IMG/VR virus record: IMGVR_UViG_3300041583_000385
Location: 1 to 64,000 of that record
DNA length: 64,000 nt
Origin: a virus
Direction: 5' to 3' (one strand)
Shown here: positions 1-64,000 of the stretch, piece after piece
Layout: the number at the start of each line of letters is the position of its first letter
Position numbering within the stretch: the stretch's first letter is position 1
Notes under the pieces: model-generated
Seen by the model: the letters and a program-made list of their open reading frames with translations, nothing else
Told to the model about the DNA's origin: nothing
Database searches by the model: none
Position numbers and translations under genes: made by a program

Positions 1-155
1 AAATGATTTACATCAACTGACATAACATCACAACTTGTGTCATACCCCAAATCTTTATAATATAATAAATTCATATTATATCTTGTTTTAATAACGATAT
101 TTTCTACTATAAGCATATTTTATTATATGTTATATTATACAAAAGATATAATTAA

Positions 156-716
156 TTATATCTTTTGTATAATAGTTGGTAATGTACCAAGTTCGAGTAT
201 TTTACTTTTATTAAGTAAGAATTCAATATCATAAAAGTTATAGTTAAAGGTCATTGTGAACTCTTTAGCACTAACTTTTTGTTGTGAGTAATTGAAGTCA
301 TTATCGGATAATGACTTCAATATAATCTCATAGAATTTTATAACATATATAGCATCGCGATGTATATCAAGAGCTGTTATGGTGAATGGGTTCACCCAAG
401 AATTTTCAGTATCTAAATAATGCTTACTGATAATATCAAACATTAACCAATAATTCAAATCAGAATCAACCGATCTAAATGTTACTTGTAGTTCATGTGT
501 TGTTACTATATCTTGTATGTTTTTAGAAGGTTTAAAATGTCTTTCCTTACCTCTCATTACAATCTGTCTAGGCATATCAAATGATATACCAGGAAAGTTA
601 ACACTTTTCATAGTTGAATTTATATAATCAATAACATTTTCATATTGTATCCAATTCTTTTCTAGAATAGGACTATAAGTTTCAATTATTTCAGCAGGTA
701 AAATATCTGATGGCAA
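156..716 (-). CDS. T4-like tail tube/terminator-family protein (gp3/gp54-like)
   Basis: SVNFPG ... LQVTFRSVDSDLNY ... F...ILKSLSD.DF ... FTMTFNY pattern typical of the tail-tube fold; the frame stays open upstream (RLSSQSSQFIFNLP), so the true start is likely near 755. Confidence 0.55.
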   Translation of the reverse strand: MPSDILPAEIIETYSPILEKNWIQYENVIDYINSTMKSVNFPGISFDMPRQIVMRGKERHFKPSKNIQDIVTTHELQVTFRSVDSDLNYWLMFDIISKHYLDTENSWVNPFTITALDIHRDAIYVIKFYEIILKSLSDNDFNYSQQKVSAKEFTMTFNYNFYDIEFLLNKSKILELGTLPTIIQKI

Positions 717-762
717 ATTGAATATGAACTGGCTGGACTGACTGGATAAACGGATAAGGCAT

Positions 763-883
763 TTTAATATTTTTTATACTACACAAAGTGGTTGTTTTTT
801 CAATATTTCTTTAATTATATTAATCTCATCATATCGTATTCTGATCATTTTGATATAAATTCACCTCGTGTTAATTTTCTCAT
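763..883 (-). pseudogene. Internally deleted homing endonuclease remnant
   Basis: MRKLTRGEFISK* (typical HEG N-terminus) joined directly to IRIRYDEINIIKEILK (typical Vsr/DUF559-type C-terminus); TATATA upstream. Confidence 0.5.
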
Positions 884-931
884 ATAATATATATCAAATA
901 TAAGCTGTCACCTTTTGATACTTAATCTCAT

Positions 932-2872
932 TTATCTTCCTTTTTTTATATTCCCCAACTTAGCTTGTAAATCTTTTATTTGATTAGGCTTAATCCTTGG
1001 TGATTGCTCACTGATAGGTTTTCTAGTAACTATCGCTGTTTCTTTTGTAGAACTTGGATCTGGTATAATAGAAGGTTTCGAATTTTCTTTATCCGCTTGG
1101 TTATTAAGTTCATTAACATTACTCTTATCATCATATATCTTAAACAACCCTGTGTAAATAACTGATGTTGTTGATTGGTTAGTTCCGATTATGTAAAATA
1201 CATTAATACCTGATGTATATATCCTTTTTATTTCAGCAAATTTATTTTGAGTAACTTTGAAAGATATTTGTCCAATTTCTAAATTAATATCACCACTCTC
1301 TATATAAAGAGGGAAAGATATTTGGTTTTTATCATTTCTTATCGCTAATTTAATCTCACTAAACCCACTTAGGTTAAAATACTCTGGTTTTTCATTTGTA
1401 CCAGTAGCTATTGAGAATTTAACAATATTATCATAAGGATAAAGTAATATTTGAATTTTACCTAATCCAAAGAAATTCTTACTATCAAAAGTTGCATTTT
1501 CTGATTTACCAATGATATTAAATCTATCTATAAGTACTGGGAATGGTATATTGACTGTCTCAACAATAACATTACTTCCGTTTCCATTTGAATTACCATT
1601 AGTACCATCACTACCAAACCCACTCAATAAACCACCAGCCGTAGCAGGAGGAGGTGTTTGTGGTGTATTAATCTTATTATCAACTGTTATAACACCCATT
1701 GAATTAGCGACACCAACTAGTGATGGGTTAATTGCATTCTTTATGTTATAAATTTTTGGTTTATTTGCATTTTTTAAGTTAATCTTCATCAACTTCAATG
1801 AATATTTAGAAACTTCATCTTGTAACATACCATAACTAGCTCTTCTTATAATAGAAGAATCATCAACGGAGTCAATCAATCTCAACTCAACATCAATAAT
1901 TGCAGTTGTTGTTGAGTATTTAATTATAGGTCTATAATCTATTGTTTCATTAAAAGAATCTGTAACTGTGACCGTTGTAGTTTTACCTCTTATATTTTGC
2001 TCATACATCGTTATATTGTACTGTGCGTAATATCTATGTCCTTGTACTAAGGAATCATCTATAAACTTCTTAAAACCACCTATGGTATCATTGTAGGTAC
2101 CATATATCTCAAAGAAATCACCATTTATTGAATTTTCAATAACTAATCCTAATTTTTCAAATTCAGGTGATTGTGTTACCGTAGCTGTTATCTTTGGTTC
2201 TGTTAAATAAGTTGTTACAGCATTTATAGTTTGTATATTATTAACAAAATGAAAATCTATAAATATTGGAGTTGTTGAACTTAAACCAGATCCATTTGTC
2301 AAATTAGCGTTTATACTATTCTCCTTTGGTCTACTATCTTCTAATTGAGCAGCAAGTTCACTAAGAGCTGGTATTTCAATTGTTATATTCTTACCCCATA
2401 ACTTCTCTTGAAACAACAATGGTGGTGATGTAAAGTTCATCAAATATTGTTGACTAACATCAGTCATATCAAAGTAAAAGTTAGATAGATCGTAAGTTTT
2501 TTGATTTAACGAATCATAAGCATAAACTTTAACATAGAATCCCAAATATTCACCAAATGTCCAATTTATTGGTAAGTGAAATTTAAGAGTGTCATGTCTT
2601 ATTGGAGGTGCATCAGAATAATTTTTCGTTTGTAAAAACGTGTAGTAGTCTGGATTCACTTTACCATATCTACCTGATACAGCATCAATTCTGAATAATT
2701 GATTTCCTTCTGTATTAGAAGTACCACTTGTATCAGCGGCCATATATGCTTGTGTTTTATCCTTTGAGTTAACAAGTATATTATATGGTTCACTTATTAA
2801 GTTACCATCATTATATACATACTCTAAAAGAATATTTTTATCGAGCTTTAAAAACTTAGATATCTTTGACAT
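932..2872 (-). CDS. Hypothetical protein, probably virion structural
   Basis: 646 aa beta-rich ORF with Gly/Asn/Pro linker, next to the tail-tube-like gene, preceded by TATATA. Confidence 0.45.
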   Translation of the reverse strand: MSKISKFLKLDKNILLEYVYNDGNLISEPYNILVNSKDKTQAYMAADTSGTSNTEGNQLFRIDAVSGRYGKVNPDYYTFLQTKNYSDAPPIRHDTLKFHLPINWTFGEYLGFYVKVYAYDSLNQKTYDLSNFYFDMTDVSQQYLMNFTSPPLLFQEKLWGKNITIEIPALSELAAQLEDSRPKENSINANLTNGSGLSSTTPIFIDFHFVNNIQTINAVTTYLTEPKITATVTQSPEFEKLGLVIENSINGDFFEIYGTYNDTIGGFKKFIDDSLVQGHRYYAQYNITMYEQNIRGKTTTVTVTDSFNETIDYRPIIKYSTTTAIIDVELRLIDSVDDSSIIRRASYGMLQDEVSKYSLKLMKINLKNANKPKIYNIKNAINPSLVGVANSMGVITVDNKINTPQTPPPATAGGLLSGFGSDGTNGNSNGNGSNVIVETVNIPFPVLIDRFNIIGKSENATFDSKNFFGLGKIQILLYPYDNIVKFSIATGTNEKPEYFNLSGFSEIKLAIRNDKNQISFPLYIESGDINLEIGQISFKVTQNKFAEIKRIYTSGINVFYIIGTNQSTTSVIYTGLFKIYDDKSNVNELNNQADKENSKPSIIPDPSSTKETAIVTRKPISEQSPRIKPNQIKDLQAKLGNIKKGR

Positions 2873-2938
2873 TTAGTAATAAAAGATTTTGATTTATATA
2901 TTAAAAACAAAACATCCCATAAACAAAAAACCCTTCTG

Positions 2939-3352
2939 TTAGGAAAGGTTTTCTTTTAATAGTCTTTGTTTAACAGACTCGATGATTTCATCATCTGTTA
3001 AGTTATAATGTTTTTCTTTTATCAATCGATAGAGTTCTTGTTCTTCTAATGCTAGTTTTTCTATTTCTTTATTCAGTGGATCAACTAGACCTTCTAACCT
3101 CTTCCCCTCATTATCAACTTCTTCAAGTACTTTAAGCATTTTATTCATTGATCCCTCGGCGCTAAAATTAGAATTTTTATCCCTTTTACTATCCTCAGCC
3201 TCTTTTTGTATAGCTTCGACTTTCTTTATTGTTTCATCAAGTCTTTCTACCACTCCTTGTGCAGACTTCTTATAGAAATCCATACTATTTGACATTTTTA
3301 AATAAGTTCTTCTTATTCGAACTGCACTTTGTAAAAAATTCTCATCAATCAT
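2939..3352 (-). CDS. Hypothetical coiled-coil protein
   Basis: 137 aa helical ORF in an operon. Confidence 0.6.
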   Translation of the reverse strand: MIDENFLQSAVRIRRTYLKMSNSMDFYKKSAQGVVERLDETIKKVEAIQKEAEDSKRDKNSNFSAEGSMNKMLKVLEEVDNEGKRLEGLVDPLNKEIEKLALEEQELYRLIKEKHYNLTDDEIIESVKQRLLKENLS

Positions 3353-3356
3353 TATA

Positions 3357-4364
3357 TTAATTTATTTTTTCAAGTTCTTTGATTCTTTTAGAACCTGCTT
3401 CCTTTACACTTTTAGCTTTTTCACCTTTAAGTGCCTTTTCAACCAATTTAATTGATTCTAATTTAGAAATAGCATCAACTCTTTGTGATGCAGTTAATTT
3501 ACCCACAGATTGTGGATTTTCATCAACATTAATTTTCTCTTCGTTATTTCTCTCTTTCTTTTTAAGAGTTTCAAGAACTGGTTTGACATTAGGGGCTCCA
3601 TAAACTAATTGTTTAATTTTATCTGTTATTGTATCCTTAATTATTTCTGGATTTTGTAAAATCTTATTTGTGAATTCTTCTGCTAGAAATTCAATTAAAC
3701 TTGTTTCGTATGAATCTTCCATCATTTCGATAAAATCTAATCTTGGTATTTTATCAGAAATCTCAATGTTTATATCAAATTTAACATTTCGTTTAACACC
3801 TTTGAACATTGTTATTATTGGATCTTCAACCGCAATCCTTTGAACTGGTGGTTGAACTATTTCCCTATTAACCTCAACTCTTTGTACGTTATCAACTTCA
3901 ATAACCGATTTTGATTTAACTGGTGCTTTTGGTAATTCTTCATCATCACCTAATATTTTGGCGAAAGCTTGATTTTGCTTAGATACTTGGTCTGTTTCCT
4001 CAGGAAACCCATATTTCTTCAATAATTCTGCTCTTTCATCCTCTTCTGTTGTCATAATAACAGCACTCTCATCAGTAGATGGTCTTATACCATTATCATC
4101 TACCTTCATAGATACTACTCCATCCTCATCTACCATTTCGTTAGTTGAAATATTTTTTATCTTATCAGCAAGTGAATTATAAGAACCTTGGTTATTAAAA
4201 AATGAAGCCGGGTCTATTTGTTCTGTGTATTTACTAGAATCCATAAGTAATGTAACATCTATTTTTTGTTTATTTTCCAAAATAGCAATATTCTCGAATG
4301 AATCAATAACTTTGACTTCTTCACCTGTTGAATTATTTCGGAAAGTTTTATTTGCTAAACTCAT
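3357..4364 (-). CDS. Hypothetical protein
   Basis: 335 aa ORF. Confidence 0.65.
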   Translation of the reverse strand: MSLANKTFRNNSTGEEVKVIDSFENIAILENKQKIDVTLLMDSSKYTEQIDPASFFNNQGSYNSLADKIKNISTNEMVDEDGVVSMKVDDNGIRPSTDESAVIMTTEEDERAELLKKYGFPEETDQVSKQNQAFAKILGDDEELPKAPVKSKSVIEVDNVQRVEVNREIVQPPVQRIAVEDPIITMFKGVKRNVKFDINIEISDKIPRLDFIEMMEDSYETSLIEFLAEEFTNKILQNPEIIKDTITDKIKQLVYGAPNVKPVLETLKKKERNNEEKINVDENPQSVGKLTASQRVDAISKLESIKLVEKALKGEKAKSVKEAGSKRIKELEKIN

Positions 4365-4425
4365 AATTTATTTATTATATTTTATCCTTCCTTTTATATT
4401 AAAAAACGAAAAATAGTTTAATAAA

Positions 4426-4459
4426 AAAATCCCATATTAAGAATAATATGGGATTTCTT
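4426..4459. terminator. Intrinsic terminator hairpin
   Basis: aaatcccatatt-aagaat-aatatgggattt with A/T tracts, downstream of the SSB gene. Confidence 0.7.
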
Positions 4460-4475
4460 ATTAAATCACTATTGA

Positions 4476-5432
4476 TTAAAGGTCTGAGAAGAAATCATCT
4501 TCATCTTCCGAAACAGATGATGTTTCAGATACTTTTGAATCACTCTCCATAGAGAAATCATCTGATGATGGTGAAGATTCTTTACTTTCAAAACTACCAG
4601 AAGATTTACCAGTTAAGAAATTAGAAATTTCTGTAATCTTAGCGTGTTGCTCATCTGTTAAAGGTTTAGGAGCAAAATCTTCAAGGTTATGATCTCTATC
4701 CATTAAGAAATCTTTAATCTTACCTTGAACCTTAGGGTCAATTTTACCTTCTTCTGTAAGTGGAGCGTTTTTGAATTCACCCCGCTCTTTGAAGTAGATA
4801 GGTAATGATGTAGTTTCTGGTCTGAACATACTCATCTTGTAATCAGGATAAGTTTCATCACCAGTTTGGATTTCTTTTACTACAAGAACAAAATCTTTCC
4901 CTTCTGATAAATCAAAAACATTACATTGAACTCCAGAGATTTCTCCATTTCGTTCTGCTGAAATTTTATCCTTGATAGTTTTACCATACTGCCAAATCAT
5001 TATCTTACCAACTAATTCTGGTTGTTGTTCATCTTCAAGAACAAGAACATAAGAATAATACTTCTTAGAATAGTTTAACATTCTTGATTTTTCCATCAAA
5101 ATTGCGTTCTTTGAGTTTTGCATTGTGTAATACAAATCTGTTAAAGGACACTTTTCTCCAAAGTTTTTTGGTGAGTCGAACCAACCACCCAATTCTCTTG
5201 GATTTTGAATTCTTACATAGTGTGCGATTTTCTCAATCGCTGATTGACCTACTTTACCATCTTGTGTTAAGTTAGGAAGGAATCTTACTACGGATCTCCA
5301 TCCTTTCTTTTTATCTTTCGCTTTTGAAAGATCAACACGATAAATACCGTCATCGTTTGTTGTTTTTACCTCATTTAAGAAGTCCATTTTGCTGTCTAAC
5401 CCACCGTTAAACAAATCATCTAATTCTGCCAT
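4476..5432 (-). CDS. T4 gp32-like single-stranded DNA-binding protein
   Basis: VVRFLP, CPL, KYYSYVLVLED...VGKIMIWQYGKTIKDKI, FDLSEGKDF, acidic tail EDEDDFFSDL. Confidence 0.85.
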   Translation of the reverse strand: MAELDDLFNGGLDSKMDFLNEVKTTNDDGIYRVDLSKAKDKKKGWRSVVRFLPNLTQDGKVGQSAIEKIAHYVRIQNPRELGGWFDSPKNFGEKCPLTDLYYTMQNSKNAILMEKSRMLNYSKKYYSYVLVLEDEQQPELVGKIMIWQYGKTIKDKISAERNGEISGVQCNVFDLSEGKDFVLVVKEIQTGDETYPDYKMSMFRPETTSLPIYFKERGEFKNAPLTEEGKIDPKVQGKIKDFLMDRDHNLEDFAPKPLTDEQHAKITEISNFLTGKSSGSFESKESSPSSDDFSMESDSKVSETSSVSEDEDDFFSDL

Positions 5433-5584
5433 AATTGCTTTTTATTTTTAATTATTATGTTATTCGAACCTTTGTTAGTCCGATAAATGTTATATCAATT
5501 GATGTTGATAAAGTTTAGTAAAAAAATAGGTTATTTTAAATTATTTTCGTATCTTATAAGAATTTTTTCAGAAGTACTGAATTC

Positions 5585-6149
5585 TTATTGTTTGTACTGG
5601 TTCCATAGAAACTTGAAGACTTTATTTCTCCTGATTTCATACCCCTTCCTAAGTTGATTTATTAAACTCTTGTATTCTATATCATCACACTTACAAAGTT
5701 TCAATTCAGCCATATATAAAGTTACAATATCACCATTATCTTCATCAACAAAGTCTTCTGTTTCTAAATACTTTATCATAAAGTTTAGTATTGATATTTT
5801 TTAAATTATCATCACCATCAATAGATATAAATTCTGGAATATCCCAATGTTTTAACTTAGTAACTGGTTTGAAAAATTCTGACCATTTTGATTTAGCCAA
5901 TGAGATAGCTTCTTTGTTTAACCAATCACTTTCATCTATATGATTTATCAACTCTTATTCAACAGCTTTATTTATATCACTTGCTGGGAAAAACACATAA
6001 CCTGATTGTTGTATTTCAACATTGATATAATCACCAACAGTATCAGAGAAATCATAGAAATAATCCACTATATCTTCCTTTTTTGGGAATTCACTTTTAC
6101 TGATAATATTCAATGATTCGAACATTTTATATTTCTTCAAATATCTCAT
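5585..6149 (-). pseudogene. Disrupted internal-head-like protein (CTS-like N-terminus)
   Basis: MRYLKKYKMFES start; in-frame TAA near 5955 and a frameshift near 5770 split one ORF into three pieces. Confidence 0.55.
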
Positions 6150-6201
6150 AATCCTATTCCAATTTTCATTATTTTATCATCTTCTTTTATACTTATGTGT
6201 T

Positions 6202-7050
6202 TCAAAATTTCAATAATATTTTTAATGTGTAATCTTGTATATCTGTATCATCATCAAATTGCCTATCCTCTCTACTCATATCAAAAATAACATCACTATA
6301 TTCAATTGTTGGTAATATTGTTGGTAATACGTCATCTAAACTAGACTCTAGTTTCTTTAGGTTCATTACACCAGTTTTATATGAATCTCTATGTCTACCA
6401 ATATCAATATAGATAGATGGGATATACATATTTAATATATTTTCGGGACTGTAATTACTTAATTTCTCTAATTCATATTTCTTCTTTTTCAAAAATTCAA
6501 CATCACTAGATATAGAATAATCCATTATGTTAAAATTAACACATTGATATTTTTTATCAGTTACATATTCTTCTGCTTCATCTTGTCTTATATAAGATTC
6601 GTCTTTCCATCCACCAATTTTAAATGTTGGTGATAAAATTGATCTTATTATTTCCCTCATTATCCAATAAAATCTATCATCATCTAAGTTAGAAACTGGC
6701 ATTGTACCACTATACCTTCTTTTTACCGGCTCATCTTTTTTATAATAATCTCCATAAGTTATAGCAGTTGTGACAAATTTATCTTTACTACTTGGTATTT
6801 CATCCCATATATCATAAAGTCTATCATTAACATTATCAATGTCAACTTTTTTCATTGAATCCCAGGCTTTGGATAGATGTGATTTTATAATATCATACCA
6901 ATTATCACCAATAAAATGGTTTACCCATTTCTTGATATCAGATTCACTAATCTTATTATTTTTCATGTTTTGATAATGTAAATCATTATAAAAGTCAAAG
7001 ATGCTATATCTACTATTTGATTCTAAGAATAGTTTGTAATTTTTTATCAT
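6202..7050 (-). CDS. Hypothetical protein with CTS-like N-terminus
   Basis: MIKNYKLFLES start. Confidence 0.65.
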   Translation of the reverse strand: MIKNYKLFLESNSRYSIFDFYNDLHYQNMKNNKISESDIKKWVNHFIGDNWYDIIKSHLSKAWDSMKKVDIDNVNDRLYDIWDEIPSSKDKFVTTAITYGDYYKKDEPVKRRYSGTMPVSNLDDDRFYWIMREIIRSILSPTFKIGGWKDESYIRQDEAEEYVTDKKYQCVNFNIMDYSISSDVEFLKKKKYELEKLSNYSPENILNMYIPSIYIDIGRHRDSYKTGVMNLKKLESSLDDVLPTILPTIEYSDVIFDMSREDRQFDDDTDIQDYTLKILLKF

Positions 7051-7175
7051 CTAATAACTTTAATTCTTTCTGTTTGGTATTTCATAATATCAACATCTTG
7101 GTGTTCTGTTAGTAAATCAATCATTCCTTGATACATCTCTATTGTTATTTTACAATCAGTCACAGGAGTTTTCAT
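7047..7175 (-). pseudogene. 42-aa ORF, possibly an internally deleted gene
   Basis: MKTPVTDCKITIEMYQGMIDLL...; TATATA upstream; overlaps next start (ATGA). Confidence 0.35.
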
Positions 7176-7214
7176 ACTCTATATATAAAAACCCACTTCT
7201 CCTGTTATGTCATT

Positions 7215-7463
7215 TTAATAATCATCATTAAGATAATCATCCTTATCAATATCATCTTCTCTCTCGTTATATACTATAACGTCATTAGCATCTAAAAGCT
7301 TTAATAATTTATCTAATTCATCATCAGATAAATCCAAATCTTCTATTTCTAATATATCCTCATCTATATCATAATATAGTTTCCCAGCAAGTTTAAGTAA
7401 TTCTAATCTACCTATTACTCTTTCTCTATCTATACATTCATCTAAACTATAAAGTAATTCCAT
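7215..7463 (-). CDS. Acidic hypothetical protein
   Basis: 82 aa, very Asp-rich. Confidence 0.55.
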   Translation of the reverse strand: MELLYSLDECIDRERVIGRLELLKLAGKLYYDIDEDILEIEDLDLSDDELDKLLKLLDANDVIVYNEREDDIDKDDYLNDDY

Positions 7464-7464
7464 C

Positions 7465-8208
7465 TTATTTATTTTTCAATTTTTTAGCTATTTCTGTCTC
7501 TGACAGTCGAGGCAGTTCCTCTTCAATTGGATATTTAGTAACTATCCAAAATTTCTCACCATCATCCATATAGGTTACATCTATGTAGTGACCATCACAC
7601 TTTACTTTCAAGTATGAATCACTTATTGACACAGGAATAATCTCTGATTTTGGATCTAGTTGGAAATTTTCTATTCTTCTTACAAAATTCCAATTATCAC
7701 TCTTATAAAACTCCTGCTTCAAAAGTTTCAGAAATTTACCCTCTTTTTTTACTACTTCGTTTTTTCTAACACCAAAGACATCTTTATGATTAAATCCTAA
7801 TGTTATGTGGAAGTCATGTTCTTTTAAACCATATCTATTTCTAATTGCATCAAGTTTATCACTTTGAGCAACAATAAAATAAGCCCTATTGTAATTTCTT
7901 TCAGCCGTACCAACACCCATCAATCTCAAATCATCAATCTCAAATTTGAAAATAGCATCAAGTGATGATACAAATTTATCCATACCCGCTTCTTTAGCAA
8001 GCTTATTATAATCCATTACGTTAATAACGGTCATGTGGTATGAACCACCATCTCTTTTTTGTTGATTGTTAGTAAAGTCTTCGAAATCTTTCTCGCCAAT
8101 AATTTCCTTTAATTGGTTTAAGTATGGTTCTATTGTTCCTTTATCGAATTTGACTGCCAGGTAGTTATTACCTATTGAATCCCGGGTGTAAGTAGTATAA
8201 TATATCAT
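7465..8208 (-). CDS. 2H phosphoesterase (RNA-repair type 2',3'-cyclic phosphodiesterase-like)
   Basis: Two HxT motifs (YHMTV, FHITLG) about 75 aa apart; near the CCA-adding enzyme. Confidence 0.8.
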   Translation of the reverse strand: MIYYTTYTRDSIGNNYLAVKFDKGTIEPYLNQLKEIIGEKDFEDFTNNQQKRDGGSYHMTVINVMDYNKLAKEAGMDKFVSSLDAIFKFEIDDLRLMGVGTAERNYNRAYFIVAQSDKLDAIRNRYGLKEHDFHITLGFNHKDVFGVRKNEVVKKEGKFLKLLKQEFYKSDNWNFVRRIENFQLDPKSEIIPVSISDSYLKVKCDGHYIDVTYMDDGEKFWIVTKYPIEEELPRLSETEIAKKLKNK

Positions 8209-8298
8209 AGTCTTATATATCAAGTAAATATACATAATTATTTAAATAAATATACAAAAATATACAAAAATGATTATTTTAATATTATATATATATTT

Positions 8299-8448
8299 AT
8301 GAAAGCAAAAGAAGTAATGGAAAAATACAACATCACAAGAAATACTCTTAGTAATTGGGTAAAAAGGGGTTGGATAAAAGTGTATATTTTACCATCAGGT
8401 AGATATATCTATATTGATAAAAAAGAAAATGATAATGAAAAGGTGTAA
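8299..8448 (+). CDS. Small MerR/IS607-type helix-turn-helix protein
   Basis: MKAKEVMEKYNITRNTLSNWVKRGWIK...LPSGRYIY; not in the ORF track. Confidence 0.55.
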   Translation: MKAKEVMEKYNITRNTLSNWVKRGWIKVYILPSGRYIYIDKKENDNEKV

Positions 8449-8719
8449 TAGGTGTGATGTATATAAAGATAATAACTCATTCCCAACTAGAGGATCAGTT
8501 TGTAAATTATGTAAGTCAGAATATAATAAAAAGTATAGATTGGAAAATAAAGAAAAATTAAAAAATTATATTGATGAATATTCTCTATTATATAGATTGG
8601 AAAATAAGGAAAAATTAAATGAGAAGTCTAAAAAATATAATATTGAAAATAAGGAAATAGTATTACCATCTACTTTGTTTATATTACTTAATGATTCCGT
8701 GAATTTTCTCATATTATGA
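8435..8719 (+). pseudogene. Truncated HNH homing endonuclease (N-terminal part only)
   Basis: CxxC...CKxC plus YRLENKEK repeats, as in the 39876 gene; no nuclease domain. Confidence 0.55.
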
Positions 8720-9913
8720 CTTAAATTTTTCTATCTCTAACCTTTTAATCTCTTTACCTAATTCAGCACCTTTAAACCCTTTATCCATTAACTCCTTAGA
8801 TGAAATAGATGGTTTGTAATCAACGAACTTAATAGTATCCTCATCTTCTACACCATTAACATCTAACCATTCTAATAGAGTGGAATCTATAATAGCACAT
8901 TGTTGTCTCTTTTTATAAGTATCCAATACCAAATCTGGTTTAAATGATAAAAGTGATATTAAGAATACAATCTTGGTTGATAATTTACCAATATACCCAG
9001 TTCCTTCTGATGAATCTGGTATTTTATAATCTTGTATCAATCTATTTGTTAAACCATCTAGTGATTCATTTTTAAATAAGTTAGCCAAAACAACAGTCAA
9101 ATCTTTACTCTCAACTAAATTAGTATTAATGTTAGCACCTGGGAAAACTTCATCCCACATATCATACTTAGTAAAGAAGTTTAAGTAGTAGTTGAAATCC
9201 TTTGCTTGTTTCCAAGCTTTCAACATTTCTTCCCAAACTCTTTCTTGTGAAATTCTTTTCATTTCACCGGTATCTGGATCAATATTTTCTAGTTGTTTTC
9301 TTTTCTTAATTGCTTTCTCTGTATCAATATGCAATGGGTGTTCGTACCTAGAAGCAAATCTAAATGCTCTAAGAATTCTAAGTGAATCTTCTTCAAACCT
9401 CTCAATTGGATCACCAACCATTCTAGTAATACCAGATTCTAAATCCTTTCTACCACCAGTTAAATCAATAATTTCTCTCTTATCTAAATCATAGAATAAT
9501 GCGTTATAAGTTATATCTCTACGCTTAACATCATCCTCAATAGTAACACCAAGTTTAACCTCAGGATTTCTACCTTTACTAATATCTTCTCTAAATGTAG
9601 CAACTTCCATTCCTTCCGGAATCTCTTTAGTGTAAATTACAACAACACCAAATGCCTTACCTTGTAAGTTAGTTCTATATTTACCTTCAACAATTTCTAA
9701 CACTTCATCAGGAAGAGCATCTGTTGCTAAATCAAAATCTTTTGGTGTATCATTTGTTAAGAAATCACGCACTGATCCACCAACAAGGTATAGTTTCTTA
9801 CCACTTGCTTGAAAAAGTTTATGTAATTCTTTAACTGAATCTGGAATTATTTCCCACATATCTTGTTCTGTTTTAGTTGATTCTAAAAATTTTATGTATT
9901 TTTTAATTATCAT
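8714..9913 (-). CDS. cca: CCA-adding tRNA nucleotidyltransferase
   Basis: LVGGSVRD, DFDLATD, EVATFR, DVKRRDITYNAL, RFEEDSLRILRAFRF, ISQERV; N-terminus MIIKKYIKFLES. Confidence 0.9.
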   Translation of the reverse strand: MIIKKYIKFLESTKTEQDMWEIIPDSVKELHKLFQASGKKLYLVGGSVRDFLTNDTPKDFDLATDALPDEVLEIVEGKYRTNLQGKAFGVVVIYTKEIPEGMEVATFREDISKGRNPEVKLGVTIEDDVKRRDITYNALFYDLDKREIIDLTGGRKDLESGITRMVGDPIERFEEDSLRILRAFRFASRYEHPLHIDTEKAIKKRKQLENIDPDTGEMKRISQERVWEEMLKAWKQAKDFNYYLNFFTKYDMWDEVFPGANINTNLVESKDLTVVLANLFKNESLDGLTNRLIQDYKIPDSSEGTGYIGKLSTKIVFLISLLSFKPDLVLDTYKKRQQCAIIDSTLLEWLDVNGVEDEDTIKFVDYKPSISSKELMDKGFKGAELGKEIKRLEIEKFKS

Positions 9914-9916
9914 TTA

Positions 9917-9924
9917 CAAATATA
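9917..9924 (-). promoter_or_regulatory. Bacteroidetes-type -7 promoter element TATATTTG (representative)
   Basis: Same motif a few nt upstream of starts at 12934, 16179, 23639, 25975, 27442, 30026, 43518, 57939 (-) and 35177 (+); variants at 17727 and 62785; matches TAnnTTTG. Confidence 0.7.
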
Positions 9925-9949
9925 AGGTTTAATCTTTAAATAATCTATT

Positions 9950-10076
9950 AACATTAGTTCTACTTATAGATTTTATAAATGAGAACCTAAGTTAAGACTA
10001 ATATCACCCATCCAATATGTACCATCATCCGACTTACCCTAGAAGCATCAAAATCTCTTTAAGTATTTCATTAACA
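9950..10076 (-). pseudogene. Remnant of a CTS-type gene
   Basis: MLMKYLKRF followed by a stop and scrambled frames. Confidence 0.35.
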
Positions 10077-10104
10077 TTATATATTATTTTTTATATATAG
10101 AAAC

Positions 10105-10359
10105 ATGAGATACATTAAATTATTTGAAGATTTTAAACAAAATAACGAAGAGGGATCATTGATAACATTGGATGATATTATCAATTGTATAAAGGGTGAG
10201 GGTATTGTTTACGCAACAGCTATTAAAGATTTACCAGGTATAGATGAAGAAGAACCACTTAGACCAGTTAGTGTTGATGATGATGGTTTAGTTACAATAG
10301 AGTATGATGGTAGCGAATATGAAATTGATCTACGTAATATAAAGAAGATTGAATTCTAA
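10105..10359 (+). CDS. Small protein with CTS-like N-terminus
   Basis: MRYIKLFEDF; TATATA upstream. Confidence 0.65.
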   Translation: MRYIKLFEDFKQNNEEGSLITLDDIINCIKGEGIVYATAIKDLPGIDEEEPLRPVSVDDDGLVTIEYDGSEYEIDLRNIKKIEF

Positions 10360-10416
10360 CTTTAAATAAGTGGTCTAGGGGGTACGATATATTTTATATA
10401 TAAAAATAAAAAATAT

Positions 10417-11328
10417 ATGATAATATCCGAATATGTCGAAATGGAATTAACAAATAGAACTCACAATAAATTAATCAAGAAATACAATTTAAACAAAAAA
10501 TTGAAAATAGGAGATATAGCTAAAATATCAATATCAATATTATCAAAATCATCACATTATGAAATACAAATTACATGTGACTACTGTAATAAATTGCTAA
10601 CTGTGCCTTATAAGAGATATAATTTAAATACTAAAGTTGTTAATAAATATGCTTGTTCATCTAAAGACTGTTCTAATCAAAAAATTAAAGATGTTTGTCA
10701 AGTAAAATATGGTGTTGATAATCCATTTCAATCAGAAGAAGTAAAGAATAAGATTAAAGAGACTTTAGTTGAGAAATATGGAGTTGAACATCCTATGTTT
10801 ATGGAGGAGACAAAAGATAAAATTAAAAAAACTTGTTTTGAAAAATATGGGGTAACAAGTTATACCAAAACAGATGAATTTAAAGAAAAAACAATAAAAA
10901 CTAATCTAGATAAGTATGGGGTTGAATATGAGTGTAAAACAAAAAATGGTCAATTAAAGAGAAAATTAACTAGAATAGCAAGGGTATTACAAATACCTGA
11001 TGATAAAGTAAATGAGTATAGAAAATATAGATTAAAAGTAAATAGAATGTTACAAAGGAATAAAAAAATAATATTAGAAAACTGGGATGGTAATGATTAT
11101 TATGATGGTGAGTATATCAGATATAACTTCAATTTACCAACATATGATAGGTGTTATCCACATTTTGATCATAGAATATCAGTTGCATATGGGTTTAAAA
11201 ATGAAATAGATTATAAAATAATAGGATCTGTTGATAATATCTGCTTAACTAAACAACATTTAAATGGATTGAAAAAGGAAATGAATGATAAAGAATTTAA
11301 AGAATTTATCAATAAAAAAAGAGGATGA
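10417..11328 (+). CDS. Putative homing endonuclease (HNH-like, KYGV repeats)
   Basis: CDYC, repeated KYGVxNP/HP units, C-terminal DHRIS...N...N. Confidence 0.65.
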   Translation: MIISEYVEMELTNRTHNKLIKKYNLNKKLKIGDIAKISISILSKSSHYEIQITCDYCNKLLTVPYKRYNLNTKVVNKYACSSKDCSNQKIKDVCQVKYGVDNPFQSEEVKNKIKETLVEKYGVEHPMFMEETKDKIKKTCFEKYGVTSYTKTDEFKEKTIKTNLDKYGVEYECKTKNGQLKRKLTRIARVLQIPDDKVNEYRKYRLKVNRMLQRNKKIILENWDGNDYYDGEYIRYNFNLPTYDRCYPHFDHRISVAYGFKNEIDYKIIGSVDNICLTKQHLNGLKKEMNDKEFKEFINKKRG

Positions 11329-11376
11329 AAATCCTCTTTAATCGTTTATTTACATAAAATTTGATTTACCTTACTA

Positions 11377-12906
11377 TTAATCGTTTCTTTCTACTAAAAT
11401 TTGCTTTACCTTACCATTAGATCTTGAGATAGGAACTAAAACTCCAATTGATATAATCAAAACTTTACCTCTTATTTTAGATAAGTCTAAACTATCACAG
11501 TAACCATCGGTTAATATAACCGTATTGAACTCGTTAAATTGATCTGCAACCAACTCAACTGCTGGGGTTAGAATTGTTCCACCAAGTCCTTTTATTTTAA
11601 GTGTTTCAAGTCCTCTTTTCTTCTTGATAGTCTCAACCCACTTAACTTCGGTATCAGCCTCAATTAAGTTAATCTCAATATCATTTCTATAAACATAAGA
11701 AAGTACTTTCTCAAATGTACCACCCATTGAACCAGAGGTATCAAGGATACAATTAATCTTAGTCTTTACTTTACGATTACCTTTAAGACCCTTAATTTGT
11801 CGTCTGTTTGGTTTAACAATCGTTTTTTGTTTCTTAGTACCGAAAATCATATTAGAGACTGCTCTCTTAATATCTTTTAAGTAATCTTTTCTCTTCTTAC
11901 GGAGTTTGTTAAGTGTTTGCTCAACGCTACCCGCAGATAAACCACGTGACGATAATCTCTCCATAACGTCCTTAACCATACCCTCTCTCATTTCCTCTGG
12001 AACATCATCAGCGATATGTTTATCCATATACTCACCATTTCCATTTTCCATATCTTGGAAGATTTGTTCTTTAGACCAAGTATCTAAAGATTCTCCATCC
12101 TTAGATGGGTTTTGTCCATAAGGTCCATATGATGGTTTACCACTTGAGTCTTTACCACCTTGGTTACCAGTTCCCTGACAATCAGGACATCCTTCACCTT
12201 CTCCTTGACCTTCTCCAGATCCACATCCTTCTCCTTGACCTTCACCTTCTCCTTGACCTTCTCCTTGACCTTCACCTTCTCCTTGACCTTCTCCTTGACC
12301 TTCGCCTTTTTCTTTACCTTCTCCCTTACCTTCGCCTTTTTCAGACTTTCCTTTTCCTTCACCGTCTTTTTTACCAGTTCCGTCACAAGATTTACATTTA
12401 TCCTGTTCTTTCTTTTCTTTATCCCATTTATCTTTTTCGTTCTTGAACCACTCATATAATTCTTCAAAGATAAGTTTTCCAGGATAGTCTTTAGGAACAA
12501 AAAGTGCCATATTCTTTCCATCTTTCGATTTAGGAATTTCAACAAAACTATGAGGAATATCTTCCCAAATAACATGATTGATAATCATATCTTGTACAAT
12601 GTTAGATGTTTTATGGTCGTATTGACCACTAACAGTACGTTGTGGGTGATTAAATAATAAGTGGAAATCCTCATGTAAGGTAATGAAATTCACTTCCTTT
12701 TGAGACATATCCTCAAGAAATTTAGGAGAGTAAAAGAAGTTCATACCTTTTGAGGTAACATTAACAGCACAAGTACCAATGGAATCTTGCTCAACAAAGT
12801 TAATGTGTAGGTTAAACTCACCGTAATAAGGTAAATTGACTTTCGTATCAATTAACATTGTCTGAATACCATTCAATAACTTCTCATGTATGTTTTTTAT
12901 AATCAT
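11377..12906 (-). CDS. DUF2201-like metallopeptidase + vWA domain protein
   Basis: HEDFH (HExxH), QDMIIN, MIDAS DTSGSM, GGT, ILTDG. Confidence 0.85.
   Translation of the reverse strand: MIIKNIHEKLLNGIQTMLIDTKVNLPYYGEFNLHINFVEQDSIGTCAVNVTSKGMNFFYSPKFLEDMSQKEVNFITLHEDFHLLFNHPQRTVSGQYDHKTSNIVQDMIINHVIWEDIPHSFVEIPKSKDGKNMALFVPKDYPGKLIFEELYEWFKNEKDKWDKEKKEQDKCKSCDGTGKKDGEGKGKSEKGEGKGEGKEKGEGQGEGQGEGEGQGEGQGEGEGQGEGCGSGEGQGEGEGCPDCQGTGNQGGKDSSGKPSYGPYGQNPSKDGESLDTWSKEQIFQDMENGNGEYMDKHIADDVPEEMREGMVKDVMERLSSRGLSAGSVEQTLNKLRKKRKDYLKDIKRAVSNMIFGTKKQKTIVKPNRRQIKGLKGNRKVKTKINCILDTSGSMGGTFEKVLSYVYRNDIEINLIEADTEVKWVETIKKKRGLETLKIKGLGGTILTPAVELVADQFNEFNTVILTDGYCDSLDLSKIRGKVLIISIGVLVPISRSNGKVKQILVERND
12190..12365. 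repeat. Coding tandem repeat (GEGQ/GEGK)
   Basis: Repeated ccttctccttga/ccttca units within the vWA gene. Confidence 0.85.
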
Positions 12907-12993
12907 ATTTTGTTTTTTAATATTTTGTTTTTACAAATATAATATTTATTTATAATACCACCTAACTAAGGTGTGTTTTTTAATATATATTAT

Positions 12994-14661
12994 ATGATAG
13001 TTACTAAATTAGTTTATATAAAGATATCTAGAGGTAATATAACTCACTTCTTAGATTATTACAAAGATATAAAATTAAAAGATATTATACAAGTAGATAT
13101 TGAATTTTTACAAAAAAATTCTAATAAAAAAATCGATGTCTCTTGTGATATATGTGGAATAGAAAGAAATATAAAATATCAATCATATATAAAGAATATC
13201 AATTCTTGTGAAAGTTACAAGATATACACTTGTGATAAGTGCTCACATATTAAAATTAAGAAAAGAAACCAAGAAAGATATGGTGTTGATTATTACTCAC
13301 AAACTGATGAATATAATACTAAATTCAAAAAAACAATGATTAATAGATATGGCGTTGAATACTCAACACAATCACCAGAGATTTTAGAAAAAATAAAGGA
13401 AACAAATTTAGAGAGGTATGGTGTTGATAACATATTTAAAGATAATAATTATATAAGAAGTAAATTTAAAGAGAAATATGGTGTTGATCACCCATCAAAA
13501 GTCACATCAATATATAAAAGGATAGAGAATACTAATTTAGAAAAAACTGGGTATAAATCACCACTATCATCACCTGATATTAGAAACAAAATAATAGAAA
13601 CAAATAATATTCGTTATGGATCAAATACACCATCTCAATCTGACACATTAAGAGATAATTTAATTACATCTGCTGATGGATATTTAAAGTATATTGGTGA
13701 TAATGTATCTATGTTTAATTGTGAATCTGAACACATATTTTATATAGATTCTTCTAACTTCCATAATAGAAATAGATCTAAAATACCTTTATGTACTGTT
13801 TGTAATCCAATTGGTGATTCACAGTCTATTAAGGAGAAATTATTATTTGAGTTTATAAAGTCGATCTATGATGGTGAAATCATACAATCATATAGAGATG
13901 GTTTGGAAATTGATATCTATCTACCCGAATTGAAAATTGGATTTGAGTTTAATGGTTTGTACTGGCATTCAGATAAATATAAAGATAGAAATTACCACTT
14001 AAATAAAACTAAGTACTTCAATGAAAGGGATATTAGAATTATACACATTTGGGAGGATGAGTGGGATTTAAAAAGAGATATTATAGAGAGTCAGATTAAA
14101 AATTGGATTGGATTAACAGAGAATAAAATATTTGCAAGAAAATGCGAAGTTAGTTTTATCAATGATAAAAAAATATCAACCAAGTTTCTAAATGATAATC
14201 ATGTACAAGGAGTTGATAGATCAATAATAAAAATAGGATTATACCATAAAGGTGAATTGGTTAGTTTAATGACATTTAATAAGAAAGAGGGTAGAGATAA
14301 CATGATGATTGATGAGTGGAATTTATCAAGGTTTTGTAACATATTAAATACTAATATTATAGGAGGTTCGTCAAAATTATTAAAATTCTTCATTAATAAT
14401 AAAGAACCTAAGAGAATTATAAGTTATGCTAATAAAGATTGGTCAGTTGGTGGGTTGTACTATAAATTAGGATTTAATAATATATCAGAGAGTATTCCAG
14501 ATTATAAATACATAATAGACGGTGTTAGAAAAAACAAACAAAGTTTTAAGAAATCAAATCTTAAAATCACAAATATAACAGAAAGTGAATATATGAAAAA
14601 ATCCCACATTCATAGAATATGGGATTGTGGTAAGATAAAATTTGAAATGAAGAATATTTAG
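12994..14661 (+). CDS. Putative homing endonuclease (YGV repeats, PD-(D/E)xK/Vsr-like and Hef-like C-terminus)
   Basis: CDIC, RYGV repeats, EIDIYLPELKIGFEFNGLYWHS, IHIWEDEW, IFARKC, IWDCG. Confidence 0.75.
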   Translation: MIVTKLVYIKISRGNITHFLDYYKDIKLKDIIQVDIEFLQKNSNKKIDVSCDICGIERNIKYQSYIKNINSCESYKIYTCDKCSHIKIKKRNQERYGVDYYSQTDEYNTKFKKTMINRYGVEYSTQSPEILEKIKETNLERYGVDNIFKDNNYIRSKFKEKYGVDHPSKVTSIYKRIENTNLEKTGYKSPLSSPDIRNKIIETNNIRYGSNTPSQSDTLRDNLITSADGYLKYIGDNVSMFNCESEHIFYIDSSNFHNRNRSKIPLCTVCNPIGDSQSIKEKLLFEFIKSIYDGEIIQSYRDGLEIDIYLPELKIGFEFNGLYWHSDKYKDRNYHLNKTKYFNERDIRIIHIWEDEWDLKRDIIESQIKNWIGLTENKIFARKCEVSFINDKKISTKFLNDNHVQGVDRSIIKIGLYHKGELVSLMTFNKKEGRDNMMIDEWNLSRFCNILNTNIIGGSSKLLKFFINNKEPKRIISYANKDWSVGGLYYKLGFNNISESIPDYKYIIDGVRKNKQSFKKSNLKITNITESEYMKKSHIHRIWDCGKIKFEMKNI

Positions 14662-14724
14662 TTTAATATTTTATCAATATTTAAATCTCTGATAACAGAT
14701 GTTGGGAATTTTAACCCATCCATA

Positions 14725-16158
14725 TCAATAACTATTGTTCACTCTGGAAAGTTCGGTTGGTTCTTTATATGTTCTCAAATTAAGAGCTTTGAACTCTGTA
14801 TTTGTATTTGTTTCTGTATTTGATTCAGTTGAATCAGTATTATCCGTAGATTGTGTACCACCACTTGGTAAAACACCAATCACACCATTACCCATATCAA
14901 CAAACCCTTCATCAGTTTTCAAAACAATACCATTACCAATATTCATTTCAACTTCACTTGGACCATCATTTAATACAGAAGGGTCATATGAATTAGAATT
15001 ACAGAATTTATCAAAGTCTGGTTCTTGTTCAAAACCATTACGTATCATTTTACCAACAAGTTGATGCCAGTTTAATTCACCTCTATATTCAAACTCACCA
15101 TTTCCAATGAGTGTCATTTTAGCAGATGGGTCGATAGAAACAACTTTTGATAAAATATCTCTGTCAAATTTTGTTTCGATATTTTCGAAATCATCTTTAC
15201 TATTAATTCTTATTTTATAAAAAGAACCAGTTAAGTACTTAAACAAAACATCCTTTTTAAGATTCATCAAATCAGCAATCTTATCAGCGATTCCTTTTGT
15301 AGTTTCATCAAGGCCAGTTTCATTCTTTTGCTCTTCTGATACAAAGAATACATATCCATTTGGCTCATCACCATCATACATACTATCTAATCGAGTTTCA
15401 AGTATACCAAGAGCATCTTCTGTTTCTTTTAATTTAGATTCAGCAAATGAAATCTCTTTCTTATATTTTTTAACATCATCTTGTTTATCACCGACTCTCG
15501 TTTTTAACTCAACCACTTTCTCAGCATTCATTCTTTCGAATTGCTCTTCCATATATGATTTAGTAACTGGTTCCTTTTCAACAACCACTTCTACTTCATC
15601 TTCCACTACTTCAATAGTTTCTACTTCATCTTCCACTACTTCATCTTTAGTCATACCAAGTAATGCGTCAAGAGCACTAAGTCCTTTATTGGAAAGTACA
15701 ACTTCCTCTTTTTCTGTTTCTTTATCCATATCGTCAAATAATGATTTTAGTTTATCAAATGGTTTTTGGTGTTCTACTTCTAAGTAGCAACGATTACCGT
15801 CAATATCAGAAAACTCTAATCCACCAATAACGAACTTTTGGGCATAACCCGTAACGTCCATTTCATCAATATCATCAAGTAGTCTTTTACATTGGGCTGG
15901 GTTTGTTTGTGATGTACCTTCCTCTTCTTCAAATTTTATAGTACCTTCATCACAAATTGTTATTTTAAAAATAACACCTTCTAAAACTCCAGAGAGTTTC
16001 TCACCTTTAAGAAAGGCAATATCACGCAATAATCGAACTCTCGACCCATTTACTGCTGATACGAAAGTTAAGAATTTTCTCTTTGGTTTAAAGTCACCAA
16101 TTATAATTGGTGTTTCGTTTTCCTCTGAGTTTTGTTTATTATCGAATGTTTCTTCCAT
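14725..16158 (-). CDS. Acidic coiled-coil hypothetical protein, 3' end probably scarred
   Basis: 477 aa; an out-of-frame tail ...SVIRDLNIDKILN* follows at 14658-14735. Confidence 0.65.
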   Translation of the reverse strand: MEETFDNKQNSEENETPIIIGDFKPKRKFLTFVSAVNGSRVRLLRDIAFLKGEKLSGVLEGVIFKITICDEGTIKFEEEEGTSQTNPAQCKRLLDDIDEMDVTGYAQKFVIGGLEFSDIDGNRCYLEVEHQKPFDKLKSLFDDMDKETEKEEVVLSNKGLSALDALLGMTKDEVVEDEVETIEVVEDEVEVVVEKEPVTKSYMEEQFERMNAEKVVELKTRVGDKQDDVKKYKKEISFAESKLKETEDALGILETRLDSMYDGDEPNGYVFFVSEEQKNETGLDETTKGIADKIADLMNLKKDVLFKYLTGSFYKIRINSKDDFENIETKFDRDILSKVVSIDPSAKMTLIGNGEFEYRGELNWHQLVGKMIRNGFEQEPDFDKFCNSNSYDPSVLNDGPSEVEMNIGNGIVLKTDEGFVDMGNGVIGVLPSGGTQSTDNTDSTESNTETNTNTEFKALNLRTYKEPTELSRVNNSY

Positions 16159-16210
16159 GTTTTTATTTAGTTATTCTACAAATATAGTTAATTTATATCA
16201 AAATACCAAA

Positions 16211-16609
16211 TTATACACCATCATTAATGATATCAATTTTAGCATCTCTCACCTCTTCCTTAGTAAATGGTGTTGGTAATTTATCACCATTTTGACAGAT
16301 TAAGTTATCAGTTTCGATATACTTATCACCTGTTTCTTTAATAAGTTCTTTCAGAACCTCATCTTCTGTTTCTTTATCATCTTGTATGTCAAATATCTGC
16401 ATACACTCATCTTTAAAGTCAGTAAAGTTGTGTACAACAACAGGATCTTCATCCGAATGTTTATCCAAACAAACCAATAGTAAAAGAAATTGCTCTCTCT
16501 TTGATAATTGTTTCATCTTTTCTACTTGTGTTACAACATTAAAATTTGTATAAATATCGACAAATTCATTCGATACTTTTATTTTTGTAACTTCTTTATT
16601 ACTATCCAT
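16211..16609 (-). CDS. Hypothetical protein, C-terminal tag
   Basis: Ends VRDAKIDIINDGV. Confidence 0.65.
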   Translation of the reverse strand: MDSNKEVTKIKVSNEFVDIYTNFNVVTQVEKMKQLSKREQFLLLLVCLDKHSDEDPVVVHNFTDFKDECMQIFDIQDDKETEDEVLKELIKETGDKYIETDNLICQNGDKLPTPFTKEEVRDAKIDIINDGV

Positions 16610-16613
16610 AATT

Positions 16614-16892
16614 TTACTTTTTTAGTATTTGTTTTATTTTTTGTTCTCTTATTTTTTCTATATCCATTTCGAAAATGGCTTGCATCATTGGTTTTGTTAT
16701 TTCTTCTTCTACACCACTTTCATTAAAAACTTTATATCTTCTCCAACGACCATTCAATCGATACATATTATTGTTTCTATCTTCATCATCATACCAAAGT
16801 TCATAACTACCATCATACCACTCACCTTCAATAAATCTATCAGTACACTCTATATGATTTAAAAGTGTGATTATAACTGAAAGAGTATTCAT
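16614..16892 (-). CDS. Hypothetical protein, C-terminal tag
   Basis: Ends IREQKIKQILKK. Confidence 0.55.
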   Translation of the reverse strand: MNTLSVIITLLNHIECTDRFIEGEWYDGSYELWYDDEDRNNNMYRLNGRWRRYKVFNESGVEEEITKPMMQAIFEMDIEKIREQKIKQILKK

Positions 16893-16960
16893 AAACAGTT
16901 TTATCTTCTACATAATAAACCTTTTTATAATTTCCAACAACACGTTATAATCAATAAAAA

Positions 16961-17230
16961 TTATTTACACCACTCTATAAAGTTTACGTCTTTTTCGATT
17001 TCAGATGGGTTATTACCATCCAAATATTTTAGTTGTTTTATTCTACCATTATTTTTTAATTCAAGATTCAATTTTTCAAACGTATCTACTTTCTCTTTTT
17101 TCCACTCATCGAACGAAATGTTATTTGGGAAAATCATAGAACCACAATTCCATCCCGTTTCCCACGAAATATCATAAACTTCACTCGGATGTTTGGGCTC
17201 TTCTCTTGACCATTGTAGGTAATAATTCAT
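16961..17230 (-). CDS. Hypothetical protein
   Basis: 89 aa ORF. Confidence 0.5.
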   Translation of the reverse strand: MNYYLQWSREEPKHPSEVYDISWETGWNCGSMIFPNNISFDEWKKEKVDTFEKLNLELKNNGRIKQLKYLDGNNPSEIEKDVNFIEWCK

Positions 17231-17299
17231 AATTTTAAAAGTTTATAACAAAGTGTAAAAACCATTTTATTTGTGGCTCTAATCAACTTTATTAGGTTA

Positions 17300-17533
17300 T
17301 TATTTAATTTTATTTTCAATCAATATTAGTTTTAAAACGGTTCTTACACAAACCGTTATGTGTAAGTTATTTTTCTTCATATCATCTTTTGATTGGTAAT
17401 AAAGATACCATTTTTTATTCAAATACTCAAATTCATCTTCTAATTTTAAATCAGTAACATCAATCTTTAATACAACACATGATTTACAAAATTTATCAGT
17501 TAGTTGTGATTTAATAATGTAATCATAAATCAT
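17300..17533 (-). CDS. Hypothetical protein
   Basis: 77 aa ORF. Confidence 0.35.
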   Translation of the reverse strand: MIYDYIIKSQLTDKFCKSCVVLKIDVTDLKLEDEFEYLNKKWYLYYQSKDDMKKNNLHITVCVRTVLKLILIENKIK

Positions 17534-17646
17534 GAACTTGTTCGATCGTCCAAATTTTAGGTTCTCTTTTGAACCTAAAATTAAACATCATCGAATACTC
17601 TTCGTTTCTATTAAACTTTACACTATTATACATTGAATCTTTTTTG

Positions 17647-17717
17647 TGACTGAAATGGGGATCGAACCCATACCAAGGAGTTTAGAATTCCCTATTCTAA
17701 CATTAAACTATTCAATC
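17647..17717 (-). tRNA. tRNA with CUA anticodon (amber suppressor type), no encoded CCA
   Basis: Acceptor GATTGAA/TTCAGTC, D arm GTTT-AATGTTA-GAAT, anticodon arm GGGAA-TTCTAAA-CTCCT, T arm ATGGG-TTCGATC-CCCAT, discriminator A; 71 nt. Confidence 0.8.
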
Positions 17718-17804
17718 GTTATATAACAAATGTATTGATTATTTTTCAAAATATCAAATTTATATATAAAATATTTTTATATATAAAAATAAAAAAGGAG
17801 TTCG

Positions 17805-18512
17805 ATGATTTCAAAAATTAATAAACTATCTAAATCTGATATATTGGATTTAATAGAAAGTTGTGATAGTATAAGAGAAATACTTATAAAAATTGGATAT
17901 AAAAGTACCGGCACACATCTCTATGATAGATTCAATGATAGATTGAGATTATTTAATATAGATAAGCCAAAATATAACAATTTAAATAGAAAAACAAATT
18001 TCCAAAAATATACAATTGATGAAATTTTAGTTGAAAATTCACAATATAAATCAAACCGAAGTTTAAAATATAAATTGGTTAATTTGAAATTAAAAGAATA
18101 TAAATGTGTGAAGTGTGGTAATGTTGGTGATTGGATGGGTAGTGGATTAACATTACAACTGGAACATATAAATGGTAAAAATAATGATAATAGATTAGAA
18201 AATCTTTGTTTTTTGTGCCCTAACTGTCATAGTCAAACAAAAACCTACTGTGGTAGAAATATGAAAAATGAAAAGGTTGAAGTTTTCATAGAATGTTTTT
18301 GTGGACAATTAATAGATAAAGGTAAAAATAAATGCAGGGTTTGTATAAATAAGGAAAGAGTTGAATTAAATATGATAAATCGTAAAGTTATCAATAGGCC
18401 GGATTTAAATAAAATTTTAGAAAGTGTTGATAAAATAGGATTCCGAGCGACTGGTAGAAAATACGGAGTTTCTGATAATTCCATTAGAAAATGGATAAAG
18501 TGGGGTTCTTAA
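17805..18512 (+). CDS. HNH endonuclease (tRNA-adjacent)
   Basis: CVKC, LQLEHINGKNNDNRLENLCFLCPNCHSQT, C-terminal HTH. Confidence 0.85.
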   Translation: MISKINKLSKSDILDLIESCDSIREILIKIGYKSTGTHLYDRFNDRLRLFNIDKPKYNNLNRKTNFQKYTIDEILVENSQYKSNRSLKYKLVNLKLKEYKCVKCGNVGDWMGSGLTLQLEHINGKNNDNRLENLCFLCPNCHSQTKTYCGRNMKNEKVEVFIECFCGQLIDKGKNKCRVCINKERVELNMINRKVINRPDLNKILESVDKIGFRATGRKYGVSDNSIRKWIKWGS

Positions 18513-19249
18513 TTTAAAATATCATCAATTCTATTATTCCTACTGTAACATAATTCATCTTCTTCACATATCATAGAATCACCATACTGTATAACACTTG
18601 AATCACTATTTAACATCTCACAAGCATAATATTTTATCTTAAACTCATCATTTGTATTTTTAGTATAATTATATTCTAGTATTAAATAATCTTTTGATTT
18701 ATCACTTGGTTTAGAAACAATTGTACCAATTGGATATTCTAATAAACAATGTTCGTTACCATCCTCATCATATCCCCATATTAATTGAAAGTAGTTTATA
18801 GTATCTGTTATACATGATACATAAGCCATTATACTAGTTAACGATCCCTCAAATTTATATGTATACCTTGTAAAATCTCTTTTTAAAACACAATGTTCTT
18901 CTGATTTTTTTGATTTCAAAACTTTATCATCAATTAATATCGATCTGCGTTTTTCATTATTATTACTATCTCTAACTGACAAAACAGTTAAAAATTCAGC
19001 ACCTAATATATTTTCAAGTATATCGAAGAAATAATAACTTCTATTAGAACTCACTGAGAATGTTAAATTATACTTAATGTTTGGTTCTGGTACTTCTACC
19101 ATCCTAGAACCAGTGAAATGGTTATCTTCATTTTTAAATATTAGAATATCCGGATAAGATGAGTAATTACCACTATATGGTTTTATAATATAGTCTTTTA
19201 CTACATCATTCCATTTCATTATCTCTTTATCAGTTAAAAACTTTATCAT
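18509..19249 (-). CDS. Hypothetical protein, C-terminal tag
   Basis: Ends SRNNRIDDILN. Confidence 0.7.
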   Translation of the reverse strand: MIKFLTDKEIMKWNDVVKDYIIKPYSGNYSSYPDILIFKNEDNHFTGSRMVEVPEPNIKYNLTFSVSSNRSYYFFDILENILGAEFLTVLSVRDSNNNEKRRSILIDDKVLKSKKSEEHCVLKRDFTRYTYKFEGSLTSIMAYVSCITDTINYFQLIWGYDEDGNEHCLLEYPIGTIVSKPSDKSKDYLILEYNYTKNTNDEFKIKYYACEMLNSDSSVIQYGDSMICEEDELCYSRNNRIDDILN

Positions 19250-19485
19250 CCTAATATCTTATCAATTTTATCACTTCTAATTTCATCTATTCCTATGAAG
19301 TACTTATCAAAATCCCTTCTTGATAAAGGACTAAACATCTGATGTCTGTTCTCCATTAGAACATAAATATAAACTCCATTTTCTATCTCATAATCATCCG
19401 GAGTCATTGTTAAATAATATTTATCTCGACTCCATTTAATTTTATTATCCTCATTTATAACTGTCCTTTTACAATAAGCTTTCAA
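19246..19485 (-). CDS. Small protein, C-terminal tag
   Basis: Ends IRSDKIDKILG. Confidence 0.65.
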   Translation of the reverse strand: MKAYCKRTVINEDNKIKWSRDKYYLTMTPDDYEIENGVYIYVLMENRHQMFSPLSRRDFDKYFIGIDEIRSDKIDKILG

Positions 19486-19748
19486 TTTACAATTTGGTCA
19501 ATTTTTTGGTCCCGACTAATCTGGATAAAAAATCTATCAACATCACCTTCTGTTAGGAAATCAACAATCAATTGTGCTCCTGTTTGTTCCTCAAAAATAA
19601 GTTTATTACCTCTTTGGTAAATAGAATTATAAATAGTTACTCCTGGTATAATAATAAAACTATCGATATCTATATTCATATCTCCCTTACCAACAATATA
19701 TTTCTTTATTGATATTATCTTATTGATATTATTTGATATCCTTATCAC
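19482..19748 (-). CDS. Small protein, C-terminal tag
   Basis: Ends SRDQKIDQIVN. Confidence 0.6.
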   Translation of the reverse strand: MIRISNNINKIISIKKYIVGKGDMNIDIDSFIIIPGVTIYNSIYQRGNKLIFEEQTGAQLIVDFLTEGDVDRFFIQISRDQKIDQIVN

Positions 19749-20541
19749 TATCAGTTATTCTTTTTTCAGCAATAGTTATATAATCAGATTGTAATTCGAA
19801 TCCAATATAATTTCTATTCAATTCTTTTGCGGCAATAGCGGTTGTACCAGTACCCATAAATGGATCTAAAACAACATCACCTTCTTTAGTAGAACCGTTT
19901 ATAAAATATTTTACTAACTCTACTGGGTAAACATCAACATGATTATCAGCAATCTTTTTAGATTCCGAGGAAATGTTTATTAATGTAGTTGGTAATGCAC
20001 CCTTTGGGTTTGGTGCCCAAGATTTATATTCATCACATTTACCGTCTCTAGCATACCTTTTTTTCAAAGGTTTCTTCATTCTAGCAACAGATGTCGCGGC
20101 ATATTCAGTTCTCATTTCATCTATATTAAAATAGAAACTCTTATCTTTAGCAAACCAAAATAAATATTCTACTCTGTCTCCAAATCTATATCTATTCGGA
20201 AGTCCTTTCATTTTATTCCAAAATAATCTCTCAAATAATTTAAGATCTGTTCTCTTATGTAATTCTGATATTAAATCAAAAACATATGGGTGTCTAAATC
20301 TCTTCTCTACCTTATCGTTTATATTTAAAATAAAAGAACCAGTGGGTTTCATGACCCTACATATCTCATTACAGTATGGTAAAAACCATTCAACATAATC
20401 ATCAGCAAGTATTCCTTTGAAATCTATATAGGTTTTTAAATCTGCATAAGGTGGTGAAGTGATAATTAAATCAACTGAGTTATCAGGCATATCTTTCAAT
20501 AATTGAAGAGAATCTCCTTGGTATATTTTATTGTTATCCAT
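19729..20541 (-). CDS. DNA methyltransferase (beta class, N4-cytosine type)
   Basis: DLIITSPPY, VLDPFMGTGTT, YIGFEL. Confidence 0.9.
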   Translation of the reverse strand: MDNNKIYQGDSLQLLKDMPDNSVDLIITSPPYADLKTYIDFKGILADDYVEWFLPYCNEICRVMKPTGSFILNINDKVEKRFRHPYVFDLISELHKRTDLKLFERLFWNKMKGLPNRYRFGDRVEYLFWFAKDKSFYFNIDEMRTEYAATSVARMKKPLKKRYARDGKCDEYKSWAPNPKGALPTTLINISSESKKIADNHVDVYPVELVKYFINGSTKEGDVVLDPFMGTGTTAIAAKELNRNYIGFELQSDYITIAEKRITDSDKDIK

Positions 20542-20788
20542 TTTTTTCTATTTCAAATATTGTTGTTACTTTTGATTTGATAATATTTGATTTTAGTAAT
20601 TCTTCTTTCATTTCAGATGGGCAGTATATCCTATCTAAAGGAATTTCTTTATCACCACACCACAATATCGCATGTTTTATTTCATCATGCCAACATCTAC
20701 TAAATCCATAATTACCATCAATAATGTCATGTCCAAAGAATTTACCTTTATATTTTATAACTTGACCAATTTTTGTATATTCACTCAT
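20534..20788 (-). CDS. Hypothetical protein
   Basis: 84 aa, overlapping operon arrangement. Confidence 0.55.
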   Translation of the reverse strand: MSEYTKIGQVIKYKGKFFGHDIIDGNYGFSRCWHDEIKHAILWCGDKEIPLDRIYCPSEMKEELLKSNIIKSKVTTIFEIEKNG

Positions 20789-21384
20789 TAAAGGTCTTTA
20801 CTTTTCTTATCTAGAAATTCCTTTTCTTCATCTGAAAGTGCTTCAATTCCTTTTTTATTGATCTTATCAAGTATCAAATCAATATTGAAATCAGGTGTAT
20901 CTTTATAGTCTTTACTAACAATTTCTTTAACTGCTTCAAATTTTATTATCTCTGGATCTATCTCTGGGATAGAATCAATAACATCTTGATTGTTGTGGTA
21001 ATCACCCTCTACAATCATCTTAACTTTTGTTATTTCTCTAACAATACGATCAACAATTGTAGGTATACTACCCTTATCTAATCTATTTGATAATATAAAA
21101 TTACCTATCTTCATTGTTATGTTCACACGAACTTTAGATAACTCAAAGGTTAGTCTATCATCAAATAGCATCTTAGAACTCTTCTCATACATATCTGTGT
21201 ATAGTTCTTCCCTATTCTCAACCTTGGGTACAAAAAACCCATAAGAGTAATAGAACTCTATTTTTGATTCATCGATTTCTTTCTTAATGAAGTTTTTCTG
21301 AGAATTATCTATCCATTCTTGTATGAATGGGAAATCTTTCAATACATCCTCTCTGTTTGTGTCAATTATAAACATATTATTCAA
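20788..21384 (-). CDS. Protein with DUF6576-like C-terminal domain
   Basis: FNIDLILDKINKKGIEALSDEEKEFLDKKSK. Confidence 0.7.
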   Translation of the reverse strand: MNNMFIIDTNREDVLKDFPFIQEWIDNSQKNFIKKEIDESKIEFYYSYGFFVPKVENREELYTDMYEKSSKMLFDDRLTFELSKVRVNITMKIGNFILSNRLDKGSIPTIVDRIVREITKVKMIVEGDYHNNQDVIDSIPEIDPEIIKFEAVKEIVSKDYKDTPDFNIDLILDKINKKGIEALSDEEKEFLDKKSKDL

Positions 21385-21691
21385 TTATATTTTTTATCCT
21401 ATATTCTCTTATATTGTCTAAACCTACAATAAGTTCTTTTTCTGAGTACTTATTTCCGTTAGATAATACATAATAGGGTTCTTTTTTCTCTGTCATTTCT
21501 TTATCCGGTGAGGTTGCAGAGATACTACCATCGGAACTATATTTTACATAATTCTCAATTGTGGTGTCTTTTGAATTAACAGATTTTAATTCTTCCGGCA
21601 ATTCAAATGTGAATTTCATACTCTTATAGATAAAATTCACTTCAAATATTTCTCCTGTTGATATTACTAATGCTTCTTTTGTAAATTTCAT
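21377..21691 (-). CDS. Hypothetical protein, C-terminal tag
   Basis: Ends IREYRIKNIIE. Confidence 0.65.
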   Translation of the reverse strand: MKFTKEALVISTGEIFEVNFIYKSMKFTFELPEELKSVNSKDTTIENYVKYSSDGSISATSPDKEMTEKKEPYYVLSNGNKYSEKELIVGLDNIREYRIKNIIE

Positions 21692-22146
21692 AATTTGAAA
21701 ATATCAAGATTATCCAATACTTGATCTAATTTAATTTGTCTATTTCTTTGTTCAAACGATTGTATGAAATCCCATCTTATATGACATATTTCCAAATAAT
21801 CATTCATAGTAGCTCTACCATATTCATTATACTCACCCTCGACCATTGTTAGAATAGCATGAAATTCATACTCACCAACTCTATCAACTTCACAATCCGA
21901 CTCAACCATAGTCTCAATTATCATTTCATCTGGATATGATCCTATCAATTGATAATAATAATCACTATCAAACTTAGTTATCTTTTTATATTTACCTTGT
22001 GGTGTTCCCATTGAATTATTATAATAATCAACATCAACCACACCACTTATAATAGAATATTTTTTACCAATTTCTATTACACCATTCTTAGGTCTTATTT
22101 CACTATATGATGATAGAATAAATATTATAGTAAATAATATAAGCAA
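21688..22146 (-). CDS. Hypothetical protein, C-terminal tag (5' end uncertain)
   Basis: Ends RNRQIKLDQVLDNLDIFKL. Confidence 0.5.
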   Translation of the reverse strand: MLILFTIIFILSSYSEIRPKNGVIEIGKKYSIISGVVDVDYYNNSMGTPQGKYKKITKFDSDYYYQLIGSYPDEMIIETMVESDCEVDRVGEYEFHAILTMVEGEYNEYGRATMNDYLEICHIRWDFIQSFEQRNRQIKLDQVLDNLDIFKL

Positions 22147-22276
22147 ATAATCTAAAACGTATATTGAGTATATTAATGATGTTATTGCTAATGGTCATTG
22201 ATAGTATACCATTTACTAATTTACCTTTTTAAATATATTGGTGTATCACCATATCTAAATAGTTTCCAGGCGTTTT

Positions 22277-22699
22277 TCATAAAATTTGATTTAATTTATT
22301 ATCTCTATATGTGGAAAGGCTTATACCCTTCTCTATATCAAATAATATATACTCCATATCTTCAATAGATGGGTTCATATCACTACAATATTTTTCTTTA
22401 ACAGAATCTCTTATCAATACAACAGATTTACAATTATATGTTGTTACATACATACTACCATTTGGTAATGTTTTATTTCTAATCCATATAGATGGTGATT
22501 TTTCTATCTCCCATTTATTATCTGATAATGTATATTTTACTTCCATTTCATACTCAGTGGAATCTTCTCCATGTGCGGTTAATGATCTCTTATGAGTTCG
22601 ATATTTAGAAGATGGTGATTTCTCACGCCATACCAATGCACCAGAATTGGTGACACCACATAGTGACTCCATTACCCCATTTAACCTATCTTCCACCAT
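22277..22699 (-). CDS. Hypothetical protein, C-terminal tag
   Basis: Ends YRDNKLNQIL. Confidence 0.7.
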   Translation of the reverse strand: MVEDRLNGVMESLCGVTNSGALVWREKSPSSKYRTHKRSLTAHGEDSTEYEMEVKYTLSDNKWEIEKSPSIWIRNKTLPNGSMYVTTYNCKSVVLIRDSVKEKYCSDMNPSIEDMEYILFDIEKGISLSTYRDNKLNQIL

Positions 22700-22898
22700 A
22701 TTTGAAATTTTTATTAACCCAACCTACTGAGAAATTATTATATTCATTTGCATATAATATGTGATTTAAACAAACCATAACCTCTACATCCTCATTATCT
22801 ACATAAAGTACTTCATAAGTTTTACCCTTCTCGAAGAGTGGCATATTCATTATGTTCGTTATTTCATTTATACAAATTAATTTGTCTCCTTTTCTCAT
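22686..22898 (-). CDS. Small SH3-like hypothetical protein
   Basis: KGDKLIC...FEKGKTYEV. Confidence 0.6.
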   Translation of the reverse strand: MRKGDKLICINEITNIMNMPLFEKGKTYEVLYVDNEDVEVMVCLNHILYANEYNNFSVGWVNKNFKYGGR

Positions 22899-22920
22899 AT
22901 ATTTTTTATTAAAAAATTAG

Positions 22921-23156
22921 TATAAGTTGAGCTTACCCAACATTTTGCTTTATGCTATCATCTATCTATTGCCACAAACCCGACCATCAAAGGGGAACCG
23001 ATACCCTAGGTCTGTACGTGTCGCTACTTCCGTGGTGCTAACGACTATCCGAAGACCGCCTCCCACGTTAGGTTCAGTAGTGTCGAGGTTTCTCCAGTAT
23101 CTCTATAAATGAGATTTACACCCTTACGGGACCGGCGATAGCTTCTCTGACTTATA
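22921..23156 (-). ncRNA. rnpB: Compact RNase P RNA-like gene
   Basis: GC-rich island; P1 TATAAGT/ACTTATA, P2 GCTATCG/TGATAGC, P3 CCGGT/ACTGG, P4 pseudoknot ACC-U-CGACA/TGTTGGGT with bulged U after GGAGAA and CAAAA, CRII-like GCACCACGGAAG, CRIV-like TAGATAGATGAT, GUAA and UUCG tetraloops. Confidence 0.75.
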
Positions 23157-23633
23157 CTAATTTATTATTAATGCTAAATTATATTCTCTTTTTAATTTCA
23201 TTGTCCAAGTTTCCACCTTCTGTTTAACTAGGCGATGTAAACAATTATATTCTCTTTTATTAATTTCTTCTAAGTTACCAATATGTTTAGTAAATAATGA
23301 CATTAAATCTTCTGGTGTCATTATATCATTAAATCTACCACTAGGATCCAATAGGTTAATTTCGTTTATGAAATTAATTATAGGTAATACTTCATACCAG
23401 TTTTCACCCTTTTTATCCCATGTATTAAACCATTTACGTATAACTAAATGAAAATATGATTTATTTTCTAAAAAAAACTCATATGTCATATTTACCTCTT
23501 TTGGTTTAATACCAATATATTTATCCCATTTTTCAATTAGATAATCTTTATCACAGTCTAATACTTTAATATCCATCGTTTGATGGAAATTAAATGTGAA
23601 ATTAATAAGGTTATCTAATTGTCCCTTTGTCAT
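23157..23633 (-). CDS. Hypothetical protein, C-terminal tag variant
   Basis: Ends KREYNLALIIN. Confidence 0.65.
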   Translation of the reverse strand: MTKGQLDNLINFTFNFHQTMDIKVLDCDKDYLIEKWDKYIGIKPKEVNMTYEFFLENKSYFHLVIRKWFNTWDKKGENWYEVLPIINFINEINLLDPSGRFNDIMTPEDLMSLFTKHIGNLEEINKREYNCLHRLVKQKVETWTMKLKREYNLALIIN

Positions 23634-23706
23634 AATTACAAATATACGTAAAATTGAAAGAAAAACAAGGGTTTTTTATATATAATTAAAATTTGAAAAA
23701 TTTATT

Positions 23707-24594
23707 ATGAAAATAAAACATAAAGTTATAAAAGAGTTTCAATATCTTAGTCCAGATAAGAAAATCTTCATATTAAAACTTGGTACTATACTAAACAACT
23801 ATAATTATAAAATTAAAGATGAATTGATATTAGTTGATAAAGATATAATTGATAATAATCCACAATATTTTCAAGTAGTTGATTGGAAAGAAGAGATTCA
23901 CTCATTTATAAAAACAAATAAATTACCATCACCAAAAACATTAGCTAATAAGCTAATACCGTTTATGGAGGATATGATATTATCATCTATGGCTAAAAGT
24001 ACTGATACTGGTGCACAAGTAGATGAAGATAGATTAAAAGAAATCGAAAGTAAAGAATCTGATTTAAATAATAGAGAGAAGAGAATTAAAAGTAAAGAAG
24101 AAGAACTTGAAATTAGATCAAACAGAGTTGAGAAGAGAGAGGAAGATTATAGAGAATGTCTTAAAGATTTAGATAGTAAAGAAGATTCACTCAGAGAAAA
24201 ATCTAAAGATTTAAAAGAAAGAGAATTGGATGTGCAAGATAAGTTACAAGATATTAACGAAAAGGAAAGAAACCTTGATAGAACTATATTAGAATCATCT
24301 AAAGATATCGATATTAAATATACTGAGTTACAATCAAAAATTGATAAAGATTTAAAAACTGTTACTGAGAAAGAGAAAGGATTAGAAATAACCGCAAAGG
24401 ATATTAAAAAGAGAGAAGATAAACTCTTAGATAGGGAAGATGAAATAGATGATTTATTAAGAGATATAGAAAGAAAGAAAGAAGAATTTCAAGATTGGGG
24501 TGAAGAGGTAGTTAAATTAGACCAAGAAATAAAAGATTGGGAAAAACTACATTGGAAGTTCAAAAGATTGAAGAAGCCGCCTTCTGCTATTTAA
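23707..24594 (+). CDS. Coiled-coil protein
   Basis: Long E/K/R heptad-rich region; TATATA upstream. Confidence 0.7.
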   Translation: MKIKHKVIKEFQYLSPDKKIFILKLGTILNNYNYKIKDELILVDKDIIDNNPQYFQVVDWKEEIHSFIKTNKLPSPKTLANKLIPFMEDMILSSMAKSTDTGAQVDEDRLKEIESKESDLNNREKRIKSKEEELEIRSNRVEKREEDYRECLKDLDSKEDSLREKSKDLKERELDVQDKLQDINEKERNLDRTILESSKDIDIKYTELQSKIDKDLKTVTEKEKGLEITAKDIKKREDKLLDREDEIDDLLRDIERKKEEFQDWGEEVVKLDQEIKDWEKLHWKFKRLKKPPSAI

Positions 24595-24675
24595 CTATAA
24601 AAAATCCATATATCAAAGTAACATAAAAAACCGACCAGATAGTATAGTTTAAGGTATCATGATGTTACATGAAGT

Positions 24676-24930
24676 TTAAATAGAAAATAAAAAAAGGTCT
24701 ATATCATCACCAATTGTGCTTTTGATTTTACTAATATCGGATTTATCGATAACATTGAATGATTGATATACATTAATTATATCATCATCACTTTGTTTAT
24801 TTTGAATGAATTTAGAAATAGAGTCGCAAAACTTATTGAATTTGCTGATACCATCATATTTCTCAAGTACTGACCATAATATTTCTCTCTTTCCCATACT
24901 ACAAGATAAGGAAAAGTATTGAATTACCAA
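24676..24930 (-). CDS. Hypothetical protein
   Basis: 84 aa in an operon. Confidence 0.5.
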   Translation of the reverse strand: MVIQYFSLSCSMGKREILWSVLEKYDGISKFNKFCDSISKFIQNKQSDDDIINVYQSFNVIDKSDISKIKSTIGDDIDLFLFSI

Positions 24931-25628
24931 AGCATTTTAGCTACGGATTTATGTTGTTTATCTGTTAAATATCCTCTTTTCTCATAAAAATCAAGAACAC
25001 TACTTAAAAATGAATTTGAATCTTTATTTAATTTGAATCTCAATTGTCTTATTAAATTAACCGACTTATCTGTGTCTTCATTAAGAATTTGGTTTAATTT
25101 AATATTTCTTAGCTCAGATGTTCCAATTTTTTTATTTAAGTACTCCATAAACTCATTCCATTGTACTTCTTCAATTGAATAATAATTTTTAGTAAATGGA
25201 CTTATTATAATTTTTAAACCATTACCCTCTTGTAGTAAGTATAGAGAATTAACGGGGCAATTTTGATACCTAACACTTATCCTAGTGTCTCTTTTTGATA
25301 TATCAACAAATACAGTATCTAAGTCATAAAAGTTATCAGGATCAAATGTAAACACATCTGAATCAAATTCAAATTTACCAAATTCTGATAATAATTTTTC
25401 AATATCTTGTAATGTTAAATCATTTATTAGAACACCATTATTTATAATAGCTTCAATTGGTTTGAAAAAGTCTTTTTTATTAAATATACTAGGATCCACA
25501 CGAGCGAAATCAGCGGTCATAGATGAAATACCATCTGGTATATAAGGAGTTGTTACCCCACCCCAAGCATTGTATTGGGGCACACCAAAATCATCATCTA
25601 TTTGTAAACTTATGAAAAAATCTAACAT
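24924..25628 (-). CDS. Hypothetical protein (internal tag plus LTDKQ motif)
   Basis: Internal LRNIKLNQILNE, then FLSSVLDFYEKRGYLTDKQ (similar to the 57037 ORF). Confidence 0.65.
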   Translation of the reverse strand: MLDFFISLQIDDDFGVPQYNAWGGVTTPYIPDGISSMTADFARVDPSIFNKKDFFKPIEAIINNGVLINDLTLQDIEKLLSEFGKFEFDSDVFTFDPDNFYDLDTVFVDISKRDTRISVRYQNCPVNSLYLLQEGNGLKIIISPFTKNYYSIEEVQWNEFMEYLNKKIGTSELRNIKLNQILNEDTDKSVNLIRQLRFKLNKDSNSFLSSVLDFYEKRGYLTDKQHKSVAKMLW

Positions 25629-25969
25629 GATAACTTTTGTTCAGTTAATTTATCTTTTAATTTAATAAGTCCAAACATCTTAGTTCTTTGGAACGTTGGG
25701 AATTTATCACCATTCTTAACAATCCATTCCATATCATGTAATCTTTTTATGGAATACATAACATAATAAGTAGTATATCTTTTTTTGAATTTTATTTGCA
25801 TCCAGTTATTGAATAAATAACGTTTGCTTATTCTAACAAACCCTTCTCTTTTCTTAAACCTCTCTATGCTTTCTTTTAGATTCTCAATAACAACAGAGTA
25901 TGAGTGACCATCCTCCAATAATGCTTGAATTTTTTTGTCAATATGTTCTTCTATTCTACTTGGTTTCAT
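25622..25969 (-). CDS. Hypothetical protein
   Basis: 115 aa, TATATTTG upstream. Confidence 0.6.
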   Translation of the reverse strand: MKPSRIEEHIDKKIQALLEDGHSYSVVIENLKESIERFKKREGFVRISKRYLFNNWMQIKFKKRYTTYYVMYSIKRLHDMEWIVKNGDKFPTFQRTKMFGLIKLKDKLTEQKLSC

Positions 25970-25998
25970 AGAGACAAATATAAGGAAATAATATTAAT

Positions 25999-26319
25999 TT
26001 ACCTAATTAGAGATACTGTCCCATAGAATATTTTAGAACATTCTGACCCATAAGCAACAACCTCATAAAGGTAAACACCTCTTTCACACAAATTCCCATT
26101 ATATAATCCATTCCACTTATCACCAACAAAAACTAACATACCCCATCGATTATAAATTGAAAGTTTATAACTTGTATAAGAGTTTATATATGTTGGGTAA
26201 AACTCACTATTCGTGCTCATTGTTGGTGTGAAAGCATTTGGTGAAATTATAGTATCATTACATTGTGAAAATGTAAATATTGATAATAGTAATAGAATTG
26301 ATGTTAATAATATTTTCAT
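25999..26319 (-). CDS. Signal peptide + stand-alone T9SS type-B C-terminal domain (gliding-motility/CHU_C-like)
   Basis: MKILLTSILLLLSIFTFSQ; PNAFTP, LSIYNRWGMLVF, WNG, GVYLY, GTVSLIR. Confidence 0.8.
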   Translation of the reverse strand: MKILLTSILLLLSIFTFSQCNDTIISPNAFTPTMSTNSEFYPTYINSYTSYKLSIYNRWGMLVFVGDKWNGLYNGNLCERGVYLYEVVAYGSECSKIFYGTVSLIR

Positions 26320-26323
26320 AAGT

Positions 26324-26896
26324 TTATTTATTATTAGACCAGCCTCTTTTTTCAATTTTTCTAAAATTAGGCTCATCTTTTATTTTATCTAAGTATTTTA
26401 TTAATTTAAATAGGTATGTATCATCAGTATCTCCGTAAAAAGGAGGCATCTTAATAACATTACCATATGAATCAATATGCTCTGGTTTATCATCAACCAT
26501 CAATACTCTCTCCATATCATATCCCCTTTTACTCAATTTGGAAATGTTTTTCTTATACACATAGTGTCCCATTCCACATCCCTCACCATGGTCATATTGT
26601 GGTGTGCAATTTTTCTCACTATAAAAGAATTTCAATTTAGTAACATCAATATTCATTTTATCAACTAAAAATTCAGCATAGTCTTTACCAGCCGCTGTCC
26701 AAATAGCAACATCATAATTTTCAAATGCGAACTCAATAAATTCTTTTAGACCTGGTCGAAACATAGTTCTATACATACCATCTAAAACATCAAATGAGTT
26801 CTTTATAAAATCATAACTCTGTTTACTTATTTCACTCTCATAAACTGAGTGAAATAAACATTCATCTAAGTCTAATATTAATAATCTGTTTTTCAT
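26324..26896 (-). CDS. HAD-family FCP1/NIF-like phosphatase
   Basis: LILDLDECL, RPGLKEF, AIWTA, YKK, LMVDD. Confidence 0.85.
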   Translation of the reverse strand: MKNRLLILDLDECLFHSVYESEISKQSYDFIKNSFDVLDGMYRTMFRPGLKEFIEFAFENYDVAIWTAAGKDYAEFLVDKMNIDVTKLKFFYSEKNCTPQYDHGEGCGMGHYVYKKNISKLSKRGYDMERVLMVDDKPEHIDSYGNVIKMPPFYGDTDDTYLFKLIKYLDKIKDEPNFRKIEKRGWSNNK

Positions 26897-27025
26897 TTTT
26901 TGATAAGTTTATTAGCAAAATAGAATAGTGTTCCTGTTAGATCTCCACCGATATGTGCAAAGTGTGCTATATTATCACCAGGATACATAAACCCACAAAA
27001 CAATTCAATTGCTATGATTAATGGT
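26893..27025 (-). pseudogene. C-terminal remnant of a rhomboid protease
   Basis: PLIIAIELFCGFMYPGDNIAHFAHIGGDLTGTLFYF...*; AHFAHIGG catalytic-His helix, N-terminus missing. Confidence 0.65.
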
Positions 27026-27273
27026 CATTCACGCTCTACTTTAAAAAATTCGTCATTTTTATAATAACCATCTATATAAGTGTAAATTGTATTACTTGTT
27101 TTAGGTTTAAACCATCTTACTCTAATAACTTCATCACCATCTAACTCTAATGTATCAGTTAATCCATCATCATCAAATCTACCTCTAAAAAGTGGTATAT
27201 TAAAACTATTTATAACAGCGTAGTAATTTGTTACAACAAGATTTGATGGTATTATACCTTGTATAAAATCCAT
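27025..27273 (-). CDS. Hypothetical protein
   Basis: 82 aa. Confidence 0.45.
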   Translation of the reverse strand: MDFIQGIIPSNLVVTNYYAVINSFNIPLFRGRFDDDGLTDTLELDGDEVIRVRWFKPKTSNTIYTYIDGYYKNDEFFKVERE

Positions 27274-27437
27274 TAGTCTCTGTTATCAATAACAGTTCTT
27301 TTACACCAATTACAAACAATAACAATTCCTGTTTTGTCTCTAATTACTTCTGTTTCACAACTACCTTGACAAAGTGCCTCACCAACAGGTGTGTATTGTG
27401 ATAACTTATCTTCAATTCTTTCTTTTAAATTATCCAT
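27273..27437 (-). CDS. Small Cys-containing protein (54 aa)
   Basis: MDNLKERIEDK...CQGSC...CNWC; TATATTTG upstream; not in the ORF track. Confidence 0.5.
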   Translation of the reverse strand: MDNLKERIEDKLSQYTPVGEALCQGSCETEVIRDKTGIVIVCNWCKRTVIDNRD

Positions 27438-27460
27438 GATACAAATATACGAAATTTTAT

Positions 27461-27470
27461 TAATATATAT
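27461..27470 (+). promoter_or_regulatory. Putative late promoter (TAA)TATATA (representative)
   Basis: TATATA shortly upstream of CTS-type, structural and HEG genes (e.g. about 10093, 12981, 23677, 36064, 39853, 43571, 47161, 50562, 53110, 56857, 62819, 63691); analogous to T4 TATAAATA. Confidence 0.55.
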
Positions 27471-27475
27471 ACACT

Positions 27476-27943
27476 ATGAAGTATATTAAACTATTTGAGA
27501 ACTTTGACTTCCCACCAAATATGAATATTGATGATATTGAGGAAATTTTCTTATCAGTATCAGATCTTGGATTTATATTTCATGACGTACACCTTTGTGA
27601 TATAGCTTCAATGGGTGATAAAGATATCATTGGAGATCACAATGAATTAGATATGAATAACCCTCAACGTGCGGTGTCAATTAGATTGGTTATGGATAGA
27701 GAGCCTCATAAAAATACAGAATTTCATCTCAGTGATGATTTTTATGAGGAATTTAAATTAACCATTGATCATTTTGAAAGTAGGTATGATTGTGAATTAT
27801 CTAATATCTATATACGTAAAAATAAACCAGTTTGGGTAAAAGATATCGATTCTATGAGAAAGTATATTAAATCTTTAACATCTATCAGTTGGATATCATC
27901 ATTCGATTTAGCATTCACATTAAATGATACCATTGATAATTAA
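27476..27943 (+). CDS. CTS-type putative internal head protein
   Basis: MKYIKLFENF; IEEIFLSVSDLG motif. Confidence 0.65.
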   Translation: MKYIKLFENFDFPPNMNIDDIEEIFLSVSDLGFIFHDVHLCDIASMGDKDIIGDHNELDMNNPQRAVSIRLVMDREPHKNTEFHLSDDFYEEFKLTIDHFESRYDCELSNIYIRKNKPVWVKDIDSMRKYIKSLTSISWISSFDLAFTLNDTIDN

Positions 27944-28273
27944 ATCCCTACGTATTGATATCAATTGTGTTAAAGATTCATCATCTTTTGGATCATAAGG
28001 TCTTCTATTCTCTAGAATCTTTTCCAAATTCTTTATTTGAGTATTAATAATAGGTATTGAAATTTCTTTCTTATTATAATTTAACCAATCCTCTTTTATG
28101 TATCTTGGCATGTTAGAAACGTCTTTTATATTTTCAATATCATCTTTTAGATAAAAATAGTTATCATTAACTTCTGTTATTATGGTAACAAAGCAAATTA
28201 AAGTATGATGTTCATATTCGGTAATTTGTGATATAATAACCCAAGGATCAATGTTTATTTCCCTATCATCCAT
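27920..28273 (-). CDS. Hypothetical protein, C-terminal tag
   Basis: Ends IRRDLIINGII. Confidence 0.6.
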   Translation of the reverse strand: MDDREINIDPWVIISQITEYEHHTLICFVTIITEVNDNYFYLKDDIENIKDVSNMPRYIKEDWLNYNKKEISIPIINTQIKNLEKILENRRPYDPKDDESLTQLISIRRDLIINGII

Positions 28274-28880
28274 TATTTTTACTATAATCTTCTAGAAATA
28301 CCTTTTCTTCATTTGATAGACTATCCATTCCTTTTTTACCAATTTTATCCAAAATATCATCAATATCGAATCTGGAATCATTTTCTTGTTGAATCACTTC
28401 AATATCAGATGGTTGATTCATACCCTTCATCTGATCTGGATTTATATTAAATGTTTTTTCAAAATCTGGTCTATAAAACTTGAACCCCAATACTTCAACA
28501 ATATCATTTATTTGCTTTTTATATCTTTTCTCAATAGTAAATACGATATCATCAGTAACATTACTTTCTATTGATGATGATGTATAAATACACTTTTCTT
28601 TTTGAAATATAGCTATATCCTTACTATCCATCATATAAACAATATCAACTTCTCCATGATCCTTTAACTCAGATTTAATAAAAACCGTATTATTAACACG
28701 GTTTTTAAATTCAGATTTCCCTCTTGATATATTTGATAAAATTTGTTTGAATTGTTCAGTTATGCCTTTTAACATAACATCCTTCTTAATTTTATTATAC
28801 CACTCTGATATAACTTTATATACCATACCACCGATAGCTAAACCAGCAAAAAATACAATTAGAATTTGTAAAATATTCAT
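28266..28880 (-). CDS. Membrane-anchored protein with DUF6576-like C-terminus
   Basis: N-terminal TM helix; FDIDDILDKIGKKGMDSLSNEEKVFLEDYSK. Confidence 0.7.
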   Translation of the reverse strand: MNILQILIVFFAGLAIGGMVYKVISEWYNKIKKDVMLKGITEQFKQILSNISRGKSEFKNRVNNTVFIKSELKDHGEVDIVYMMDSKDIAIFQKEKCIYTSSSIESNVTDDIVFTIEKRYKKQINDIVEVLGFKFYRPDFEKTFNINPDQMKGMNQPSDIEVIQQENDSRFDIDDILDKIGKKGMDSLSNEEKVFLEDYSKNNG

Positions 28881-28887
28881 ATATTAT

Positions 28888-30021
28888 TTATTTAATTTTG
28901 TAAACTTCTTTTCTTATTTTAATGATTAAATCATTAACCATTTCACCATCAACTTTTGTTGGTAAATTGGACTCTTTGTAAATTTCATCAATCTGTTTAA
29001 TTTCAGATTCAACATCATCAATTAAAGTTTGTAGATCAACTTCACCTCTTCTAATAGAGATAAGTTCTTTAGCATTATCACGTCTTGTAATAATACCCTT
29101 TCCTTCTCCTATTTCACGAGCCATACCCATTAGACGAACACAGTGCATCATATTCTTACCATCAATTTTCTGACCGTGAGATTTAACATCGACCCATCTA
29201 GCCTCATTTCTTTCTTCTAACCAAGTTTGGTAAGAGTTATAATCTTTACAGTGTTGTGAATATCCATCCTTGTTATAAGATATATGACCAATGAAGTAAT
29301 CACTAGGACAGTTTATTGGAATTGAACTTAATCTAAGTTCATTAGATTCCTCAAATGCGATTCCTCTAAACCCTTGATTCTTATCTGAAACTATTTCAGG
29401 GAAAGGAAGTTTAGATAATTTGAAATCATAAAATAAAGCGTATGTATCTCTACTATGTGGTACGTTTGATAATCCACAAAACTTTTGATCCATTTTTTTA
29501 TCTTCGAGTACTTGTGTGAGTGGTATAGACTTTTCACCAGAAAGTAGATAACAAAAATCTAATGGTGTCTTACGAGTTACTTTGTCTTTTTCCCAGTTTT
29601 GTTTTTTATTCTGACCCTTAGCCTTACCAATTTGTTGACGTGCATATCCACCAAATGAACTAGCACATCCTTTAGTGATAAATTCATCACGTTTTTCTAA
29701 TATTTGGTCAAAAATAGGGTCTTTGTAGATAATACAATCCTCTGGTGTATTAAGTAATTCTAAAACAGTTGGGTTATTACTAGCAAGTAGACCAAGAAAT
29801 CTACGAACTTCATAGATTACAGTATCTTGAGTATCATCATTGATTTGTTCTTTATAATTCACACCAAGAATATCATTCATTGGTTGAATAAATACACCAG
29901 CATAATCAGTATCAGAACTTTCAATATTAGTACCGTAAGCGTGAGACCCACGTATGACAAGGTAAAGAGGTTTTGCCCCTGGTGATTTCTCTTGTATTAA
30001 TTTTAATAGTTCATCTTTCAT
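28888..30021 (-). CDS. RlaP-like Pol-beta superfamily nucleotidyltransferase
   Basis: RGSHAYGTNIESSDTDYAGVF, NNPTVLELL, KNMMHCVRL, IRRGE. Confidence 0.85.
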   Translation of the reverse strand: MKDELLKLIQEKSPGAKPLYLVIRGSHAYGTNIESSDTDYAGVFIQPMNDILGVNYKEQINDDTQDTVIYEVRRFLGLLASNNPTVLELLNTPEDCIIYKDPIFDQILEKRDEFITKGCASSFGGYARQQIGKAKGQNKKQNWEKDKVTRKTPLDFCYLLSGEKSIPLTQVLEDKKMDQKFCGLSNVPHSRDTYALFYDFKLSKLPFPEIVSDKNQGFRGIAFEESNELRLSSIPINCPSDYFIGHISYNKDGYSQHCKDYNSYQTWLEERNEARWVDVKSHGQKIDGKNMMHCVRLMGMAREIGEGKGIITRRDNAKELISIRRGEVDLQTLIDDVESEIKQIDEIYKESNLPTKVDGEMVNDLIIKIRKEVYKIK

Positions 30022-30059
30022 TCTACAAATATAAGAAGATTATTGGTATTTTATGTGAT

Positions 30060-31403
30060 TTATTTGAATTTCTTTTTCAAATCATCTAAGTCTGTTCTAT
30101 ACATATCTTTCGGATCAGTATTTTCCAAAATCTTAATTTCTTCTTTTTTATTAGAGAAGTCATTCTTTAATTTATCAAATAACTCTTTTGTTAATGAATA
30201 TAATGGCATTCTTAAAAGATAATCATACGAGTCATCAATCTCTTCTAAGCCCATATCTACAATTTGTGAAATTATTTGTGCTTTAGCGACATTGTTTATT
30301 TTTAATTTATCATCAAGTATAGCTTTTATAAACCTACCTCTATTACTTAATATCTTTAATTCTCTGTTTAACTTCTCAAGTTGATATTCTTTTCTTTTGT
30401 GATAATAAGTTAATCTAAAATTAACAAAATATTCAACAATCTCTTCACAAGTTTCAAATATTTTTAACTTACCAAACTCATCAAGAGTTGAGAATATTTC
30501 AGTAGAAGATTCTTCTAATTTTAATAACTTCCTAAGTTTGGTATCATCCAAATCTCCTAATATACTTCTATTAAACTTTATAGTATAATCTATATTATCT
30601 TTACAGTTATCATCATAAGAAACAATATCCTTATTATCAGATAGTTTATCTAAATGTTCTTCATACTTTTCATAAGTCATCGAAGGTGGTAGTTCAGTTA
30701 TTCTAACTGTTGATGTATTTACTCTTTCAAAAGTTCCTCTTATTATCCACCTCTTATTATTTTCCTCATCTTGTATAAATTCACCTGTGAACTCAGCATA
30801 TGATGGTTTAATAGACTTTATCTTTTTACCATCCAATACTTTAACACAAGAAGCTATTAGTTGTTCTACATTTCTATTTAATACATTCGATGCAAATCCA
30901 ACAGCAATACCTGATGACCCATTTAATAAAACAGTTGGTATTATTGGTAGGAAGAATTCCGGTTCGATTGACTCACCCTCTTCTTCCTTATAGTTTAATA
31001 ATTCAAAATCTTTATAAATTAATCTAAAATTCTCATTTAATTTAGTACCGATATATCTAGGTGCTCCTGGTTGTGGGGATCTAAGTGATCCATATTGACC
31101 ATCCTCTTCTAATAAAGCAGCATTGTTCTTGAACTTTTGAGCCATTGTTACAATGGAGTTTTCAAGTGATGTGTTACCGTGGTGATAAAAAGCATCAGAT
31201 GCTACTTTACCAGCTAATTGAAAAACTTTTAATGTTTTTTCATTACCAGTTTTCCATATTTGGTTAGAAATATGTATAACTTTTCTTTGAGTAGGTTTAA
31301 ACCCATCAATCACAGAAGGCATTGCTCTACCTTCAATAGAATACATCGCAAACTCTTTGTATTCATCAGATAAAAAATCTGAAATCGTTTTTTCTGTCAT
31401 CAT
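30060..31403 (-). CDS. DNA topoisomerase II subunit A (T4 gp52-like)
   Basis: RAMPSVIDGFKPTQRK, YHHG, catalytic PRY, LLNGSSGIAVGFAS. Confidence 0.93.
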   Translation of the reverse strand: MMTEKTISDFLSDEYKEFAMYSIEGRAMPSVIDGFKPTQRKVIHISNQIWKTGNEKTLKVFQLAGKVASDAFYHHGNTSLENSIVTMAQKFKNNAALLEEDGQYGSLRSPQPGAPRYIGTKLNENFRLIYKDFELLNYKEEEGESIEPEFFLPIIPTVLLNGSSGIAVGFASNVLNRNVEQLIASCVKVLDGKKIKSIKPSYAEFTGEFIQDEENNKRWIIRGTFERVNTSTVRITELPPSMTYEKYEEHLDKLSDNKDIVSYDDNCKDNIDYTIKFNRSILGDLDDTKLRKLLKLEESSTEIFSTLDEFGKLKIFETCEEIVEYFVNFRLTYYHKRKEYQLEKLNRELKILSNRGRFIKAILDDKLKINNVAKAQIISQIVDMGLEEIDDSYDYLLRMPLYSLTKELFDKLKNDFSNKKEEIKILENTDPKDMYRTDLDDLKKKFK

Positions 31404-31441
31404 AGTTTTATATATAGTAAAAAGTATAGTTTGTTTTTTGT

Positions 31442-32107
31442 ATGAATCCTATTAAAAAATATGATGAGTTTTTAATTCAAGAGAAATATGATAAAAATAT
31501 TAAAGCTGAATTAAAGAGACTGGGTGTTACTAAGAAGGATATTAAAACACACTTATATCATGCACATAGAGGTAATCTTGGTAAATATTTAAATGAAAAT
31601 GGTACAGTTTTCACATTTGGTATGTTAAATGCCCTATTCAAAGATGCTCAAACAGCTAAGAAAAGATCAGCACTAAAAGTTGGTGTTGTTAAGATGATAC
31701 ATAGGGTTACCCCAATGGCCTTATCTCCTTTCTTTCCAATAATAGCAATAGCTGGATTCTTATTCGGATCAACTAGAGCATTTAATAAGATTATGAAGCC
31801 AATATTAGAAGATCCTGGTAATAACTATAATACTTTCTTAAATAAGGTTATAAAAAGTTCAATGAAGATAGCAGAGGGTGAGATAAATACTAAAGATAGA
31901 TTTACTAGAGCATTTGTTGTTTCTGATAGATTAGTACAGGCTATACGTCCTGATGTATTACATCAGTTTTCAATAGAATTATCTGATAGGATGTCTAAAA
32001 TGGATCCATCTATGGAAGTTCCAGAACATTATATAGAGAATGAATTAAAAATGTATCTAAATGATAAATTTGAAGTAAGTCCTAAGATACCATTAATGAA
32101 AGATTAA
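31442..32107 (+). CDS. Hypothetical protein with CTS-like N-terminus and hydrophobic segment
   Basis: MNPIKKYDEFLIQE; PFFPIIAIAGFLFG. Confidence 0.65.
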   Translation: MNPIKKYDEFLIQEKYDKNIKAELKRLGVTKKDIKTHLYHAHRGNLGKYLNENGTVFTFGMLNALFKDAQTAKKRSALKVGVVKMIHRVTPMALSPFFPIIAIAGFLFGSTRAFNKIMKPILEDPGNNYNTFLNKVIKSSMKIAEGEINTKDRFTRAFVVSDRLVQAIRPDVLHQFSIELSDRMSKMDPSMEVPEHYIENELKMYLNDKFEVSPKIPLMKD

Positions 32108-32187
32108 AGGATATGAGAACAATAATATTTTATTCTTGGCATATTATGTTATATAATATATCTGATATCCAAATTAAAAACTAAGTT

Positions 32188-32436
32188 ATGAAAAAATTTA
32201 CAGATAAAATAAACGAGTCTAAAGAGGAATTTGATCCTAAGGAATTAGAAATGGGTATTAAGATAGAATCTGAACATGGTGATGTTTTTGATGATTTAAG
32301 AAAATGGGTGGATGATAACTTTATCGAAGTTGGAATGCCCTGGTCGGAAAGAACATTTTATGAAAAAATAGCAAAAGCTCATCTTAGAGAAATTCCGGAT
32401 TACTATACTAGACTTAATAAAATGGAAAATGAATGA
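32188..32436 (+). CDS. DUF5661-like protein, CTS-like N-terminus
   Basis: MKKFTDKINES; ELEMGIKIESEH ... IAKAHLREIPDYYTRL. Confidence 0.7.
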   Translation: MKKFTDKINESKEEFDPKELEMGIKIESEHGDVFDDLRKWVDDNFIEVGMPWSERTFYEKIAKAHLREIPDYYTRLNKMENE

Positions 32437-33230
32437 AGTATCTAAAATCATATAAAATTTTCGAATCAAATAAAGAAATTATTGTTTCTACTCTAAGAGA
32501 TATATGCTTAGAATTAGAGGATAATGGATTTCTATTTAATTTTAATAGTGAGTCTGATGATAATAAAATAGAATACGTTATACATAGATTAGACTATGAG
32601 AGGTTCAGATTTACAGATGATGTATCAGAAGTTTTAGATAGGATATACCAATATATGAGAGAATTGGGTTGGTATTCACATTTATATTATAATCTTGGTG
32701 GTGGTCTAGAAAAGAAATTCTATATACGACCAGATGGTAGAATGAGAGATCAAAGTTTATCTTGGATTGATAAAAACTGGCCATCTGTTTTGAGTATATC
32801 ATTTCATTGGTATAAAATTTATGATGATAAAATAAAAGAATCAAATAACTGGGATATTAGTATTGAAGAATTTTATGGTGATGATGTTATAAATACTATG
32901 AAAAGTGATATTTCATTTATTAATGATAAATTAATAGAGATTAACGATATGGGTTATCACACAAATTCTGATTTCACATCAATGACACATGCTAAAGCTT
33001 CTAAAACACCAGTTATATACATATATATTGAAAATAATGATTTTGAGGAATTCTACAAAGATAATGATAAAGAATTAATCGATTCTAATTTAGATGATAT
33101 AACTAATTATATGAAGTCAAATGGATATGAGGTTAAAGCAATTCATGATAATAGAGAAGTAAAACCAATACATCTTAGTTTTATTAAATCAAAAACATCT
33201 TACCAAATAAGTTTTATTAAAATCTCCTAG
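32433..33230 (+). CDS. CTS-type putative internal head protein, two repeated domains
   Basis: MKYLKSYKIFES; LRDICLELEDNG and INDKLIEINDMG; internal KIKES. Confidence 0.7.
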   Translation: MKYLKSYKIFESNKEIIVSTLRDICLELEDNGFLFNFNSESDDNKIEYVIHRLDYERFRFTDDVSEVLDRIYQYMRELGWYSHLYYNLGGGLEKKFYIRPDGRMRDQSLSWIDKNWPSVLSISFHWYKIYDDKIKESNNWDISIEEFYGDDVINTMKSDISFINDKLIEINDMGYHTNSDFTSMTHAKASKTPVIYIYIENNDFEEFYKDNDKELIDSNLDDITNYMKSNGYEVKAIHDNREVKPIHLSFIKSKTSYQISFIKIS

Positions 33231-33324
33231 TTGTATATTAACGAGATCGAAAGATATCAGAACTCCATTTTAAATAAACAAAGTTTTTATTTTACTATAT
33301 ATAAACTAAATTCAAAGAAATTAA

Positions 33325-35169
33325 ATGTCAATAGATAAGAAATTTAGAAAATTAGATGATATAGACCACGTTATATTAAGACCTGGGATGTATATCGGTT
33401 CTATAAAACCACACACAGCTAGTAAGTGGTTAATTGAAGATGATAAAGCAATTCAAAAAGAAATAACATATAATCCTGGTTTCCTCAAAATATTTGATGA
33501 GATAATAACTAACTCTGTTGATGAGAGTAAACGAAAAGGATCTAAGCTTAATATAATTAAAGTAACAATAGATAGAAGTAAGAATTTAATATCTATTTGG
33601 GATAATGGTGGTATACCAGTTGTTAAACACGAAGAACATAAAGAATGGATACCAGAAATGGTTTTCTCAAATCTTAAAGCCGGTGCCAACTTCAATGATG
33701 AGGAAGAAAGATCTTGGGCAGGGACTAATGGTGTTGGATCGACACTAACAAACATATACTCAAATAAATTTACTGTGGAAACTTGTGATGGTAAAAACCA
33801 ATTTACACAAACATTCAGTAATAATATGAGAGATAGAACAACTGCTAAAGTTAAAAAGGCAACTAGAAGTCATACTACAATAACATTCGAACCTGATTTT
33901 GAAAAATTTGGAATGGATGGTTTAGATGAATCTCATTATAAAATGATTGAGAAAAGAGTATATGATTTAGCCGCTTGTAATACTGGTATAAAGATTTACT
34001 TTAATGGGTCTGTTATTAATTTCAAATCATTTGAAGATTATATAAAATTGTATGTTGAAGACTTCTTCTTTGAGACTAAGAAAGGTAATAGTTGGTCTGT
34101 TGGTGTTGCTTTATCAGAAAATGGATTTCAACAAGTTAGTTTTGCTAACTCAACTGAGACCTATGACGGTGGAACACACGTTGATTATATAATGAATCAG
34201 ATAATAGTAGATCTTCGAGAATACTTCTTAAAAAAACACAAAACAGATGTTAAACCATCTGAGTTAAGAAACCATATGTTCCTATTCTTAGACTCTACTG
34301 TTATTAACCCATCATTTTCATCACAAACAAAGGAGAAATTAATTACAGAAATTAAGGATTTTGGTACTTCTTTTGAAATTAGCAAGAAGATGGTACAATC
34401 TATATTAAAATCTGAGATAGTTAACTCTATACTAGATTGGATTGAGCAAAAGAAAAATGCTGATGAGAATAAATTACAAAGAAATCTAAATAAAAAGTTA
34501 TCTAAAATAAAGGTTGAAAAACTTATTGATGCTAAGGGTAAAGATAGGTGGAAATACTCACTAGGATTATTTGAGGGTGATTCTGCGGCTGGTGCATTTA
34601 GAAAATATAGAGATTCTCAATCAATGGGAGCATTTGCTCTTAAAGGTAAGTTTATAAATGTTTCAGATATATCAAGTAGTAAACTTGTACAAAACACAGA
34701 AGCAGTTAACTTAATGGCCTCTATTGGGTTGAAGTTGGGACATGATATTGAACTTAAATCACTTAGATATGGTAGAGTTCTTCTATATGTTGATGCTGAT
34801 GTTGATGGTAACGCAATTGCCGCACTTTTAATAAACTTCTTTTATAAATATTGGCCAGATATGTTCGAAAGACGAATGTTATATAAGGTTGAAACACCAA
34901 TTGTGGTTGCTATACCAAGATTGAAGTCACAAAAAAAGATATTATTCTATAATCAAACTGAGTATAATGAATGGGAATCTAAAAACGACCTAAAGAAATA
35001 TGAGATAAAGTATAAGAAGGGTTTAGCCGCTCTTGTTGATGATGAATATGAGGATATTATCAATAATCCTAGACTAACACTCATAACCAAAGATGATGTT
35101 TCGGGAGATTCTCTTAATATTTGGTTTGGTAAAAGTTCCGCATTAAGAAAAACTGAGTTATTAAAGTAA
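33325..35169 (+). CDS. DNA topoisomerase II subunit B (T4 gp39+60-like, GHKL+TOPRIM)
   Basis: HVILRPGMYIGS, EIITNSVD, GTNGVG, EGDSA, DADVDG, YKKGLA. Confidence 0.93.
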   Translation: MSIDKKFRKLDDIDHVILRPGMYIGSIKPHTASKWLIEDDKAIQKEITYNPGFLKIFDEIITNSVDESKRKGSKLNIIKVTIDRSKNLISIWDNGGIPVVKHEEHKEWIPEMVFSNLKAGANFNDEEERSWAGTNGVGSTLTNIYSNKFTVETCDGKNQFTQTFSNNMRDRTTAKVKKATRSHTTITFEPDFEKFGMDGLDESHYKMIEKRVYDLAACNTGIKIYFNGSVINFKSFEDYIKLYVEDFFFETKKGNSWSVGVALSENGFQQVSFANSTETYDGGTHVDYIMNQIIVDLREYFLKKHKTDVKPSELRNHMFLFLDSTVINPSFSSQTKEKLITEIKDFGTSFEISKKMVQSILKSEIVNSILDWIEQKKNADENKLQRNLNKKLSKIKVEKLIDAKGKDRWKYSLGLFEGDSAAGAFRKYRDSQSMGAFALKGKFINVSDISSSKLVQNTEAVNLMASIGLKLGHDIELKSLRYGRVLLYVDADVDGNAIAALLINFFYKYWPDMFERRMLYKVETPIVVAIPRLKSQKKILFYNQTEYNEWESKNDLKKYEIKYKKGLAALVDDEYEDIINNPRLTLITKDDVSGDSLNIWFGKSSALRKTELLK

Positions 35170-35188
35170 TTTTCCGTATATTTGCCAC

Positions 35189-35515
35189 ATGAGAACACGT
35201 GCCTGGCGCCGATATAAAGAGGAAACTATTGTTATTCGTAGGATAAAACGAATGGTTTCTTATGAGCTATCCTGGTGGGGTTTTCATGATGTTAATGATA
35301 TTAAACATAAATACCCAACATTAACTGACTATATCGGAACAAAAACACACTTTCAATTTAAAAGTCACACAACTGATAGATATGATACAAGACACAAGGT
35401 TAAGTATTCAACTAACAAAGGTAAGTGTTATTGGAGAGATAATAATAAAAAAGGTACAAGGGAAAGAGCTAAGAAAGAATTTCTTAAAATGTTAAAAGAA
35501 TATGGAATTAAATGA
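35189..35515 (+). CDS. Basic hypothetical protein
   Basis: MRTRAWRR...; TATATTTG upstream. Confidence 0.6.
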   Translation: MRTRAWRRYKEETIVIRRIKRMVSYELSWWGFHDVNDIKHKYPTLTDYIGTKTHFQFKSHTTDRYDTRHKVKYSTNKGKCYWRDNNKKGTRERAKKEFLKMLKEYGIK

Positions 35516-36047
35516 TATAATACCACTAAAATTTATACCAACCATTGGTTGTGAATGGGTGGTTAAGAATAAATTCTTAATGTATAAACATTACGATCAT
35601 ATACCAGTTGCTTTTATAGAAAATGATATTGTTTATGTGTTTCTTGATAATAAAATATCCAGACAAATATTAAAATTAACTAAATGGTTGATAAAAGGTG
35701 GTATTGAATTCTATTTTACAAGCCCACTTTTATCCAATCCAAAAGGTATATTTGAAGAAGATATACACAGTACCGTAATAAAACATTACTTATATTCCTA
35801 TATACAAAAACCATTTTTCGAAGGATTTAAAAAAATAGAATTTGATATAATTGATAATATGGTTAAGTGGTGTATCAAAGAGAAGTGTATTGAGTTAATA
35901 AAAGATTGTTATGATCAAATATTGATAAAGGTTAATAGATCTGAATATGATTACTGGTCTAATAAATCATCCTTTGAATATAAAGGTGAAATAAGAGAAG
36001 ATTATAAGACACTTTATAGAGATATACAAATTAATATTATTCTGTAA
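35502..36047 (+). CDS. Hypothetical protein, C-terminal tag
   Basis: Ends YRDIQINIIL. Confidence 0.65.
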   Translation: MELNDIIPLKFIPTIGCEWVVKNKFLMYKHYDHIPVAFIENDIVYVFLDNKISRQILKLTKWLIKGGIEFYFTSPLLSNPKGIFEEDIHSTVIKHYLYSYIQKPFFEGFKKIEFDIIDNMVKWCIKEKCIELIKDCYDQILIKVNRSEYDYWSNKSSFEYKGEIREDYKTLYRDIQINIIL

Positions 36048-36071
36048 TTCGACTTCATAATATTAATATAT

Positions 36072-37652
36072 ATGAAGATGAATAATGTTTACAACTACAA
36101 TCAGTTTCTAACTGAAGCAACCCTTGATGATTCTAAGACATCAGTTGATTACCAACTATCGAGAAATGGTAGATCAAAGGTTATGAAATTTTCCACATCA
36201 CCAAATATTGATTCAACTACTATAAAGTTTGAGTTTTCTGATGAAACTCCTGGTGATGATGAAGAAATACTTTGGATTAAATCATCATCATTTAGTAAAA
36301 TGAAATTATCAGAGTTGAAGACTAAGTTAAGTATTTCAACAAGAGACCAATTAATGGTTTATAAAGTAGTATCAGATGATTTTGATTTTAATTGGGCCGT
36401 TGCTAAAAAGGGTATTAATAGTAATATGGTAAGGCAAATGAATAGAAGTGGTGGTTCCAAAAGAGGTGATTATTTCAGAGAAACAGCATTTATAATTATG
36501 TTATCAATTCAAACTTGGAAAGAAAAACAAATAGAATTAGATATACATTCCAATAGGGGTAAGATACTTATGGATTATAGTGGTGAAGATGCTACTATGT
36601 CAATTGATAACCCAAGTGATTTTAATAAAATGTATGAGGATTTTATTACTGACCCTACTAAGAAGTTGGTTATAGAGAACATGGAAAAACATTGTAAATT
36701 ATTAATAAACTATTTGGGTGAAAATATTTCAAAAGTATCTTATGTTATTAAAAACCATAAAGATATGTTGATAAATATGATGGCTACTTCATATTTAAAG
36801 GATGAGATTTCTACTAGAAAAGGTATTGAAAAAGAAGGTGGTGCTGACTTATCAGAATATGGATTCTACAACATGCCGGAATTTACAAATATAGCTAAAT
36901 GGAACCCAAGTGATATTTGGATAGTATTTGATGAGGATACATTAGATGATAGTGGATTTTATGATAAAAATGAAATTGATTCAATAGATGATTTAAATGA
37001 TTATTTATATAAGTCAATGGCTAATAGATATGGTATTGTTGGTGTTTCATTAAAGCAATCTAAAAATACACCTAGGTTATATGATATAAATTCAGATAAT
37101 AGGAAAATTATAAACAAGTATAACGATTTTGATGTTAAGGGATCATCACCAACAAACACAAACGGTAGAAAAACAGCCAAGATAGACTTCTCATTTAAAG
37201 GTAGTAAAGGATGGCAAAAAGGATCTGGTATTGATATAAGAACTTTCGATTCTAGTAATAAATCATCTATTCAAATAGAAGTTAAAGGTACTCCTGGGTC
37301 TGGTTATGTTAGTGGTAAGGCTGGTTCTATGATAAATCATTTATTACCAGATGATCTTAGAGAAAAGAAAGAAATTATAAGGAAAGGTGTTGATAAGGAA
37401 GAAATAAGAAAATCTTTAGAAAAAGAAGGTGGTATAACTATAAATAATAAAAAGCTTAAACTAATATTTAATGAAGATATCTCAGGAGATGGTTTGTTAT
37501 TAAACAATGAAAACTCAAGGTTACAATCTATAATATTCATTGATTGGTTACTTTCATTATCTACTAATAATAGAAATTCTGCTATAAGTGAGATTGTTAA
37601 ATTTGCTAAATCCGAATCTGTTTGGTCGGCTCCACACTTAGTTCTTAAATAA
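36072..37652 (+). CDS. PD-(D/E)xK-like nuclease-fold protein with CTS-like N-terminus
   Basis: NYNQFLTEA; FRET ... KWNPSDIW ... GVSLKQ. Confidence 0.5.
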   Translation: MKMNNVYNYNQFLTEATLDDSKTSVDYQLSRNGRSKVMKFSTSPNIDSTTIKFEFSDETPGDDEEILWIKSSSFSKMKLSELKTKLSISTRDQLMVYKVVSDDFDFNWAVAKKGINSNMVRQMNRSGGSKRGDYFRETAFIIMLSIQTWKEKQIELDIHSNRGKILMDYSGEDATMSIDNPSDFNKMYEDFITDPTKKLVIENMEKHCKLLINYLGENISKVSYVIKNHKDMLINMMATSYLKDEISTRKGIEKEGGADLSEYGFYNMPEFTNIAKWNPSDIWIVFDEDTLDDSGFYDKNEIDSIDDLNDYLYKSMANRYGIVGVSLKQSKNTPRLYDINSDNRKIINKYNDFDVKGSSPTNTNGRKTAKIDFSFKGSKGWQKGSGIDIRTFDSSNKSSIQIEVKGTPGSGYVSGKAGSMINHLLPDDLREKKEIIRKGVDKEEIRKSLEKEGGITINNKKLKLIFNEDISGDGLLLNNENSRLQSIIFIDWLLSLSTNNRNSAISEIVKFAKSESVWSAPHLVLK

Positions 37653-37683
37653 AACTTTTAATAAAGCAAGCCATATAATTCTT

Positions 37684-38052
37684 ATGGGATTTATAAATTT
37701 AAACGGTCAACAAGTACACACATCTGTTATAAATAGTGGAACTTCCTCAACAATAACCAATTCAAGTGGTAGTCTATATACAACCACAACAACTAATAAT
37801 ACATTTATATATTCACAAAAAGCTAAATATTTTATTTTAGGTGAGGAATTTGAAATTGAGGGATATCAAGACCCAACAATTGCTATGATGATAGCATGTA
37901 TCAATATAATGGGTAAGCCATTTTATGATGATTTAGTTAAACAACAAGTTAATATACCAGAGGAAATAGATGAATTCATAAAAAAGAAATTCATAATACT
38001 AGAGAGGGACAAGAAAATCGAAGAGATTATCACGACTAGAAATCAAACTTAA
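37684..38052 (+). CDS. Hypothetical protein, C-terminal tag
   Basis: Ser/Thr-rich N-terminus; ERDKKIEEII. Confidence 0.65.
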   Translation: MGFINLNGQQVHTSVINSGTSSTITNSSGSLYTTTTTNNTFIYSQKAKYFILGEEFEIEGYQDPTIAMMIACINIMGKPFYDDLVKQQVNIPEEIDEFIKKKFIILERDKKIEEIITTRNQT

Positions 38053-38091
38053 TTCACATTCTACTATATAAATTCTAAATAAAAGAATTTT

Positions 38092-39072
38092 ATGAATTGC
38101 GATTTAATAATTGATGGAAATTACATTCTTAGTCGTTTGGTTTTTACTTTACACAAAAATAATTTACTTTACGGGGCGTTACACAAAGCATTAGAAAACT
38201 CTATGCTTAAATATAAAAAATGGTACCCATTTGCTAATATTTACTTAGTATCTGATTCCAAAGAGAAATCCTGGAGAAAGAAATATATAAATGAGTATAA
38301 AGGTACTCGAAAGAAAAATACTGATATTGATTGGAAGTTTGTTTATGAAGCTTATGGTGAGTTCAAGGAGTCTATGGTTGGTACTATGGAAGTGCTTGAA
38401 GCACCACATATAGAAGGTGATGATTGGATAGCATATTTGTGTGAAAAGGCTAATGGTGAAGGAAGATCAACACTTATAGTATCAAATGATTATGATATTA
38501 AACAAATAGTTAAGCATAGCTTTGATCCACTTTGGATTAATATGATGACTAATGAAATGTATAATAAGGAAAAGTTATTTCTACCAAAGAACTATCAAAG
38601 CTTTATTAACAAAGTGCAAAAGATACCAAATGATGATATCTTTAATATAAATGATAATACTGAATTTTTGAGATTCTTAAATGGGTTTATCAAAAAGTAT
38701 GAAGTTATTGAGATAGATTATATGGAATCATTAATGGTTAAGATTATATCTGGTGATAAGTCCGATAATATAGGATCTGTTTGGTCTGTTACTAAAAATG
38801 GTAGAAAAAGGGGTATTGGATCTAAAGGTGCTCAAACTATTTATGATGAATATTTGGTTGAATTTGGGGAAATGAGTTTTGATGATCCAGACTTAAATGA
38901 AAATATAGCTGATTTAATTTGTGAAAAAAAGAAATTAAGTAAAAGTAATATAGAAGTGATTGTGGAAAATATAGAATCTAACTTTAGGTTAATAGATCTG
39001 AGATTATCTAGTCTACCGGTAGAAGTGGTTAATAAAATGAAAACAACACATGGACAAAAACAAAGCAATTAA
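38092..39072 (+). CDS. rnh: T4 RNase H-like 5'-3' exonuclease
   Basis: IIDGN, SWRK...YKGTR, EGDDWI, SNDYD, GDKSDNI, GIG. Confidence 0.85.
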   Translation: MNCDLIIDGNYILSRLVFTLHKNNLLYGALHKALENSMLKYKKWYPFANIYLVSDSKEKSWRKKYINEYKGTRKKNTDIDWKFVYEAYGEFKESMVGTMEVLEAPHIEGDDWIAYLCEKANGEGRSTLIVSNDYDIKQIVKHSFDPLWINMMTNEMYNKEKLFLPKNYQSFINKVQKIPNDDIFNINDNTEFLRFLNGFIKKYEVIEIDYMESLMVKIISGDKSDNIGSVWSVTKNGRKRGIGSKGAQTIYDEYLVEFGEMSFDDPDLNENIADLICEKKKLSKSNIEVIVENIESNFRLIDLRLSSLPVEVVNKMKTTHGQKQSN

Positions 39073-39439
39073 GAAGTGGACTCCTACTCCTATAATGGAG
39101 AACTTAGGTATTATGAATAAGCATTTGTCAGATACAATGTGTTTGTTTTGTGAGGATTATATTAGTAATAATCCTGATAGTCAAGATTTACCAGAAAGGG
39201 TAAATCAACTCTTGCTTAAATTACAAAATACTGAAAAGAGTGAGATTAAAAGAACATTATATAATCCAATAACTGGTGAAATTGAATATGAATTAGAGAA
39301 TGGGTTTATTATAACAGAAAAGAATAAATTTAAAAGAGAACCAACAACTGATGAATTAATATACTTATTTGGGGTTGATTTTGTTAGAGAGTTAAATCCA
39401 CAAATGTGGAGAGAATATTCATTAAATAAAATATTATAA
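39050..39439 (+). CDS. Hypothetical protein, C-terminal tag; N-terminus resembles a capsid-protein N-arm
   Basis: KKWTPTPIMENLG; ends WREYSLNKIL. Confidence 0.6.
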   Translation: MDKNKAIKKWTPTPIMENLGIMNKHLSDTMCLFCEDYISNNPDSQDLPERVNQLLLKLQNTEKSEIKRTLYNPITGEIEYELENGFIITEKNKFKREPTTDELIYLFGVDFVRELNPQMWREYSLNKIL

Positions 39440-39829
39440 ATGGCAGAATTAATTGATGTTGCTAATGCAATGTTTAGAAATAAAAGTGAGTGGGTGAAGA
39501 TAAGTGATGAGGATAAAGAGAAAAACTTCTTTATATTCAATCGATACTTTTCTAAAAAGTTTCCAGATAAATCACAACTTCTTAACTCTAAGTTAATAGA
39601 TAAAGTATCTTCTATGGACTTATGGTATTATTTTATGTTAAATAAATCATACCCTAATTGGTTTTGGTCTAAAAGTGCTAAAGAGAAGCCAATTATACCA
39701 AATAAAGATTTTAAATTACTTTTGACGAAGTTAAAGGTTAAAGATTTAGACTTACATTACTTAATTGAAAATCATTTTGATTTTATAAAAGAAGAGCTTT
39801 TATATTATAAAAAACTTATGAAGTTATAA
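39440..39829 (+). CDS. Possible clamp-loader small subunit (gp62-like)
   Basis: FIFNRYFS ... WYYFML ... W..K pattern; near rnh. Confidence 0.4.
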   Translation: MAELIDVANAMFRNKSEWVKISDEDKEKNFFIFNRYFSKKFPDKSQLLNSKLIDKVSSMDLWYYFMLNKSYPNWFWSKSAKEKPIIPNKDFKLLLTKLKVKDLDLHYLIENHFDFIKEELLYYKKLMKL

Positions 39830-39875
39830 TTTATAAAAGAGGAGTTTAATTTTAATATATAAAATAAAATTCTTC

Positions 39876-40611
39876 ATGGTAGTTTGTGTAAAATGTCTTT
39901 TTGATAAAGAAGAATCGGAATTTAGTAAAAAATCTAATATTTGTAAAAAATGTAAAAGAAAAGAAGCTTATGATAGATTTAGGATAAATAATCCGGACAA
40001 GATGAAAAAATATCATAAGAAATATTATGAAAATAACAAAGAAGATATTATAAAAATTAATACCAATTACTATCAAAATAACAAAGAAGAAAGATTATTA
40101 AAGAAGAAAGATTACTATCAAAATAACAAAGAAGTGATTTTATCAAAGAAGAAAGATTACTATCAAGTAAGTAAAGAAAGTAAGAAATTATATAATAGTA
40201 AGTATTATGAAAATAACAAAGAAGATATTATAAAATCTAATGTTAAATATAAAAGAATGAGATTGGAAAATGATGAAATGTATAAATTAACTCATTATAT
40301 GAGGGGTTTGATTATGTCTGGGTTCACAAGAAAGAATATTAAAAAGGATATTAAAACAGAAAACATTTTATGTTGTTCATTTGAAGAATTTAAATTGTAT
40401 CTGGAATATAAATTTGAAGAATGGATGAATTGGGATAATAGGGGGGTTATATAATGGTGAGTTAAACCATGGATGGGATGTTGATCACATAATCCCTCTA
40501 TCAACAGCAAAGACAGAGGAAGATATAATAAGGTTAAATCACTATACAAACTTACAACCTTTATGTAGTAAAGTTAATAGGTATATTAAGAAGAATAAAT
40601 TAATAAATTAA
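39876..40611 (+). pseudogene. HNH homing endonuclease with +1 frameshift in a G6 run
   Basis: YYQNNKE repeats; removing one G at 40441-40446 gives WDNRGLYNG...WDVDHIIPLS...NHYTNLQPLCS..N. Confidence 0.75.
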
Positions 40612-40613
40612 TT

Positions 40614-41165
40614 ATGAAAATGAAAACAAGAGAAATACAAGACACAACAACAATGAAATGGTATACTATTAGAACACAATCTAATAGAGAGAAAAGCGTT
40701 TCTGAGAAAATAAAAAAAGAACCTGAATTGAAAAGTTCAGTTGGTGAAGTAATTGTTCCATTAGAACAAGTTTACAATCTTAAAAATGGTAAAAAGGTAG
40801 TAAGAGACAAAATAATGTTCCCTGGTTATATCTTTGTAGAGGCTAGTTCTATTGGTGAGTTGAAATATTTCCTAAGAGGGTGTGATGGAGCTACTGGATT
40901 CTTAACAGAGAGAGATGGTAGTATTAAACCTATGAAAGAAAAGGAAATTAATAGAATTATAGGTCAGCAAGAAGAACAAAAGGACCTTGATATCAGTGAT
41001 TTGTTTATTGTTGGGGAAGATATAACTATAACTGATGGTCCATTTGATACAATGGTTGGTACTATTGAGAGTATTAATGGTGATAAAGTTAAAGTTAACG
41101 TTTCTATTTTTGGTAGAAAAACTCCATTAGACCTTAGTATAATGCAAATAAATAAAAAGAACTAA
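40614..41165 (+). CDS. nusG: Transcription factor NusG
   Basis: KWYTIRTQSNRE, FPGYIFVE, KOW ITDGPF, VSIFGRKTP. Confidence 0.92.
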   Translation: MKMKTREIQDTTTMKWYTIRTQSNREKSVSEKIKKEPELKSSVGEVIVPLEQVYNLKNGKKVVRDKIMFPGYIFVEASSIGELKYFLRGCDGATGFLTERDGSIKPMKEKEINRIIGQQEEQKDLDISDLFIVGEDITITDGPFDTMVGTIESINGDKVKVNVSIFGRKTPLDLSIMQINKKN

Positions 41166-41171
41166 AACTTT

Positions 41172-41360
41172 TTGAATAAGGATTTAATAGATAAAATATT
41201 AGATGCTTCTAATAAAATACACAAAGCATCATTAAGAAGTCAGTCTAATTATATCATAACTAGTCAGGTTTTTAATGATGCTTTGAATAATATATTTAAT
41301 AAGAAATCTGATAGGATAAATAAAATCAATTACGATAGAATCATTTATCATAGATGTTAA
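41172..41360 (+). CDS. Mini-protein resembling a major-capsid-protein segment, followed by scrambled remnants to about 41700
   Basis: KILDASNKIHKASLRSQSNYIITS...DAL, then DRINKIN. Confidence 0.4.
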   Translation: MNKDLIDKILDASNKIHKASLRSQSNYIITSQVFNDALNNIFNKKSDRINKINYDRIIYHRC

Positions 41361-41699
41361 ATCAAGAGTACCATATACACAACAATTACAAATGGAATCC
41401 ATCATAAGAGATAATATAACTAACATTCGATCAAAGAATGATTTTATCCCTGACTCTATTAACGATAAACTAAATTCACTATGAAGAATGACTAGAGATA
41501 TAACCAAAGATCTATATAATACAATGATGGCTATGAATAGAATGAGAAAAATTAAAAATATATTTAATGAGAGCTAAGTGGGAATTAATGAAGGAATTAA
41601 TGAAGACTGGTGAACAGTATATTAGTACAGATTGGGCTATAAAAAATATATTAAATATATCAAAGTAAGAATTCAGAAAAGAGAAAATTAAAAGAATAT

Positions 41700-42122
41700 T
41701 TGATGGAGAGTAAAGAAGAAAGATACGAGAAAACATATTTAAGAATGGCTAGAGAATGGGCAAACCTCTCACATTGTACAAGGAAACAGGTAGGAGCTCT
41801 TATAGTTAAGAATGGTATGATTATATCAGATGGTTATAATGGAACACCCACAGGCTTCGATAATGCTTGTGAGATAGAAGATGGCACAACAAGTTGGAGT
41901 GTTATACATGGAGAAGCAAACGCTATCTTGAAATGTGCTAGACATGGACATTCTTGTGATGGTGCTACTTTATATCAAACACATTCACCTTGTAGAGAAT
42001 GTTCTAAATTAATATTACAATCAGGTATAAAAAAGGTAGTTTATATTGTGGAATATAAAGACACATCTGGTTTAGACTTTTTAATAGAAGCTGGAATAGA
42101 AATTAAGAGATATGATGTTTGA
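41700..42122 (+). CDS. dCMP deaminase
   Basis: VGALIVK, GYNG, HGEANA, SPCRECSK. Confidence 0.92.
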   Translation: MMESKEERYEKTYLRMAREWANLSHCTRKQVGALIVKNGMIISDGYNGTPTGFDNACEIEDGTTSWSVIHGEANAILKCARHGHSCDGATLYQTHSPCRECSKLILQSGIKKVVYIVEYKDTSGLDFLIEAGIEIKRYDV

Positions 42123-42609
42123 TGTATTTGTAAATGAAATTAAAGCTGTAAGTCCTAAGAGAGAACTATCCGTATTCCCAATATCTGAATATAATTTAGA
42201 AGCTATCAAATATTTAGTTGAAAATTGTGAAATGGGTAATAACGGACCAAATATTAATGTTAGGTTAGCAACCTTTAATACATCACTTTGGTTAGGTGAC
42301 TTTCTTGATAAATATTGGGATAAGATATCATATGTGTCAAAGTTACCAGCTTTTAATATCATTAAAGTTGAGGATGGTTCTATTGTTGTGAAGACTTATG
42401 AAACAAAATCTGATACATTTGATAATGAAGAAGAGTTAGATAAATTCTTTGAAGATGGTAAATGGAAGAAGTTTGTAATATACAAAGTGTCTAAGTTCGC
42501 AGATATATCTAAAATGACTAGTTTTTATACTATTAGGTATGCTGATATAACTGAAAAGTATGAAGTTAGAGATAAAAAAATAGAACATATCTTGGGTGAT
42601 ATTAAATAA
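42112..42609 (+). CDS. Hypothetical protein, C-terminal tag
   Basis: Ends VRDKKIEHILGDIK. Confidence 0.7.
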   Translation: MMFDVFVNEIKAVSPKRELSVFPISEYNLEAIKYLVENCEMGNNGPNINVRLATFNTSLWLGDFLDKYWDKISYVSKLPAFNIIKVEDGSIVVKTYETKSDTFDNEEELDKFFEDGKWKKFVIYKVSKFADISKMTSFYTIRYADITEKYEVRDKKIEHILGDIK

Positions 42610-43513
42610 ATTCCTTTCTATATTTAATAACAGCTAAATCTTTAGCCTTTGCCTCAATCTCCGTATCAAAATCAAGACCATAAGTTTTAATTTCCTCATA
42701 GATATAATCAGCATGCGCTGTTTTTCTACTAGTTTTATCTTCTAATGTTTTTGATGAACTCATATGTGTTAATACTCTTGTTTTCCAAGTAGAGTGTGCT
42801 AGTTTTATAGATTCTTCCATACTTTGATCCTGTGGACCAAATAGGAAGTGATGTTGGTCAAAAACAATTGGAATACCTATTTTGTCATATAACCACTCAT
42901 GTAACATCTTAACAGAGTATTGGTTCGGTGAATCATCATTCTCAATAGTTAATCTCTTTTTACAAGATTCACTCAATTCACTAAATCTATCTACAAATCT
43001 TTGAGCAGCTTCTTCTCTAGTTGGTTTTGTTGTATTGATATGTATATTTATCGGATAAAATGTCGATTGATCTAATCCCATTAAATCCATTATCTCAGCG
43101 TGTTTATTTAATTCTTTTATAGTTTTCAAAACCACTGATTCGTTCTCAGATGCTAATACATTAAAGGGGCCTGGGTGGTATGAAACTCTAATATTATTAG
43201 ATTTAACCTTATCACCAATTTCTAATAATAAGGATTGTATTTTGTTAAAATTTGGTAGATCTTCAAATTCATATTCAGACATCCATGGAAATGAATCACT
43301 AGACATTCTATAAATATAGATATCTTGGCTTAGATTATAATCTAAAACTTTCAAAGTATCTTTTAGATTATCTATTACCAACTCAGAGACATATGTTATA
43401 CCTTTTGATATAAAGGTTTTCTTTATCATTCCCCTATTAACCTTAATATGGTCTTTTGGTCTTTTATTTATATTACACCCCATTGAGATGCAGCAATATC
43501 CTATATTATTCAT
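42602..43513 (-). CDS. uvsE: UV damage endonuclease UvsE
   Basis: IGYCCI, YRMSSD, SYHPG, INIH, IENDD, VFDQHH, HADYI, EAKAKD. Confidence 0.9.
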   Translation of the reverse strand: MNNIGYCCISMGCNINKRPKDHIKVNRGMIKKTFISKGITYVSELVIDNLKDTLKVLDYNLSQDIYIYRMSSDSFPWMSEYEFEDLPNFNKIQSLLLEIGDKVKSNNIRVSYHPGPFNVLASENESVVLKTIKELNKHAEIMDLMGLDQSTFYPINIHINTTKPTREEAAQRFVDRFSELSESCKKRLTIENDDSPNQYSVKMLHEWLYDKIGIPIVFDQHHFLFGPQDQSMEESIKLAHSTWKTRVLTHMSSSKTLEDKTSRKTAHADYIYEEIKTYGLDFDTEIEAKAKDLAVIKYRKEFI

Positions 43514-43584
43514 TATACAAATATACAAATTTAATATTTATATCACAAATTATAAAAGGTTATGATATTTTAATATATATGTTT

Positions 43585-44151
43585 ATGATAGTTAGAAAAT
43601 ATTTAGATTTTATAAAAGAAGAGTTTCAAGAAACTCCAGAGAGTTATATATCAACCGCATTAACAGCAATCAAACAAAAGATTGATAAAATGTTTGATTT
43701 CCAAGAAGGTGATTTAGATAATCCACCAGAAGCAGAAGAAGACCCAACAAAGATTAAAAAACTATCAACAAAGGATAGTAATAAAATGAGCTTTGAAGAT
43801 TTGGGTGTTACTTTAGAGAGTTCTGAGATTTCAAAATATTCTAAAATGTATGACTCATTAACTGTAAAATATACGGATGATGAAAATACATATACTTTAA
43901 TTCTTATGATAGATATTAAAGAAGCTATTCCTAAAGATCCAGAAGAAAATTTCGACAGTGATGATATAGAAAAGTGTTATATTAAATTCAAAAAATATAG
44001 CTTAGATAATCTTACTGAAATAATTGGACAAATTAGTAAAAATATCGATATAAAAGATATCGATGAAGAATTCCTAATCGATCTAAAAATAGAACTTGAT
44101 GATAAATTTGGTGGTGATAACGATGAATTCGAAATCGAAACCAACAAATAA
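43585..44151 (+). CDS. Acidic protein with CTS-like N-terminus
   Basis: MIVRKYLDFIKEE after TAATATATA. Confidence 0.65.
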   Translation: MIVRKYLDFIKEEFQETPESYISTALTAIKQKIDKMFDFQEGDLDNPPEAEEDPTKIKKLSTKDSNKMSFEDLGVTLESSEISKYSKMYDSLTVKYTDDENTYTLILMIDIKEAIPKDPEENFDSDDIEKCYIKFKKYSLDNLTEIIGQISKNIDIKDIDEEFLIDLKIELDDKFGGDNDEFEIETNK

Positions 44152-44160
44152 TTAATCATC

Positions 44161-45036
44161 TTGAAATACTTAAAGAAATATAAAATATTTGAATCTAGTG
44201 GTTATTTGGATCACTACCTAAGTAAGTTGGGTGCTACTAAAGATGATATAAGAGATATATTTTCAGAAGTTATTGATCAGGGTTATGAATTAAAATTAAA
44301 AGTACTTTATCAAGATTCCAATGGGAGAATAAGAATTAAAAAATCAACAGCAAGTGAGAATCCCATACTTAAAATCTCTTTATCATCTGATAAAGTATCA
44401 TATGTTGGTGGAAGTGTCAAATTTGATAGCATAACATATATAGAAACAATATACCACTCATTATCCAGGTTTATAAACACATATGGGTCTAATATTAAAA
44501 AGATAACTTATGAGTTAGATAATAAAGCTGAAATAACTGTAAATTGTATTTTTGAAACTGAAACTGATGAGTCTAAATTAAAAATATCAAAGAATGATAT
44601 TTTTAATTGTGTTAGAAAGGCTTTGTCTAATAAATTACCGGATGGTTATAATGATTCTATATCTTTTAAAGATTTTCAAGGCACTCACGGGATTATTAAA
44701 ATGTCAGATTTATATAAACTAGAGAAATACAAGGAATTAAGAGAAATTCTGAGAAATTCTGAGGAGAAATACATAAATAATTATAAAGAGATAGAATCAT
44801 TATGTTCTGTATTAAGGGATGAAATAGCTATTGAACTATCATTAAAAAGTGGTGGTGATATTAGATTTATTAAAAAGGATAGAACAGAAGGAGCCCTTTA
44901 TGTATTTATTGATAATGTTGAATCATATAGACTTGGTAATTTATCATGTTATGATAATGATTCTAGGAGATATTCTGAGAGAATTAAAACAGGATTTTTA
45001 TCAAAAAAGAATATAGAGGTTGAATTATTCTATTAG
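44161..45036 (+). CDS. CTS-type putative internal head protein
   Basis: MKYLKKYKIFES; IRDIFSEVIDQG. Confidence 0.7.
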   Translation: MKYLKKYKIFESSGYLDHYLSKLGATKDDIRDIFSEVIDQGYELKLKVLYQDSNGRIRIKKSTASENPILKISLSSDKVSYVGGSVKFDSITYIETIYHSLSRFINTYGSNIKKITYELDNKAEITVNCIFETETDESKLKISKNDIFNCVRKALSNKLPDGYNDSISFKDFQGTHGIIKMSDLYKLEKYKELREILRNSEEKYINNYKEIESLCSVLRDEIAIELSLKSGGDIRFIKKDRTEGALYVFIDNVESYRLGNLSCYDNDSRRYSERIKTGFLSKKNIEVELFY

Positions 45037-45088
45037 AATATCCGTAACACTAGATTAAAGGAAGCACATTCTATTTAATAAATAATCT

Positions 45089-45607
45089 ATGGGATTAAAT
45101 ATTGTTGCATCATATCAAACTATTACAGAATTTAAAAGATCTAGGTATTTTAAGATAAATCTTGGATTAGTTGCTACTGTTGAGAAAAATGGTAAAAGAA
45201 CTTTTAATCCTGATGATAAATTCAGTTACTATTATTATAGCCAATATAAAGCAACTATATATGGACAGGGTAATGTTGGTGATATAAAATTTTACGCAGA
45301 TCACTTCATAAAAGATAATACATTCGCTGTTTATTATGGTGATACATTCGAAGAATTTCTATTTAATTTTGATAGGGTAATGGTTAGTAAAAATAATATA
45401 GATTTTTATTTAGGTCACATATTAAAGAGTGTTGAGGAACAATATGAAGAAAGGGTTAAAAATAAAGAACTTAAAAAACTTGAAGTTCAACCGGAAGGTA
45501 ATGCTGAGAATATTCTTAAAAACCCAGGTAATGTTAATTACGCTGATTTGAAGGCATATTTAAAAACAAAACAAAATAGTAGATACAAAAATAATAACAG
45601 TTTATGA
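45089..45607 (+). CDS. Hypothetical protein, possible capsid A-domain derivative
   Basis: NIVAS ... IYGQGNVGDIKFYADHF..FAVYY resembles the gp23 G.L.G.IKVY.D motif. Confidence 0.5.
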   Translation: MGLNIVASYQTITEFKRSRYFKINLGLVATVEKNGKRTFNPDDKFSYYYYSQYKATIYGQGNVGDIKFYADHFIKDNTFAVYYGDTFEEFLFNFDRVMVSKNNIDFYLGHILKSVEEQYEERVKNKELKKLEVQPEGNAENILKNPGNVNYADLKAYLKTKQNSRYKNNNSL

Positions 45608-46635
45608 AACTTAAAAGAATTATAATGCTTAGAATGTCTGGTGATGATGTTCGTTGGATGCAAACTAAGTTAAAGGAATATGGATACCATAAAGGTAAGA
45701 TTGATGGATTTTTTGGACAAAATACATTAATCTCTGTTACTAATTATCAAAGATCTATTGGTATTAAAGCTGATGGTGTTGTTGGTCCACAAACTTGGAG
45801 TCAGATAACAAACCATTTAGAAAACAAAAAGCAAAAAGAGTCGGATGGTATTGAAGTTGATGTTGTGTTAACACCAATCCCTAGAAATGAAGATATCCCA
45901 TTTAAGATATCATATATCGGTGATGATTCATTAAAAATATATGATTGTTTTTTAGAAGATGATGAATATTATAAAACAGAGACACAAAAAGATACTATTT
46001 GGTTACATCATACTGCTGGTGGTTCTAGACCAGATTGGACAATTGGTGGATGGGAAAGAGATTATCAAAAAGATAAAAAAGGAAACCCAGTTTTAGATAA
46101 AGATGGTAACCAAAAATCATTAAGGGTTGGTACTCAATTTGTAATAGGTAGAAGTTCTTCGTCTAAGAAAGATGTATTGTGGGATGGAAAGGTTCTAAGA
46201 GCTTTTGATGATAGATATTGGGCTTATCACTTAGGTATATCAGGAAGTAAAAGTAAAGCGTTAAACTCAAAGTCTATTGGTATAGAGATATGTAATTATG
46301 GGCCATTGACATTAGGTAGAGACGGTAGATATTATAACTATGTTAACCGCCCTGTTAATGATGAAGATGTTGTTGAACTAGATAAGCCATTTAGAGGATA
46401 CAAACACTATGAAAGATATACAGACACTCAGATAGAAACTGTAAGAAAGCTTATACTATATTTGAAGAATAGATGGGATATACAGATAGAAAGTGGTATT
46501 TATGATGAAGAATGGTTTGAGTATAATGATAAATGGTTCTCAAATGGTGGAATAAGAAGTCATACACAAGTAAGAACAGGTAAGTTTGATATATTCCCAC
46601 AGAAGGAGATGATAGAAATGTTAAATAGTTTATGA
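45604..46635 (+). CDS. Endolysin: PG-binding domain + Amidase_2
   Basis: GDDVRWMQ..DGFFG..T..YQ...DGVVGPQTW; LHHTAG, SIGIEI, HTQVR.GK.D. Confidence 0.88.
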   Translation: MKLKRIIMLRMSGDDVRWMQTKLKEYGYHKGKIDGFFGQNTLISVTNYQRSIGIKADGVVGPQTWSQITNHLENKKQKESDGIEVDVVLTPIPRNEDIPFKISYIGDDSLKIYDCFLEDDEYYKTETQKDTIWLHHTAGGSRPDWTIGGWERDYQKDKKGNPVLDKDGNQKSLRVGTQFVIGRSSSSKKDVLWDGKVLRAFDDRYWAYHLGISGSKSKALNSKSIGIEICNYGPLTLGRDGRYYNYVNRPVNDEDVVELDKPFRGYKHYERYTDTQIETVRKLILYLKNRWDIQIESGIYDEEWFEYNDKWFSNGGIRSHTQVRTGKFDIFPQKEMIEMLNSL

Positions 46636-46847
46636 AATATATAAAATTATACGAAAGTTACGATCACAAAGAAACAAAATATGGTTATATGACCTTATAA
46701 ATATGATGATAGGTCAAATTTCATTGAAATTGAATCTATGGGTAATGAGTGGATAGATAAGATATATACTATTGTATCAGAAAATGATGGTTCTTATAAA
46801 GGGTGGGATGATAAAATGACGATGATGCTTTATCTATATCACCAATG
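46632..46847 (+). pseudogene. Disrupted CTS-type gene
   Basis: MKYIKLYESY... with early stop, and continuation in another frame. Confidence 0.45.
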
Positions 46848-46855
46848 AAATTTTA

Positions 46856-47113
46856 TTAATTATAAATTATAGCTAGTATCTTATATAATTGTAATTGACT
46901 TTCTTCATCTATTTCGTCAAAATCAACAACGATATCTAAATCATCTTGGAAAATATGCAAGAAAACCTTATTAGATTCGACATCCCATTCAACTGAATTA
47001 AACTCACCCATTGGTAGACTTATATCCATCAAAAGTTCATTTAGTCCAAATCCCAATAGTTTAATTAAGTTAATTATTTTATTCCTCATCACCTTACATA
47101 AAATTTTCTTCAC
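46856..47113 (-). CDS. Hypothetical protein
   Basis: 85 aa, TATATA upstream. Confidence 0.5.
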   Translation of the reverse strand: MKKILCKVMRNKIINLIKLLGFGLNELLMDISLPMGEFNSVEWDVESNKVFLHIFQDDLDIVVDFDEIDEESQLQLYKILAIIYN

Positions 47114-47195
47114 TATCTATATATTAAATTTCAATATATTAAGTTTTGAATTTTATTTTTTAATATATAATACCAACAAAATAAAGTATTAGAAA

Positions 47196-48473
47196 ATGGG
47201 TTTATTAAAATATAATGATTATATAACAGAAAAGGTAGCTTATAAGCTATTACTTGAATCTAAAGTTGTTTTTTCTAAGAAGTTTGTTAATTTATTAACT
47301 AAGATGAAGACAAATAAAGTAGCATCTAATTTGTTGGGTATTTATTCTAAGGATATTGATGTATCACATAATTACATTGACACTACTGATGCTAAAGACG
47401 CTGTATCATTTACACCAGATAGAAAAGCTCAAGAATTGTTAAAGGATAGACCACAATTATGGGAAGTTAGAGACACACAAAGATATTTAACACATGCAAA
47501 TGGTAATAGTAAATTATTTGACGCACTTGGTTATGAAAAACCAGATGGAGACCCTTGGGTGCCTGGTGAGGGAACAATTGGTTATATTTTAGGAGAAACT
47601 ATTAGTGAGAAATCAGGTAAAATATATGTTATTTTTGAAGAAGAAGGAGACTCAAGAAAAACAGTTCTTAATAAAGAAGCATTAGAAGCAAGTGAATCAT
47701 CAGAAAATTCTAAAATTTGGTCAACATCAAGAAATAGTATTAAAGTAGGTAGATTAGTTAGAGCTATATTAAAAGCATCTAAATTAGAATTTACCGATAA
47801 AGATATAGAAGAATTCACAAATACATATAAAGCAACCTTTGATTTTGAACAAGACGTACTTAAACAATTTGATATAGTTTCTGGTAAAGATATATCACGT
47901 TGGTATGATAATAGTGATGAAGAAACTTATGTAGATGGTGGTGGTGTATTAAACAACTCTTGTATGTCACACTCACCTAGTGAGTACTTTGATATGTATT
48001 GTAACAACACTAAGGAAATTCAAATGGTTATTTTATATGGTGATGATGGTGAGATTAAAGATGGTAAATTTGTATCAGATCAGATAAAGGGTAGAGCGCT
48101 ATTATGGAAAGCTAATATTGGTGGATCTGACGGTACATTTATGGATAGAATCTACACAACTAATGATAGTGATGTTGAATTATTCAAACAATATGCTGAG
48201 AAGAATAATTGGTGGTATAAGAAATCACAAACTATGGAACCTGGTGAAAATATCACAAATGGATCAGGATCCAAAAGTGCAACAATAACAGTTAAACTAA
48301 CAGGTAGTGGTGGGACTTGGGATAGATACCCATATATGGATACAATGTGTTACTTAAATCAAGATGGTGATATATTAACTAATAATGATGAAGGAGATTT
48401 AGAGATAAACAGAACATTCAGAGATACCGATGGAGGGTATATGGATTCTGATGGTGATTATCAATATGATTAA
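47196..48473 (+). CDS. Conserved phage protein with CTS-like N-terminus
   Basis: MGLLKYNDYITE; SCM, GRALLW, FMDRIY, YPYMDT motifs. Confidence 0.7.
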   Translation: MGLLKYNDYITEKVAYKLLLESKVVFSKKFVNLLTKMKTNKVASNLLGIYSKDIDVSHNYIDTTDAKDAVSFTPDRKAQELLKDRPQLWEVRDTQRYLTHANGNSKLFDALGYEKPDGDPWVPGEGTIGYILGETISEKSGKIYVIFEEEGDSRKTVLNKEALEASESSENSKIWSTSRNSIKVGRLVRAILKASKLEFTDKDIEEFTNTYKATFDFEQDVLKQFDIVSGKDISRWYDNSDEETYVDGGGVLNNSCMSHSPSEYFDMYCNNTKEIQMVILYGDDGEIKDGKFVSDQIKGRALLWKANIGGSDGTFMDRIYTTNDSDVELFKQYAEKNNWWYKKSQTMEPGENITNGSGSKSATITVKLTGSGGTWDRYPYMDTMCYLNQDGDILTNNDEGDLEINRTFRDTDGGYMDSDGDYQYD

Positions 48474-48480
48474 TATAAAT

Positions 48481-48513
48481 AAAAAAACCCAGTCAAAATT
48501 GACTGGGTTTTTT
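48481..48513. terminator. Bidirectional intrinsic terminator
   Basis: aaaaaaacccagtcaa-aa-ttgactgggttttttt between convergent genes. Confidence 0.85.
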
Positions 48514-48517
48514 TATT

Positions 48518-50398
48518 TTAATCTACTTCTTCAAATGGAGTATCCTCTACTTCACCCTCATCAGTTGATTCACCTGATTCCTCAGATTCTTGTGTTTGTT
48601 GATATAGTCTAGTGCTAATTGCTGACCAAGTTTCATTCAATTTCTCAGATGATTCATCTATCTTTTCAATGTCTTGTTCAGAATGTGCAGTTCTCAACTC
48701 ACCAAGGTCAGAATTAAGAGAAGACATATCATCTTCTGTTAATTTCTCAGAAAACTCTTTAATTTGTTTCTCTGTTTGGAAGATTAAATTATCCGCCATA
48801 TTAACCTTATCAACTTTTTCTCTTTCAAGTTTATCTGATTCAGCATTAACCTCAGCCTCAGATTTCATTCTTTCAATTTCCTCCTTAGATAATTGTGAAC
48901 CACCTTCAATTCGAATTTTATTCTCTTTACCAGTAGCTTTATCTTTAGCAGAAACAGAAAGTATACCATTAGCATCAATGTCTAATGTAACTTCAACTTG
49001 AGGAATACCTCTTGGAGATGGCATGATACCATCTAAATGGAATCTACCTAAGTCACGATTATCCTTTGCCATTGGTCTCTCACCTTGTAAAACATGTATC
49101 TCAACTGATGGTTGGTTATCTGATGCTGTTGAAAACGTTTCCGACTTTCTTGTAGGAATTGTTGTATTAGCTTCAATTAACTTAGTCATTACTGAACCCA
49201 TTGTTTCGATACCAAGTGAAAGTGGTGTAACATCAAGAAGTAATACATCAGTAATACCTCCTGATAAAACAGCTCCTTGAATAGCCGCCCCAAGAGCAAC
49301 AACTTCATCTGGATTAACAGATTTGTTAGGTGCTTTACCAATAAAAGCTTCAATAGCTTTTTGAATAGCCGGGATTCTTGTAGAACCACCAACTAAAATA
49401 ACTTCATCAATATCAACCGGTTTAAGACCAGCATTTTTAAGAGCACTTTTCGCACAAGTGATAGTTCTATCTACTAACTTAGAAGTCATTTGCTCAAACT
49501 TAGCACTTGATAATTTCTTAACAAAGTGTAAAGGAGTTCCATCTTTAGCTGTAATATAAGGTAAGTTAATTTCAGTTTGTGTTGATGTTGATAATTCAAT
49601 TTTTGCTTTCTCTGCTGCTTCTTTTAATCTTTGAAGAGCCATAGGATCTTTTGATAAATCCATACCACTATCTGATTTGAATTCATCTATCATCCAATCA
49701 ATAATCGTATTATCAAAATCATCACCACCTAAGTGTGTATCACCATCAGTAGATTTAACTTCAAAAACACCATCACCAATTTCTAAAACTGAAACATCAT
49801 GTGTACCACCACCACAATCAAATACAAGTATTTTAGAATCTGTATTCTTCTTATCTAACCCGTAAGCTAAAGCCGCGGCAGTTGGTTCATTTATAATTCT
49901 TTCAACTTTTAGTCCAGCAATTTCACCAGCTTCAATAGTTGCTGTTCTTTCAGCATCACCGAAATAAGCTGGTACAGTTATAACTGCTCTTTCAACATCA
50001 TGTCCTAAAAATTCCTCAGCCGTCTTCTTCATTTTTTGAAGAATCATTGCTGAAATTTCTTGTGGTGTATAGACTCTATCATCTATTTGGACACCAGGTA
50101 CATTTTTACCAGTCTTCACTAACTTATAAGGTACTTTTGATACTTCACCTTTACAAGCAGAAAAATCTTTACCTATGAAACGTTTAATTGAATAAATCGT
50201 TTTTTCTGGATTAGTAACCGCTTGTCTTTTGGCTGGATCTCCCACCTTTCTATCATTATCTGTAAATCCAACAACAGATGGTGTTGTTCTTTTTCCTTCC
50301 GAATTAGTAATTACAATAGGCTCTCCACCTTGAACGACTGCAACGCATGAATTTGTGGTTCCCAAATCAATCGCGATAATTGTATTTTCTTTACTCAT
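48518..50398 (-). CDS. dnaK: Molecular chaperone DnaK
   Basis: [48 protein letters not shown]. Confidence 0.97.
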
Positions 50399-50587
50399 AT
50401 ATTATAATTTTAATTTTAATTTATTTCTATTTTGTACAAATACCATACCAAAGTTATTTTTACCATATATGTCAATGTTGATAACCTAGTATTTGAAATT
50501 ATATAAAAAATAGAATAAAAAGTTTATTTATTGGGATAGATTTAGGAACGACACTAAATTTTATATATAATAAAAACATCAAGAATA

Positions 50588-51421
50588 ATGAGATATATTT
50601 ATACACTTAGTGATCCCGTTACAAAAGAAATAAGATATGTTGGCCAAACCAATGATATAAAAAGAAGATTTAATAGTCACATATCATCATCCATGAACAA
50701 GAATTCTGATTGTTATGATACATATAAGTCAAGGTGGGTAAGAAAATTAATAGGAAATAACCTATTACCCATTATCGACATAATAGATAAGTGTGAGACA
50801 TTGAAGGAATCCAATAAAATGGAAAGTTTACATATTGGAAAATTAACAGAGGAAGGAGTTAAGTTGACAAATTCATATGTTGGTGATGTTACTGAGTTTT
50901 CAATAGAGACAAGGAAAAAAATGTCAGATGCTAAGAAAGGTAAAACATTGGAAGAAATAGTTGGTAAGGAAAAATCAATAGAATTAAGAGAATATTATTC
51001 AGAAAGACTAAAAATTAATAACCCAAATAAAAGTGATGATACATTAGTTCGTGAAAAGATAAGTAATACACTTAAAGAATACTTCTCTGATAAGGAAAAC
51101 CATTGGGCATATGGTTTAAAAATGAGTGATGATCACAATGAGAAGTTAAGACAGTCAAAATTAGGCAATCCAAAAAACGTTGGTAATAGGAAGCCGAGAA
51201 CAGAAGAACAAAAAGAAAAAATAAGAAATGGTATAAAGGGTACTAAAATAAAAAGATTTTTAATTTTACAATATGATTTAGAAATGAATTTCATAAAAGA
51301 GTGGAAGAGTTTAAGGGAGATACAGAGATATGATAACACTTTTAATAGGAAAGGAATTGCTGATAACTGCAAGGGTCTTAAAGGTAGTTACGCTAATTTC
51401 ATATGGGTATATAAAGATTAA
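50588..51421 (+). CDS. GIY-YIG homing endonuclease with NUMOD-type tail
   Basis: YIYTL...RYVGQT...R..H, SIETRKKMS, QYDLE..FIKEW. Confidence 0.85.
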   Translation: MRYIYTLSDPVTKEIRYVGQTNDIKRRFNSHISSSMNKNSDCYDTYKSRWVRKLIGNNLLPIIDIIDKCETLKESNKMESLHIGKLTEEGVKLTNSYVGDVTEFSIETRKKMSDAKKGKTLEEIVGKEKSIELREYYSERLKINNPNKSDDTLVREKISNTLKEYFSDKENHWAYGLKMSDDHNEKLRQSKLGNPKNVGNRKPRTEEQKEKIRNGIKGTKIKRFLILQYDLEMNFIKEWKSLREIQRYDNTFNRKGIADNCKGLKGSYANFIWVYKD

Positions 51422-51630
51422 TTTGATGTGTTTGATACGATATCGATAGGTGATGTACCACTACCAACTGACATAGGGCCAGGAATTGGTGAACTAGCAA
51501 TAGACATAAACTTAGTTGGTTTATTATTAGACTTTCTAAAATCTAAGAATTTTTTAACCCTTCTACGTTTCTTTTTCTTTCTATCCTCTAATTTCTTTAG
51601 ATATTTTTCTTTATTAAGAATTCTAGACAT
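51418..51630 (-). CDS. Small basic protein
   Basis: 70 aa, K/R-rich, translationally coupled. Confidence 0.5.
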   Translation of the reverse strand: MSRILNKEKYLKKLEDRKKKKRRRVKKFLDFRKSNNKPTKFMSIASSPIPGPMSVGSGTSPIDIVSNTSN

Positions 51631-52706
51631 TATTTCTTTTTGTTCTTTTTGTTCTCTTCCCTACGTAGTCTAGAAATTTCTTTAACAAATTCCTTTACTT
51701 CTGCTTCATCACCAGCAGGTGGTAAGAAACCATATCCACGTAATCTACTATACCACTTAACTTGACCTATTGTAGTGCCGTTCTTAACTACGTTATAAAT
51801 ATCAGTCTTAGCACCTTTCTTCCTAGGTTGTTTGTTAAATTTTAATTTAGGTGTAGTTTTAGATTCTGAAATATTAAAACTCCTTTTTAATAGTGGAATA
51901 GACTTAAAATTATCCAAATTCTCACCTTTTAGATAGATTTTAATCTCAATACCAAGAACAAGATTATTACTATCTAATATATCAACGCTTACATCCCTTT
52001 CCCAGATACCAGTATTTTTACCAAAATATACAGTTTCATCCTTTTTACAATAACCTATTGAGAAATCATTATCATAACTATCTATTAATCTTAATGTATA
52101 ATCACTTATACTACTTGGTTTGAATTCTGAATCAGGTGGATATTTACTCTGATTAGCATTTTGTTTACTCTTAATAACTATATTTATATAATCACTTTTA
52201 CTAGATGATAACCATCTCTCTGGAGTATAGTCTATATTAACTACCCATTTATCATCTATTAAATCAAGTAATATATCATTTATTTTATCAATTTCAGTTA
52301 GTATCAAATCTTGGTCAGTCTTAGATTCTCCTATTATATGATCAACCGATTTGTAAACGGTTAATTGAAAAGCTTCCGATTCACTGTTAATATCACCATT
52401 AAAACTACTTAAAGATAATTTATTATCCTCATTATATAACATAAGTTTGTTTATATAACCAAGTGGTTTAGTATAATCTACTATTCTATCAAATATATCT
52501 TTTATACCAGCACTTTTATCAGAAAAGACAGATACCTTTATAACATCATCACACAACATATTATTAACTTTCGAACATTTAGTTATATTTATGTTAAACT
52601 TTAACCCATCATCCTTTAATTCTTGACAAATATCATTTAACTCTATATAGATTTTATCAAGAGGAGAATCACTTTCAAATACTTTATATTTCTTTAGATA
52701 TTTCAT
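51630..52706 (-). CDS. CTS-type putative internal head polyprotein
   Basis: MKYLKKYKVFES; LNDICQELKDDG, INDILLDLIDD; internal IIGES and NISES. Confidence 0.7.
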   Translation of the reverse strand: MKYLKKYKVFESDSPLDKIYIELNDICQELKDDGLKFNINITKCSKVNNMLCDDVIKVSVFSDKSAGIKDIFDRIVDYTKPLGYINKLMLYNEDNKLSLSSFNGDINSESEAFQLTVYKSVDHIIGESKTDQDLILTEIDKINDILLDLIDDKWVVNIDYTPERWLSSSKSDYINIVIKSKQNANQSKYPPDSEFKPSSISDYTLRLIDSYDNDFSIGYCKKDETVYFGKNTGIWERDVSVDILDSNNLVLGIEIKIYLKGENLDNFKSIPLLKRSFNISESKTTPKLKFNKQPRKKGAKTDIYNVVKNGTTIGQVKWYSRLRGYGFLPPAGDEAEVKEFVKEISRLRREENKKNKKK

Positions 52707-53035
52707 TCCCATGTCCAATCAATTTTATTATTAACTTTCAGATTTAAAAAGTTTATTGATTCATCAAATGTCAATTTTTGAACCTCTTCTCTAATATATC
52801 TACTTATTTCATTCATAACCCTATCATCATACACATCTTCATGACCAGGTCGTCTAATAGATCCCCAATTCATAAGTTTATACTTTTTATCCTTTAAACC
52901 AAATCCTATTTTCATGTCACCATAATTGGATGTGTGTATGTTTAAATAAATAGTAGGATCATAATCATCATAATCATCAAGCTCAACTTTTGGTGAACTT
53001 TCAAATATTTTGTATTTTCTTAGATATTTCATCAC
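52703..53035 (-). CDS. CTS-type small protein
   Basis: MKYLRKYKIFES. Confidence 0.65.
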   Translation of the reverse strand: MMKYLRKYKIFESSPKVELDDYDDYDPTIYLNIHTSNYGDMKIGFGLKDKKYKLMNWGSIRRPGHEDVYDDRVMNEISRYIREEVQKLTFDESINFLNLKVNNKIDWTWE

Positions 53036-53121
53036 TACTATATATAAAAAGAGAGATAATACTTTTCTGTAAATAATCCATGTTTTTTACAATACCACTT
53101 AAAAACCTTAATATATAAGTT

Positions 53122-53988
53122 ATGATATTTTATGTATATGTATATTTGAATAGATTAAAACCGGGTTTTTATGATTATGGATCTGGTTTAGTTTTTAATT
53201 ATGAACCATTCTATGTTGGTAAAGGAAAGCTAAATAGGTATCTATATCATCTAAATAAAGTTAGAAATAATTGCAAATACAATAAAAGTTTAAAATTTGA
53301 TATAATAGAGGAAAATATAAAAAATAACCTAGATCCACTCATTATAATTATTCATGATAAATTAATTGAAATTGACTCCTTAACAATGGAAAAGGAAATA
53401 ATAACTAAGATAGGTAGATTGGATTTAAAACTTGGACCACTTACAAATAGAAATGATGGTGGTTTAAAACCACAAGATAACTATAAACATAATAAGGAGT
53501 CAAAATTGAAAATATCCGAAGGTGGTAAAAAAAGAGATCCTGAAAAAAGGTATAAATTAATATCACCATCCGGGGAAATATTTGATAATATAAAATTGTT
53601 AAATTTCTGTAATGAGAATAATTTAGATTATCAAAAAATAAGAAAGTCCTCCAATAGGGGAATAATTAAAGAAATAAGGATAACATCTAAAAAACAATCA
53701 AAATTAAGTACACTAAATTGTGTTGGTTGGGAAGTTATAAATAAAAAATTAAGTAATTATAGTATTCGTGAAATAAAATATAAATTAATATCTCCTTTTG
53801 GTAAAGAGATATTAATTTATAAAGGAGATATTTTAAAGGATATATGTTTAGAATTAATATTAGATACTAGAACATTAAGATATTATAAAAATAAAGGTGT
53901 AATACATATTAAAAATAAAAATCAATCTAATAATGAATCAATCAATTGTGAAGGTTGGGAATTTATTGATCCTCAACATCATCTTTAA
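53122..53988 (+). CDS. GIY-YIG-like homing endonuclease
   Basis: FYVYVY...PFYVGKG..R..H, E...IGR..GPLTN; YKLISP repeats. Confidence 0.8.
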   Translation: MIFYVYVYLNRLKPGFYDYGSGLVFNYEPFYVGKGKLNRYLYHLNKVRNNCKYNKSLKFDIIEENIKNNLDPLIIIIHDKLIEIDSLTMEKEIITKIGRLDLKLGPLTNRNDGGLKPQDNYKHNKESKLKISEGGKKRDPEKRYKLISPSGEIFDNIKLLNFCNENNLDYQKIRKSSNRGIIKEIRITSKKQSKLSTLNCVGWEVINKKLSNYSIREIKYKLISPFGKEILIYKGDILKDICLELILDTRTLRYYKNKGVIHIKNKNQSNNESINCEGWEFIDPQHHL

Positions 53989-55222
53989 AAAAAAGAGATT
54001 TATCCTTTGACATTAACCAATCTCTAGCAATCATTAATTTCTTGGTTTTATCTAACAACCAACCTTTAGTGATATCATGAATATCTTTACCATTATCCAA
54101 TGCCATCACATAACTAAAGTTAGGATCTGTTTTAAGATACCTAAGAGCATATTTCTTTCTATCACTACCCATATTCAAAAATATTTTATATGAGTCTTTT
54201 ATCTCAGAAGATTTTTCATTTAATGAATTCTTCACAATTGATATTATTTTATTAATTCTTTCATGTGTCTCAAACTCTTCCTCTGGTATTTGACCAAGTA
54301 CATCATCTATTTTATCATCCAATATTGTGGAGATAATAACATTTTCCTTATATATATCATCTGTTAGTAATCCATGAAGAGCTGTATACCAAGGAGTTTT
54401 TAGTTTGAAGAAGAAATCTCTACCTTCACTATCCTCAGCTTGTACAATACAACCTTCTTTATCAATTTGAGTCGCAACTAATTCAACCAAACTATTCAAA
54501 TCACCTTGGTGATCATCTTCAAATGGTGCAATCTTAATTGAACCAATTTTATCTAAATGGTCTTGTATATCAATATGTTTACCAGTCTTATTATTTCTTA
54601 ATCTAAGAAGTATTAAATCTTCATCAGAATATCTTAATACAATTCTGTTATGAGTGGCAACATATTCAAATATTGGAATGATATCATTATCTAAACACCA
54701 GTTAACTAAAGCTTTTACCTCAGTGTTCTTAGAATATATTCTATTGATACCATTAGCTTGATCATTATCAAATCCCATTTTAGATTTACCAACAATTTTA
54801 CCATTTGGTAATTTTACGAATGTAGCTATTGATCCATCTTCCTTATTATTAACATACTTTATTTTGTAATTCTTAATAACAGAATACATTGATTCTGGAA
54901 CTTGGTTTATATTAAAGAACTTTTCAAGTAATACATATCTATTGAATAATGTTCCATCTTCATTAAATATGAAAGTTAATCCTCTCATTTCATAACCTTT
55001 TAATTCAGGTTTATGATCAAGTGGGTTAGCAAAATCTTTATATTGAGCAAGTCTGTAATTAAATACGGACACATTGAATCCATCAACTATCATCTTAGAT
55101 TCATAAAAAGGATCATCATCTTTTGAGCATAACTCAACCGCTTCTTCATAAGAAGGTATTGAATAACCCTTATACTCTGAGCTTTCGTTTATAAATTCAA
55201 GATACTTAACTAATTTCTTCAT
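53963..55222 (-). CDS. RNA ligase 1 (T4 Rnl1-like), CTS-like N-terminus
   Basis: EMRGL, EKFFNI, KEDGS, FEY...NRIV, EGCIV, FKLKTPWY; MKKLVKYLEFINES. Confidence 0.88.
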   Translation of the reverse strand: MKKLVKYLEFINESSEYKGYSIPSYEEAVELCSKDDDPFYESKMIVDGFNVSVFNYRLAQYKDFANPLDHKPELKGYEMRGLTFIFNEDGTLFNRYVLLEKFFNINQVPESMYSVIKNYKIKYVNNKEDGSIATFVKLPNGKIVGKSKMGFDNDQANGINRIYSKNTEVKALVNWCLDNDIIPIFEYVATHNRIVLRYSDEDLILLRLRNNKTGKHIDIQDHLDKIGSIKIAPFEDDHQGDLNSLVELVATQIDKEGCIVQAEDSEGRDFFFKLKTPWYTALHGLLTDDIYKENVIISTILDDKIDDVLGQIPEEEFETHERINKIISIVKNSLNEKSSEIKDSYKIFLNMGSDRKKYALRYLKTDPNFSYVMALDNGKDIHDITKGWLLDKTKKLMIARDWLMSKDKSLFFKDDVEDQ

Positions 55223-55257
55223 TTTTTATATATTAAAAAACCAGATAATTAATCTGG

Positions 55258-55485
55258 TTAATAATCTAATTTTAATTCTGGTAGAGGTACTTCACTTGTC
55301 AATATCTGACCCATTCCAAAATTCTGTTTTAATAGAGCTCCTTTCTTGGTTATATTAACAATAAAGTATGTACTTCTATGTTCTTCTGACCAACACCACC
55401 TAACGATGTCTCCTATTTTATAATCTATACTATCTTCTTCGATTTCTTCTTTATGACTTGTCACTTTCATTTCTAATACACCCAT
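55258..55485 (-). CDS. Hypothetical protein
   Basis: 75 aa, YKIGDIV. Confidence 0.55.
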   Translation of the reverse strand: MGVLEMKVTSHKEEIEEDSIDYKIGDIVRWCWSEEHRSTYFIVNITKKGALLKQNFGMGQILTSEVPLPELKLDY

Positions 55486-56034
55486 TTATTTAATAATACT
55501 TTTTATTAATTCATGGTAAACTTCATCTACTGTACCTTCACCATCAATTTCAATTATTCTTTTTTTGTAGAAATTTTTCAATGGTGCAGAGTCTTCGTTA
55601 TAATTTTTTATTCTTTTCTTTATAACATCTACACTAGAATCATCAGGTCTATTTGATGTCTCACCTCTTTTTAAATTTCTTTTAATCGTTGTTTCTTCAC
55701 TAACATTTATCCAAATGACTTTTTTGATATTTAACATTCTATCTAAACTAAGTCCTTGATTGTTTGTTCTTGGATAACCATCTATAAGATAAAATGTACC
55801 ATGTTTAATTGGTTTCTTTAATTCATTGAGAATAATTTTTGTTATCATTCCATCCGGAACTAAATTACCATCATCTATAATAGAAGCAATTTCTTTACCC
55901 AATTCACTACCAGATGCTTTCTCTTCTCTTAATAAGTCACCAGCACTAATTAATTTATAATTGTACTCATTTATAATCTTATTACAGATTGTTCCCTTTC
56001 CAGATCCAGGAGGTCCCACTATCACTAAATTCAT
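55486..56034 (-). CDS. adk: Adenylate kinase
   Basis: GPPGSGKGT, SAGDLLR, GNLVPD, LIDGYPR, RPDD. Confidence 0.92.
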   Translation of the reverse strand: MNLVIVGPPGSGKGTICNKIINEYNYKLISAGDLLREEKASGSELGKEIASIIDDGNLVPDGMITKIILNELKKPIKHGTFYLIDGYPRTNNQGLSLDRMLNIKKVIWINVSEETTIKRNLKRGETSNRPDDSSVDVIKKRIKNYNEDSAPLKNFYKKRIIEIDGEGTVDEVYHELIKSIIK

Positions 56035-56397
56035 ATTCCTATATCATTTAATTTTTCATTCCTTCTTTTAGAAATATACATTGGATAAGTTTTGACTTTT
56101 TTAACAAAAGTTGGATAAAAATCAGTTACGGTTAAAACTTCTTTGTTTTTGGAATCAGCAAAATACTCTGCTGATTCCCAATCTTCATCCCTCAATTTCC
56201 TAGATTTTGGCTTATAATATATATTATATTAAATAGGATCTAGGAAATTGAGTGAGCACATAGCCTATAAAATTTAGATGTTGGTTTTTGAACCATTATA
56301 TAATCTACCATTTCACATAACATTGGGTATAATTTTATCATACCCGCGGGTTTAAACCCATAACTATTTATAAAATCTTTTATCTCTTCCTCATTCA
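56031..56397 (-). pseudogene. Gene interrupted by an inverted duplication; 3' part ends in the tag
   Basis: MNEEEIKDF...HSIS* then ...MYISKRRNEKLNDIGI*; 15-bp inverted repeat at the break. Confidence 0.5.
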
Positions 56398-56808
56398 TTA
56401 AACTAACTTTTCTAAATTAGCATTTCTATTAACAATCTTATCACCACCCATTAGTCTTTTAACTACTTCAACAGTGAATTTATATGATTTACCTGCTTTG
56501 TTTTTAGCAATCACAGGATATTTTCTATTTCTTGTTTTAATCTCAGTTACTTCAAAAGTAATACCACCTTGGTCAAAAGACATACCAACGATATCTTGTG
56601 TAAATCCAATTCTTCTACAAACTGATTCATATACACCTTTAACAACATCATTCTTCACATTGGTTGATACCTTTAATTTAGTTGTGTAATATGCACTATT
56701 GAATGAAGCACCACCCAAAGATATTGTAACATTTTCTTCTGCTTCAATTTCTTTTAATGCTTTTTGAATTTTTGCTTGTATTGATCTTACTCTTGCTCTA
56801 TCTATCAT
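56398..56808 (-). CDS. Hypothetical protein, C-terminal tag
   Basis: RNRKYPV motif; ends NRNANLEKLV. Confidence 0.7.
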   Translation of the reverse strand: MIDRARVRSIQAKIQKALKEIEAEENVTISLGGASFNSAYYTTKLKVSTNVKNDVVKGVYESVCRRIGFTQDIVGMSFDQGGITFEVTEIKTRNRKYPVIAKNKAGKSYKFTVEVVKRLMGGDKIVNRNANLEKLV

Positions 56809-56868
56809 CTTTGTCTTTTTAGTGGTTAATAATTATAAAATATAAGGAATTTATTTAATATATACCTT

Positions 56869-57045
56869 ATGTATCACTTAAAATCATTCAAAATATTTGA
56901 ATCAAATGATAATTTAAATAATAAAGTTAATAACGAATTAATTCAAAATTTAAAAGATATATCACTTGACTTATTGGATAATCATACAAACTTACTAAGT
57001 AGAATTAAACAAATGTATCCAACTTATAAAATCAATTTAACATAA
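56869..57045 (+). CDS. Short CTS-type protein (probably internally deleted)
   Basis: MYHLKSFKIFES ... LKDISLDLLD; TAATATATA upstream; not in the ORF track. Confidence 0.55.
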   Translation: MYHLKSFKIFESNDNLNNKVNNELIQNLKDISLDLLDNHTNLLSRIKQMYPTYKINLT

Positions 57046-57225
57046 CACAGTCTTTGCCGCTTGGTATTGTTTCTCACTCAAAACTTTAAGATTTTTCTTA
57101 CCAACTAAAACCTTTTCTAAAGATTTTGATGTTTTAAGACTTCTTTGTAAAGAAAGTATAAAAGAGTTTTCACCATCATACTTTCTTATAAGTTTATTCA
57201 ATTCTAATTTTTCTTCTAATTCCAT
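57037..57225 (-). CDS. Small protein with LSEKQ motif
   Basis: YDGENSFILSLQ...LSEKQ. Confidence 0.55.
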   Translation of the reverse strand: MELEEKLELNKLIRKYDGENSFILSLQRSLKTSKSLEKVLVGKKNLKVLSEKQYQAAKTVLC

Positions 57226-57278
57226 TTGTTATATTTTTTTAAATTATCTTCTTTCCATAATGGTCTGAGGTTAAAGAA

Positions 57279-57920
57279 CTATTTAACACTAGCCTTTCGC
57301 CACCGTCTAGACCAATGTTCATCTGTTTGAACATGATTTGCTCGTACCCATTTAGATACATTCTCAGCAAAATCATCGTTGTGAAACATACCAGCGCTTC
57401 TAACTACAATTCCTTCTCTCTCACCACCTAATTCTGATTTCTCAGAAACTAAACTATCAACCAATTCTTTTAATTCTTTCTCTGAATTAACAATACCTTT
57501 GAATAAAACTGGTACTGTTGGTATATCTAATAGATAAGAATATTCTTCCACTGATTTCCATGGTACCCAAATATTATTATCTCTAACACCAAATATATAA
57601 AAGTATGATTTTAGATTAGTATATTCAATTGAGTGTATTCCTTCTAAGTTTTCACCAAAAAGAAATTCATCTGGTGATAGATTTCCTCTTACTTTAACAT
57701 CATGTAACTGTCTAACCTCTCTACTCCAAGGTGATGTAGTGTATGTTGCATGACTTCTAGCATAAACACCATCATTAGTCATTCCAGTATTTTCACCATC
57801 TAACTTTTCAGTAATAACAATCTGCTTACCTATTAACAAGGTAATGTCATTAGATATCTTATCATCACTTGTTGTACCAGGTGACCAGGGTAAATGATAT
57901 GTTCTTTGGTATTTTGACAT
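57279..57920 (-). CDS. RNA ligase family protein (Rnl2-like)
   Basis: KYQRTYHLPWSPG, TEKLDGEN, FGE, EGIVVR, KWVR. Confidence 0.85.
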   Translation of the reverse strand: MSKYQRTYHLPWSPGTTSDDKISNDITLLIGKQIVITEKLDGENTGMTNDGVYARSHATYTTSPWSREVRQLHDVKVRGNLSPDEFLFGENLEGIHSIEYTNLKSYFYIFGVRDNNIWVPWKSVEEYSYLLDIPTVPVLFKGIVNSEKELKELVDSLVSEKSELGGEREGIVVRSAGMFHNDDFAENVSKWVRANHVQTDEHWSRRWRKASVK

Positions 57921-57931
57921 AGATTTATATA

Positions 57932-58918
57932 TTAAGTACAAATATAACATGAAATTAACCATTCAACAAATTTATCAAAGGATTTTTTACCACCAAAGAA
58001 TCTAATAGGTTTAAAATGTTGTATTCCATCAAATTCTATGCAGATATTTTCATCAACCAAATAAAAATCAAATTTTAATTTATTTTTGAATTTACAATCA
58101 TCAAATGTTTTTTGTGTTTGGTGATTTATATTATTTTTTATTAGTATATACTCAATGTAATTTTCAAATTTACTTTTATTACAAACACTACAACCACATC
58201 CGGAAAAATGATCACTTATTACTTGTGTAAATATACGACCACACTTTTTGTGCTTTATTTCAATTTTTGAAAAAGCACCACTCAATTCTGATAATATAAT
58301 ATATTCATTGTTATGAATTTTATCAGATTTTTCTTGAACCATTTCCTTTGTTAATGGTGCGTTACCAGCACATTTTGGACACCCATGTCCAATTAGATGA
58401 GATGATACCAATTGGATATACTCATACCCACACTTTTTGTGCTTTATAAATGACTTCTCTGTATATTTAATATTATTAGATAATATCTCATATTCACTAT
58501 CCCAATATTCATTAGACCTATTTATTATATCAACACTTGATAACTTTTTATTACCATAACATTTAAAACACCTATCACCTCTTAAATGTCTATTTCCTAT
58601 TTGTGTAAATATTTCACCACAAACCTTATGCTCTATTTTAACTGGATAATTACCATTTTTAAATTCCAATATCACATATTCACTATTATGAATTTCATCA
58701 GACTTTTTTTGAAACATTTCTTTTGTTCTCCATACACCATCACAGATAGGACACCTATTTCTATTCAATAAGTGTGATAGTCTAGTTTCGAATATATGAC
58801 CACATGAATGTTTAAATTTTGATTTCTTATCTCCTTTTTTGAAATCTAATATTTTGAAATCTAATCCTGAGTTATCTATTCTATTTTGGTAGTCTTTTAA
58901 TGTTAATGTATTACCCAT
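57932..58918 (-). CDS. Homing endonuclease-like protein (repeated H..CG..F...H..G.GCP.C units + Vsr-like domain), C-terminus truncated
   Basis: Four zinc-ribbon repeats; FDFYL..IEFDGIQH then abrupt end. Confidence 0.75.
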   Translation of the reverse strand: MGNTLTLKDYQNRIDNSGLDFKILDFKKGDKKSKFKHSCGHIFETRLSHLLNRNRCPICDGVWRTKEMFQKKSDEIHNSEYVILEFKNGNYPVKIEHKVCGEIFTQIGNRHLRGDRCFKCYGNKKLSSVDIINRSNEYWDSEYEILSNNIKYTEKSFIKHKKCGYEYIQLVSSHLIGHGCPKCAGNAPLTKEMVQEKSDKIHNNEYIILSELSGAFSKIEIKHKKCGRIFTQVISDHFSGCGCSVCNKSKFENYIEYILIKNNINHQTQKTFDDCKFKNKLKFDFYLVDENICIEFDGIQHFKPIRFFGGKKSFDKFVEWLISCYICT

Positions 58919-58966
58919 AAACTTTATTTTATTTTTTACCTATAAACAATAAATTATATATTAAAT

Positions 58967-59452
58967 ATGAAAATTACTTTATGCGCAGAAGACCTAATAC
59001 GTAGGTGTGTATGGGACTCATATGTTTATTACATATTAGGATCAGACAAGGAAGGTCAAAAAATCTTAGCAGAAAACGAAGAGATGGAAATATCTGAACG
59101 TGATGCTTTAGTCATTGGTTTGTTAAAAGTTATCGAAACTGATAACCTTATACACAAATTCAATACTCATGTAGCTGAGTTTTTAGCAAACAAAACAAAA
59201 AAGGAAGGTACTTTACTATTAACTAGTAGAAGGGCTTTTGATAATACTGTTGATAAGTTCTTAGATAAATTTCCTGATTATTGGGAACCATCTGCTAACT
59301 GGACAAGTTCGTTAAAAGATTTAGTTGACTATATAGAAATATTCAAAACAAAATTAGAAGGATTGGAAATACATAAGATAGTTGATAAGAATATAACTTA
59401 TGAATTATATAATTCTAATCATATTAGAAAAATGCTTAAATTTAATTACTAA
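58967..59452 (+). CDS. Hypothetical protein
   Basis: 161 aa. Confidence 0.7.
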   Translation: MKITLCAEDLIRRCVWDSYVYYILGSDKEGQKILAENEEMEISERDALVIGLLKVIETDNLIHKFNTHVAEFLANKTKKEGTLLLTSRRAFDNTVDKFLDKFPDYWEPSANWTSSLKDLVDYIEIFKTKLEGLEIHKIVDKNITYELYNSNHIRKMLKFNY

Positions 59453-59455
59453 AAA

Positions 59456-59992
59456 ATGAAAGAAACAATTTCAAAGACTGTTGAATTTTTAAGAGACAAG
59501 AAATTATTAGATGTTGATAAAGATTCATTCAAAATAATTCATGATGAAGCTGGAGAGGTATCACTAAATGAACTATTAGAAGAATTTGCTGGTATGTGTG
59601 GTCAAAACGGAGCTGACTCACACATGAGATTAGCCGCTGAATTCGATAACTATAAAAAGAGAACTTCAAAAGAGAAACAAGACTTAGTAAACTCTACAAA
59701 GGTTAAAATGCTTAGTTCCATACTTGATATGGATAGTGATATATCACTTGCATTAAAATCTATAACAAATGAGGAAGCTAAAGAAGGAGTTTCACTTATA
59801 GCCTCTAAGGTAGATAGTTTTTTAAAATCACAAGGTATTGAATCAATACAAACAGATACTTATGATAGTGAAATTCATGAACCAATAAGTGTTGTTGACA
59901 TAGGTGAGTCTAAGATAGTTGATGTTATTAGTAAAGGATATACATTAAACGGTAAACCATTTAGATATCCTAAAATTATTTTAGGAAAATAA
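59456..59992 (+). CDS. grpE: Nucleotide exchange factor GrpE
   Basis: RLAAEFDNYKKR, YDSEIHE, KGYTLNG..R. Confidence 0.88.
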   Translation: MKETISKTVEFLRDKKLLDVDKDSFKIIHDEAGEVSLNELLEEFAGMCGQNGADSHMRLAAEFDNYKKRTSKEKQDLVNSTKVKMLSSILDMDSDISLALKSITNEEAKEGVSLIASKVDSFLKSQGIESIQTDTYDSEIHEPISVVDIGESKIVDVISKGYTLNGKPFRYPKIILGK

Positions 59993-60531
59993 TGTCTGAT
60001 AATAAAGTTACATTATTTGATATTAAATCTAACCTACAATATAGACAATATATAGTTTCAGAACTATCTAGTCGAGTTGATGATAAGTTGAAAACAGAAT
60101 TTATTAAGGTCATCAATCATGTTATTGATGACCCTAGTATATTTGATAGAGAAGATTTAGAAGGTAGTTTTTATGAGGGTGAAGATGATACACATGATTT
60201 AGTTTTACCAGCGGTTGCTAGGGTTTTGAACCAAGTATTTATAAAACCACCACCAATCTTCCAGGGGAAATATGATGAAGGTACTCGATTAGAATTATTT
60301 CAAACTATGTTTGATATTGATGAATTTAATGAATACTTAGTTAATATGTTGATAGAATCAAAGGGATCTTTGAGTAAATTCACAAATATTGATAGAACTG
60401 CTGAAACTTTATCACTAATAGTTGATAACTATATTGCTAAGTTAGTCACTGCTGTTTTGGAATCATATGATATAGATAATGACTTAATAAGACTTAAAAG
60501 AGAAAGAAAACTTAAATATTTAACAAAATGA
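59992..60531 (+). CDS. Hypothetical protein, C-terminal tag
   Basis: LVLPAVARVL; ends [11 protein letters not shown]. Confidence 0.65.
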   Translation: MSDNKVTLFDIKSNLQYRQYIVSELSSRVDDKLKTEFIKVINHVIDDPSIFDREDLEGSFYEGEDDTHDLVLPAVARVLNQVFIKPPPIFQGKYDEGTRLELFQTMFDIDEFNEYLVNMLIESKGSLSKFTNIDRTAETLSLIVDNYIAKLVTAVLESYDIDNDLIRLKRERKLKYLTK

Positions 60532-60842
60532 GGGTAGATTGGTATATTGATATTTCTGAACACATGAAAACAAAAAAAATGGCAGATCAAGTTATAAAGA
60601 CAGTGACTCCGTTGATGGATTATTTTTGTGAAAGGTTATCAGATCAAATAATGACTATTGAGAACATAGAAAAAACTTTTTCTGAGATTATAGAAGAAAT
60701 GCCTGTGATGAACCATAGGATAGTAGAAGTTAATGGTGAGAGGGAGTTTGTAATATATTATAATAGATGGGTTCGTATAAAATTGACGGACAGCACCAAA
60801 CAAATATATAGAGAAATAAAATTAACAAAGATATTATCATAG
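60528..60842 (+). CDS. Hypothetical protein, C-terminal tag
   Basis: Ends [11 protein letters not shown]. Confidence 0.65.
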
Positions 60843-60844
60843 TT

Positions 60845-61915
60845 ATGGCAAAAGATTATTACGAGATATTAGGAGTAGATAAAGGAGCATCAGAGGATAA
60901 AATCAAGAAAGCTTATCGTAAAATGGCGATGAAGTATCACCCTGATAAGAATCCAGATAATGAAGCGGCTGAGTCTAAATTCAAAGAAGCGGCTGAGGCA
61001 TATGATACACTTTCATCGAAAGAAAAGAAAGAAAGTTATGATAGATTCGGTCCGGGTGGTAGTCCATTTGGACAGGGTAACCCATTTGCTAACTCCGGTG
61101 GAGGTGGTGGATACGGATTTAATATGGAAGATATATTTAGTCAATTCGGTGATATTTTTGGTGGTCAATTTGGTGGTCAACAAAAAAGAACTAAAAAAGG
61201 ATCTGATTTAAGAATAAAAGTTTCTTTAACTATTGAAGATGTATTAAACGGTACTAGTAAGAAGATAAAATATAAAAGACAAGATTCTTGTAATAGTTGC
61301 TCGGGTAAAGGAGGAACTGATGTTAAAAATTGTATTCCTTGTGGTGGGAGAGGTAGTAGAATAATTCTACAACAAACACCATTTGGTCAAGTTAGGCAAC
61401 AAGCACCCTGTCCTGATTGTCAAGGTTCTGGTAAACAAGTGACTAATAAATGTGGTGTTTGTCACGGAGCTGGTACTAATGTTAAAGATGAAATTGTAGA
61501 GGTTGATATCCCAGCTGGTGTTTCAAATGGAATGCAACTTAATATGAGAAGTTATGGTAACCATATAAGAGATGGTGTACCTGGTGATTTACATATAATG
61601 ATTGATGAAGTTAGAGAATTCTATTTCAAAAGAGATGGTAATAACTTAATCGTTGAGAAAGAAATATCTGTTATAGATGCTATCTTAGGAGCACATCTTA
61701 AAGTTAAAACACCACACGGTGATTTACCATTGACAATAGATGAGGGGACTCAACATGGTAAAACTATTAGAGTTTCGGGTAAAGGAGTTCCTGATGTTAA
61801 TTTGGGACTTGGGGATTTATTTGTAGTTGTTAATGTTAGAATACCACAAAATATTTCTATGGATGAGAAGTATATACTTGAGAAGTTAAAGAAATCTAAG
61901 AATTTCGAAGCATGA
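60845..61915 (+). CDS. dnaJ: Molecular chaperone DnaJ
   Basis: J domain HPD, G/F region, four CxxCxGxG motifs. Confidence 0.96.
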
Positions 61916-62124
61916 TGAAACATCCAAAATTAAATAGTGTTGTGTATCATACTACTATGCCAAAAAAACCAATTGAGGGTAATATTTATTATAATTCGAT
62001 AGAATCAACTAATTATATTTACCAAGAAGATGGTAAATGGAAATCATTAACCTTTCATTCTGATATTTGGTATGGTATAAATGTTGATAGAAAGAAAAAA
62101 ATCAAGAATATTTATGAGCAATAG
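61912..62124 (+). CDS. Small protein with tail-fibre-like motif and C-terminal tag
   Basis: [12 protein letters not shown]...YIY...W; ends [12 protein letters not shown]. Confidence 0.6.
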
Positions 62125-62248
62125 TTATGTTGATTATATCACTACACACTTAGATAAAAGTATTACTTATTCCGAATATTTAGCTGAGAATTTAAATAAA
62201 AATATTGCTGCCGAATATTTAAGAAAGGAATCGAGAATGAATAATTGA
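62114..62248 (+). CDS. 44-aa ORF resembling a prohead core/scaffold repeat
   Basis: YVDYITTHLDKSITYSEYLAENLNKNIAAEYL; not in the ORF track. Confidence 0.4.
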   Translation: MSNSYVDYITTHLDKSITYSEYLAENLNKNIAAEYLRKESRMNN

Positions 62249-62294
62249 TTCCCCGTAATGGAATCAAAATGAATAAAATAAAATCAATATTCAA

Positions 62295-62603
62295 ATGAAT
62301 TATGTTTATATAATATCTTGTCAACGTGGACAAGCACTACCAGAAATATACTCTATGTGGATCACATATGAAAAAGCAATAACCGCTTATTATGATTGTT
62401 GTGTTAGTGATGGTAATAGAACAAGTTTTAAGAGATTGTATAAATTTCCATTAGATGAACTATACTGTGATATAAACAAATGGAGTGATATTAAGATGGG
62501 TAAAACTTGTAAATACCTACTTAAATTCGATTTCAAAGATTTAAAATCAGAACATCTATCAGTGAGTCGTGATAATAAGATAAGTGAATTGGGTATTGAT
62601 TAA
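62295..62603 (+). CDS. Hypothetical protein, C-terminal tag
   Basis: Ends SRDNKISELGID. Confidence 0.65.
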   Translation: MNYVYIISCQRGQALPEIYSMWITYEKAITAYYDCCVSDGNRTSFKRLYKFPLDELYCDINKWSDIKMGKTCKYLLKFDFKDLKSEHLSVSRDNKISELGID

Positions 62604-62779
62604 TCAATACTTTTTTTATGCTTTGGTTTTCTTGTATAAGTCTTTTTTGATGTATGAACTTTATGCGTAGCAGTCCACCCAATTGAATTTTCCAATTCAA
62701 TTTCCCTAGAGATTTTCTTGTTTTGTGTAAGAATTTGCTCTTGTGTTATTTTCCCTATCTTGATTACTTTAGTGTTCAT
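62600..62779 (-). CDS. Small basic protein with ArfA-like C-terminal motif
   Basis: HKVHTSKKTYTRKPKHK; TAGATTTG upstream. Confidence 0.55.
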   Translation of the reverse strand: MNTKVIKIGKITQEQILTQNKKISREIELENSIGWTATHKVHTSKKTYTRKPKHKKSID

Positions 62780-62848
62780 AATAACAAATCTACGAAAAAT
62801 AACCGGAATCACCAAATTTATATATAGAGATAAATATAAATACATTTT

Positions 62849-63637
62849 ATGTCTAATAACAATAATTACGTACCATACCAAGGAGGTTATACAATAGATG
62901 AACTAATTGATATGGTTCAATTTGAATTAAACGTTGCTTGTGCATTACCTAAAACACTACCAGATGCTGCTATTAGACAAATAATTGAAGTAAGAGCATT
63001 ACCTTGGTTTTATCGTAATTACCAATACGCTGTTCAAAAAATGTATTTCTTTATAAATAAAGAAGCATTTACTTGTGAAGAATTTACAAAATATAATTTT
63101 GTTCAAGTTCCTTGTGAAATACAATCTGTTATTTATTTATATGAAGTTAGAGGTGATTCTTTATTTCAATTGGGTCTAAACACTCCTAATATGTCGGTTA
63201 ACTTAGGTGTTACAAACCAACCATATCTATCATCATATGTTACTACAATAGGTGAATTGGGTGTTTATAAGACTATATTAGATTCGATGTCTGATATGAT
63301 GAATCAATTAAATAAATATACATTAAAATACCACTTTAATCAATTAAATCATAGACTTAATATATTGACTGATGTTCAACATCACGTTATTATGGAAGCT
63401 TATGCTGATATACCTAAAGAGAATTTATATAAAGATGATTTGTTCTTTAAATACATTACTGGGTATGCTAAGCAACAACTGGGTAACTTGGTTGGAAGGT
63501 ACGATTTCGTTTTGCCCGGTGGTATTAAGATACAAGCATCTGACCTTATCTCACAAGGTAAAGAAGAGGTTAAAGAAGTTGAAGAGGAAATTAAAGGACA
63601 GAGTAATAGTTCGTGGTTTTACATGGTCAAGAAGTGA
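62849..63637 (+). CDS. Neck protein (T4 gp13-like)
   Basis: FKYITGYAKQQLGNLVGRY..VLPGGI.I...L...GKEE. Confidence 0.75.
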   Translation: MSNNNNYVPYQGGYTIDELIDMVQFELNVACALPKTLPDAAIRQIIEVRALPWFYRNYQYAVQKMYFFINKEAFTCEEFTKYNFVQVPCEIQSVIYLYEVRGDSLFQLGLNTPNMSVNLGVTNQPYLSSYVTTIGELGVYKTILDSMSDMMNQLNKYTLKYHFNQLNHRLNILTDVQHHVIMEAYADIPKENLYKDDLFFKYITGYAKQQLGNLVGRYDFVLPGGIKIQASDLISQGKEEVKEVEEEIKGQSNSSWFYMVKK

Positions 63638-63717
63638 TACCTACACACTCACTTGATTCCAGAGGTATTCATTAGGAGAAGCTTACAATATAATATATAA
63701 TAAAACTAAGTTATATT

Positions 63718-64000
63718 ATGAGTGAGTTAAACAAAACGGACTTAATCAAAACCACATTTATTTATACATTATCCGATGATAGTGGAATAAGGTATGTTGG
63801 TAAAAGTAATTTTCCAAATAAGAGATATTATAATCATATAAAAACTTGTAATAGAACAAATACATATAAAAATAATTGGATAAAGTCACTTCTAAATGAG
63901 TGTAAAAAACCAATACTGAATATTATAGATGAGGTACCAATCACAGAATGGCAATTTTGGGAAAAATACTGGATATCAAAACTTAGATCAGATGGTAATA
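63718..64000 (+). CDS. GIY-YIG endonuclease (partial, runs off window)
   Basis: FIYTL..GIRYVGKS..P..R...H, WEKYWI. Confidence 0.75.
   Translation, partial: MSELNKTDLIKTTFIYTLSDDSGIRYVGKSNFPNKRYYNHIKTCNRTNTYKNNWIKSLLNECKKPILNIIDEVPITEWQFWEKYWISKLRSDGN

What the first reader, a model, noticed from the sequence alone, without database searches (positions are those of the whole stretch)
14658..62603. Shared C-terminal peptide tag (R-[DEN]-x-K-[IL]-x-x-[IL]-[LIV]) on more than 20 otherwise unrelated small proteins
Seen directly, protein ends: IRDLNIDKILN (14658), VRDAKIDII (16211), IREQKIKQIL (16614), SRNNRIDDIL (18509), IRSDKIDKIL (19246), SRDQKIDQIV (19482), IREYRIKNII (21377), NRQIKLDQVL (21688), YRDNKLNQIL (22277), KREYNLALII (23157), LRNIKLNQIL (internal, 24924), RRDLIINGII (27920), YRDIQINIIL (35502), ERDKKIEEII (37684), WREYSLNKIL (39050), FRKEKIKRIF (about 41700), VRDKKIEHIL (42112), RRNEKLNDIG (56031), NRNANLEKLV (56398), KRERKLKYLT (59992), [10 protein letters not shown] (60528), [10 protein letters not shown] (61912), SRDNKISELG (62295). 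The tag is absent from the recognisable enzymes and from the CTS-tagged proteins. Inference: an amphipathic docking helix that sends a variable cargo library to one common hub (a protease/AAA+ unfoldase, a chaperone such as the phage DnaK system, a membrane complex or a scaffold). I know of no described function for it.
Basis: partly seen in the sequence, partly recalled or inferred. Interest (0 to 1): 0.88.

Follow-up and report, generated by a model that had tools for sequence, protein, structure and literature searches.

The report
Shared C-terminal address tag, huge phage
About one in seven proteins of this huge phage, almost all small early-type proteins with no similarity to each other or to anything known, end in the same short helix built around an invariant arginine. 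It looks like an undescribed address label, and what reads it is still unknown.

Summary
In the 86-kb contig, 22 of 151 ORFs carry R-[DENKQS]-x-[KRNQ]-[IL]-x-x-[ILV] in their last 18 residues. There are 4 interior hits, and shuffles give about 0.3.

- **Scale:** the complete relative LR745206.1 has 137 tagged ORFs of 994.
- **Level of selection:** it acts on the peptide. Synonymous codons follow genome usage, and the arginine is 119 of 125, never lysine.
- **Bodies:** unrelated (136 BLAST clusters from 137 proteins) and almost all without family (Pfam 4 of 136).
- **Timing:** tagged genes lie in operons with host-type (Bacteroidota-like) promoters, not with the late and structural genes.
- **Dialects:** the tag is clade-limited. 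LR756504.1 uses R-K-x-[KR]-I-x-x-L and LR756501.1 uses R-T-K-L-[IM]-D-x-M-L-N.

These features fit one co-evolving reader, but inheritance of the tail within a lineage could also produce dialects. No reader was identified. The best candidate, on circumstantial grounds only, is the phage's zincin-metallopeptidase/vWA protein (window 11377-12906) with a MoxR-like ATPase.

AlphaFold puts the tag in the last helix of helical bundles, so it is not a floppy tail.

Earlier notes of this scan report other C-terminal tags on other T4-like phages. I found no description in print.

The parts
16223..16249 (-). tag RDAKIDIIN, then 3 residues, of ORF 16211-16609 (132 aa)
16623..16649 (-). tag REQKIKQIL of ORF 16614-16892 (92 aa)
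18515..18541 (-). tag RNNRIDDIL of ORF 18509-19249 (246 aa)
   Evidence: tail identical in the LR745206.1 orthologue
19252..19278 (-). tag RSDKIDKIL of ORF 19246-19485 (79 aa)
19488..19514 (-). tag RDQKIDQIV of ORF 19482-19748 (88 aa)
21383..21409 (-). tag REYRIKNII of ORF 21377-21691 (104 aa)
21715..21741 (-). tag RQIKLDQVL, then 8 residues, of ORF 21688-22146 (152 aa)
22280..22306 (-). tag RDNKLNQIL of ORF 22277-22699 (140 aa)
23163..23189 (-). tag REYNLALII of ORF 23157-23633 (158 aa). First gene of the operon; a TAnnTTTG promoter-like site lies upstream.
25083..25109 (-). internal copy RNIKLNQIL at residue 174 of ORF 24924-25628 (234 aa)
27923..27949 (-). weaker tag RDLIINGII of ORF 27920-28273 (117 aa)
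   Evidence: 18 homologues in related loci
36018..36044 (+). tag RDIQINIIL of ORF 35502-36047 (181 aa). The family is conserved next to the topoisomerase.
38005..38031 (+). tag RDKKIEEII, then 6 residues, of ORF 37684-38052 (122 aa)
39410..39436 (+). tag REYSLNKIL of ORF 39050-39439 (129 aa)
42568..42594 (+). tag RDKKIEHIL, then 4 residues, of ORF 42112-42609 (165 aa)
56037..56063 (-). tag RNEKLNDIG(I), the 'LGI/IGI' ending variant, of ORF 56031-56195 (54 aa)
56401..56427 (-). tag RNANLEKLV of ORF 56398-56808 (136 aa)
60499..60525 (+). weaker tag RERKLKYLT of ORF 59992-60531 (179 aa)
60810..60836 (+). tag REIKLTKIL of ORF 60528-60842 (104 aa)
   Evidence: tail identical in the LR745206.1 orthologue
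62089..62115 (+). weaker tag RKKKIKNIY of ORF 61912-62124 (70 aa)
62568..62594 (+). tag RDNKISELG(ID) of ORF 62295-62603 (102 aa)
14664..14690 (-). tag RDLNIDKIL, out of frame with the body ORF 14725-16158 (477 aa). It is in frame in the 731-aa LR745206.1 orthologue.
41675..41701 (+). tag RKEKIKRIF, three codons behind an in-frame TAA. It is in frame in the 51-aa LR745206.1 orthologue.
11377..12906 (-). candidate reader (inferred, not shown): zincin (HExxH) metallopeptidase with a vWA domain (DxSxS MIDAS motif), DUF2201_N + DUF2201

Best explanation
The motif is a protein-level address tag. It is a short amphipathic helix, consensus [TF]-K-[SQ]-E-[IL]-R-[DEN]-x-K-[IL]-[NKD]-[KE]-[IL]-[LGI], usually ending 0-2 residues before the stop.

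It marks 10-14% of the proteome in the closest genomes of a clade of huge (Mahaphage-type) phages, and about 1% in the most distant one. The marked proteins are small, fast-evolving, early-type proteins.

One face of the helix (R0, K3, I/L4, I/L7, L8) is read by a single common partner that co-evolves with it, so different lineages carry different dialects.

**Shown:** the existence, the scale, selection on the peptide, the helical state (as a model), the operon class, the clade limits and the dialects.

**Inferred:**
- That there is one reader.
- That it is the zincin-metallopeptidase/vWA protein working with the MoxR-like ATPase. These would capture, remodel or clip the tagged proteins as a group. 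I put about 0.2 on this last step alone.
For: **Positional enrichment**
- Contig: 22 of 151 ORFs against 0.3 in shuffles.
- LR745206.1: 137 of 994 ORFs against 42 interior hits, 60-fold per position.
- G003: 44 of 427.
- LR756504.1: 98 of 973.

**Selection on the peptide, not the DNA**
- Codon use in the tag matches genome usage. For R, AGA is seen 101 times (103 expected), AGG 22 (16), CGN 14 (17).
- I and L alternate at positions 4 and 7.
- The tag persists in loci of 26-40% GC.
- 44 of 131 tagged small ORFs have no same-strand start within 30 nt.
- Between orthologues the tail is 67% identical (277 of 416) and the body 50% (1896 of 3792).

**Specific recognition**
- With position 0 left free, it is R in 119 of 125 tails and never K, although K is 2.5 times commoner in the proteome.
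- Position 4 is I or L in 119 of 121.

**Short module**
- Conservation is confined to positions -5 to +9.

**Unrelated orphan bodies**
- 137 tagged proteins of LR745206.1 fall into 136 BLAST clusters.
- Pfam hits 4 of 136 and PHROGs 5 of 136.

**Lineage dialects, LR745206.1 against LR756504.1**

| Position and residue | LR745206.1 | LR756504.1 | p |
|---|---|---|---|
| 1 = D/E/N | 109 of 138 | 8 of 100 | 5e-30 |
| 4 = L | 61 of 138 | 5 of 100 | 2e-12 |
| 7 = I | 81 of 138 | 16 of 100 | 1e-11 |

- A third dialect in LR756501.1 has 14 tail hits and 0 interior hits, and 0 hits in the four other genomes checked, there on its narrower form.

**Early-type context**
- Within 60 nt upstream, tagged genes have TAnnTTTG 18 times and AATATATA-type sites 6 times. 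Genes with neither tag have 69 and 218 (p = 8e-7).
- Tag density falls as late-promoter density rises (Spearman -0.57).

**Reader candidate**
- The peptidase-vWA gene ends or follows the largest tagged operon in the window, in LR745206.1 and in G001.
- It keeps HExxH and DxSxS.
- It is 78-89% identical in the 120 best of 1774 hits.
- It is present in 4 of 4 tag-bearing genomes tested and absent from tag-less G004.
- It is 53% and 43% identical in the two dialect lineages.
- Peptide capture by vWA-MoxR pairs, and zincin peptidases acting on small variable proteins with conserved C-terminal peptides, are proposed in print (PMC7159879, passages).
Against: - No binding was shown for any partner.
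- In both AlphaFold models the tag is part of the last helix of a helical bundle. Its hydrophobic face may simply pack on its own protein.
- Dialects could reflect descent of tails from one founder in each lineage rather than co-evolution with a reader. In LR756504.1 the 98 tagged proteins form only 73 body clusters, with families of up to 7. Too few tagged orthologues link the lineages to test this: 4 pairs.
- Co-occurrence of the candidate reader is confounded by clade. 30 LR745206.1 proteins share the same profile, among them Hsp70, three M28-like peptidases and an AAA protein.
- The peptidase-vWA gene is not next to the tagged clusters in LR756501.1.
- The MoxR-like ATPase family occurs in 394 phage records, including N4-like phages. 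I did not check those for tags.
- Timing is inferred from promoter-like motifs only.
- In LR756501.1 the tagged set is small: 14-15 of 1073 ORFs.
Confidence: 0.6

Rival explanations
1. The tail is an autonomous structural element with no external reader. It is a generic last helix that caps or stabilises small folds, or lets tagged proteins pair with themselves or each other. Its lineage flavour comes from common descent of the tails.
For: - AlphaFold places the tag in the last helix of a helical bundle, with pLDDT about 92 (181-aa family) and 83-89 (122-aa family).
- Structural alignments run to the last residue.
- In the 181-aa family the tail is kept in 25 of 25 sampled members, down to distant ones, as part of the domain.
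- There is no flexible linker signal upstream.
Against: - An arginine that lysine never replaces, and fixed D/E/N and K positions, are not needed for packing on 136 unrelated bodies.
- Concerted shifts at five or more positions between lineages are hard to get without a shared constraint.
- The motif also occurs near N-termini.
Confidence: 0.15
2. The tag is a degron or tether read by a conserved host machine (ClpXP, Lon, FtsH, a tail-specific protease or the host DnaK system). It times the removal or folding of early proteins.
For: - Tagged genes sit in operons with host-type promoter motifs.
- The proteins are small orphans of the kind expected for host take-over.
- The same dialect is kept across loci from 65% to 92% topoisomerase identity and 26-40% GC, as a conserved host target would demand.
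Against: - 0-8 residues follow the motif, and 12 copies in LR745206.1 are interior. A free carboxylate is therefore not read.
- Dialects differ sharply between related phages, which is easier with a phage-encoded reader.
- The motif matches none of the C-terminal ClpX signal classes as I recall them. This is recall and was not tested.
Confidence: 0.12
3. The tag loads cargo into the procapsid. It docks on the capsid interior like the C-terminal helix of a scaffolding protein, so that tagged proteins are packaged and injected.
For: - In P22 gp8 the C-terminal helix-loop-helix anchors to the coat N-arm through R293 and K296, and removing the last 11 residues abolishes binding (PMC9965877, passages).
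- From those residue numbers: the R-x-x-K spacing is the same as here. With gp8 taken as 303 residues (recalled), R293 lies 11 from the end, close to the position here.
Against: - Tags are depleted where late and structural promoters are dense (Spearman -0.57). They are rare around the major capsid gene region, 0-2 per 20 kb between 140 and 260 kb.
- Tagged genes prefer host-type promoters.
- The phage has a separate N-terminal tag on late genes that resembles the T4 capsid-targeting sequence, and it never coincides with the C-tag (0 of 16).
Confidence: 0.06
4. The conservation is a DNA or RNA signal that lies in gene ends and only looks like a peptide. Candidates are a promoter, a translational-coupling element or a recombination site.
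For: - 87 of 131 tagged small ORFs have a same-strand start within 30 nt, against 308 of 594 untagged (odds ratio 1.8).
- Ile at position 7 favours ATA (63 seen, 43.5 expected).
- In one case a late-type promoter word overlaps the tag codons, upstream of 60845.
Against: - Codon choice otherwise follows the genome.
- I/L and D/E/N exchanges change first codon positions.
- Six-frame scans find good matches only in long open frames near their ends.
- 44 of 131 tagged small ORFs have no downstream start nearby.
Confidence: 0.03

Closest known systems
Peptide-processing modules linked to vWA-MoxR systems (Kaur, Burroughs, Iyer, Aravind 2020, PMC7159879; passages read), and the MoxR + metallopeptidase-vWA pair of T4-like jumbo phages (Iyer et al. 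2021, PMC7824862; passages read)
   Same: - Small, rapidly diverging proteins whose only conserved part is a C-terminal peptide, together with a zincin metallopeptidase.
- vWA domains proposed to capture a peptide, and MoxR to release it.
- This phage encodes such a peptidase-vWA fusion and a MoxR-like ATPase.
   Different: - Those are bacterial conflict systems with one or a few precursors per locus and other motifs (FxSxx, RxD, acidic).
- Here 100 or more genes per genome carry a helical R-D-x-K-I-x-x-I-L tag.
- No link between tag and enzyme was shown.
- The 2021 paper proposes virion assembly for the phage pair and does not mention tags.
C-terminal coat-binding helix-loop-helix of the phage P22 scaffolding protein gp8 (PMC9965877; passages read)
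   Same: A C-terminal helix docks through an Arg and a Lys three residues apart. With gp8 taken as 303 residues (recalled), the Arg lies 11 from the end.
   Different: - One protein, not a hundred.
- Expressed late and used in assembly.
- Needs a helix-loop-helix.
- Its hydrophobic pattern differs, as I recall the sequence (not tested).
T4 capsid-targeting sequence on internal proteins (recalled knowledge)
   Same: A short terminal peptide shared by otherwise unrelated phage proteins that sends them to one place.
   Different: - N-terminal, cleaved by the prohead protease, on late genes and on few proteins.
- This phage has its own N-terminal tag of that look (MKYLKKYKIFES-like). It never coincides with the C-tag.
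Clamp-binding C-terminal tails (T4 gp43, gp55, gp33; beta-clamp and PIP-box motifs) and the SspB-type tether to ClpX (recalled knowledge)
   Same: Many different proteins dock on one hub through a short, usually C-terminal motif.
   Different: - Those motifs are hydrophobic/aromatic-acidic, or need the extreme terminus.
- The clients are replication and transcription enzymes, not orphan early proteins.
- The motif here is basic and aliphatic and tolerates extra residues after it.
Other C-terminal tags noted by this scan on other large T4-like phages (AI notes e1-4772764, e1-5345930, e1-5882781; unchecked)
   Same: 10-30% of genes, small early proteins with unrelated bodies, lineage-specific tails, reader unknown. 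Some of those agents also pointed to the MoxR/vWA-peptidase pair.
   Different: Those tails (such as PExxL and PHLFL) are 5-6 residues at the very end. This one is a helix of about 14 residues around an invariant Arg, in a different phage clade.

Membership tests
vWA-MoxR-linked peptide-processing system (zincin peptidase + small proteins with a conserved C-terminal peptide) | A zincin metallopeptidase, a vWA domain and a MoxR ATPase are encoded by the same element | tested here: met
   Window 11377-12906 matches DUF2201_N and DUF2201 and has HExxH and DxSxS. A MoxR-like ATPase (phrog_1297, E = 3.7e-46) lies at contig 83256-84389. The two genes are not adjacent.
vWA-MoxR-linked peptide-processing system (zincin peptidase + small proteins with a conserved C-terminal peptide) | The precursor genes are linked to the peptidase gene | tested here: inconclusive
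   The peptidase gene ends or follows the largest tagged operon in the window, LR745206.1 and G001, and lies near it in G003 and G002. It is not near the tagged clusters in LR756501.1. Most tagged genes lie elsewhere in the genome.
vWA-MoxR-linked peptide-processing system (zincin peptidase + small proteins with a conserved C-terminal peptide) | The peptidase binds or cleaves the tagged proteins | not testable with these tools
   Needs biochemistry.
vWA-MoxR-linked peptide-processing system (zincin peptidase + small proteins with a conserved C-terminal peptide) | The C-terminal peptide is of the FxSxx, RxD, acidic or FtsH-associated type | tested here: not met
   The consensus is R-[DEN]-x-K-[IL]-x-x-[IL]-L. 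The types are as listed in PMC7159879.
P22-type scaffolding C-terminal coat-binding domain | Expressed and acting with the capsid proteins (late) | tested here: not met
   Tagged genes prefer host-type promoter motifs and avoid regions dense in late promoters. This rests on motifs, not on expression data.
P22-type scaffolding C-terminal coat-binding domain | An Arg and a Lys three residues apart in a C-terminal helix | tested here: met
   R0 and K3. The P22 residues are from PMC9965877.
T4 capsid-targeting sequence | An N-terminal position with a prohead-protease site | tested here: not met
   The tag is C-terminal. The N-terminal MKYLKKYKIFES-like tag sits on other proteins (16 in LR745206.1, none with the C-tag).
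SAP / HeH / Rho_N helix-extension-helix DNA-binding motif | A first helix with a conserved L-x-x-L...EL pattern about 15-20 residues upstream of the second helix | tested here: not met
   There is no conservation upstream of position -5 in 137 tails. No such Pfam family appears among 136 proteins. The SAP pattern itself is recalled.
C-terminal degron that reads the free carboxylate (ssrA-like) | The motif sits at the extreme C-terminus | tested here: not met
   R lies 9 to 18 residues from the end, and 12 full motifs are interior.
Clamp-binding / PIP-box tails | A Q-x-x-[ILM]-x-x-[FY]-[FY] or hydrophobic-acidic L-D-F-L-F type motif | tested here: not met
   The tag consensus has no aromatic pair and no Gln. 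The clamp motifs are recalled.

The most novel reading that the evidence does not exclude
These huge phages run a proteome-wide addressing system. A hundred or more fast-evolving early effector proteins carry one helical C-terminal label. The phage's own zincin-peptidase/vWA and MoxR ATPase machine, or another clade-specific reader, recognises the label and remodels, clips or clears all of them as one programmable group. Label and reader co-evolve into lineage dialects. The other C-terminal tags noted on T4-like phages would then be versions of one general, undescribed phage system.
Probability: 0.2. Interest if true: 0.9.

Novelty: new variant of a known kind. Interest (0 to 1): 0.74.

Why it matters
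- **Dark matter:** most genes of huge phages have no known function. A label shared by 10-14% of the proteome groups more than 100 orphan proteins per genome into one functional class.
- **A handle for experiments:** a 14-residue peptide with an essential arginine can be used to fish out the common partner and, through it, the pathway.
this would give a function to a machine that is widespread in phages and still uncharacterised. It would also show a phage counterpart of adaptor or degron libraries.
- **Dialects:** they offer natural specificity swaps for testing.
- **Engineering:** the tag could serve as a portable targeting peptide in phage work.

Tried and rejected
**DNA-level signal.** Rejected on codon usage, six-frame scans and downstream-start statistics.

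**Alternative genetic code.** Code 11 already gives ORFs of 100 aa or more summing to 27,085 aa (about 81 kb of coding) on the 86-kb contig. I took no other code.

**A larger hidden domain.**
- No conservation upstream of position -5.
- Pfam on 10 window proteins and on 136 LR745206.1 proteins gave nothing shared.
- PHROGs likewise.

**Known peptide or fold.**
- A profile of the tails against PDB sequences: best E = 0.31, an internal stretch of yeast Rrn11.
- ESM Atlas on a tail: no usable hit.
- Foldseek against the PDB on the 181-aa model: no match at E <= 0.001.
- VIA-align wide: best Z = 5.8 and 4.5, generic helical bundles.

**Phylogenetic profiling for a reader.**
- Tag-less G004 shares only 23 proteins with the G003/LR745206.1 pair, so presence/absence is confounded by clade.
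- The stricter four-genome filter still leaves 30 candidates.
- ClpP is absent from tag-bearing G003.
- A double-AAA protein is present in the tag-less genome too.
- The MoxR-like ATPase family occurs in 394 phage records. I did not test those phages for tags.

**Complex prediction.** Peptidase-vWA protein with the 122-aa tagged protein (residues 44-122): 'no answer', score 0.00 in two runs. This is no evidence either way. I sent no job for Hsp70, DnaJ, tail-tail pairing or the capsid protein.

**Expression.** No RNA holder is listed for the stretch. The laid runs are DNA contigs only.

**Frame break at about 14.7 kb.**
- The only run covering it (apart from a trace of X3, mean depth 0.71) is the probable source of this DNA. 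X2 and X4 have no depth there.
- Whether the frame break is real therefore stays open.

**Ortholog-level test of dialect switching.** Only 4 tagged pairs link LR745206.1 and LR756504.1.

**DPYGEExW motif of LR756501.1.** I first took it for another C-terminal tag. It is commoner inside proteins (32 interior, 10 tail), so I dropped it.

**Resemblance to the topoisomerase large subunit's own end** (R-K-x-E-L-L-K here; RKEKLLKL in distant relatives). I treat this as chance or as part of the TOPRIM_C fold.

**Literature.**
- Searches found no description of this tag.
- I read passages only of PMC7824862, PMC12619734, PMC9965877 and PMC7159879.
- I saw Al-Shayeb et al. 2020 (PMC7162821) only as a search listing.
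- I did not ask for supplementary files. Protein-family tables there could bear on the claim that the tag is undescribed.

**From memory, not from any call:** the Bacteroidota sigma-A -7 element TAnnTTTG, the T4 late promoter, the T4 CTS, the clamp and ClpX motifs, the length of P22 gp8 and its end sequence, and the name 'Mahaphage'.

Full report
**What the DNA is.**
- The window is the first 64 kb of an 86,322-bp virus contig. It has 28% GC and CheckV rates it 12% complete. The standard code fits it.
- It encodes T4-type topoisomerase II subunits, gp32-like SSB, RNA ligase, Hsp70 and DnaJ.
- Its nearest record is the 634,780-bp uncultured phage LR745206.1, at 81% nucleotide identity over the topoisomerase region.
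- The peptidase gene described below is found in only five phage records. These hold four genomes, of 634,780, 636,363, 642,428 and 735,411 bp (LR745206, LR756504, LR756502, and LR756501/LR756503 for the last).
- Contigs holding the stretch come from salt-lake metagenomes. One of them is probably the source of this DNA.

- I called 151 non-overlapping ORFs on the contig. 22 of them carry R-[DENKQS]-x-[KRNQ]-[IL]-x-x-[ILV] in their last 18 residues, against 4 hits in 24,035 interior positions.
- Whole-protein shuffles give 0.29 per genome and shuffles of the last 30 residues give 0.36.
- In the window alone the count is 19 of 105, one of them doubtful.
Two lie behind a frameshift or an in-frame TAA, whereas their LR745206.1 orthologues are in frame.
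- The arginine lies 9-11 residues from the end in most cases.

**Peptide or nucleic acid?**
- Arg is written AGA, AGG, CGG and CGT; Ile as ATT, ATA and ATC; Leu as TTA, CTA, CTT, CTG and TTG.
- Over 137 tags in LR745206.1, codon counts match genome usage. The one exception is an excess of ATA at position 7.
- A third of tagged small genes (44 of 131) have no same-strand start within 30 nt.
- Six-frame scanning finds good matches only near the ends of long open frames.
- The tag survives in relatives of 26-40% GC.
- Between orthologues the tail is 67% identical and the body 50%.
- A second salt-lake run holds a contig that differs from ORF 16211-16609 at 20 listed sites, and 17 of them are third codon positions (my arithmetic). 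This ORF at least is under purifying selection.
- The signal is therefore at the protein level.

**Anatomy.**
- Aligned on the arginine, 137 tails show information only from position -5 to +9. The consensus is [TF]-K-[SQ]-E-[IL]-R-[DEN]-x-K-[IL]-[NKD]-[KE]-[IL]-[LGI]-x, with an '[IL]-G-I' ending variant.
- With position 0 left free it is Arg in 119 of 125 tails and never Lys. Position 4 is Ile or Leu in 119 of 121.
- On a helical wheel R0, K3, I/L4, I/L7 and L8 share one face, and the variable polar positions 2, 5, 6 and 9 lie opposite (my arithmetic).
- AlphaFold2 with family alignments gave two models:

| Family | Model quality | Where the tag sits |
|---|---|---|
| 181 aa (window 35502-36047) | pLDDT 87.7 | helix 171-180, pLDDT about 92 |
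| 122 aa (window 37684-38052) | pLDDT 73.4 | end of a 29-residue helix |

- Structural searches found only generic helical bundles, with alignments running to the last residue. The tag is thus the end of a folded last helix, not a floppy tail.
- Twelve full motifs in LR745206.1 are interior, five of them with the arginine within the first 32 residues. A free terminus is not needed.

**Who carries it?**
- In LR745206.1, 137 of 994 ORFs carry it. The median length is about 100 aa and only one exceeds 250 aa.
- Stripped of their tails, these 137 proteins form 136 BLAST clusters.
- Pfam names 4 of 136 and PHROGs 5 of 136.
- No Pfam-assigned enzyme of the window has the tag.
- A separate N-terminal tag (MKYLKKYKIFES-like) is found on 16 LR745206.1 proteins and never coincides with the C-tag.

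**When are the tagged genes expressed?** Intergenic words fall into two classes.
- TA-n-n-TTTG matches, from memory, the Bacteroidota sigma-A -7 element.
- TTTAATATATA-type words stand before the major capsid gene and its neighbours.
- Tagged genes have 18 of the first class and 6 of the second within 60 nt. Genes with neither tag have 69 and 218 (p = 8e-7).
- By transcription unit, 70 of 274 genes are tagged in the first class and 32 of 414 in the second.
- Tag density falls as late-word density rises (Spearman -0.57).
- This points to early, host-polymerase operons, but it rests on motifs only.

**How far does the tag reach?**
- In 80 topoisomerase-anchored loci, all 32 with 65-92% identity hold 1-10 tagged ORFs. 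The 48 loci at 53-62% hold none, apart from the topoisomerase's own R-K-E-K-L-L end, a few stray matches and one true tag at 62%.

| Genome | Size | ORFs with the tag |
|---|---|---|
| G003 | 281 kb | 44 of 427 |
| G004 (100% complete) | 271 kb | 1 of 346 |
| LR756504.1 | 636 kb | 98 of 973 |
| LR756501.1 | 735 kb | 14-15 of 1073 |

- The 181-aa family has 165 clusters in the 1.84-billion-protein library. All 25 members I fetched, down to the most distant, end in the tail.

**Dialects.**
- LR756504.1 uses another dialect, R-K-x-[KR]-I-x-x-L-[LNY].
- Position 1 is D/E/N in 109 of 138 LR745206.1 tails but in 8 of 100 LR756504.1 tails. Leu at position 4 drops from 61 of 138 to 5 of 100. Ile at position 7 drops from 81 of 138 to 16 of 100.
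- LR756501.1 has a third dialect, [EF]-K-N-[WF]-[KR]-R-T-K-L-[IM]-D-x-M-L-N, on small ORFs only. It has no interior copy and, on its narrower form, no copy in the four other genomes checked.
- Arg0 and the hydrophobic 4/7/8 frame are common to all three.
- A change of many unrelated proteins together is what a shared co-evolving reader predicts.
- The caveat is that tails may descend from one founder per lineage. LR756504.1 has paralogue families of up to 7. Only 4 tagged orthologue pairs link the two genomes, so I could not separate the two readings.

**Who reads it?** This is not known.
- Thirty LR745206.1 proteins are shared with LR756504.1, LR756501.1 and G003 and are absent from tag-less G004. 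They include Hsp70, a MoxR-like ATPase, the peptidase-vWA protein, three M28-like peptidases, an AAA protein, a Dam methylase and RNA ligase.
- I favour the peptidase-vWA protein (window 11377-12906) for these reasons:
  - HExxH and the DxSxS MIDAS motif are intact.
  - It closes or follows the largest tagged operon in the window, in LR745206.1 and in G001. In G001, 13 tagged genes lie between 354 and 364 kb, then one small untagged gene, then the peptidase gene.
  - It is unusually conserved: 78-89% identity in the best 120 of 1774 hits.
  - Its identity falls to 53% and 43% in the two dialect lineages.
- Its likely partner ATPase (phrog_1297) lies at contig 83256-84389.
- In print, Kaur et al. 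2020 propose that vWA domains capture a peptide which MoxR then releases. They also describe zincin peptidases that act on small, fast-evolving proteins with conserved C-terminal peptides (passages).
- Iyer et al. 2021 note the MoxR + peptidase-vWA pair in T4-like jumbo phages and suggest a role in virion assembly (passages).
- All of this is circumstantial:
  - The co-occurrence is clade-confounded.
  - The gene is not next to the tagged clusters in LR756501.1.
  - The ATPase family is widespread (394 records).

**Comparison with what is known.**
- The principle that many proteins are sent to one partner by a short terminal peptide is established. Examples are the T4 capsid-targeting sequence, clamp-binding tails, degrons, and the Arg293/Lys296 helix of the P22 scaffolding protein (PMC9965877).
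- This motif, its scale, its restriction to early-type orphan proteins and its dialects are not described in the papers I could search.
- Earlier notes of this scan report other C-terminal tags on other large T4-like phages. Several of their authors also pointed to the MoxR/vWA-peptidase pair. These are unchecked AI notes. They gave me the lead to the 2020 paper and are not independent evidence.

**Verdict.**
- The reader of the tag and the purpose are unknown.
- I rate it a new variant of a known kind, with interest 0.74.

Noticed in passing
window 5955-6149, 32433-33230, 44161-45036, 51630-52718, 52703-53035, 56869-57045; contig 72393-75353: A second shared tag, N-terminal and MKYLKKYKIFES-like, sits on otherwise unrelated proteins. 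It is often behind TTTAATATATA-type promoter words. There are 16 in LR745206.1, none with the C-tag. From memory it resembles the T4 capsid-targeting sequence.
   Followed up: partly
window-wide, for example upstream of 23633, 30021, 35189 (class A) and 2872, 31403, 33325, 55222 (class B): There are two promoter-like word classes. TAnnTTTG is host-type. TTTAATATATA stands before the capsid and structural genes, the topoisomerase genes, RNA ligase and the N-tagged genes.
   Followed up: partly
window 14664-14735 and 41660-41701: Two tags are cut off from their ORF bodies, one by a frameshift and one by an in-frame TAA. The LR745206.1 orthologues are intact. Whether this is assembly error, decay or recoding is open. 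The frame break near 14.7 kb is covered only by the probable source run, apart from a trace of X3 (mean depth 0.71).
   Followed up: partly
window 12973-14661 (+) and 10417-11328 (+): Homing-endonuclease-like genes (DUF7487; phrog_3339). The first is inserted between the large tagged gene and the peptidase-vWA gene and is absent at that place in LR745206.1.
   Followed up: no
window 33325-35169 (+), C-terminus; loci L069-L113: The topoisomerase II large subunit itself ends in an R-K-x-E-L-L-K helix (RKEKLLKLSI in distant relatives). This fits the loose tag pattern. It is probably part of the TOPRIM_C fold.
   Followed up: no
LR756501.1 (loci L150-L169, L202-L218), for example 11314-11850, 44452-46983, 196539-196901: A DPYGEE-x-W motif recurs 42 times in the first 400 kb. 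10 copies lie at protein ends and 32 inside proteins. It occurs in none of the other genomes. It could be a repeat, a linker or a processing site.
   Followed up: partly
LR745206.1 276022-277188, 401118-402320, 226974-228071: Three paralogous M28-like peptidase genes (weak Pfam hits, 20-24 bits) are conserved across the tag-bearing lineages and absent from tag-less G004.
   Followed up: no
window 48518-50398 (-) and 60845-61915 (+): The phage encodes Hsp70 and a full class-A DnaJ. Hsp70 is present in 3 of 3 tag-bearing genomes tested and in 0 of 2 tag-less ones. DnaJ is flanked by four tagged genes.
   Followed up: partly
window 24924-25628 (-): A 234-aa protein has a full tag at residues 174-182 followed by 52 more residues. 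It looks like a tagged protein fused to a further module.
   Followed up: no
window 20788-21384 (-) and 28266-28880 (-): The last 30 residues of these two untagged ORFs (198 and 204 aa) look alike, ending ...KKG[IM][ED][AS]LS[DN]EEK.FL... Each is overlapped by a neighbouring tagged gene. No BLAST pair was reported between them.
   Followed up: no

Follow-up and report, generated by a model that had tools for sequence, protein, structure and literature searches.

The stretch of DNA analysed here—64,000 nucleotides, referred to as the window—is AT-rich (~28% GC) and belongs to a fragment of a huge phage, whose source record holds 86,322 bases at a CheckV completeness of 12%. Between two minus-strand open reading frames (23157–23633 and 22686–22898) sits a GC-rich island: measured in 100-nt windows, its GC content is 0.48–0.53 over 22950–23149, with flanks that lie mostly at 0.19–0.33 and rise to 0.40–0.42 at 22550–22699. 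The original prediction had proposed a minimal RNase P-like RNA of about 236 nt (22921–23156) in a GC-rich intergenic island. The GC profile and the map of reading frames confirm the island, and strand and ends could be refined. The gene lies on the minus strand, on which the quoted P4 helix (ACC-U-CGACA/UGUUGGGU) reads, and the claimed extent holds for the RNA gene, with ends slightly further out (~245 nt, 22911–23160). R1—a covariance model made from four sequences of the window's clade—matches the minus strand at 22901–23165 with 299 bits. The elements of the gene are collected in Table 1.

Table 1. Elements of the RNA gene in the window, ordered 5' to 3' along the minus strand after the whole gene and the promoter-like site.
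Feature	Position in window	Strand	Basis or remark
Whole mini RNase P RNA gene (candidate), P1 5' strand to P1 3' strand plus U6	~22911..23160	minus	R1 match and helix coordinates
Sigma-70-like promoter match TGGACA-18-TATAAT, 11/12	23178..23207	minus	~17 nt upstream of P1; lead only
P1 5' strand UUAGUAUAAGU	23150..23160	minus	RNAalifold and helix coordinates
P2 5' strand GCUAUC	23137..23142	minus	6/6 paired with 22954-22959
P3: CCGGU/ACUGG, inner CCC-GUAA-GGG hairpin, window-specific extra hairpin	23094..23135	minus	Alignment, RNAalifold
J3/4 (AGAA) and P4 5' strand ACC-U-CGACA, bulged U at 23086	23081..23093	minus	RNAalifold, anchored parse
P5 5' strand CUACU, 3' strand AGUAG	23076..23080 / 23024-23028	minus	Parse, pairing count
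P6 5' strand GAACC, partner GGUUC in P17 loop	23071..23075 / 22995-22999	minus	Anchored parse
P7 (CGUGG/CCACG) enclosing 27-nt stub with UUCG hairpin	23031..23067	minus	Sole remnant of specificity domain
J5/15 (CGA), P15 (CAC/GUG), L15 (GUACA/GGGUUU, holds GGU), P16 (GACC/GGUC), P17 hairpin (AGGG/CCCU)	22973..23023	minus	Anchored parse
J15/2 GCAAUAGAUAGAU, without P18 hairpin	22960..22972	minus	Anchored parse
P2 3' strand GAUAGC	22954..22959	minus	Crosses P4, forming a pseudoknot
J2/4 AUAAAGCAAAA; relatives read ...AAACAGAA	22943..22953	minus	Anchored parse
P4 3' strand UGUUGGGU	22935..22942	minus	8/8 paired
P1 3' strand ACUUAUACUAA, U6 next at 22911-22916	22917..22927	minus	RNAalifold and helix coordinates

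P1 comprises 11 bp and is followed directly by the run of six U. A terminator scan of the region found no site, so we only infer the 3' end of the RNA at P1 and U6. The promoter-like match upstream of P1 is the best sigma-70-like site of the region, and its TATAAT is kept in 4/4 homologues; the scan itself is not enriched, with 12 sites versus 10.9 expected. Single-sequence folding energy (z −2.69 for the plus strand and −2.00 for the minus strand) was rejected as evidence, because these values choose neither a strand nor a structure.

Relatives of the RNA are found in other phages. With blastn, a single phage record is matched: LR745206.1, of 634,780 bp, with 88.5% identity. Pattern scans added two IMG/VR contigs of 483 kb (G002) and 313 kb, and a 20-mer pattern in metagenomes matched six stretches, five of which are real contigs. 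The sixth (L034) lies in a contig of 61% GC and was discarded as a chance match; a 16-mer pattern gave 17 stretches, only two of them real and both already known. R1 finds a single strong copy in each of four related records—the window's own and three of huge phages—and 19 other viral records give weaker yet significant matches. R1 detects no copy in the 281-kb genome of an unrelated phage, G001 (best 12.8 bits); this genome encodes a protein 40% identical to the upstream one, with no RNA beside it, and is likewise without RnpA. Outside the close kin, synteny gave no lead. A pattern of two conserved junction blocks yielded 25 IMG/VR stretches, of which 23 were new; 16 of these 23 match R1 at 27–95 bits, and seven (L057, L063, L066, L067, L071, L076, and L081) are without a significant R1 match. 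The step from the window to its relatives is made by R1 at 27–139 bits (E 1e-7 to 1e-45). Among close relatives, the RNA is 88–98% identical, versus 65–77% for the upstream 158-aa protein, so the RNA is much more strongly constrained than its neighbours.

The window RNA itself matches nothing in Rfam, neither at the gathering score nor at E ≤ 10, and whole-record searches of the window-clade records with RF00010, RF00011, RF00373, and RF02357 gave no match at E ≤ 10. The link of the window RNA to RNase P is therefore transitive, and it runs through a total of 11 relatives that are Rfam-positive. The copy of G008 (L052) matches RF00373 (RNaseP_arch) at 30.7 bits and E 2.2e-7 with the whole model covered, in an alignment that deletes a 14+14+89-position block of the S-domain. 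In whole-record searches of pattern-derived records, RF00373 matches eight at 25–41 bits (E 9e-12 to 9e-8) and RF00010 matches four over the full length at 32–49 bits (E 5e-15 to 3e-10). Every one of these matches coincides in position with an R1 match. In cmscan, the G004 copy reached 6.4 bits (E 8.6), and the G009 copy gave no match. The search with Rfam RNase P models that the original prediction had suggested as a check is thus negative for the window RNA and positive for 11 relatives at the same loci. No relative reaches a gathering threshold—25–49 bits against cut-offs of 84–100—and with scores so far below the cut-offs such genes go unannotated: Rfam models at curated thresholds miss the mini RNase P RNA family.

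In its junctions, the window's clade departs from most relatives. The blocks GAGGA, ACAGAA, and UAGAUAAAUGAU of the relatives align to consensus blocks of RF00373; in L052, the J2/4 position aligns with the ACAGAA block and the J15/2 position with the uAGucGAAUG block of that model. The window's clade reads GAGAA (J3/4), GCAAAA (J2/4), and UAGAUAGAUGAU (J15/2), whereas most relatives read GAGGA and ACAGAA; 16 of the relatives were found with a search pattern that itself contained the J15/2 and J2/4 blocks, which leaves only J3/4 unbiased for them. The distant relatives G004, G008, and G009 carry GAGGAA... and ...ACAGAA/ACAGGA, and their P4 is fully compensatory (AGU-U-CGCGA/UCGCGGCU and AAU-U-CAACA/(A)GUUGAUU).

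The fold is carried by pairing that is kept while the letters change. From four homologues, RNAalifold predicted a P4-like helix, bulged U included, without being prompted. The substitutions of close relatives keep the pairing: in P4, C-G becomes U-G and G-U becomes G-C, and in P17 of LR745206, AGGG/CCCU becomes AGGA/UCCU. On an alignment of 21 sequences (A6), pairing was counted for P1, P1b, P3, P4, P5, and P7 as in R1, with P2 added as a pseudoknot. Of the cells, 96.6% are paired, versus 69.8 ± 1.0% in shuffles, none of which (0/500) reaches the observed value; the nested helices are hereby counted on a model-fitted alignment, which favours pairing. Forty of the 46 pairs change on both sides, as do 17/17 pairs of P1 and P1b across the family. 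The covariation score is 0.553, compared with 0.150 in shuffles and 0.05–0.08 when partners are slid by 1–3 columns—controls in which pairing amounts to 31–42%. P2, which stands outside the model structure, is 96.6% paired with 4/6 pairs changing on both sides; for P4, the values are 97.6% of cells and 7/8 pairs. A lack of covariation in these two helices was among the outcomes named as refuting the original prediction, and both covary in the pairing counts. By conservation and covariation together, the island stands beyond chance.

A motif-anchored grammar, in which P2 and P4 are taken at fixed offsets, parsed 18 of the 21 sequences; the three others—L079, cut by a contig end, L069, matched in part, and L078, with a different stub—were kept in the 21-sequence count. 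All 18 parsed sequences pair P2 at 6/6 (10 versions) and P4 at 7–8/8 (12 versions), against means of 4.5/6 and 5.1/8 with partners swapped between rows, and all 18 keep the P4 geometry of 3 bp, bulged U, and 5 bp. The divergent yet compensatory P4 that had been claimed for the window is borne out by these 12 versions and by the changes on both sides of its pairs. P6, which joins the loop of the P17 hairpin to the strand between P5 and P7, appears as a 5-bp Watson–Crick match in 14 of 15 distinct rows versus 6 of 178 mismatched controls, with eight different strands. P15 (3 bp) occurs in seven versions and P16 in 10 among the parsed sequences; for these two helices, as for P5 and P7, partners were picked by best pairing and the counts lean upward. 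The 3' strand of L15 holds GGU in 15/15 distinct rows.

P1, P2, P3, P5/P7, and the P4 pseudoknot with the bulged U, as originally proposed, accordingly hold at the level of paired cells given above, with P4 found by RNAalifold. So does the reduced S-domain: a specificity domain of P8–P14 is absent, with 27 nt between the P7 strands in the window and 19–69 nt across the family, and the stub hairpin contains a pair that varies as AU, GU, or GC among close relatives. The statement that P15–P18 are apparently missing holds for P18 only, as J15/2 is without a hairpin; P15, P16, and P17 are present, as are the P6 pseudoknot and the GGU of L15. The RNA hence keeps P1–P5, the P4 and P6 pseudoknots, and P15/L15-GGU/P16/P17, and has lost P18 and the S-domain except for P7 and the 27-nt stub.

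Individual copies vary around this plan. The window's P3 bears an extra small hairpin (13+1 nt, ~23101–23115, minus strand) that is missing from all close relatives and from the RNA-library contigs. In L051:1501–1781 (minus strand), a hairpin of ~37 nt is inserted between the P2 3' strand and J2/4. L079:1885–2196 (plus strand) retains a hairpin resembling P18 together with a long arm of the S-domain, and the stub of L065:5425–5702 (plus strand) is 69 nt long and AU-rich.

A rival reading takes the locus for an unrelated structured phage RNA (riboswitch, retron RNA, intron, or guide RNA) that resembles RNase P only by chance, or for a GC-rich coding remnant. The window copy is without a direct Rfam match, and a plus-strand open frame of 61 aa crosses the island. 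Against this, 11 relatives tie the family to RF00373 and RF00010 with significant scores, G-U pairs in the 21-sequence covariation count are compatible with the minus strand only, and a Pfam search of the neighbouring proteins revealed neither a reverse transcriptase nor a nuclease as partner. We thus regard such an origin as extremely improbable. Protein coding was rejected, as the 61-aa frame is without relatives; a group I intron, retron RNA, guide RNA, and riboswitch were set aside, with no Rfam match and no neighbouring Pfam family above the cut-off in the four proteins searched. One neighbouring frame (23707–24594, plus strand) encodes a charge-rich, probably coiled-coil protein of 295 aa, with RNase_Y_N at E 0.0013 and 18.6 bits, below the cut-off of 32.

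RNase P RNA is the ribozyme that trims new tRNAs, and its specificity domain (P8–P14) reads the tRNA elbow; in the bacterial type A, the RNA measures nearly 400 nt. The phage RNA follows this type (RF00010; E. coli M1 RNA/rnpB; clan CL00002) in its helix order—P1–P7 ... P15-L15(GGU)-P16-P17 ... P2'-P4'-P1'—and shares with it the pseudoknots, the bulged U of P4, a 6-bp P2, and a 3-nt J5/15, with bacterial RnpA as the likely partner. It differs in being phage-encoded and about half-sized at ~245 nt, in the 27-nt stub that replaces P8–P14, in the lack of P18, and in the rewritten P4 sequence of the window's clade; its relatives score far below the RF00010 gathering score of 100 bits. On sequence and pairing evidence, we consider the locus most probably (roughly 0.8) a minus-strand gene for a miniature RNase P RNA, in which phages have kept the bacterial type-A catalytic domain. 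Homology to RNase P RNA as such appears nearly certain.

Similar reductions are known from elsewhere. The archaeal type T of Thermoproteaceae (RF02357) is a natural RNA that keeps the catalytic domain and has lost most of the specificity domain; its P2 has 3 bp, its P15 is shortened, and the linker between P5 and P15 measures 2 nt (PMC3579882). In the phage RNA, P2 comprises 6 bp and the P5/P15 linker 3 nt, and the protein partner would be bacterial RnpA instead of archaeal RPPs. RF02357 matches 0/4 window-clade records at E ≤ 10, which speaks against membership in type T. Another counterpart comes from the laboratory: the E. coli C-domain alone (Eco CP RPR) is catalytic with and without protein, the P6-type contact matters in it, and, with the S-domain gone, it can do without P18 (PMC5839562). 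The phage RNA has the exactly matching set, with P6 kept and P18 and the S-domain lost. Unlike the laboratory truncation, it occurs naturally as a conserved family of genes that has a stub and an RnpA lineage of its own.

Among viruses, the camelpox (orthopoxvirus) RNase P-like RNA is reported as virus-encoded and proposed to resemble RNase P RNA, yet without pre-tRNA processing and of only loose structural likeness (PMC3001073). The phage family, by contrast, matches covariance models significantly, covaries fully, and has a gene for a partner protein. In the literature searched, we found no report of a phage-encoded RNase P RNA or RnpA, the only viral case being the inactive camelpox look-alike.

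The partner protein is found in the window's sister genomes. PF00825 (RnpA) scores above its curated cut-off in LR745206.1 (49 bits, 115-aa frame; RnpA at 76444–76752) and in IMGVR_UViG_3300027996_002186 (G002, 483 kb, 98% complete; 45.7 bits). An identical RnpA gene lies on a second contig of the sample of G003, and the phage RnpA proteins carry an RNR-type motif (FRRAVDRNRIKRLMRE). As RnpA is present and no other RNase P RNA was recognised in the sister records, the mini RNA is the only recognisable candidate there. A search with an RnpA alignment gave seven further viral contigs, three of which are matched by R1 (G004 at 139 bits, G009 at 54.8, and G008 at 50); the remaining four are fragments of 3–22% completeness. 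Loci of the phage RnpA are L037:1977–2279 and L038:1948–2253, both on the plus strand. In the window's own 86-kb fragment no RnpA was found, nor in any of 24 further records searched (0/24), which include four carrier records that are at least 90% complete. The pair of RNA and RnpA is hence not obligatory, and most carriers would need the RnpA of their host, or none. The suggestion that the RNA possibly uses host RnpA need thus not hold in the window's clade, whose sister genomes encode the protein; other carriers are without the gene.

The phage RnpA proteins have 345 relatives in protein databases, and the 120 of them listed are 43–99% identical and mostly 94–119 aa long (range 60–145). Cellular proteins are more distant: for the best of 470 relatives in 185,579 species genomes, full-length identity does not exceed 43%, one partial segment reaches 51%, and all but one of the best 80 of these 470 are titled Bacteroidota—the exception being a Sphingomonadales MAG. 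This distribution points to a phage-specific RnpA lineage of putative Bacteroidota origin.

Such an RNA could also be a homologue that does not cut, and instead acts as a decoy or sponge for host RnpA or pre-tRNAs and weakens tRNA maturation in the host. The specificity domain is gone, P4, J3/4, and J2/4 of the window's clade depart from the consensus, and with RnpA in 0/24 further records the RNA would meet host RnpA; the pox-virus RNase P-like RNA was reported to be inactive, and a decoy role was considered for it (PMC3001073). A sponge, however, has no need of an active site, and this is what covaries and is kept: the bulged U, the 3+5-bp P4, the A-rich junctions, P6, and the GGU of L15. 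The window's clade moreover carries, in its sister genomes, an RnpA of its own, and engineered C-domains are active (PMC5839562). We consider the decoy quite unlikely. The mini RNA is probably an active, if putative, ribozyme, and a catalytic function in the 5' processing of pre-tRNAs is predicted with good confidence.

Candidate substrates lie in the same genomes. LR745206.1 holds 61 tRNA genes, and 17 of the 19 other carrier records hold 3–60; the mini RNA adjoins tRNA genes in G015, G031, and G022. The link is uneven: in the window, 5 kb separate the mini RNA from the nearest tRNA, G002 has only four tRNA genes, and G008 has none. An active ribozyme might hence have other main substrates—host pre-tRNAs after host shut-off, phage or host mRNAs, or other structured RNAs. 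The loss of the elbow-reading domain should relax the choice of substrate, and both G002 (98% complete) and G008 bear RNA and RnpA with few tRNA genes or no tRNA match. The tRNA genes in 17/19 carrier records, up to 60, and in LR745206.1, together with the adjacency in at least three records, argue against this alternative, which we take as unlikely; pre-tRNAs of the phage would remain the favoured substrates.

The window also encodes a PolyA_pol domain (PF01743, 109 bits; 9428–9793, minus strand) in a 399-aa frame, a nucleotidyltransferase of the CCA-adding type. Its tRNA at 17647–17717 (minus strand; RF00005 55.9 bits) has the anticodon CUA of an amber suppressor and is called 'Pyl' by ARAGORN; the letters that follow it, at 17640–17646, are CAAAAAA. 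In an array of LR745206.1 (L162, 387800–390400), CAA stands directly after 16 of 19 tRNA genes, the others being followed by CAT, CTA, and CGA, and CCA by none (0/19). CAA after the tRNAs may be a conserved 3' trailer signal, which may bear on the pairing partner of the GGU in L15.

Six RNA runs contain part of the window according to the run index. In 4/4 marine RNA libraries, from four studies, one contig each falls on the gene, with lengths of 274, 161, 191, and 204 nt and coordinates 22911–23161, 22903–23056, 22937–23141, and 22936–23149. As these are assembled contigs, neither strand nor ends nor level can be read from them, and DNA carry-over is possible. The flanks at 22700–22890 and 23180–23400 are uncovered in the four runs, which by the mapping rule carries no weight as evidence; flanks of relatives may be less than 80% alike. 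The 274-nt contig (depth 34, run X19) joins 23161 to 22911 with seven letters between them, and its first 30 letters are repeated at its end; the seven letters match the natural flanks of a relative. This end-to-end joint could reflect a circular RNA, a tandem product, or an artefact of template switching or reverse transcription.

The following course of events can be proposed. The RNA would be made as a discrete species of ~245 nt. In the window's clade, it would bind the phage's own RnpA as its putative partner, and carrier phages without an RnpA gene might use that of the host. Recognition of the substrate would proceed via the acceptor stem, the leader, and the 3' end, and not via the tRNA elbow. 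Huge phages might thereby bring a complete two-subunit RNase P—a ribozyme consisting of the catalytic domain only and a phage-specific RnpA, without elbow reading—which we put forward tentatively, at somewhat less than even odds. If true, these phages would not depend on the host enzyme for maturing their tRNAs, and perhaps further RNAs, with a natural minimal RNase P and with tRNAs that carry C-A-A, not CCA, after the discriminator.

RNase P RNA is usually treated as a cellular housekeeping ribozyme. A conserved, expressed phage family that consists only of the catalytic domain would offer a natural test of the minimal size of a working RNase P, in which P6 is kept and P18 and the S-domain are dropped, as the truncation biochemistry predicts. 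It would also widen the range of translation-related functions that large phages have taken over, with some clades bringing an RnpA of their own.

Follow-up and report, generated by a model that had tools for sequence, protein, structure and literature searches.

The window analysed here is a 64,000-nt stretch (IMGVR_UViG_3300041583_000385) of an 86-kb contig from an AT-rich, T4-like megaphage. Its complete relatives LR745206 (W01) and LR756502 (W02) are ~640 kb apiece, and their head proteins were used for comparison because the 86-kb contig carries no head genes of its own. A first-pass annotation had read six small open reading frames (ORFs) of the window as fragments of virion proteins, most of them carrying a shared C-terminal tag. 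All six quoted peptides are present where it placed them (Table 1, in which ORFs are designated by their start positions). The reading holds for 39050, 41172 and 62114, fails for 59992 and 60528, and leaves only a weak lead at 61912. The tag pattern fits four of the six; the tail of 41172 is a degenerate form of the tag, and 62114 is tagless, as had been stated.

Table 1. Small ORFs of the window with proposed or possible similarity to virion proteins
Positions	Strand	Description
39050..39439	+	129 aa; N-terminus of the gp23-type major capsid protein (MCP) of the clade copied in residues 1-45 (39050-39184)
41172..41360	+	62-aa ORF, TTG start; copies capsid core segment, MCP ~409-451
41567..41713	+	33-aa ORF, then in-frame TAA, then tag-like stretch FRKEKIKRIF
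45089..45607	+	172 aa, untagged; may resemble the MCP at residues 433-506
59992..60531	+	all-helical, 179 aa, tag present; grpE-dnaJ interval
60528..60842	+	104 aa, tag present; grpE-dnaJ interval
61912..62124	+	70-aa tagged protein 3' of dnaJ; conserved motif P-x-x-P-x-E-G-x-x-Y-Y ... Y-x-Y ... W
62114..62248	+	44 aa; built from the 14-residue head protease-scaffold repeat (~2.5 copies)

The start of 39050 overlaps by 23 nt the 3' end of a 5'-3' exonuclease gene (Pfam 5_3_exonuc_N), and the protein ends in the tag WREYSLNKIL (39407-39436). Its proposed likeness to the gp23 N-arm was borne out by a Smith-Waterman score of 78 against W01 MCP residues 6-43 (z 10.8; 0 of 500 shuffles reached the real score; Gumbel P 5e-7) and by tblastn against the MCP (E 6.7e-4). 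Profile comparison, suggested along with that claim, aligned the 39050 family with the MCP over 44 columns (hhalign 95.7%, E 9.4e-9), and an HMM of the family had the MCP as its best W01 match (E 1.2e-6). The capsid-like segment is the propeptide end of the capsid protein. The family comprises at least 73 representative clusters; among 40 aligned sequences, W10 and R121 are invariant and K9 and P14 are kept in at least 90%, while the L/I-x-E protease site that follows the copied propeptide is not conserved.

A core/scaffold-like repeat had also been noticed in 62114 of the grpE-dnaJ operon, which the ORF list gives as 62081-62248 and which has 55 aa with the start at 62081. It matches the W01 protease-scaffold protein in the 14-residue repeats of the latter (tblastn E 6.9e-8, z 14). 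The W01 protein is 707 aa long, and its residues 2-265 match the head maturation protease phrog_207 (E 4e-30). The W01 orthologue of 62114 ends in the tag SRKKKIKNLF. The same scaffold repeats are present in W02, where no repeat mini-protein was found.

ORF 41172 lies next to nusG. Its identification with gp23 rests on its homologues; the ORF by itself gives a marginal result (z 3.75 and 4.28, P 0.002-0.005) and has no Pfam match. Three 58-aa homologues match Pfam Gp23 positions 222-261 (E 1.5e-5, 1.1e-4 and 1.9e-4), and the homologues P0216-P0218 have a Met start and a C-terminal end of SDRMNKIKRMFSV or a close variant (YYRMEKIKRMFNV in P0218). A W02 ORF (501868-502047) that adjoins nusG as in the window, and that was taken as the 41172 orthologue by eye and position with no score, matches MCP 420-451 (P 1.2e-5). 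The window's 41172 may be a decaying copy. Although outside the original list, 41567 is of the same class. Its counterpart is a 51-aa tagged W01 ORF (485539-485694) between nusG and the dCMP deaminase gene, residues 25-39 of which resemble portal residues 483-497 (z 6.0, P 2.6e-4), a likeness that is borderline because the best control pair had P 2.3e-4.

Of the six, the remaining three are unexceptional tagged ORFs whose bodies are unrelated. The suggestion that 59992 reproduces the Gol-like region of gp23 failed: alignment to the MCP gave z 0.3-0.6 and family hhalign a probability of 0.1%, which rules the protein out as a virion-protein copy. Its family has 22 proteins among the matches listed, the window's own included, and the tag Arg is invariant in all 19 that were aligned. 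An AF2 model (pLDDT 67.7) had no Foldseek match at E < 0.3. Nor did 60528 resemble the portal gp20 from which it had been thought to derive (z ~-0.1 to -0.2); it had no Pfam or PHROG family and no usable Atlas match by features. Its W01 orthologue is 62% identical, and W02 has none. For 61912, read as a tail-fibre motif, five PHROG matches (E 0.002-0.09) and structural neighbours in fibre-like clusters agree with that reading, but there was no PDB sequence match at E < 1, and the Atlas model has a pLDDT of just 0.51. The motif is kept in three orthologues and occurs in no other W01 or W02 ORF. The link to tail fibres is a weak lead only.

Beyond the window, the clade contains at least seven families of small ORFs with a tag or tag-like tail in which a linear stretch of 9-50 residues of the MCP, portal or protease-scaffold is set in an otherwise unrelated small body, and for most of these families the C-terminus is the amphipathic helix shared across the clade. 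The fragment idea thus extends further than the first-pass annotation saw, with tagged small ORFs of the relatives copying additional capsid and portal segments above chance. When 631 small were compared with 210 large ORFs of W01, exact 8-mers were common to three pairs only, and in each the small partner is C-tagged and the large one is portal, scaffold or MCP. With blastp and phmmer, the MCP was matched by four different small ORFs, and no other non-paralogous large protein was matched by more than one. The copied capsid stretches include conserved core (Pfam Gp23 positions 164-192, 222-261 and 308-356). Codons differ under identical residues at 3/8 to 7/13 positions per tagged segment and, because of this and the size of the 39050 family, the copies are regarded as old and under selection. 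ORFs 39050, 41172 and 62114 each copy part of a prohead protein of this same phage and have been maintained by selection.

It could be argued that these resemblances serve no specific function, being either chance or the debris of partial duplication in small tagged genes. Half of the similarities in the original list do not reach significance, some further matches at P ~2e-4 are within the control range, and presence differs between genomes (39050 is missing from W01; 59992, 60528 and 62114 are missing from W02). The window copies, moreover, look dispensable, with the tag of 62114 lost, an in-frame stop before the tag in 41567, and a TTG start and degraded tail in 41172. Against this stand the strong statistics for the main cases, the confinement of all three exact 8-mer pairs to tagged ORFs and the head trio, the synonymous divergence beneath identical residues, and the conservation of the copied residues across the aligned 39050 family. 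The reading frames also stay open in an AT-rich genome across relatives that are just 29-63% identical in these ORFs. We therefore consider an absence of function improbable.

The C-terminal tag, present in 138/935 W01 ORFs, is real and acts at the protein level. The motif [TA]AATATATA, a start-proximal motif found before head genes, was scored within 80 nt upstream. It precedes 1/138 tagged genes in W01, 1/141 in W02 and 0/22 in this contig. The corresponding counts are 24/52, 40/70 and 4/12 for genes with the N-terminal (capsid-targeting-like) motif, and 146/745, 147/756 and 19/103 for other genes. In W01, and likewise in W02, the sole tagged gene preceded by the motif also has the N-terminal motif at its start. 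The upstream motif is absent from all the tagged mimics, although both MCP genes themselves carry just one-off variants of it. Judged by this motif, the gene context of the mimics appears to be non-late, and since their operons are tightly packed and free of the head-gene motif, production of the mimics probably precedes, or is separate from, that of the head proteins.

The first-pass annotation proposed that the fragments could capture defence sensors, which the tag would then route to a sink. Our preferred reading, held tentatively, is competitive mimicry, in which the mini-proteins act as decoys for factors that recognize head proteins. Each would occupy a factor that otherwise binds the same stretch of newly made, unfolded or unassembled head protein. 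The likeliest such factor would belong to host defence, as a sensor, protease or other component recognizing head proteins, the mimic being its antagonist or decoy and the shared tag a common handle for one partner. A decoy function is plausible, and it fits both the non-late context and the fact that conserved core segments are among those copied. The core Gp23 segments are probably buried in the folded subunit, which would be better suited to a partner that binds chains while nascent or unfolded than to an assembly interface. A precedent is DSAD1 of SPbeta-like phages, likewise a phage protein imitating a virion protein (the tail tube), which is described as one that 'mimics TTP to trap DSR2' and fills the DSR2 binding pocket so that the real trigger cannot activate defence (PMC10973363). 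DSAD1, however, is a single protein whose sensor is known, whereas here several families of capsid, portal and scaffold excerpts occur, most of them tagged. Capsid, scaffold and prohead-protease proteins have all been reported as immune cues (PMC13728456). The Bodo saltans virus is reported to encode many ankyrin proteins in which a single recurring module is joined to fragments of essential genes of the virus itself, and these were proposed as decoys (Deeg et al. 2018, PMC5871332). That account concerns a eukaryotic giant virus, pieces of catalytic domains and an ankyrin-repeat module, while the mimics here belong to a phage, are head-protein excerpts and have a ~14-residue helix as module; the decoy role is a proposal in both.

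Several observations count against decoys. An early-made mimic of the trigger might itself activate the defence. In the AF2 model of 39050 (pLDDT 91.1), the copied segment is predicted to form confident helices (block pLDDT 82-92) inside a compact fold, so that it would not be a loose displayed peptide. The T4 region that matches the 39050 copy is thought to contact the scaffold and then to be cut off (PMC9546572), and by analogy 39050 (capsid propeptide end) and 62114 (scaffold) could represent two sides of one assembly contact. The mini-proteins may instead be head-assembly modulators or cargo, in which the copied stretch binds the phage's own prohead parts, tuning nucleation or size, capping polymers or entering the prohead. 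The partners would be the scaffold, via the capsid-propeptide copy, and the capsid or scaffold, via the repeat copy; T4 core proteins and CTS-bearing internal proteins provide the model for prohead entry. In T4, the N-terminal region of gp23 has been described as a probable contact of the scaffolding core that influences head length and is cleaved away by the protease (PMC9546572, PMC9958956), and short N-terminal propeptides are reported to send unrelated proteins into the T4 head (PMC9026906). Two untagged W01 ORFs, 93266 and 554784, carry capsid N-terminal segments and the head-gene motif at -13 or -14, and 93266 also begins with an N-terminal capsid-targeting-like motif; some copies of the MCP N-terminal region are thus plainly head-related. 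An untagged 148-182-aa miniature of capsid residues 1-125, conserved in several metagenomes, adjoins genes with an N-terminal capsid-targeting-like start, and the position of 62114 in the grpE-dnaJ operon also agrees with a role in assembly. Such a role explains several of the facts cited for decoys and is a close rival. We nevertheless rate it as somewhat doubtful, given that the tagged mimics all lack the head-gene motif, that the N-terminal start pattern fits just 1/138 tagged W01 ORFs, that several copies are of conserved capsid core which is probably not free to bind in the folded subunit, that 62114 copies the central repeats rather than the scaffold C-terminal end, and that W02 manages its scaffold repeats without a repeat mini-protein. 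The T4 core proteins (IPI-III, Alt, gp67, gp68) likewise have a short N-terminal sequence common to unrelated head-related proteins, as 39050 has its N-terminus in common with the capsid propeptide, but they are described as made for and found in the prohead and cut at L/I-x-E (PMC9026906, PMC9958956). The 39050 family, in contrast, combines an unconserved cleavage site and the lack of a head-gene motif with a tag typical of non-late small genes.

The mimics might instead be directed at competitors, as dominant-negative fragments, made early, that would spoil head assembly in relatives co-infecting or superinfecting the cell. Because the stretches copied are those with the highest conservation in the clade, they would fit the proteins of relatives; the same data sets contain many related genomes, and the gene context is non-late. 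Yet the fit of the copies to the phage's own proteins is no worse than to those of relatives, so that the producer should suffer equally, with no immunity mechanism evident. The portal mimic even tracks the portal at one variable site (S in W01, P in W02), although one copied site fails to track its model in W02 (PMF in the MCP, PIF in the mimic). This is the least probable of the explanations considered. SaPI CpmB and P4 Sid are small satellite proteins related to or imitating head-assembly proteins that compete in capsid assembly; they are satellite-encoded and serve to hijack the helper phage, whereas the proteins copied here are those of the phage itself, and 62114 does not represent the scaffold's capsid-binding end.

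The T4 Gol peptide, part of gp23, and the Lit protease show that host defence can recognize a short linear capsid stretch. Whereas Gol switches the defence on, a mimic would be useful only if it bound without doing so. The Gol-equivalent stretch of the clade's capsid protein is not demonstrably copied in 59992; it is copied in the untagged 148-182-aa miniature.

Several further similarities at P ~2e-4 were no better than the best control pair. The resemblance of 45089 to the MCP (z 6.1 and 6.6, P 1.2e-4 to 2.1e-4) is likewise borderline, in the same range as the best control pairs.

In this lineage of T4-like megaphages, selection maintains a number of distinct small genes that each reproduce a different short stretch of the phage's head proteins; most also bear the tag, a common C-terminal amphipathic helix of the lineage's small ORFs. 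The window (G+C 24-34% in 2-kb segments, mostly 27-30%) makes up the initial 64 kb of a virus contig of 86,322 bases with an estimated completeness of 12%. Its closest matches among sequence records are the genomes of two uncultured phages, LR745206.1 (W01; 634,780 bp, ~76% DNA identity across the aligned part) and LR756502.1 (W02; 642,428 bp). Both relatives encode a major capsid protein of the Gp23 type (MCP; Pfam PF07068, E 7e-26 and 5e-28), a portal of the T4 type (PF07230, E about 1e-58) and, between the two, a ~700-aa protein whose first 265 residues match the head maturation protease (phrog_207, E 4e-30). The remainder contains roughly twelve repeats of 14 residues each, an acidic region and a domain at the C-terminus. 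We infer that this protein is a protease-scaffold fusion, the remainder being the scaffold part. Pfam and PHROG searches of the whole contig found none of the MCP, portal and protease-scaffold genes, with no Gp23 (PF07068) match at E up to 0.01, and the window ORFs were therefore compared with the head proteins of W01 and W02, which stand in for this phage's own in all comparisons. ORF calling was crude and yielded 935 ORFs in W01 and 967 in W02.

Six small window ORFs, named by their start coordinates (39050, 41172, 59992, 60528, 61912 and 62114), had been proposed in a first-pass annotation to be mostly tagged fragments of virion proteins. All six quoted peptides are present where they had been reported. 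Resemblance to virion proteins held for 39050, for 62114 and, through its family, for 41172; it failed for 59992 and 60528 and amounts to a lead for 61912. The tag pattern was found in 39050, 59992, 60528 and 61912, but not in 41172 (RINKINYD) or 62114. Scanning the six ORFs, along with four of their neighbors, against Pfam and PHROG yielded no significant match, the best rows, on which we do not rely, being 'tail assembly chaperone' for 39050 (E 0.005) and 'internal head protein' for 41172 (E 0.12). When every contig ORF of <=200 aa was ranked blind against six head proteins, the first two places went to 62114 and 39050 and the fifth to 41172. The head-protein copies (44-129 aa) are too short for a complete HK97-type fold of several hundred residues; the mimics, by which we mean small ORFs that embed a head-protein excerpt, are excerpts and not capsid proteins.

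Homology of 39050 to the gp23 N-arm was evident by several methods. Alignment with the W01 MCP gave a Smith-Waterman score of 78 (z 10.8, reached by 0 of 500 shuffles), tblastn against the MCP gave E 6.7e-4, and the family profile aligned with the MCP profile over 44 columns (hhalign 95.7%, E 9.4e-9), placing the homologous part in residues 1-45. The family HMM retrieved the MCP as its first match in W01 (E 1.2e-6) and a 157-aa miniature of the capsid N-terminus as its second (E 4.9e-6). P0200, a 1154-aa repeat protein matched in the 39050 search, was rejected as spurious. Neither 39050 nor 41172 matched Gp23 PF07068 at E up to 1 (gathering score 24.4 bits). A search at E up to 1e-3 places 73 representative clusters in the family, 23 of which are retained at E up to 1e-10; an alignment of 40 members shows no variation at the Trp of the copied KKW-x-P or at the tag Arg. 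An AF2 model of 39050 built with 40 relatives (pLDDT 91.1, pTM 0.78) folds the copied N-terminal part into three helices; after these come another helix, a sheet of three strands and, at the C-terminus, three more helices, of which the final one is the tag. Foldseek found no PDB match at E below 0.25, and thus no solved fold alike. Because the model is confidently folded, the copied segment is probably structured rather than a loose peptide.

Scored alone against the MCP core segment that it had been proposed to copy, 41172 reached z 3.75 and 4.28, and it is the family that bears the assignment out. Three 58-aa homologues match Pfam Gp23 positions 222-261 (E 1.5e-5 to 1.9e-4); one of them, P0218, exceeds the Pfam cut-off (25.0 bits against 24.4), but only over model positions 222-261 of 376. 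The W02 counterpart, whose orthology was judged by eye and position without a score, is a 59-aa tagged ORF that adjoins nusG as in the window and matches the MCP at P 1.2e-5. The homologues of 41172 end in tag-like tails. Two short ORFs nearby carry in-frame stops (see table) that could reflect gene decay, sequencing error or read-through; the W01 counterpart of 41567 is a single uninterrupted tagged ORF of 51 aa. The window copies 62114, 41567 and 41172 look eroded.

The third copy, 62114, had been described as a core- or scaffold-like repeat, and it aligns accordingly with the scaffold repeats of W01 (tblastn E 6.9e-8, z 14), of which it holds about two and a half copies. Capsid-redirection proteins of the CpmB type share the capsid-binding C-terminal end of the scaffold, whereas the region that 62114 matches is the central repeats (roughly positions 289-440 of 707) and not the C-terminus. 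Its W01 orthologue (W01 460435) is tagged and matches the scaffold repeats. The region in which these ORFs lie encodes a 5'-3' exonuclease, a NusG-like gene, DnaK, GrpE and DnaJ (Pfam), together with a dCMP-deaminase-like gene named from annotated phage matches. In the window (58967-62248) and in W01, the tagged ORFs 59992 and 60528 sit between grpE and dnaJ; in W02, dnaJ follows grpE directly and 59992, 60528 and 62114 are missing. Since 39050 is in turn missing from W01, the presence of these ORFs varies among the window, W01 and W02. The match to head-tail adaptor Ad2 places a structural gene immediately after the chaperone operon.

The remaining assignments fared less well. For 59992, proposed as a Gol-like MCP region, comparison with the MCP gave z 0.3-0.6 and the family profile an hhalign value of 0.1%, and its model is all-helical (pLDDT 67.7) with no Foldseek fold match in the PDB. 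A motif, LP[AVI][AVS].[KR][IV]..[QKN], occurs in W01 only in the MCP, its miniature and the 59992 orthologue; it was built afterwards from those sequences and so is no test of similarity, and alignment and profile tests reject it. Nor is 60528 a copy of the portal (z about -0.1 to -0.2); an Atlas search found no match to it by features, and only weak structural neighbors without a clear family. A link of 61912 to tail fibers is a lead: it has sub-threshold PHROG matches, its motif is kept in three orthologues, and its Atlas neighbors include Mtd_N, a collagen-type fiber and gp13 clusters (TM 0.52-0.59, with a pLDDT of 0.51 for its own model). Against this, its profile had no match below E 1 among PDB sequences, and the motif was found in no other W01 or W02 ORF.

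Coordinates of further features in the window
Feature	Position	Strand	Remarks
Short ORF	41392-41565		Single in-frame TGA at 41482-41484, then tag-like NRMRKIKNIF
Short ORF	41567-41713		Single in-frame TAA at 41666-41668, then tag-like FRKEKIKRIF
172-aa untagged ORF	45089-45607		Upstream of 343-aa ORF 45604-46635; resemblance to MCP 433-506 borderline (z 6.1-6.6, P about 1e-4 to 2e-4)
DnaK	48518-50398	minus	Pfam
Head-tail adaptor Ad2	62849-63637		262 aa; phrog_211 E 1.5e-14; 91% identical to W01 orthologue

Small and large ORFs of the complete relatives were compared using blastp and phmmer. Untagged miniatures of 157 and 165 aa match MCP 8-118 (E 2.5e-19), two untagged ORF families with the head-gene motif described below match MCP 32-85 and 54-147, one of them starting with an N-terminal capsid-targeting-like motif, and an untagged W02 ORF matches portal 277-335 (E 1.7e-13). 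Tagged matches are W01 255010 and W02 277261, to MCP 494-539 (Pfam Gp23 308-356, E 2e-4), and W01 460435, to the scaffold repeats. A shuffle test, confined to tagged ORFs with 25 shuffles and 7 control proteins per genome and with the top pairs re-scored using 1000 shuffles, added W02 466213, whose tail is a degenerate version of the tag (MCP 328-379; Pfam Gp23 164-192, E 1.3e-3), W01 598978 (11 of 13 residues as in MCP 203-215), W01 268830 with its W02 orthologue (portal about 285-300) and W01 485539, the counterpart of window 41567 (portal 483-497). Control pairs reached P 2.3e-4, so matches near that level are borderline on alignment score, namely those to portal 482-497, MCP 203-215 and MCP 328-379 and that of window 45089. 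Exact 6-mers common to small and large ORFs were uninformative (372 pairs in W01, across many proteins). Exact 8-mers gave only three pairs among 631 small and 210 large W01 ORFs, and each of the three joins a tagged ORF to the portal, scaffold or MCP. Among the five W02 pairs, one joins the MCP to an untagged ORF; the other four look like paralogues, as judged from similarity matches or shared N-terminal positions.

In seven of eight segments, comprising six tagged ORFs and the 157-aa untagged miniature, residues identical between copy and model are differently encoded at 3/8 to 7/13 positions; the eighth, out of register, was excluded. Identical residues under different codons indicate that the copies are old and have been kept at the protein level. 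That the mini-proteins have no specific function is, in our view, quite unlikely. The portal stretch has a single variable site, and there the mimic agrees with the portal of its own genome (S in W01, P in W02); at the capsid site PIF/PMF, the mimic does not track its model.

The tag was defined as R-[DEN..]-x-[KR..]-[IL]-x-x-[ILV] within the last 18 residues and was found in 138 of 935 W01 ORFs, against about 3 expected from the pattern's internal frequency, in 141 of 967 W02 ORFs and in 22 of 137 contig ORFs; 130 of the 138 in W01 are 200 aa or shorter. It spans about 14 residues, usually with one residue after it, and is kept among orthologues though their bodies diverge. Where the tag is conserved, synonymous codons are used as they are across the genome, which marks it as a protein feature and led us to reject a DNA or RNA signal. 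W01 also holds ~48 internal matches to the pattern, inside ORFs or near N-termini (e.g. 357716, 540503, 71455, 194897), and these good internal copies imply that the motif is not strictly a C-terminal signal. A second head-protease copy was rejected as a reader of the tag, since W01 and W02 each have a single phrog_207 match and the contig has none.

Tagged genes lie in tight operons (median gap 1 nt or less) and are set apart by what precedes them. A start-proximal motif, [TA]AATATATA, precedes the portal genes and the W01 protease-scaffold gene, and one-off variants of it precede both MCP genes; most W01 copies within 200 nt upstream of a start sit 10-39 nt away. Within 80 nt upstream, it was found at 1/138 tagged genes, 24/52 genes with the N-terminal motif and 146/745 others in W01, at 1/141, 40/70 and 147/756 in W02, and at 0/22, 4/12 and 19/103 in this contig. 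The sole tagged gene with it in W01, and likewise in W02, also has the N-terminal motif. Judged by this motif, from which timing is deduced, tagged genes would fall outside the head-gene expression class. The k-mers that precede these genes gave no clear picture of an early promoter. The lack of the head-gene motif also makes a role of the tag as a capsid-loading signal less likely. In T4 head proteins, CTS propeptides end at an L/I-x-E protease site (PMC9026906). The capsid-type N-terminus of 39050 might serve in targeting, as the capsid-targeting sequence (CTS) of internal head proteins does. The 39050 family lacks the conserved site, a 40-sequence alignment having E, D, K, Q, N, V and others there (I-M-E in the window ORF), and the head-gene motif was not found upstream of 39050 or the other tagged mimics. 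As a separate observation, [TA]AATATATA often starts just 13-14 nt before the ATG, with almost no leader (W01; window 12994, 27476, 53122, 53963, 56869), a spacing that points to transcripts with a very short leader or none at all, or else to a signal for translation and not a promoter.

The excerpts come from the MCP, portal and protease-scaffold protein only, are selected, and lie for the most part in genes that bear the tag but not the head-gene motif. Bacterial immune systems detect phages by cues that include capsid, portal and scaffold proteins. We lean slightly, and tentatively, towards competitive mimicry against a host factor that would act on new head proteins. We favor it because several excerpts are conserved core segments, which would be hidden in the folded capsid subunit, because the genes stand apart from the head-gene class, and because there are precedents: trigger mimicry is an established phage tactic, with DSAD1 as an example (PMC10973363), head proteins have been reported as immune cues (PMC13728456), and a similar decoy idea has been published for a giant eukaryotic virus (PMC5871332). 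Imitation of a virion protein, of the DSAD1 type, was found for 39050, 41172 and 62114 and not for 59992 or 60528. The proposed decoys of Bodo saltans virus join an essential-gene fragment to ankyrin repeats, whereas the fragments here carry none (the Pfam scan found no ankyrin or other Pfam domain in the six ORFs), and the likeness is in concept only. To our knowledge, the known trigger-mimic counter-measures of phages are single proteins, and the literature searched yielded no description of tagged head-protein fragments in phages.

Nearly as good an account, and a possible one, is that the mini-proteins act in head assembly: the capsid N-terminus and scaffold are described as two sides of a known contact (PMC9546572), the untagged siblings are clearly head-related, and in the AF2 model the part of 39050 that is copied forms a folded element. 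Interference with rival phages we regard as very unlikely. Host-factor mimicry could be extended to a modular anti-immunity kit, which we consider unlikely. In such a kit, ~140 small non-late proteins per genome would share the C-terminal helix as a handle for one reader; a subset with capsid, portal and scaffold excerpts would serve as bait, capturing the host's head-protein sensors ahead of the arrival of the real head proteins, and the tag would then pass those sensors to one shared sink, where they would be sequestered or destroyed. If the excerpts mark parts recognized by sensors, they would provide a sequence-level map of recognition sites in an uncultured phage and show a general way of building decoys; if their role is in assembly instead, they would be a clue to the control of a very large T4-type capsid.

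Two further groups of ORFs touch on the capsid N-terminus. Many ORFs start with a MKYLKKYKIFES-like motif (window 27476, 32433, 44161, 51630, 52703, 53963, 56869 and others), which aligns by eye with the MCP propeptide stretch EYAEFHS and begins only 1 of the 138 tagged W01 ORFs; in an 84-aa ORF at W01 93266-93520, such a start is fused directly to a copy of MCP 32-85. A conserved miniature of MCP 1-125, 148-182 aa in length (W01 291407-291880, W02 315773-316270, P0116-P0120), has the propeptide, the equivalent of the T4 Gol region and the strand after it, and also contains an insert of some 50 residues with an internal tag-like motif (NRDRKIDSI). Its neighbors are genes that start with the N-terminal motif, and it is found on contigs from metagenomes that are up to 35 kb long.
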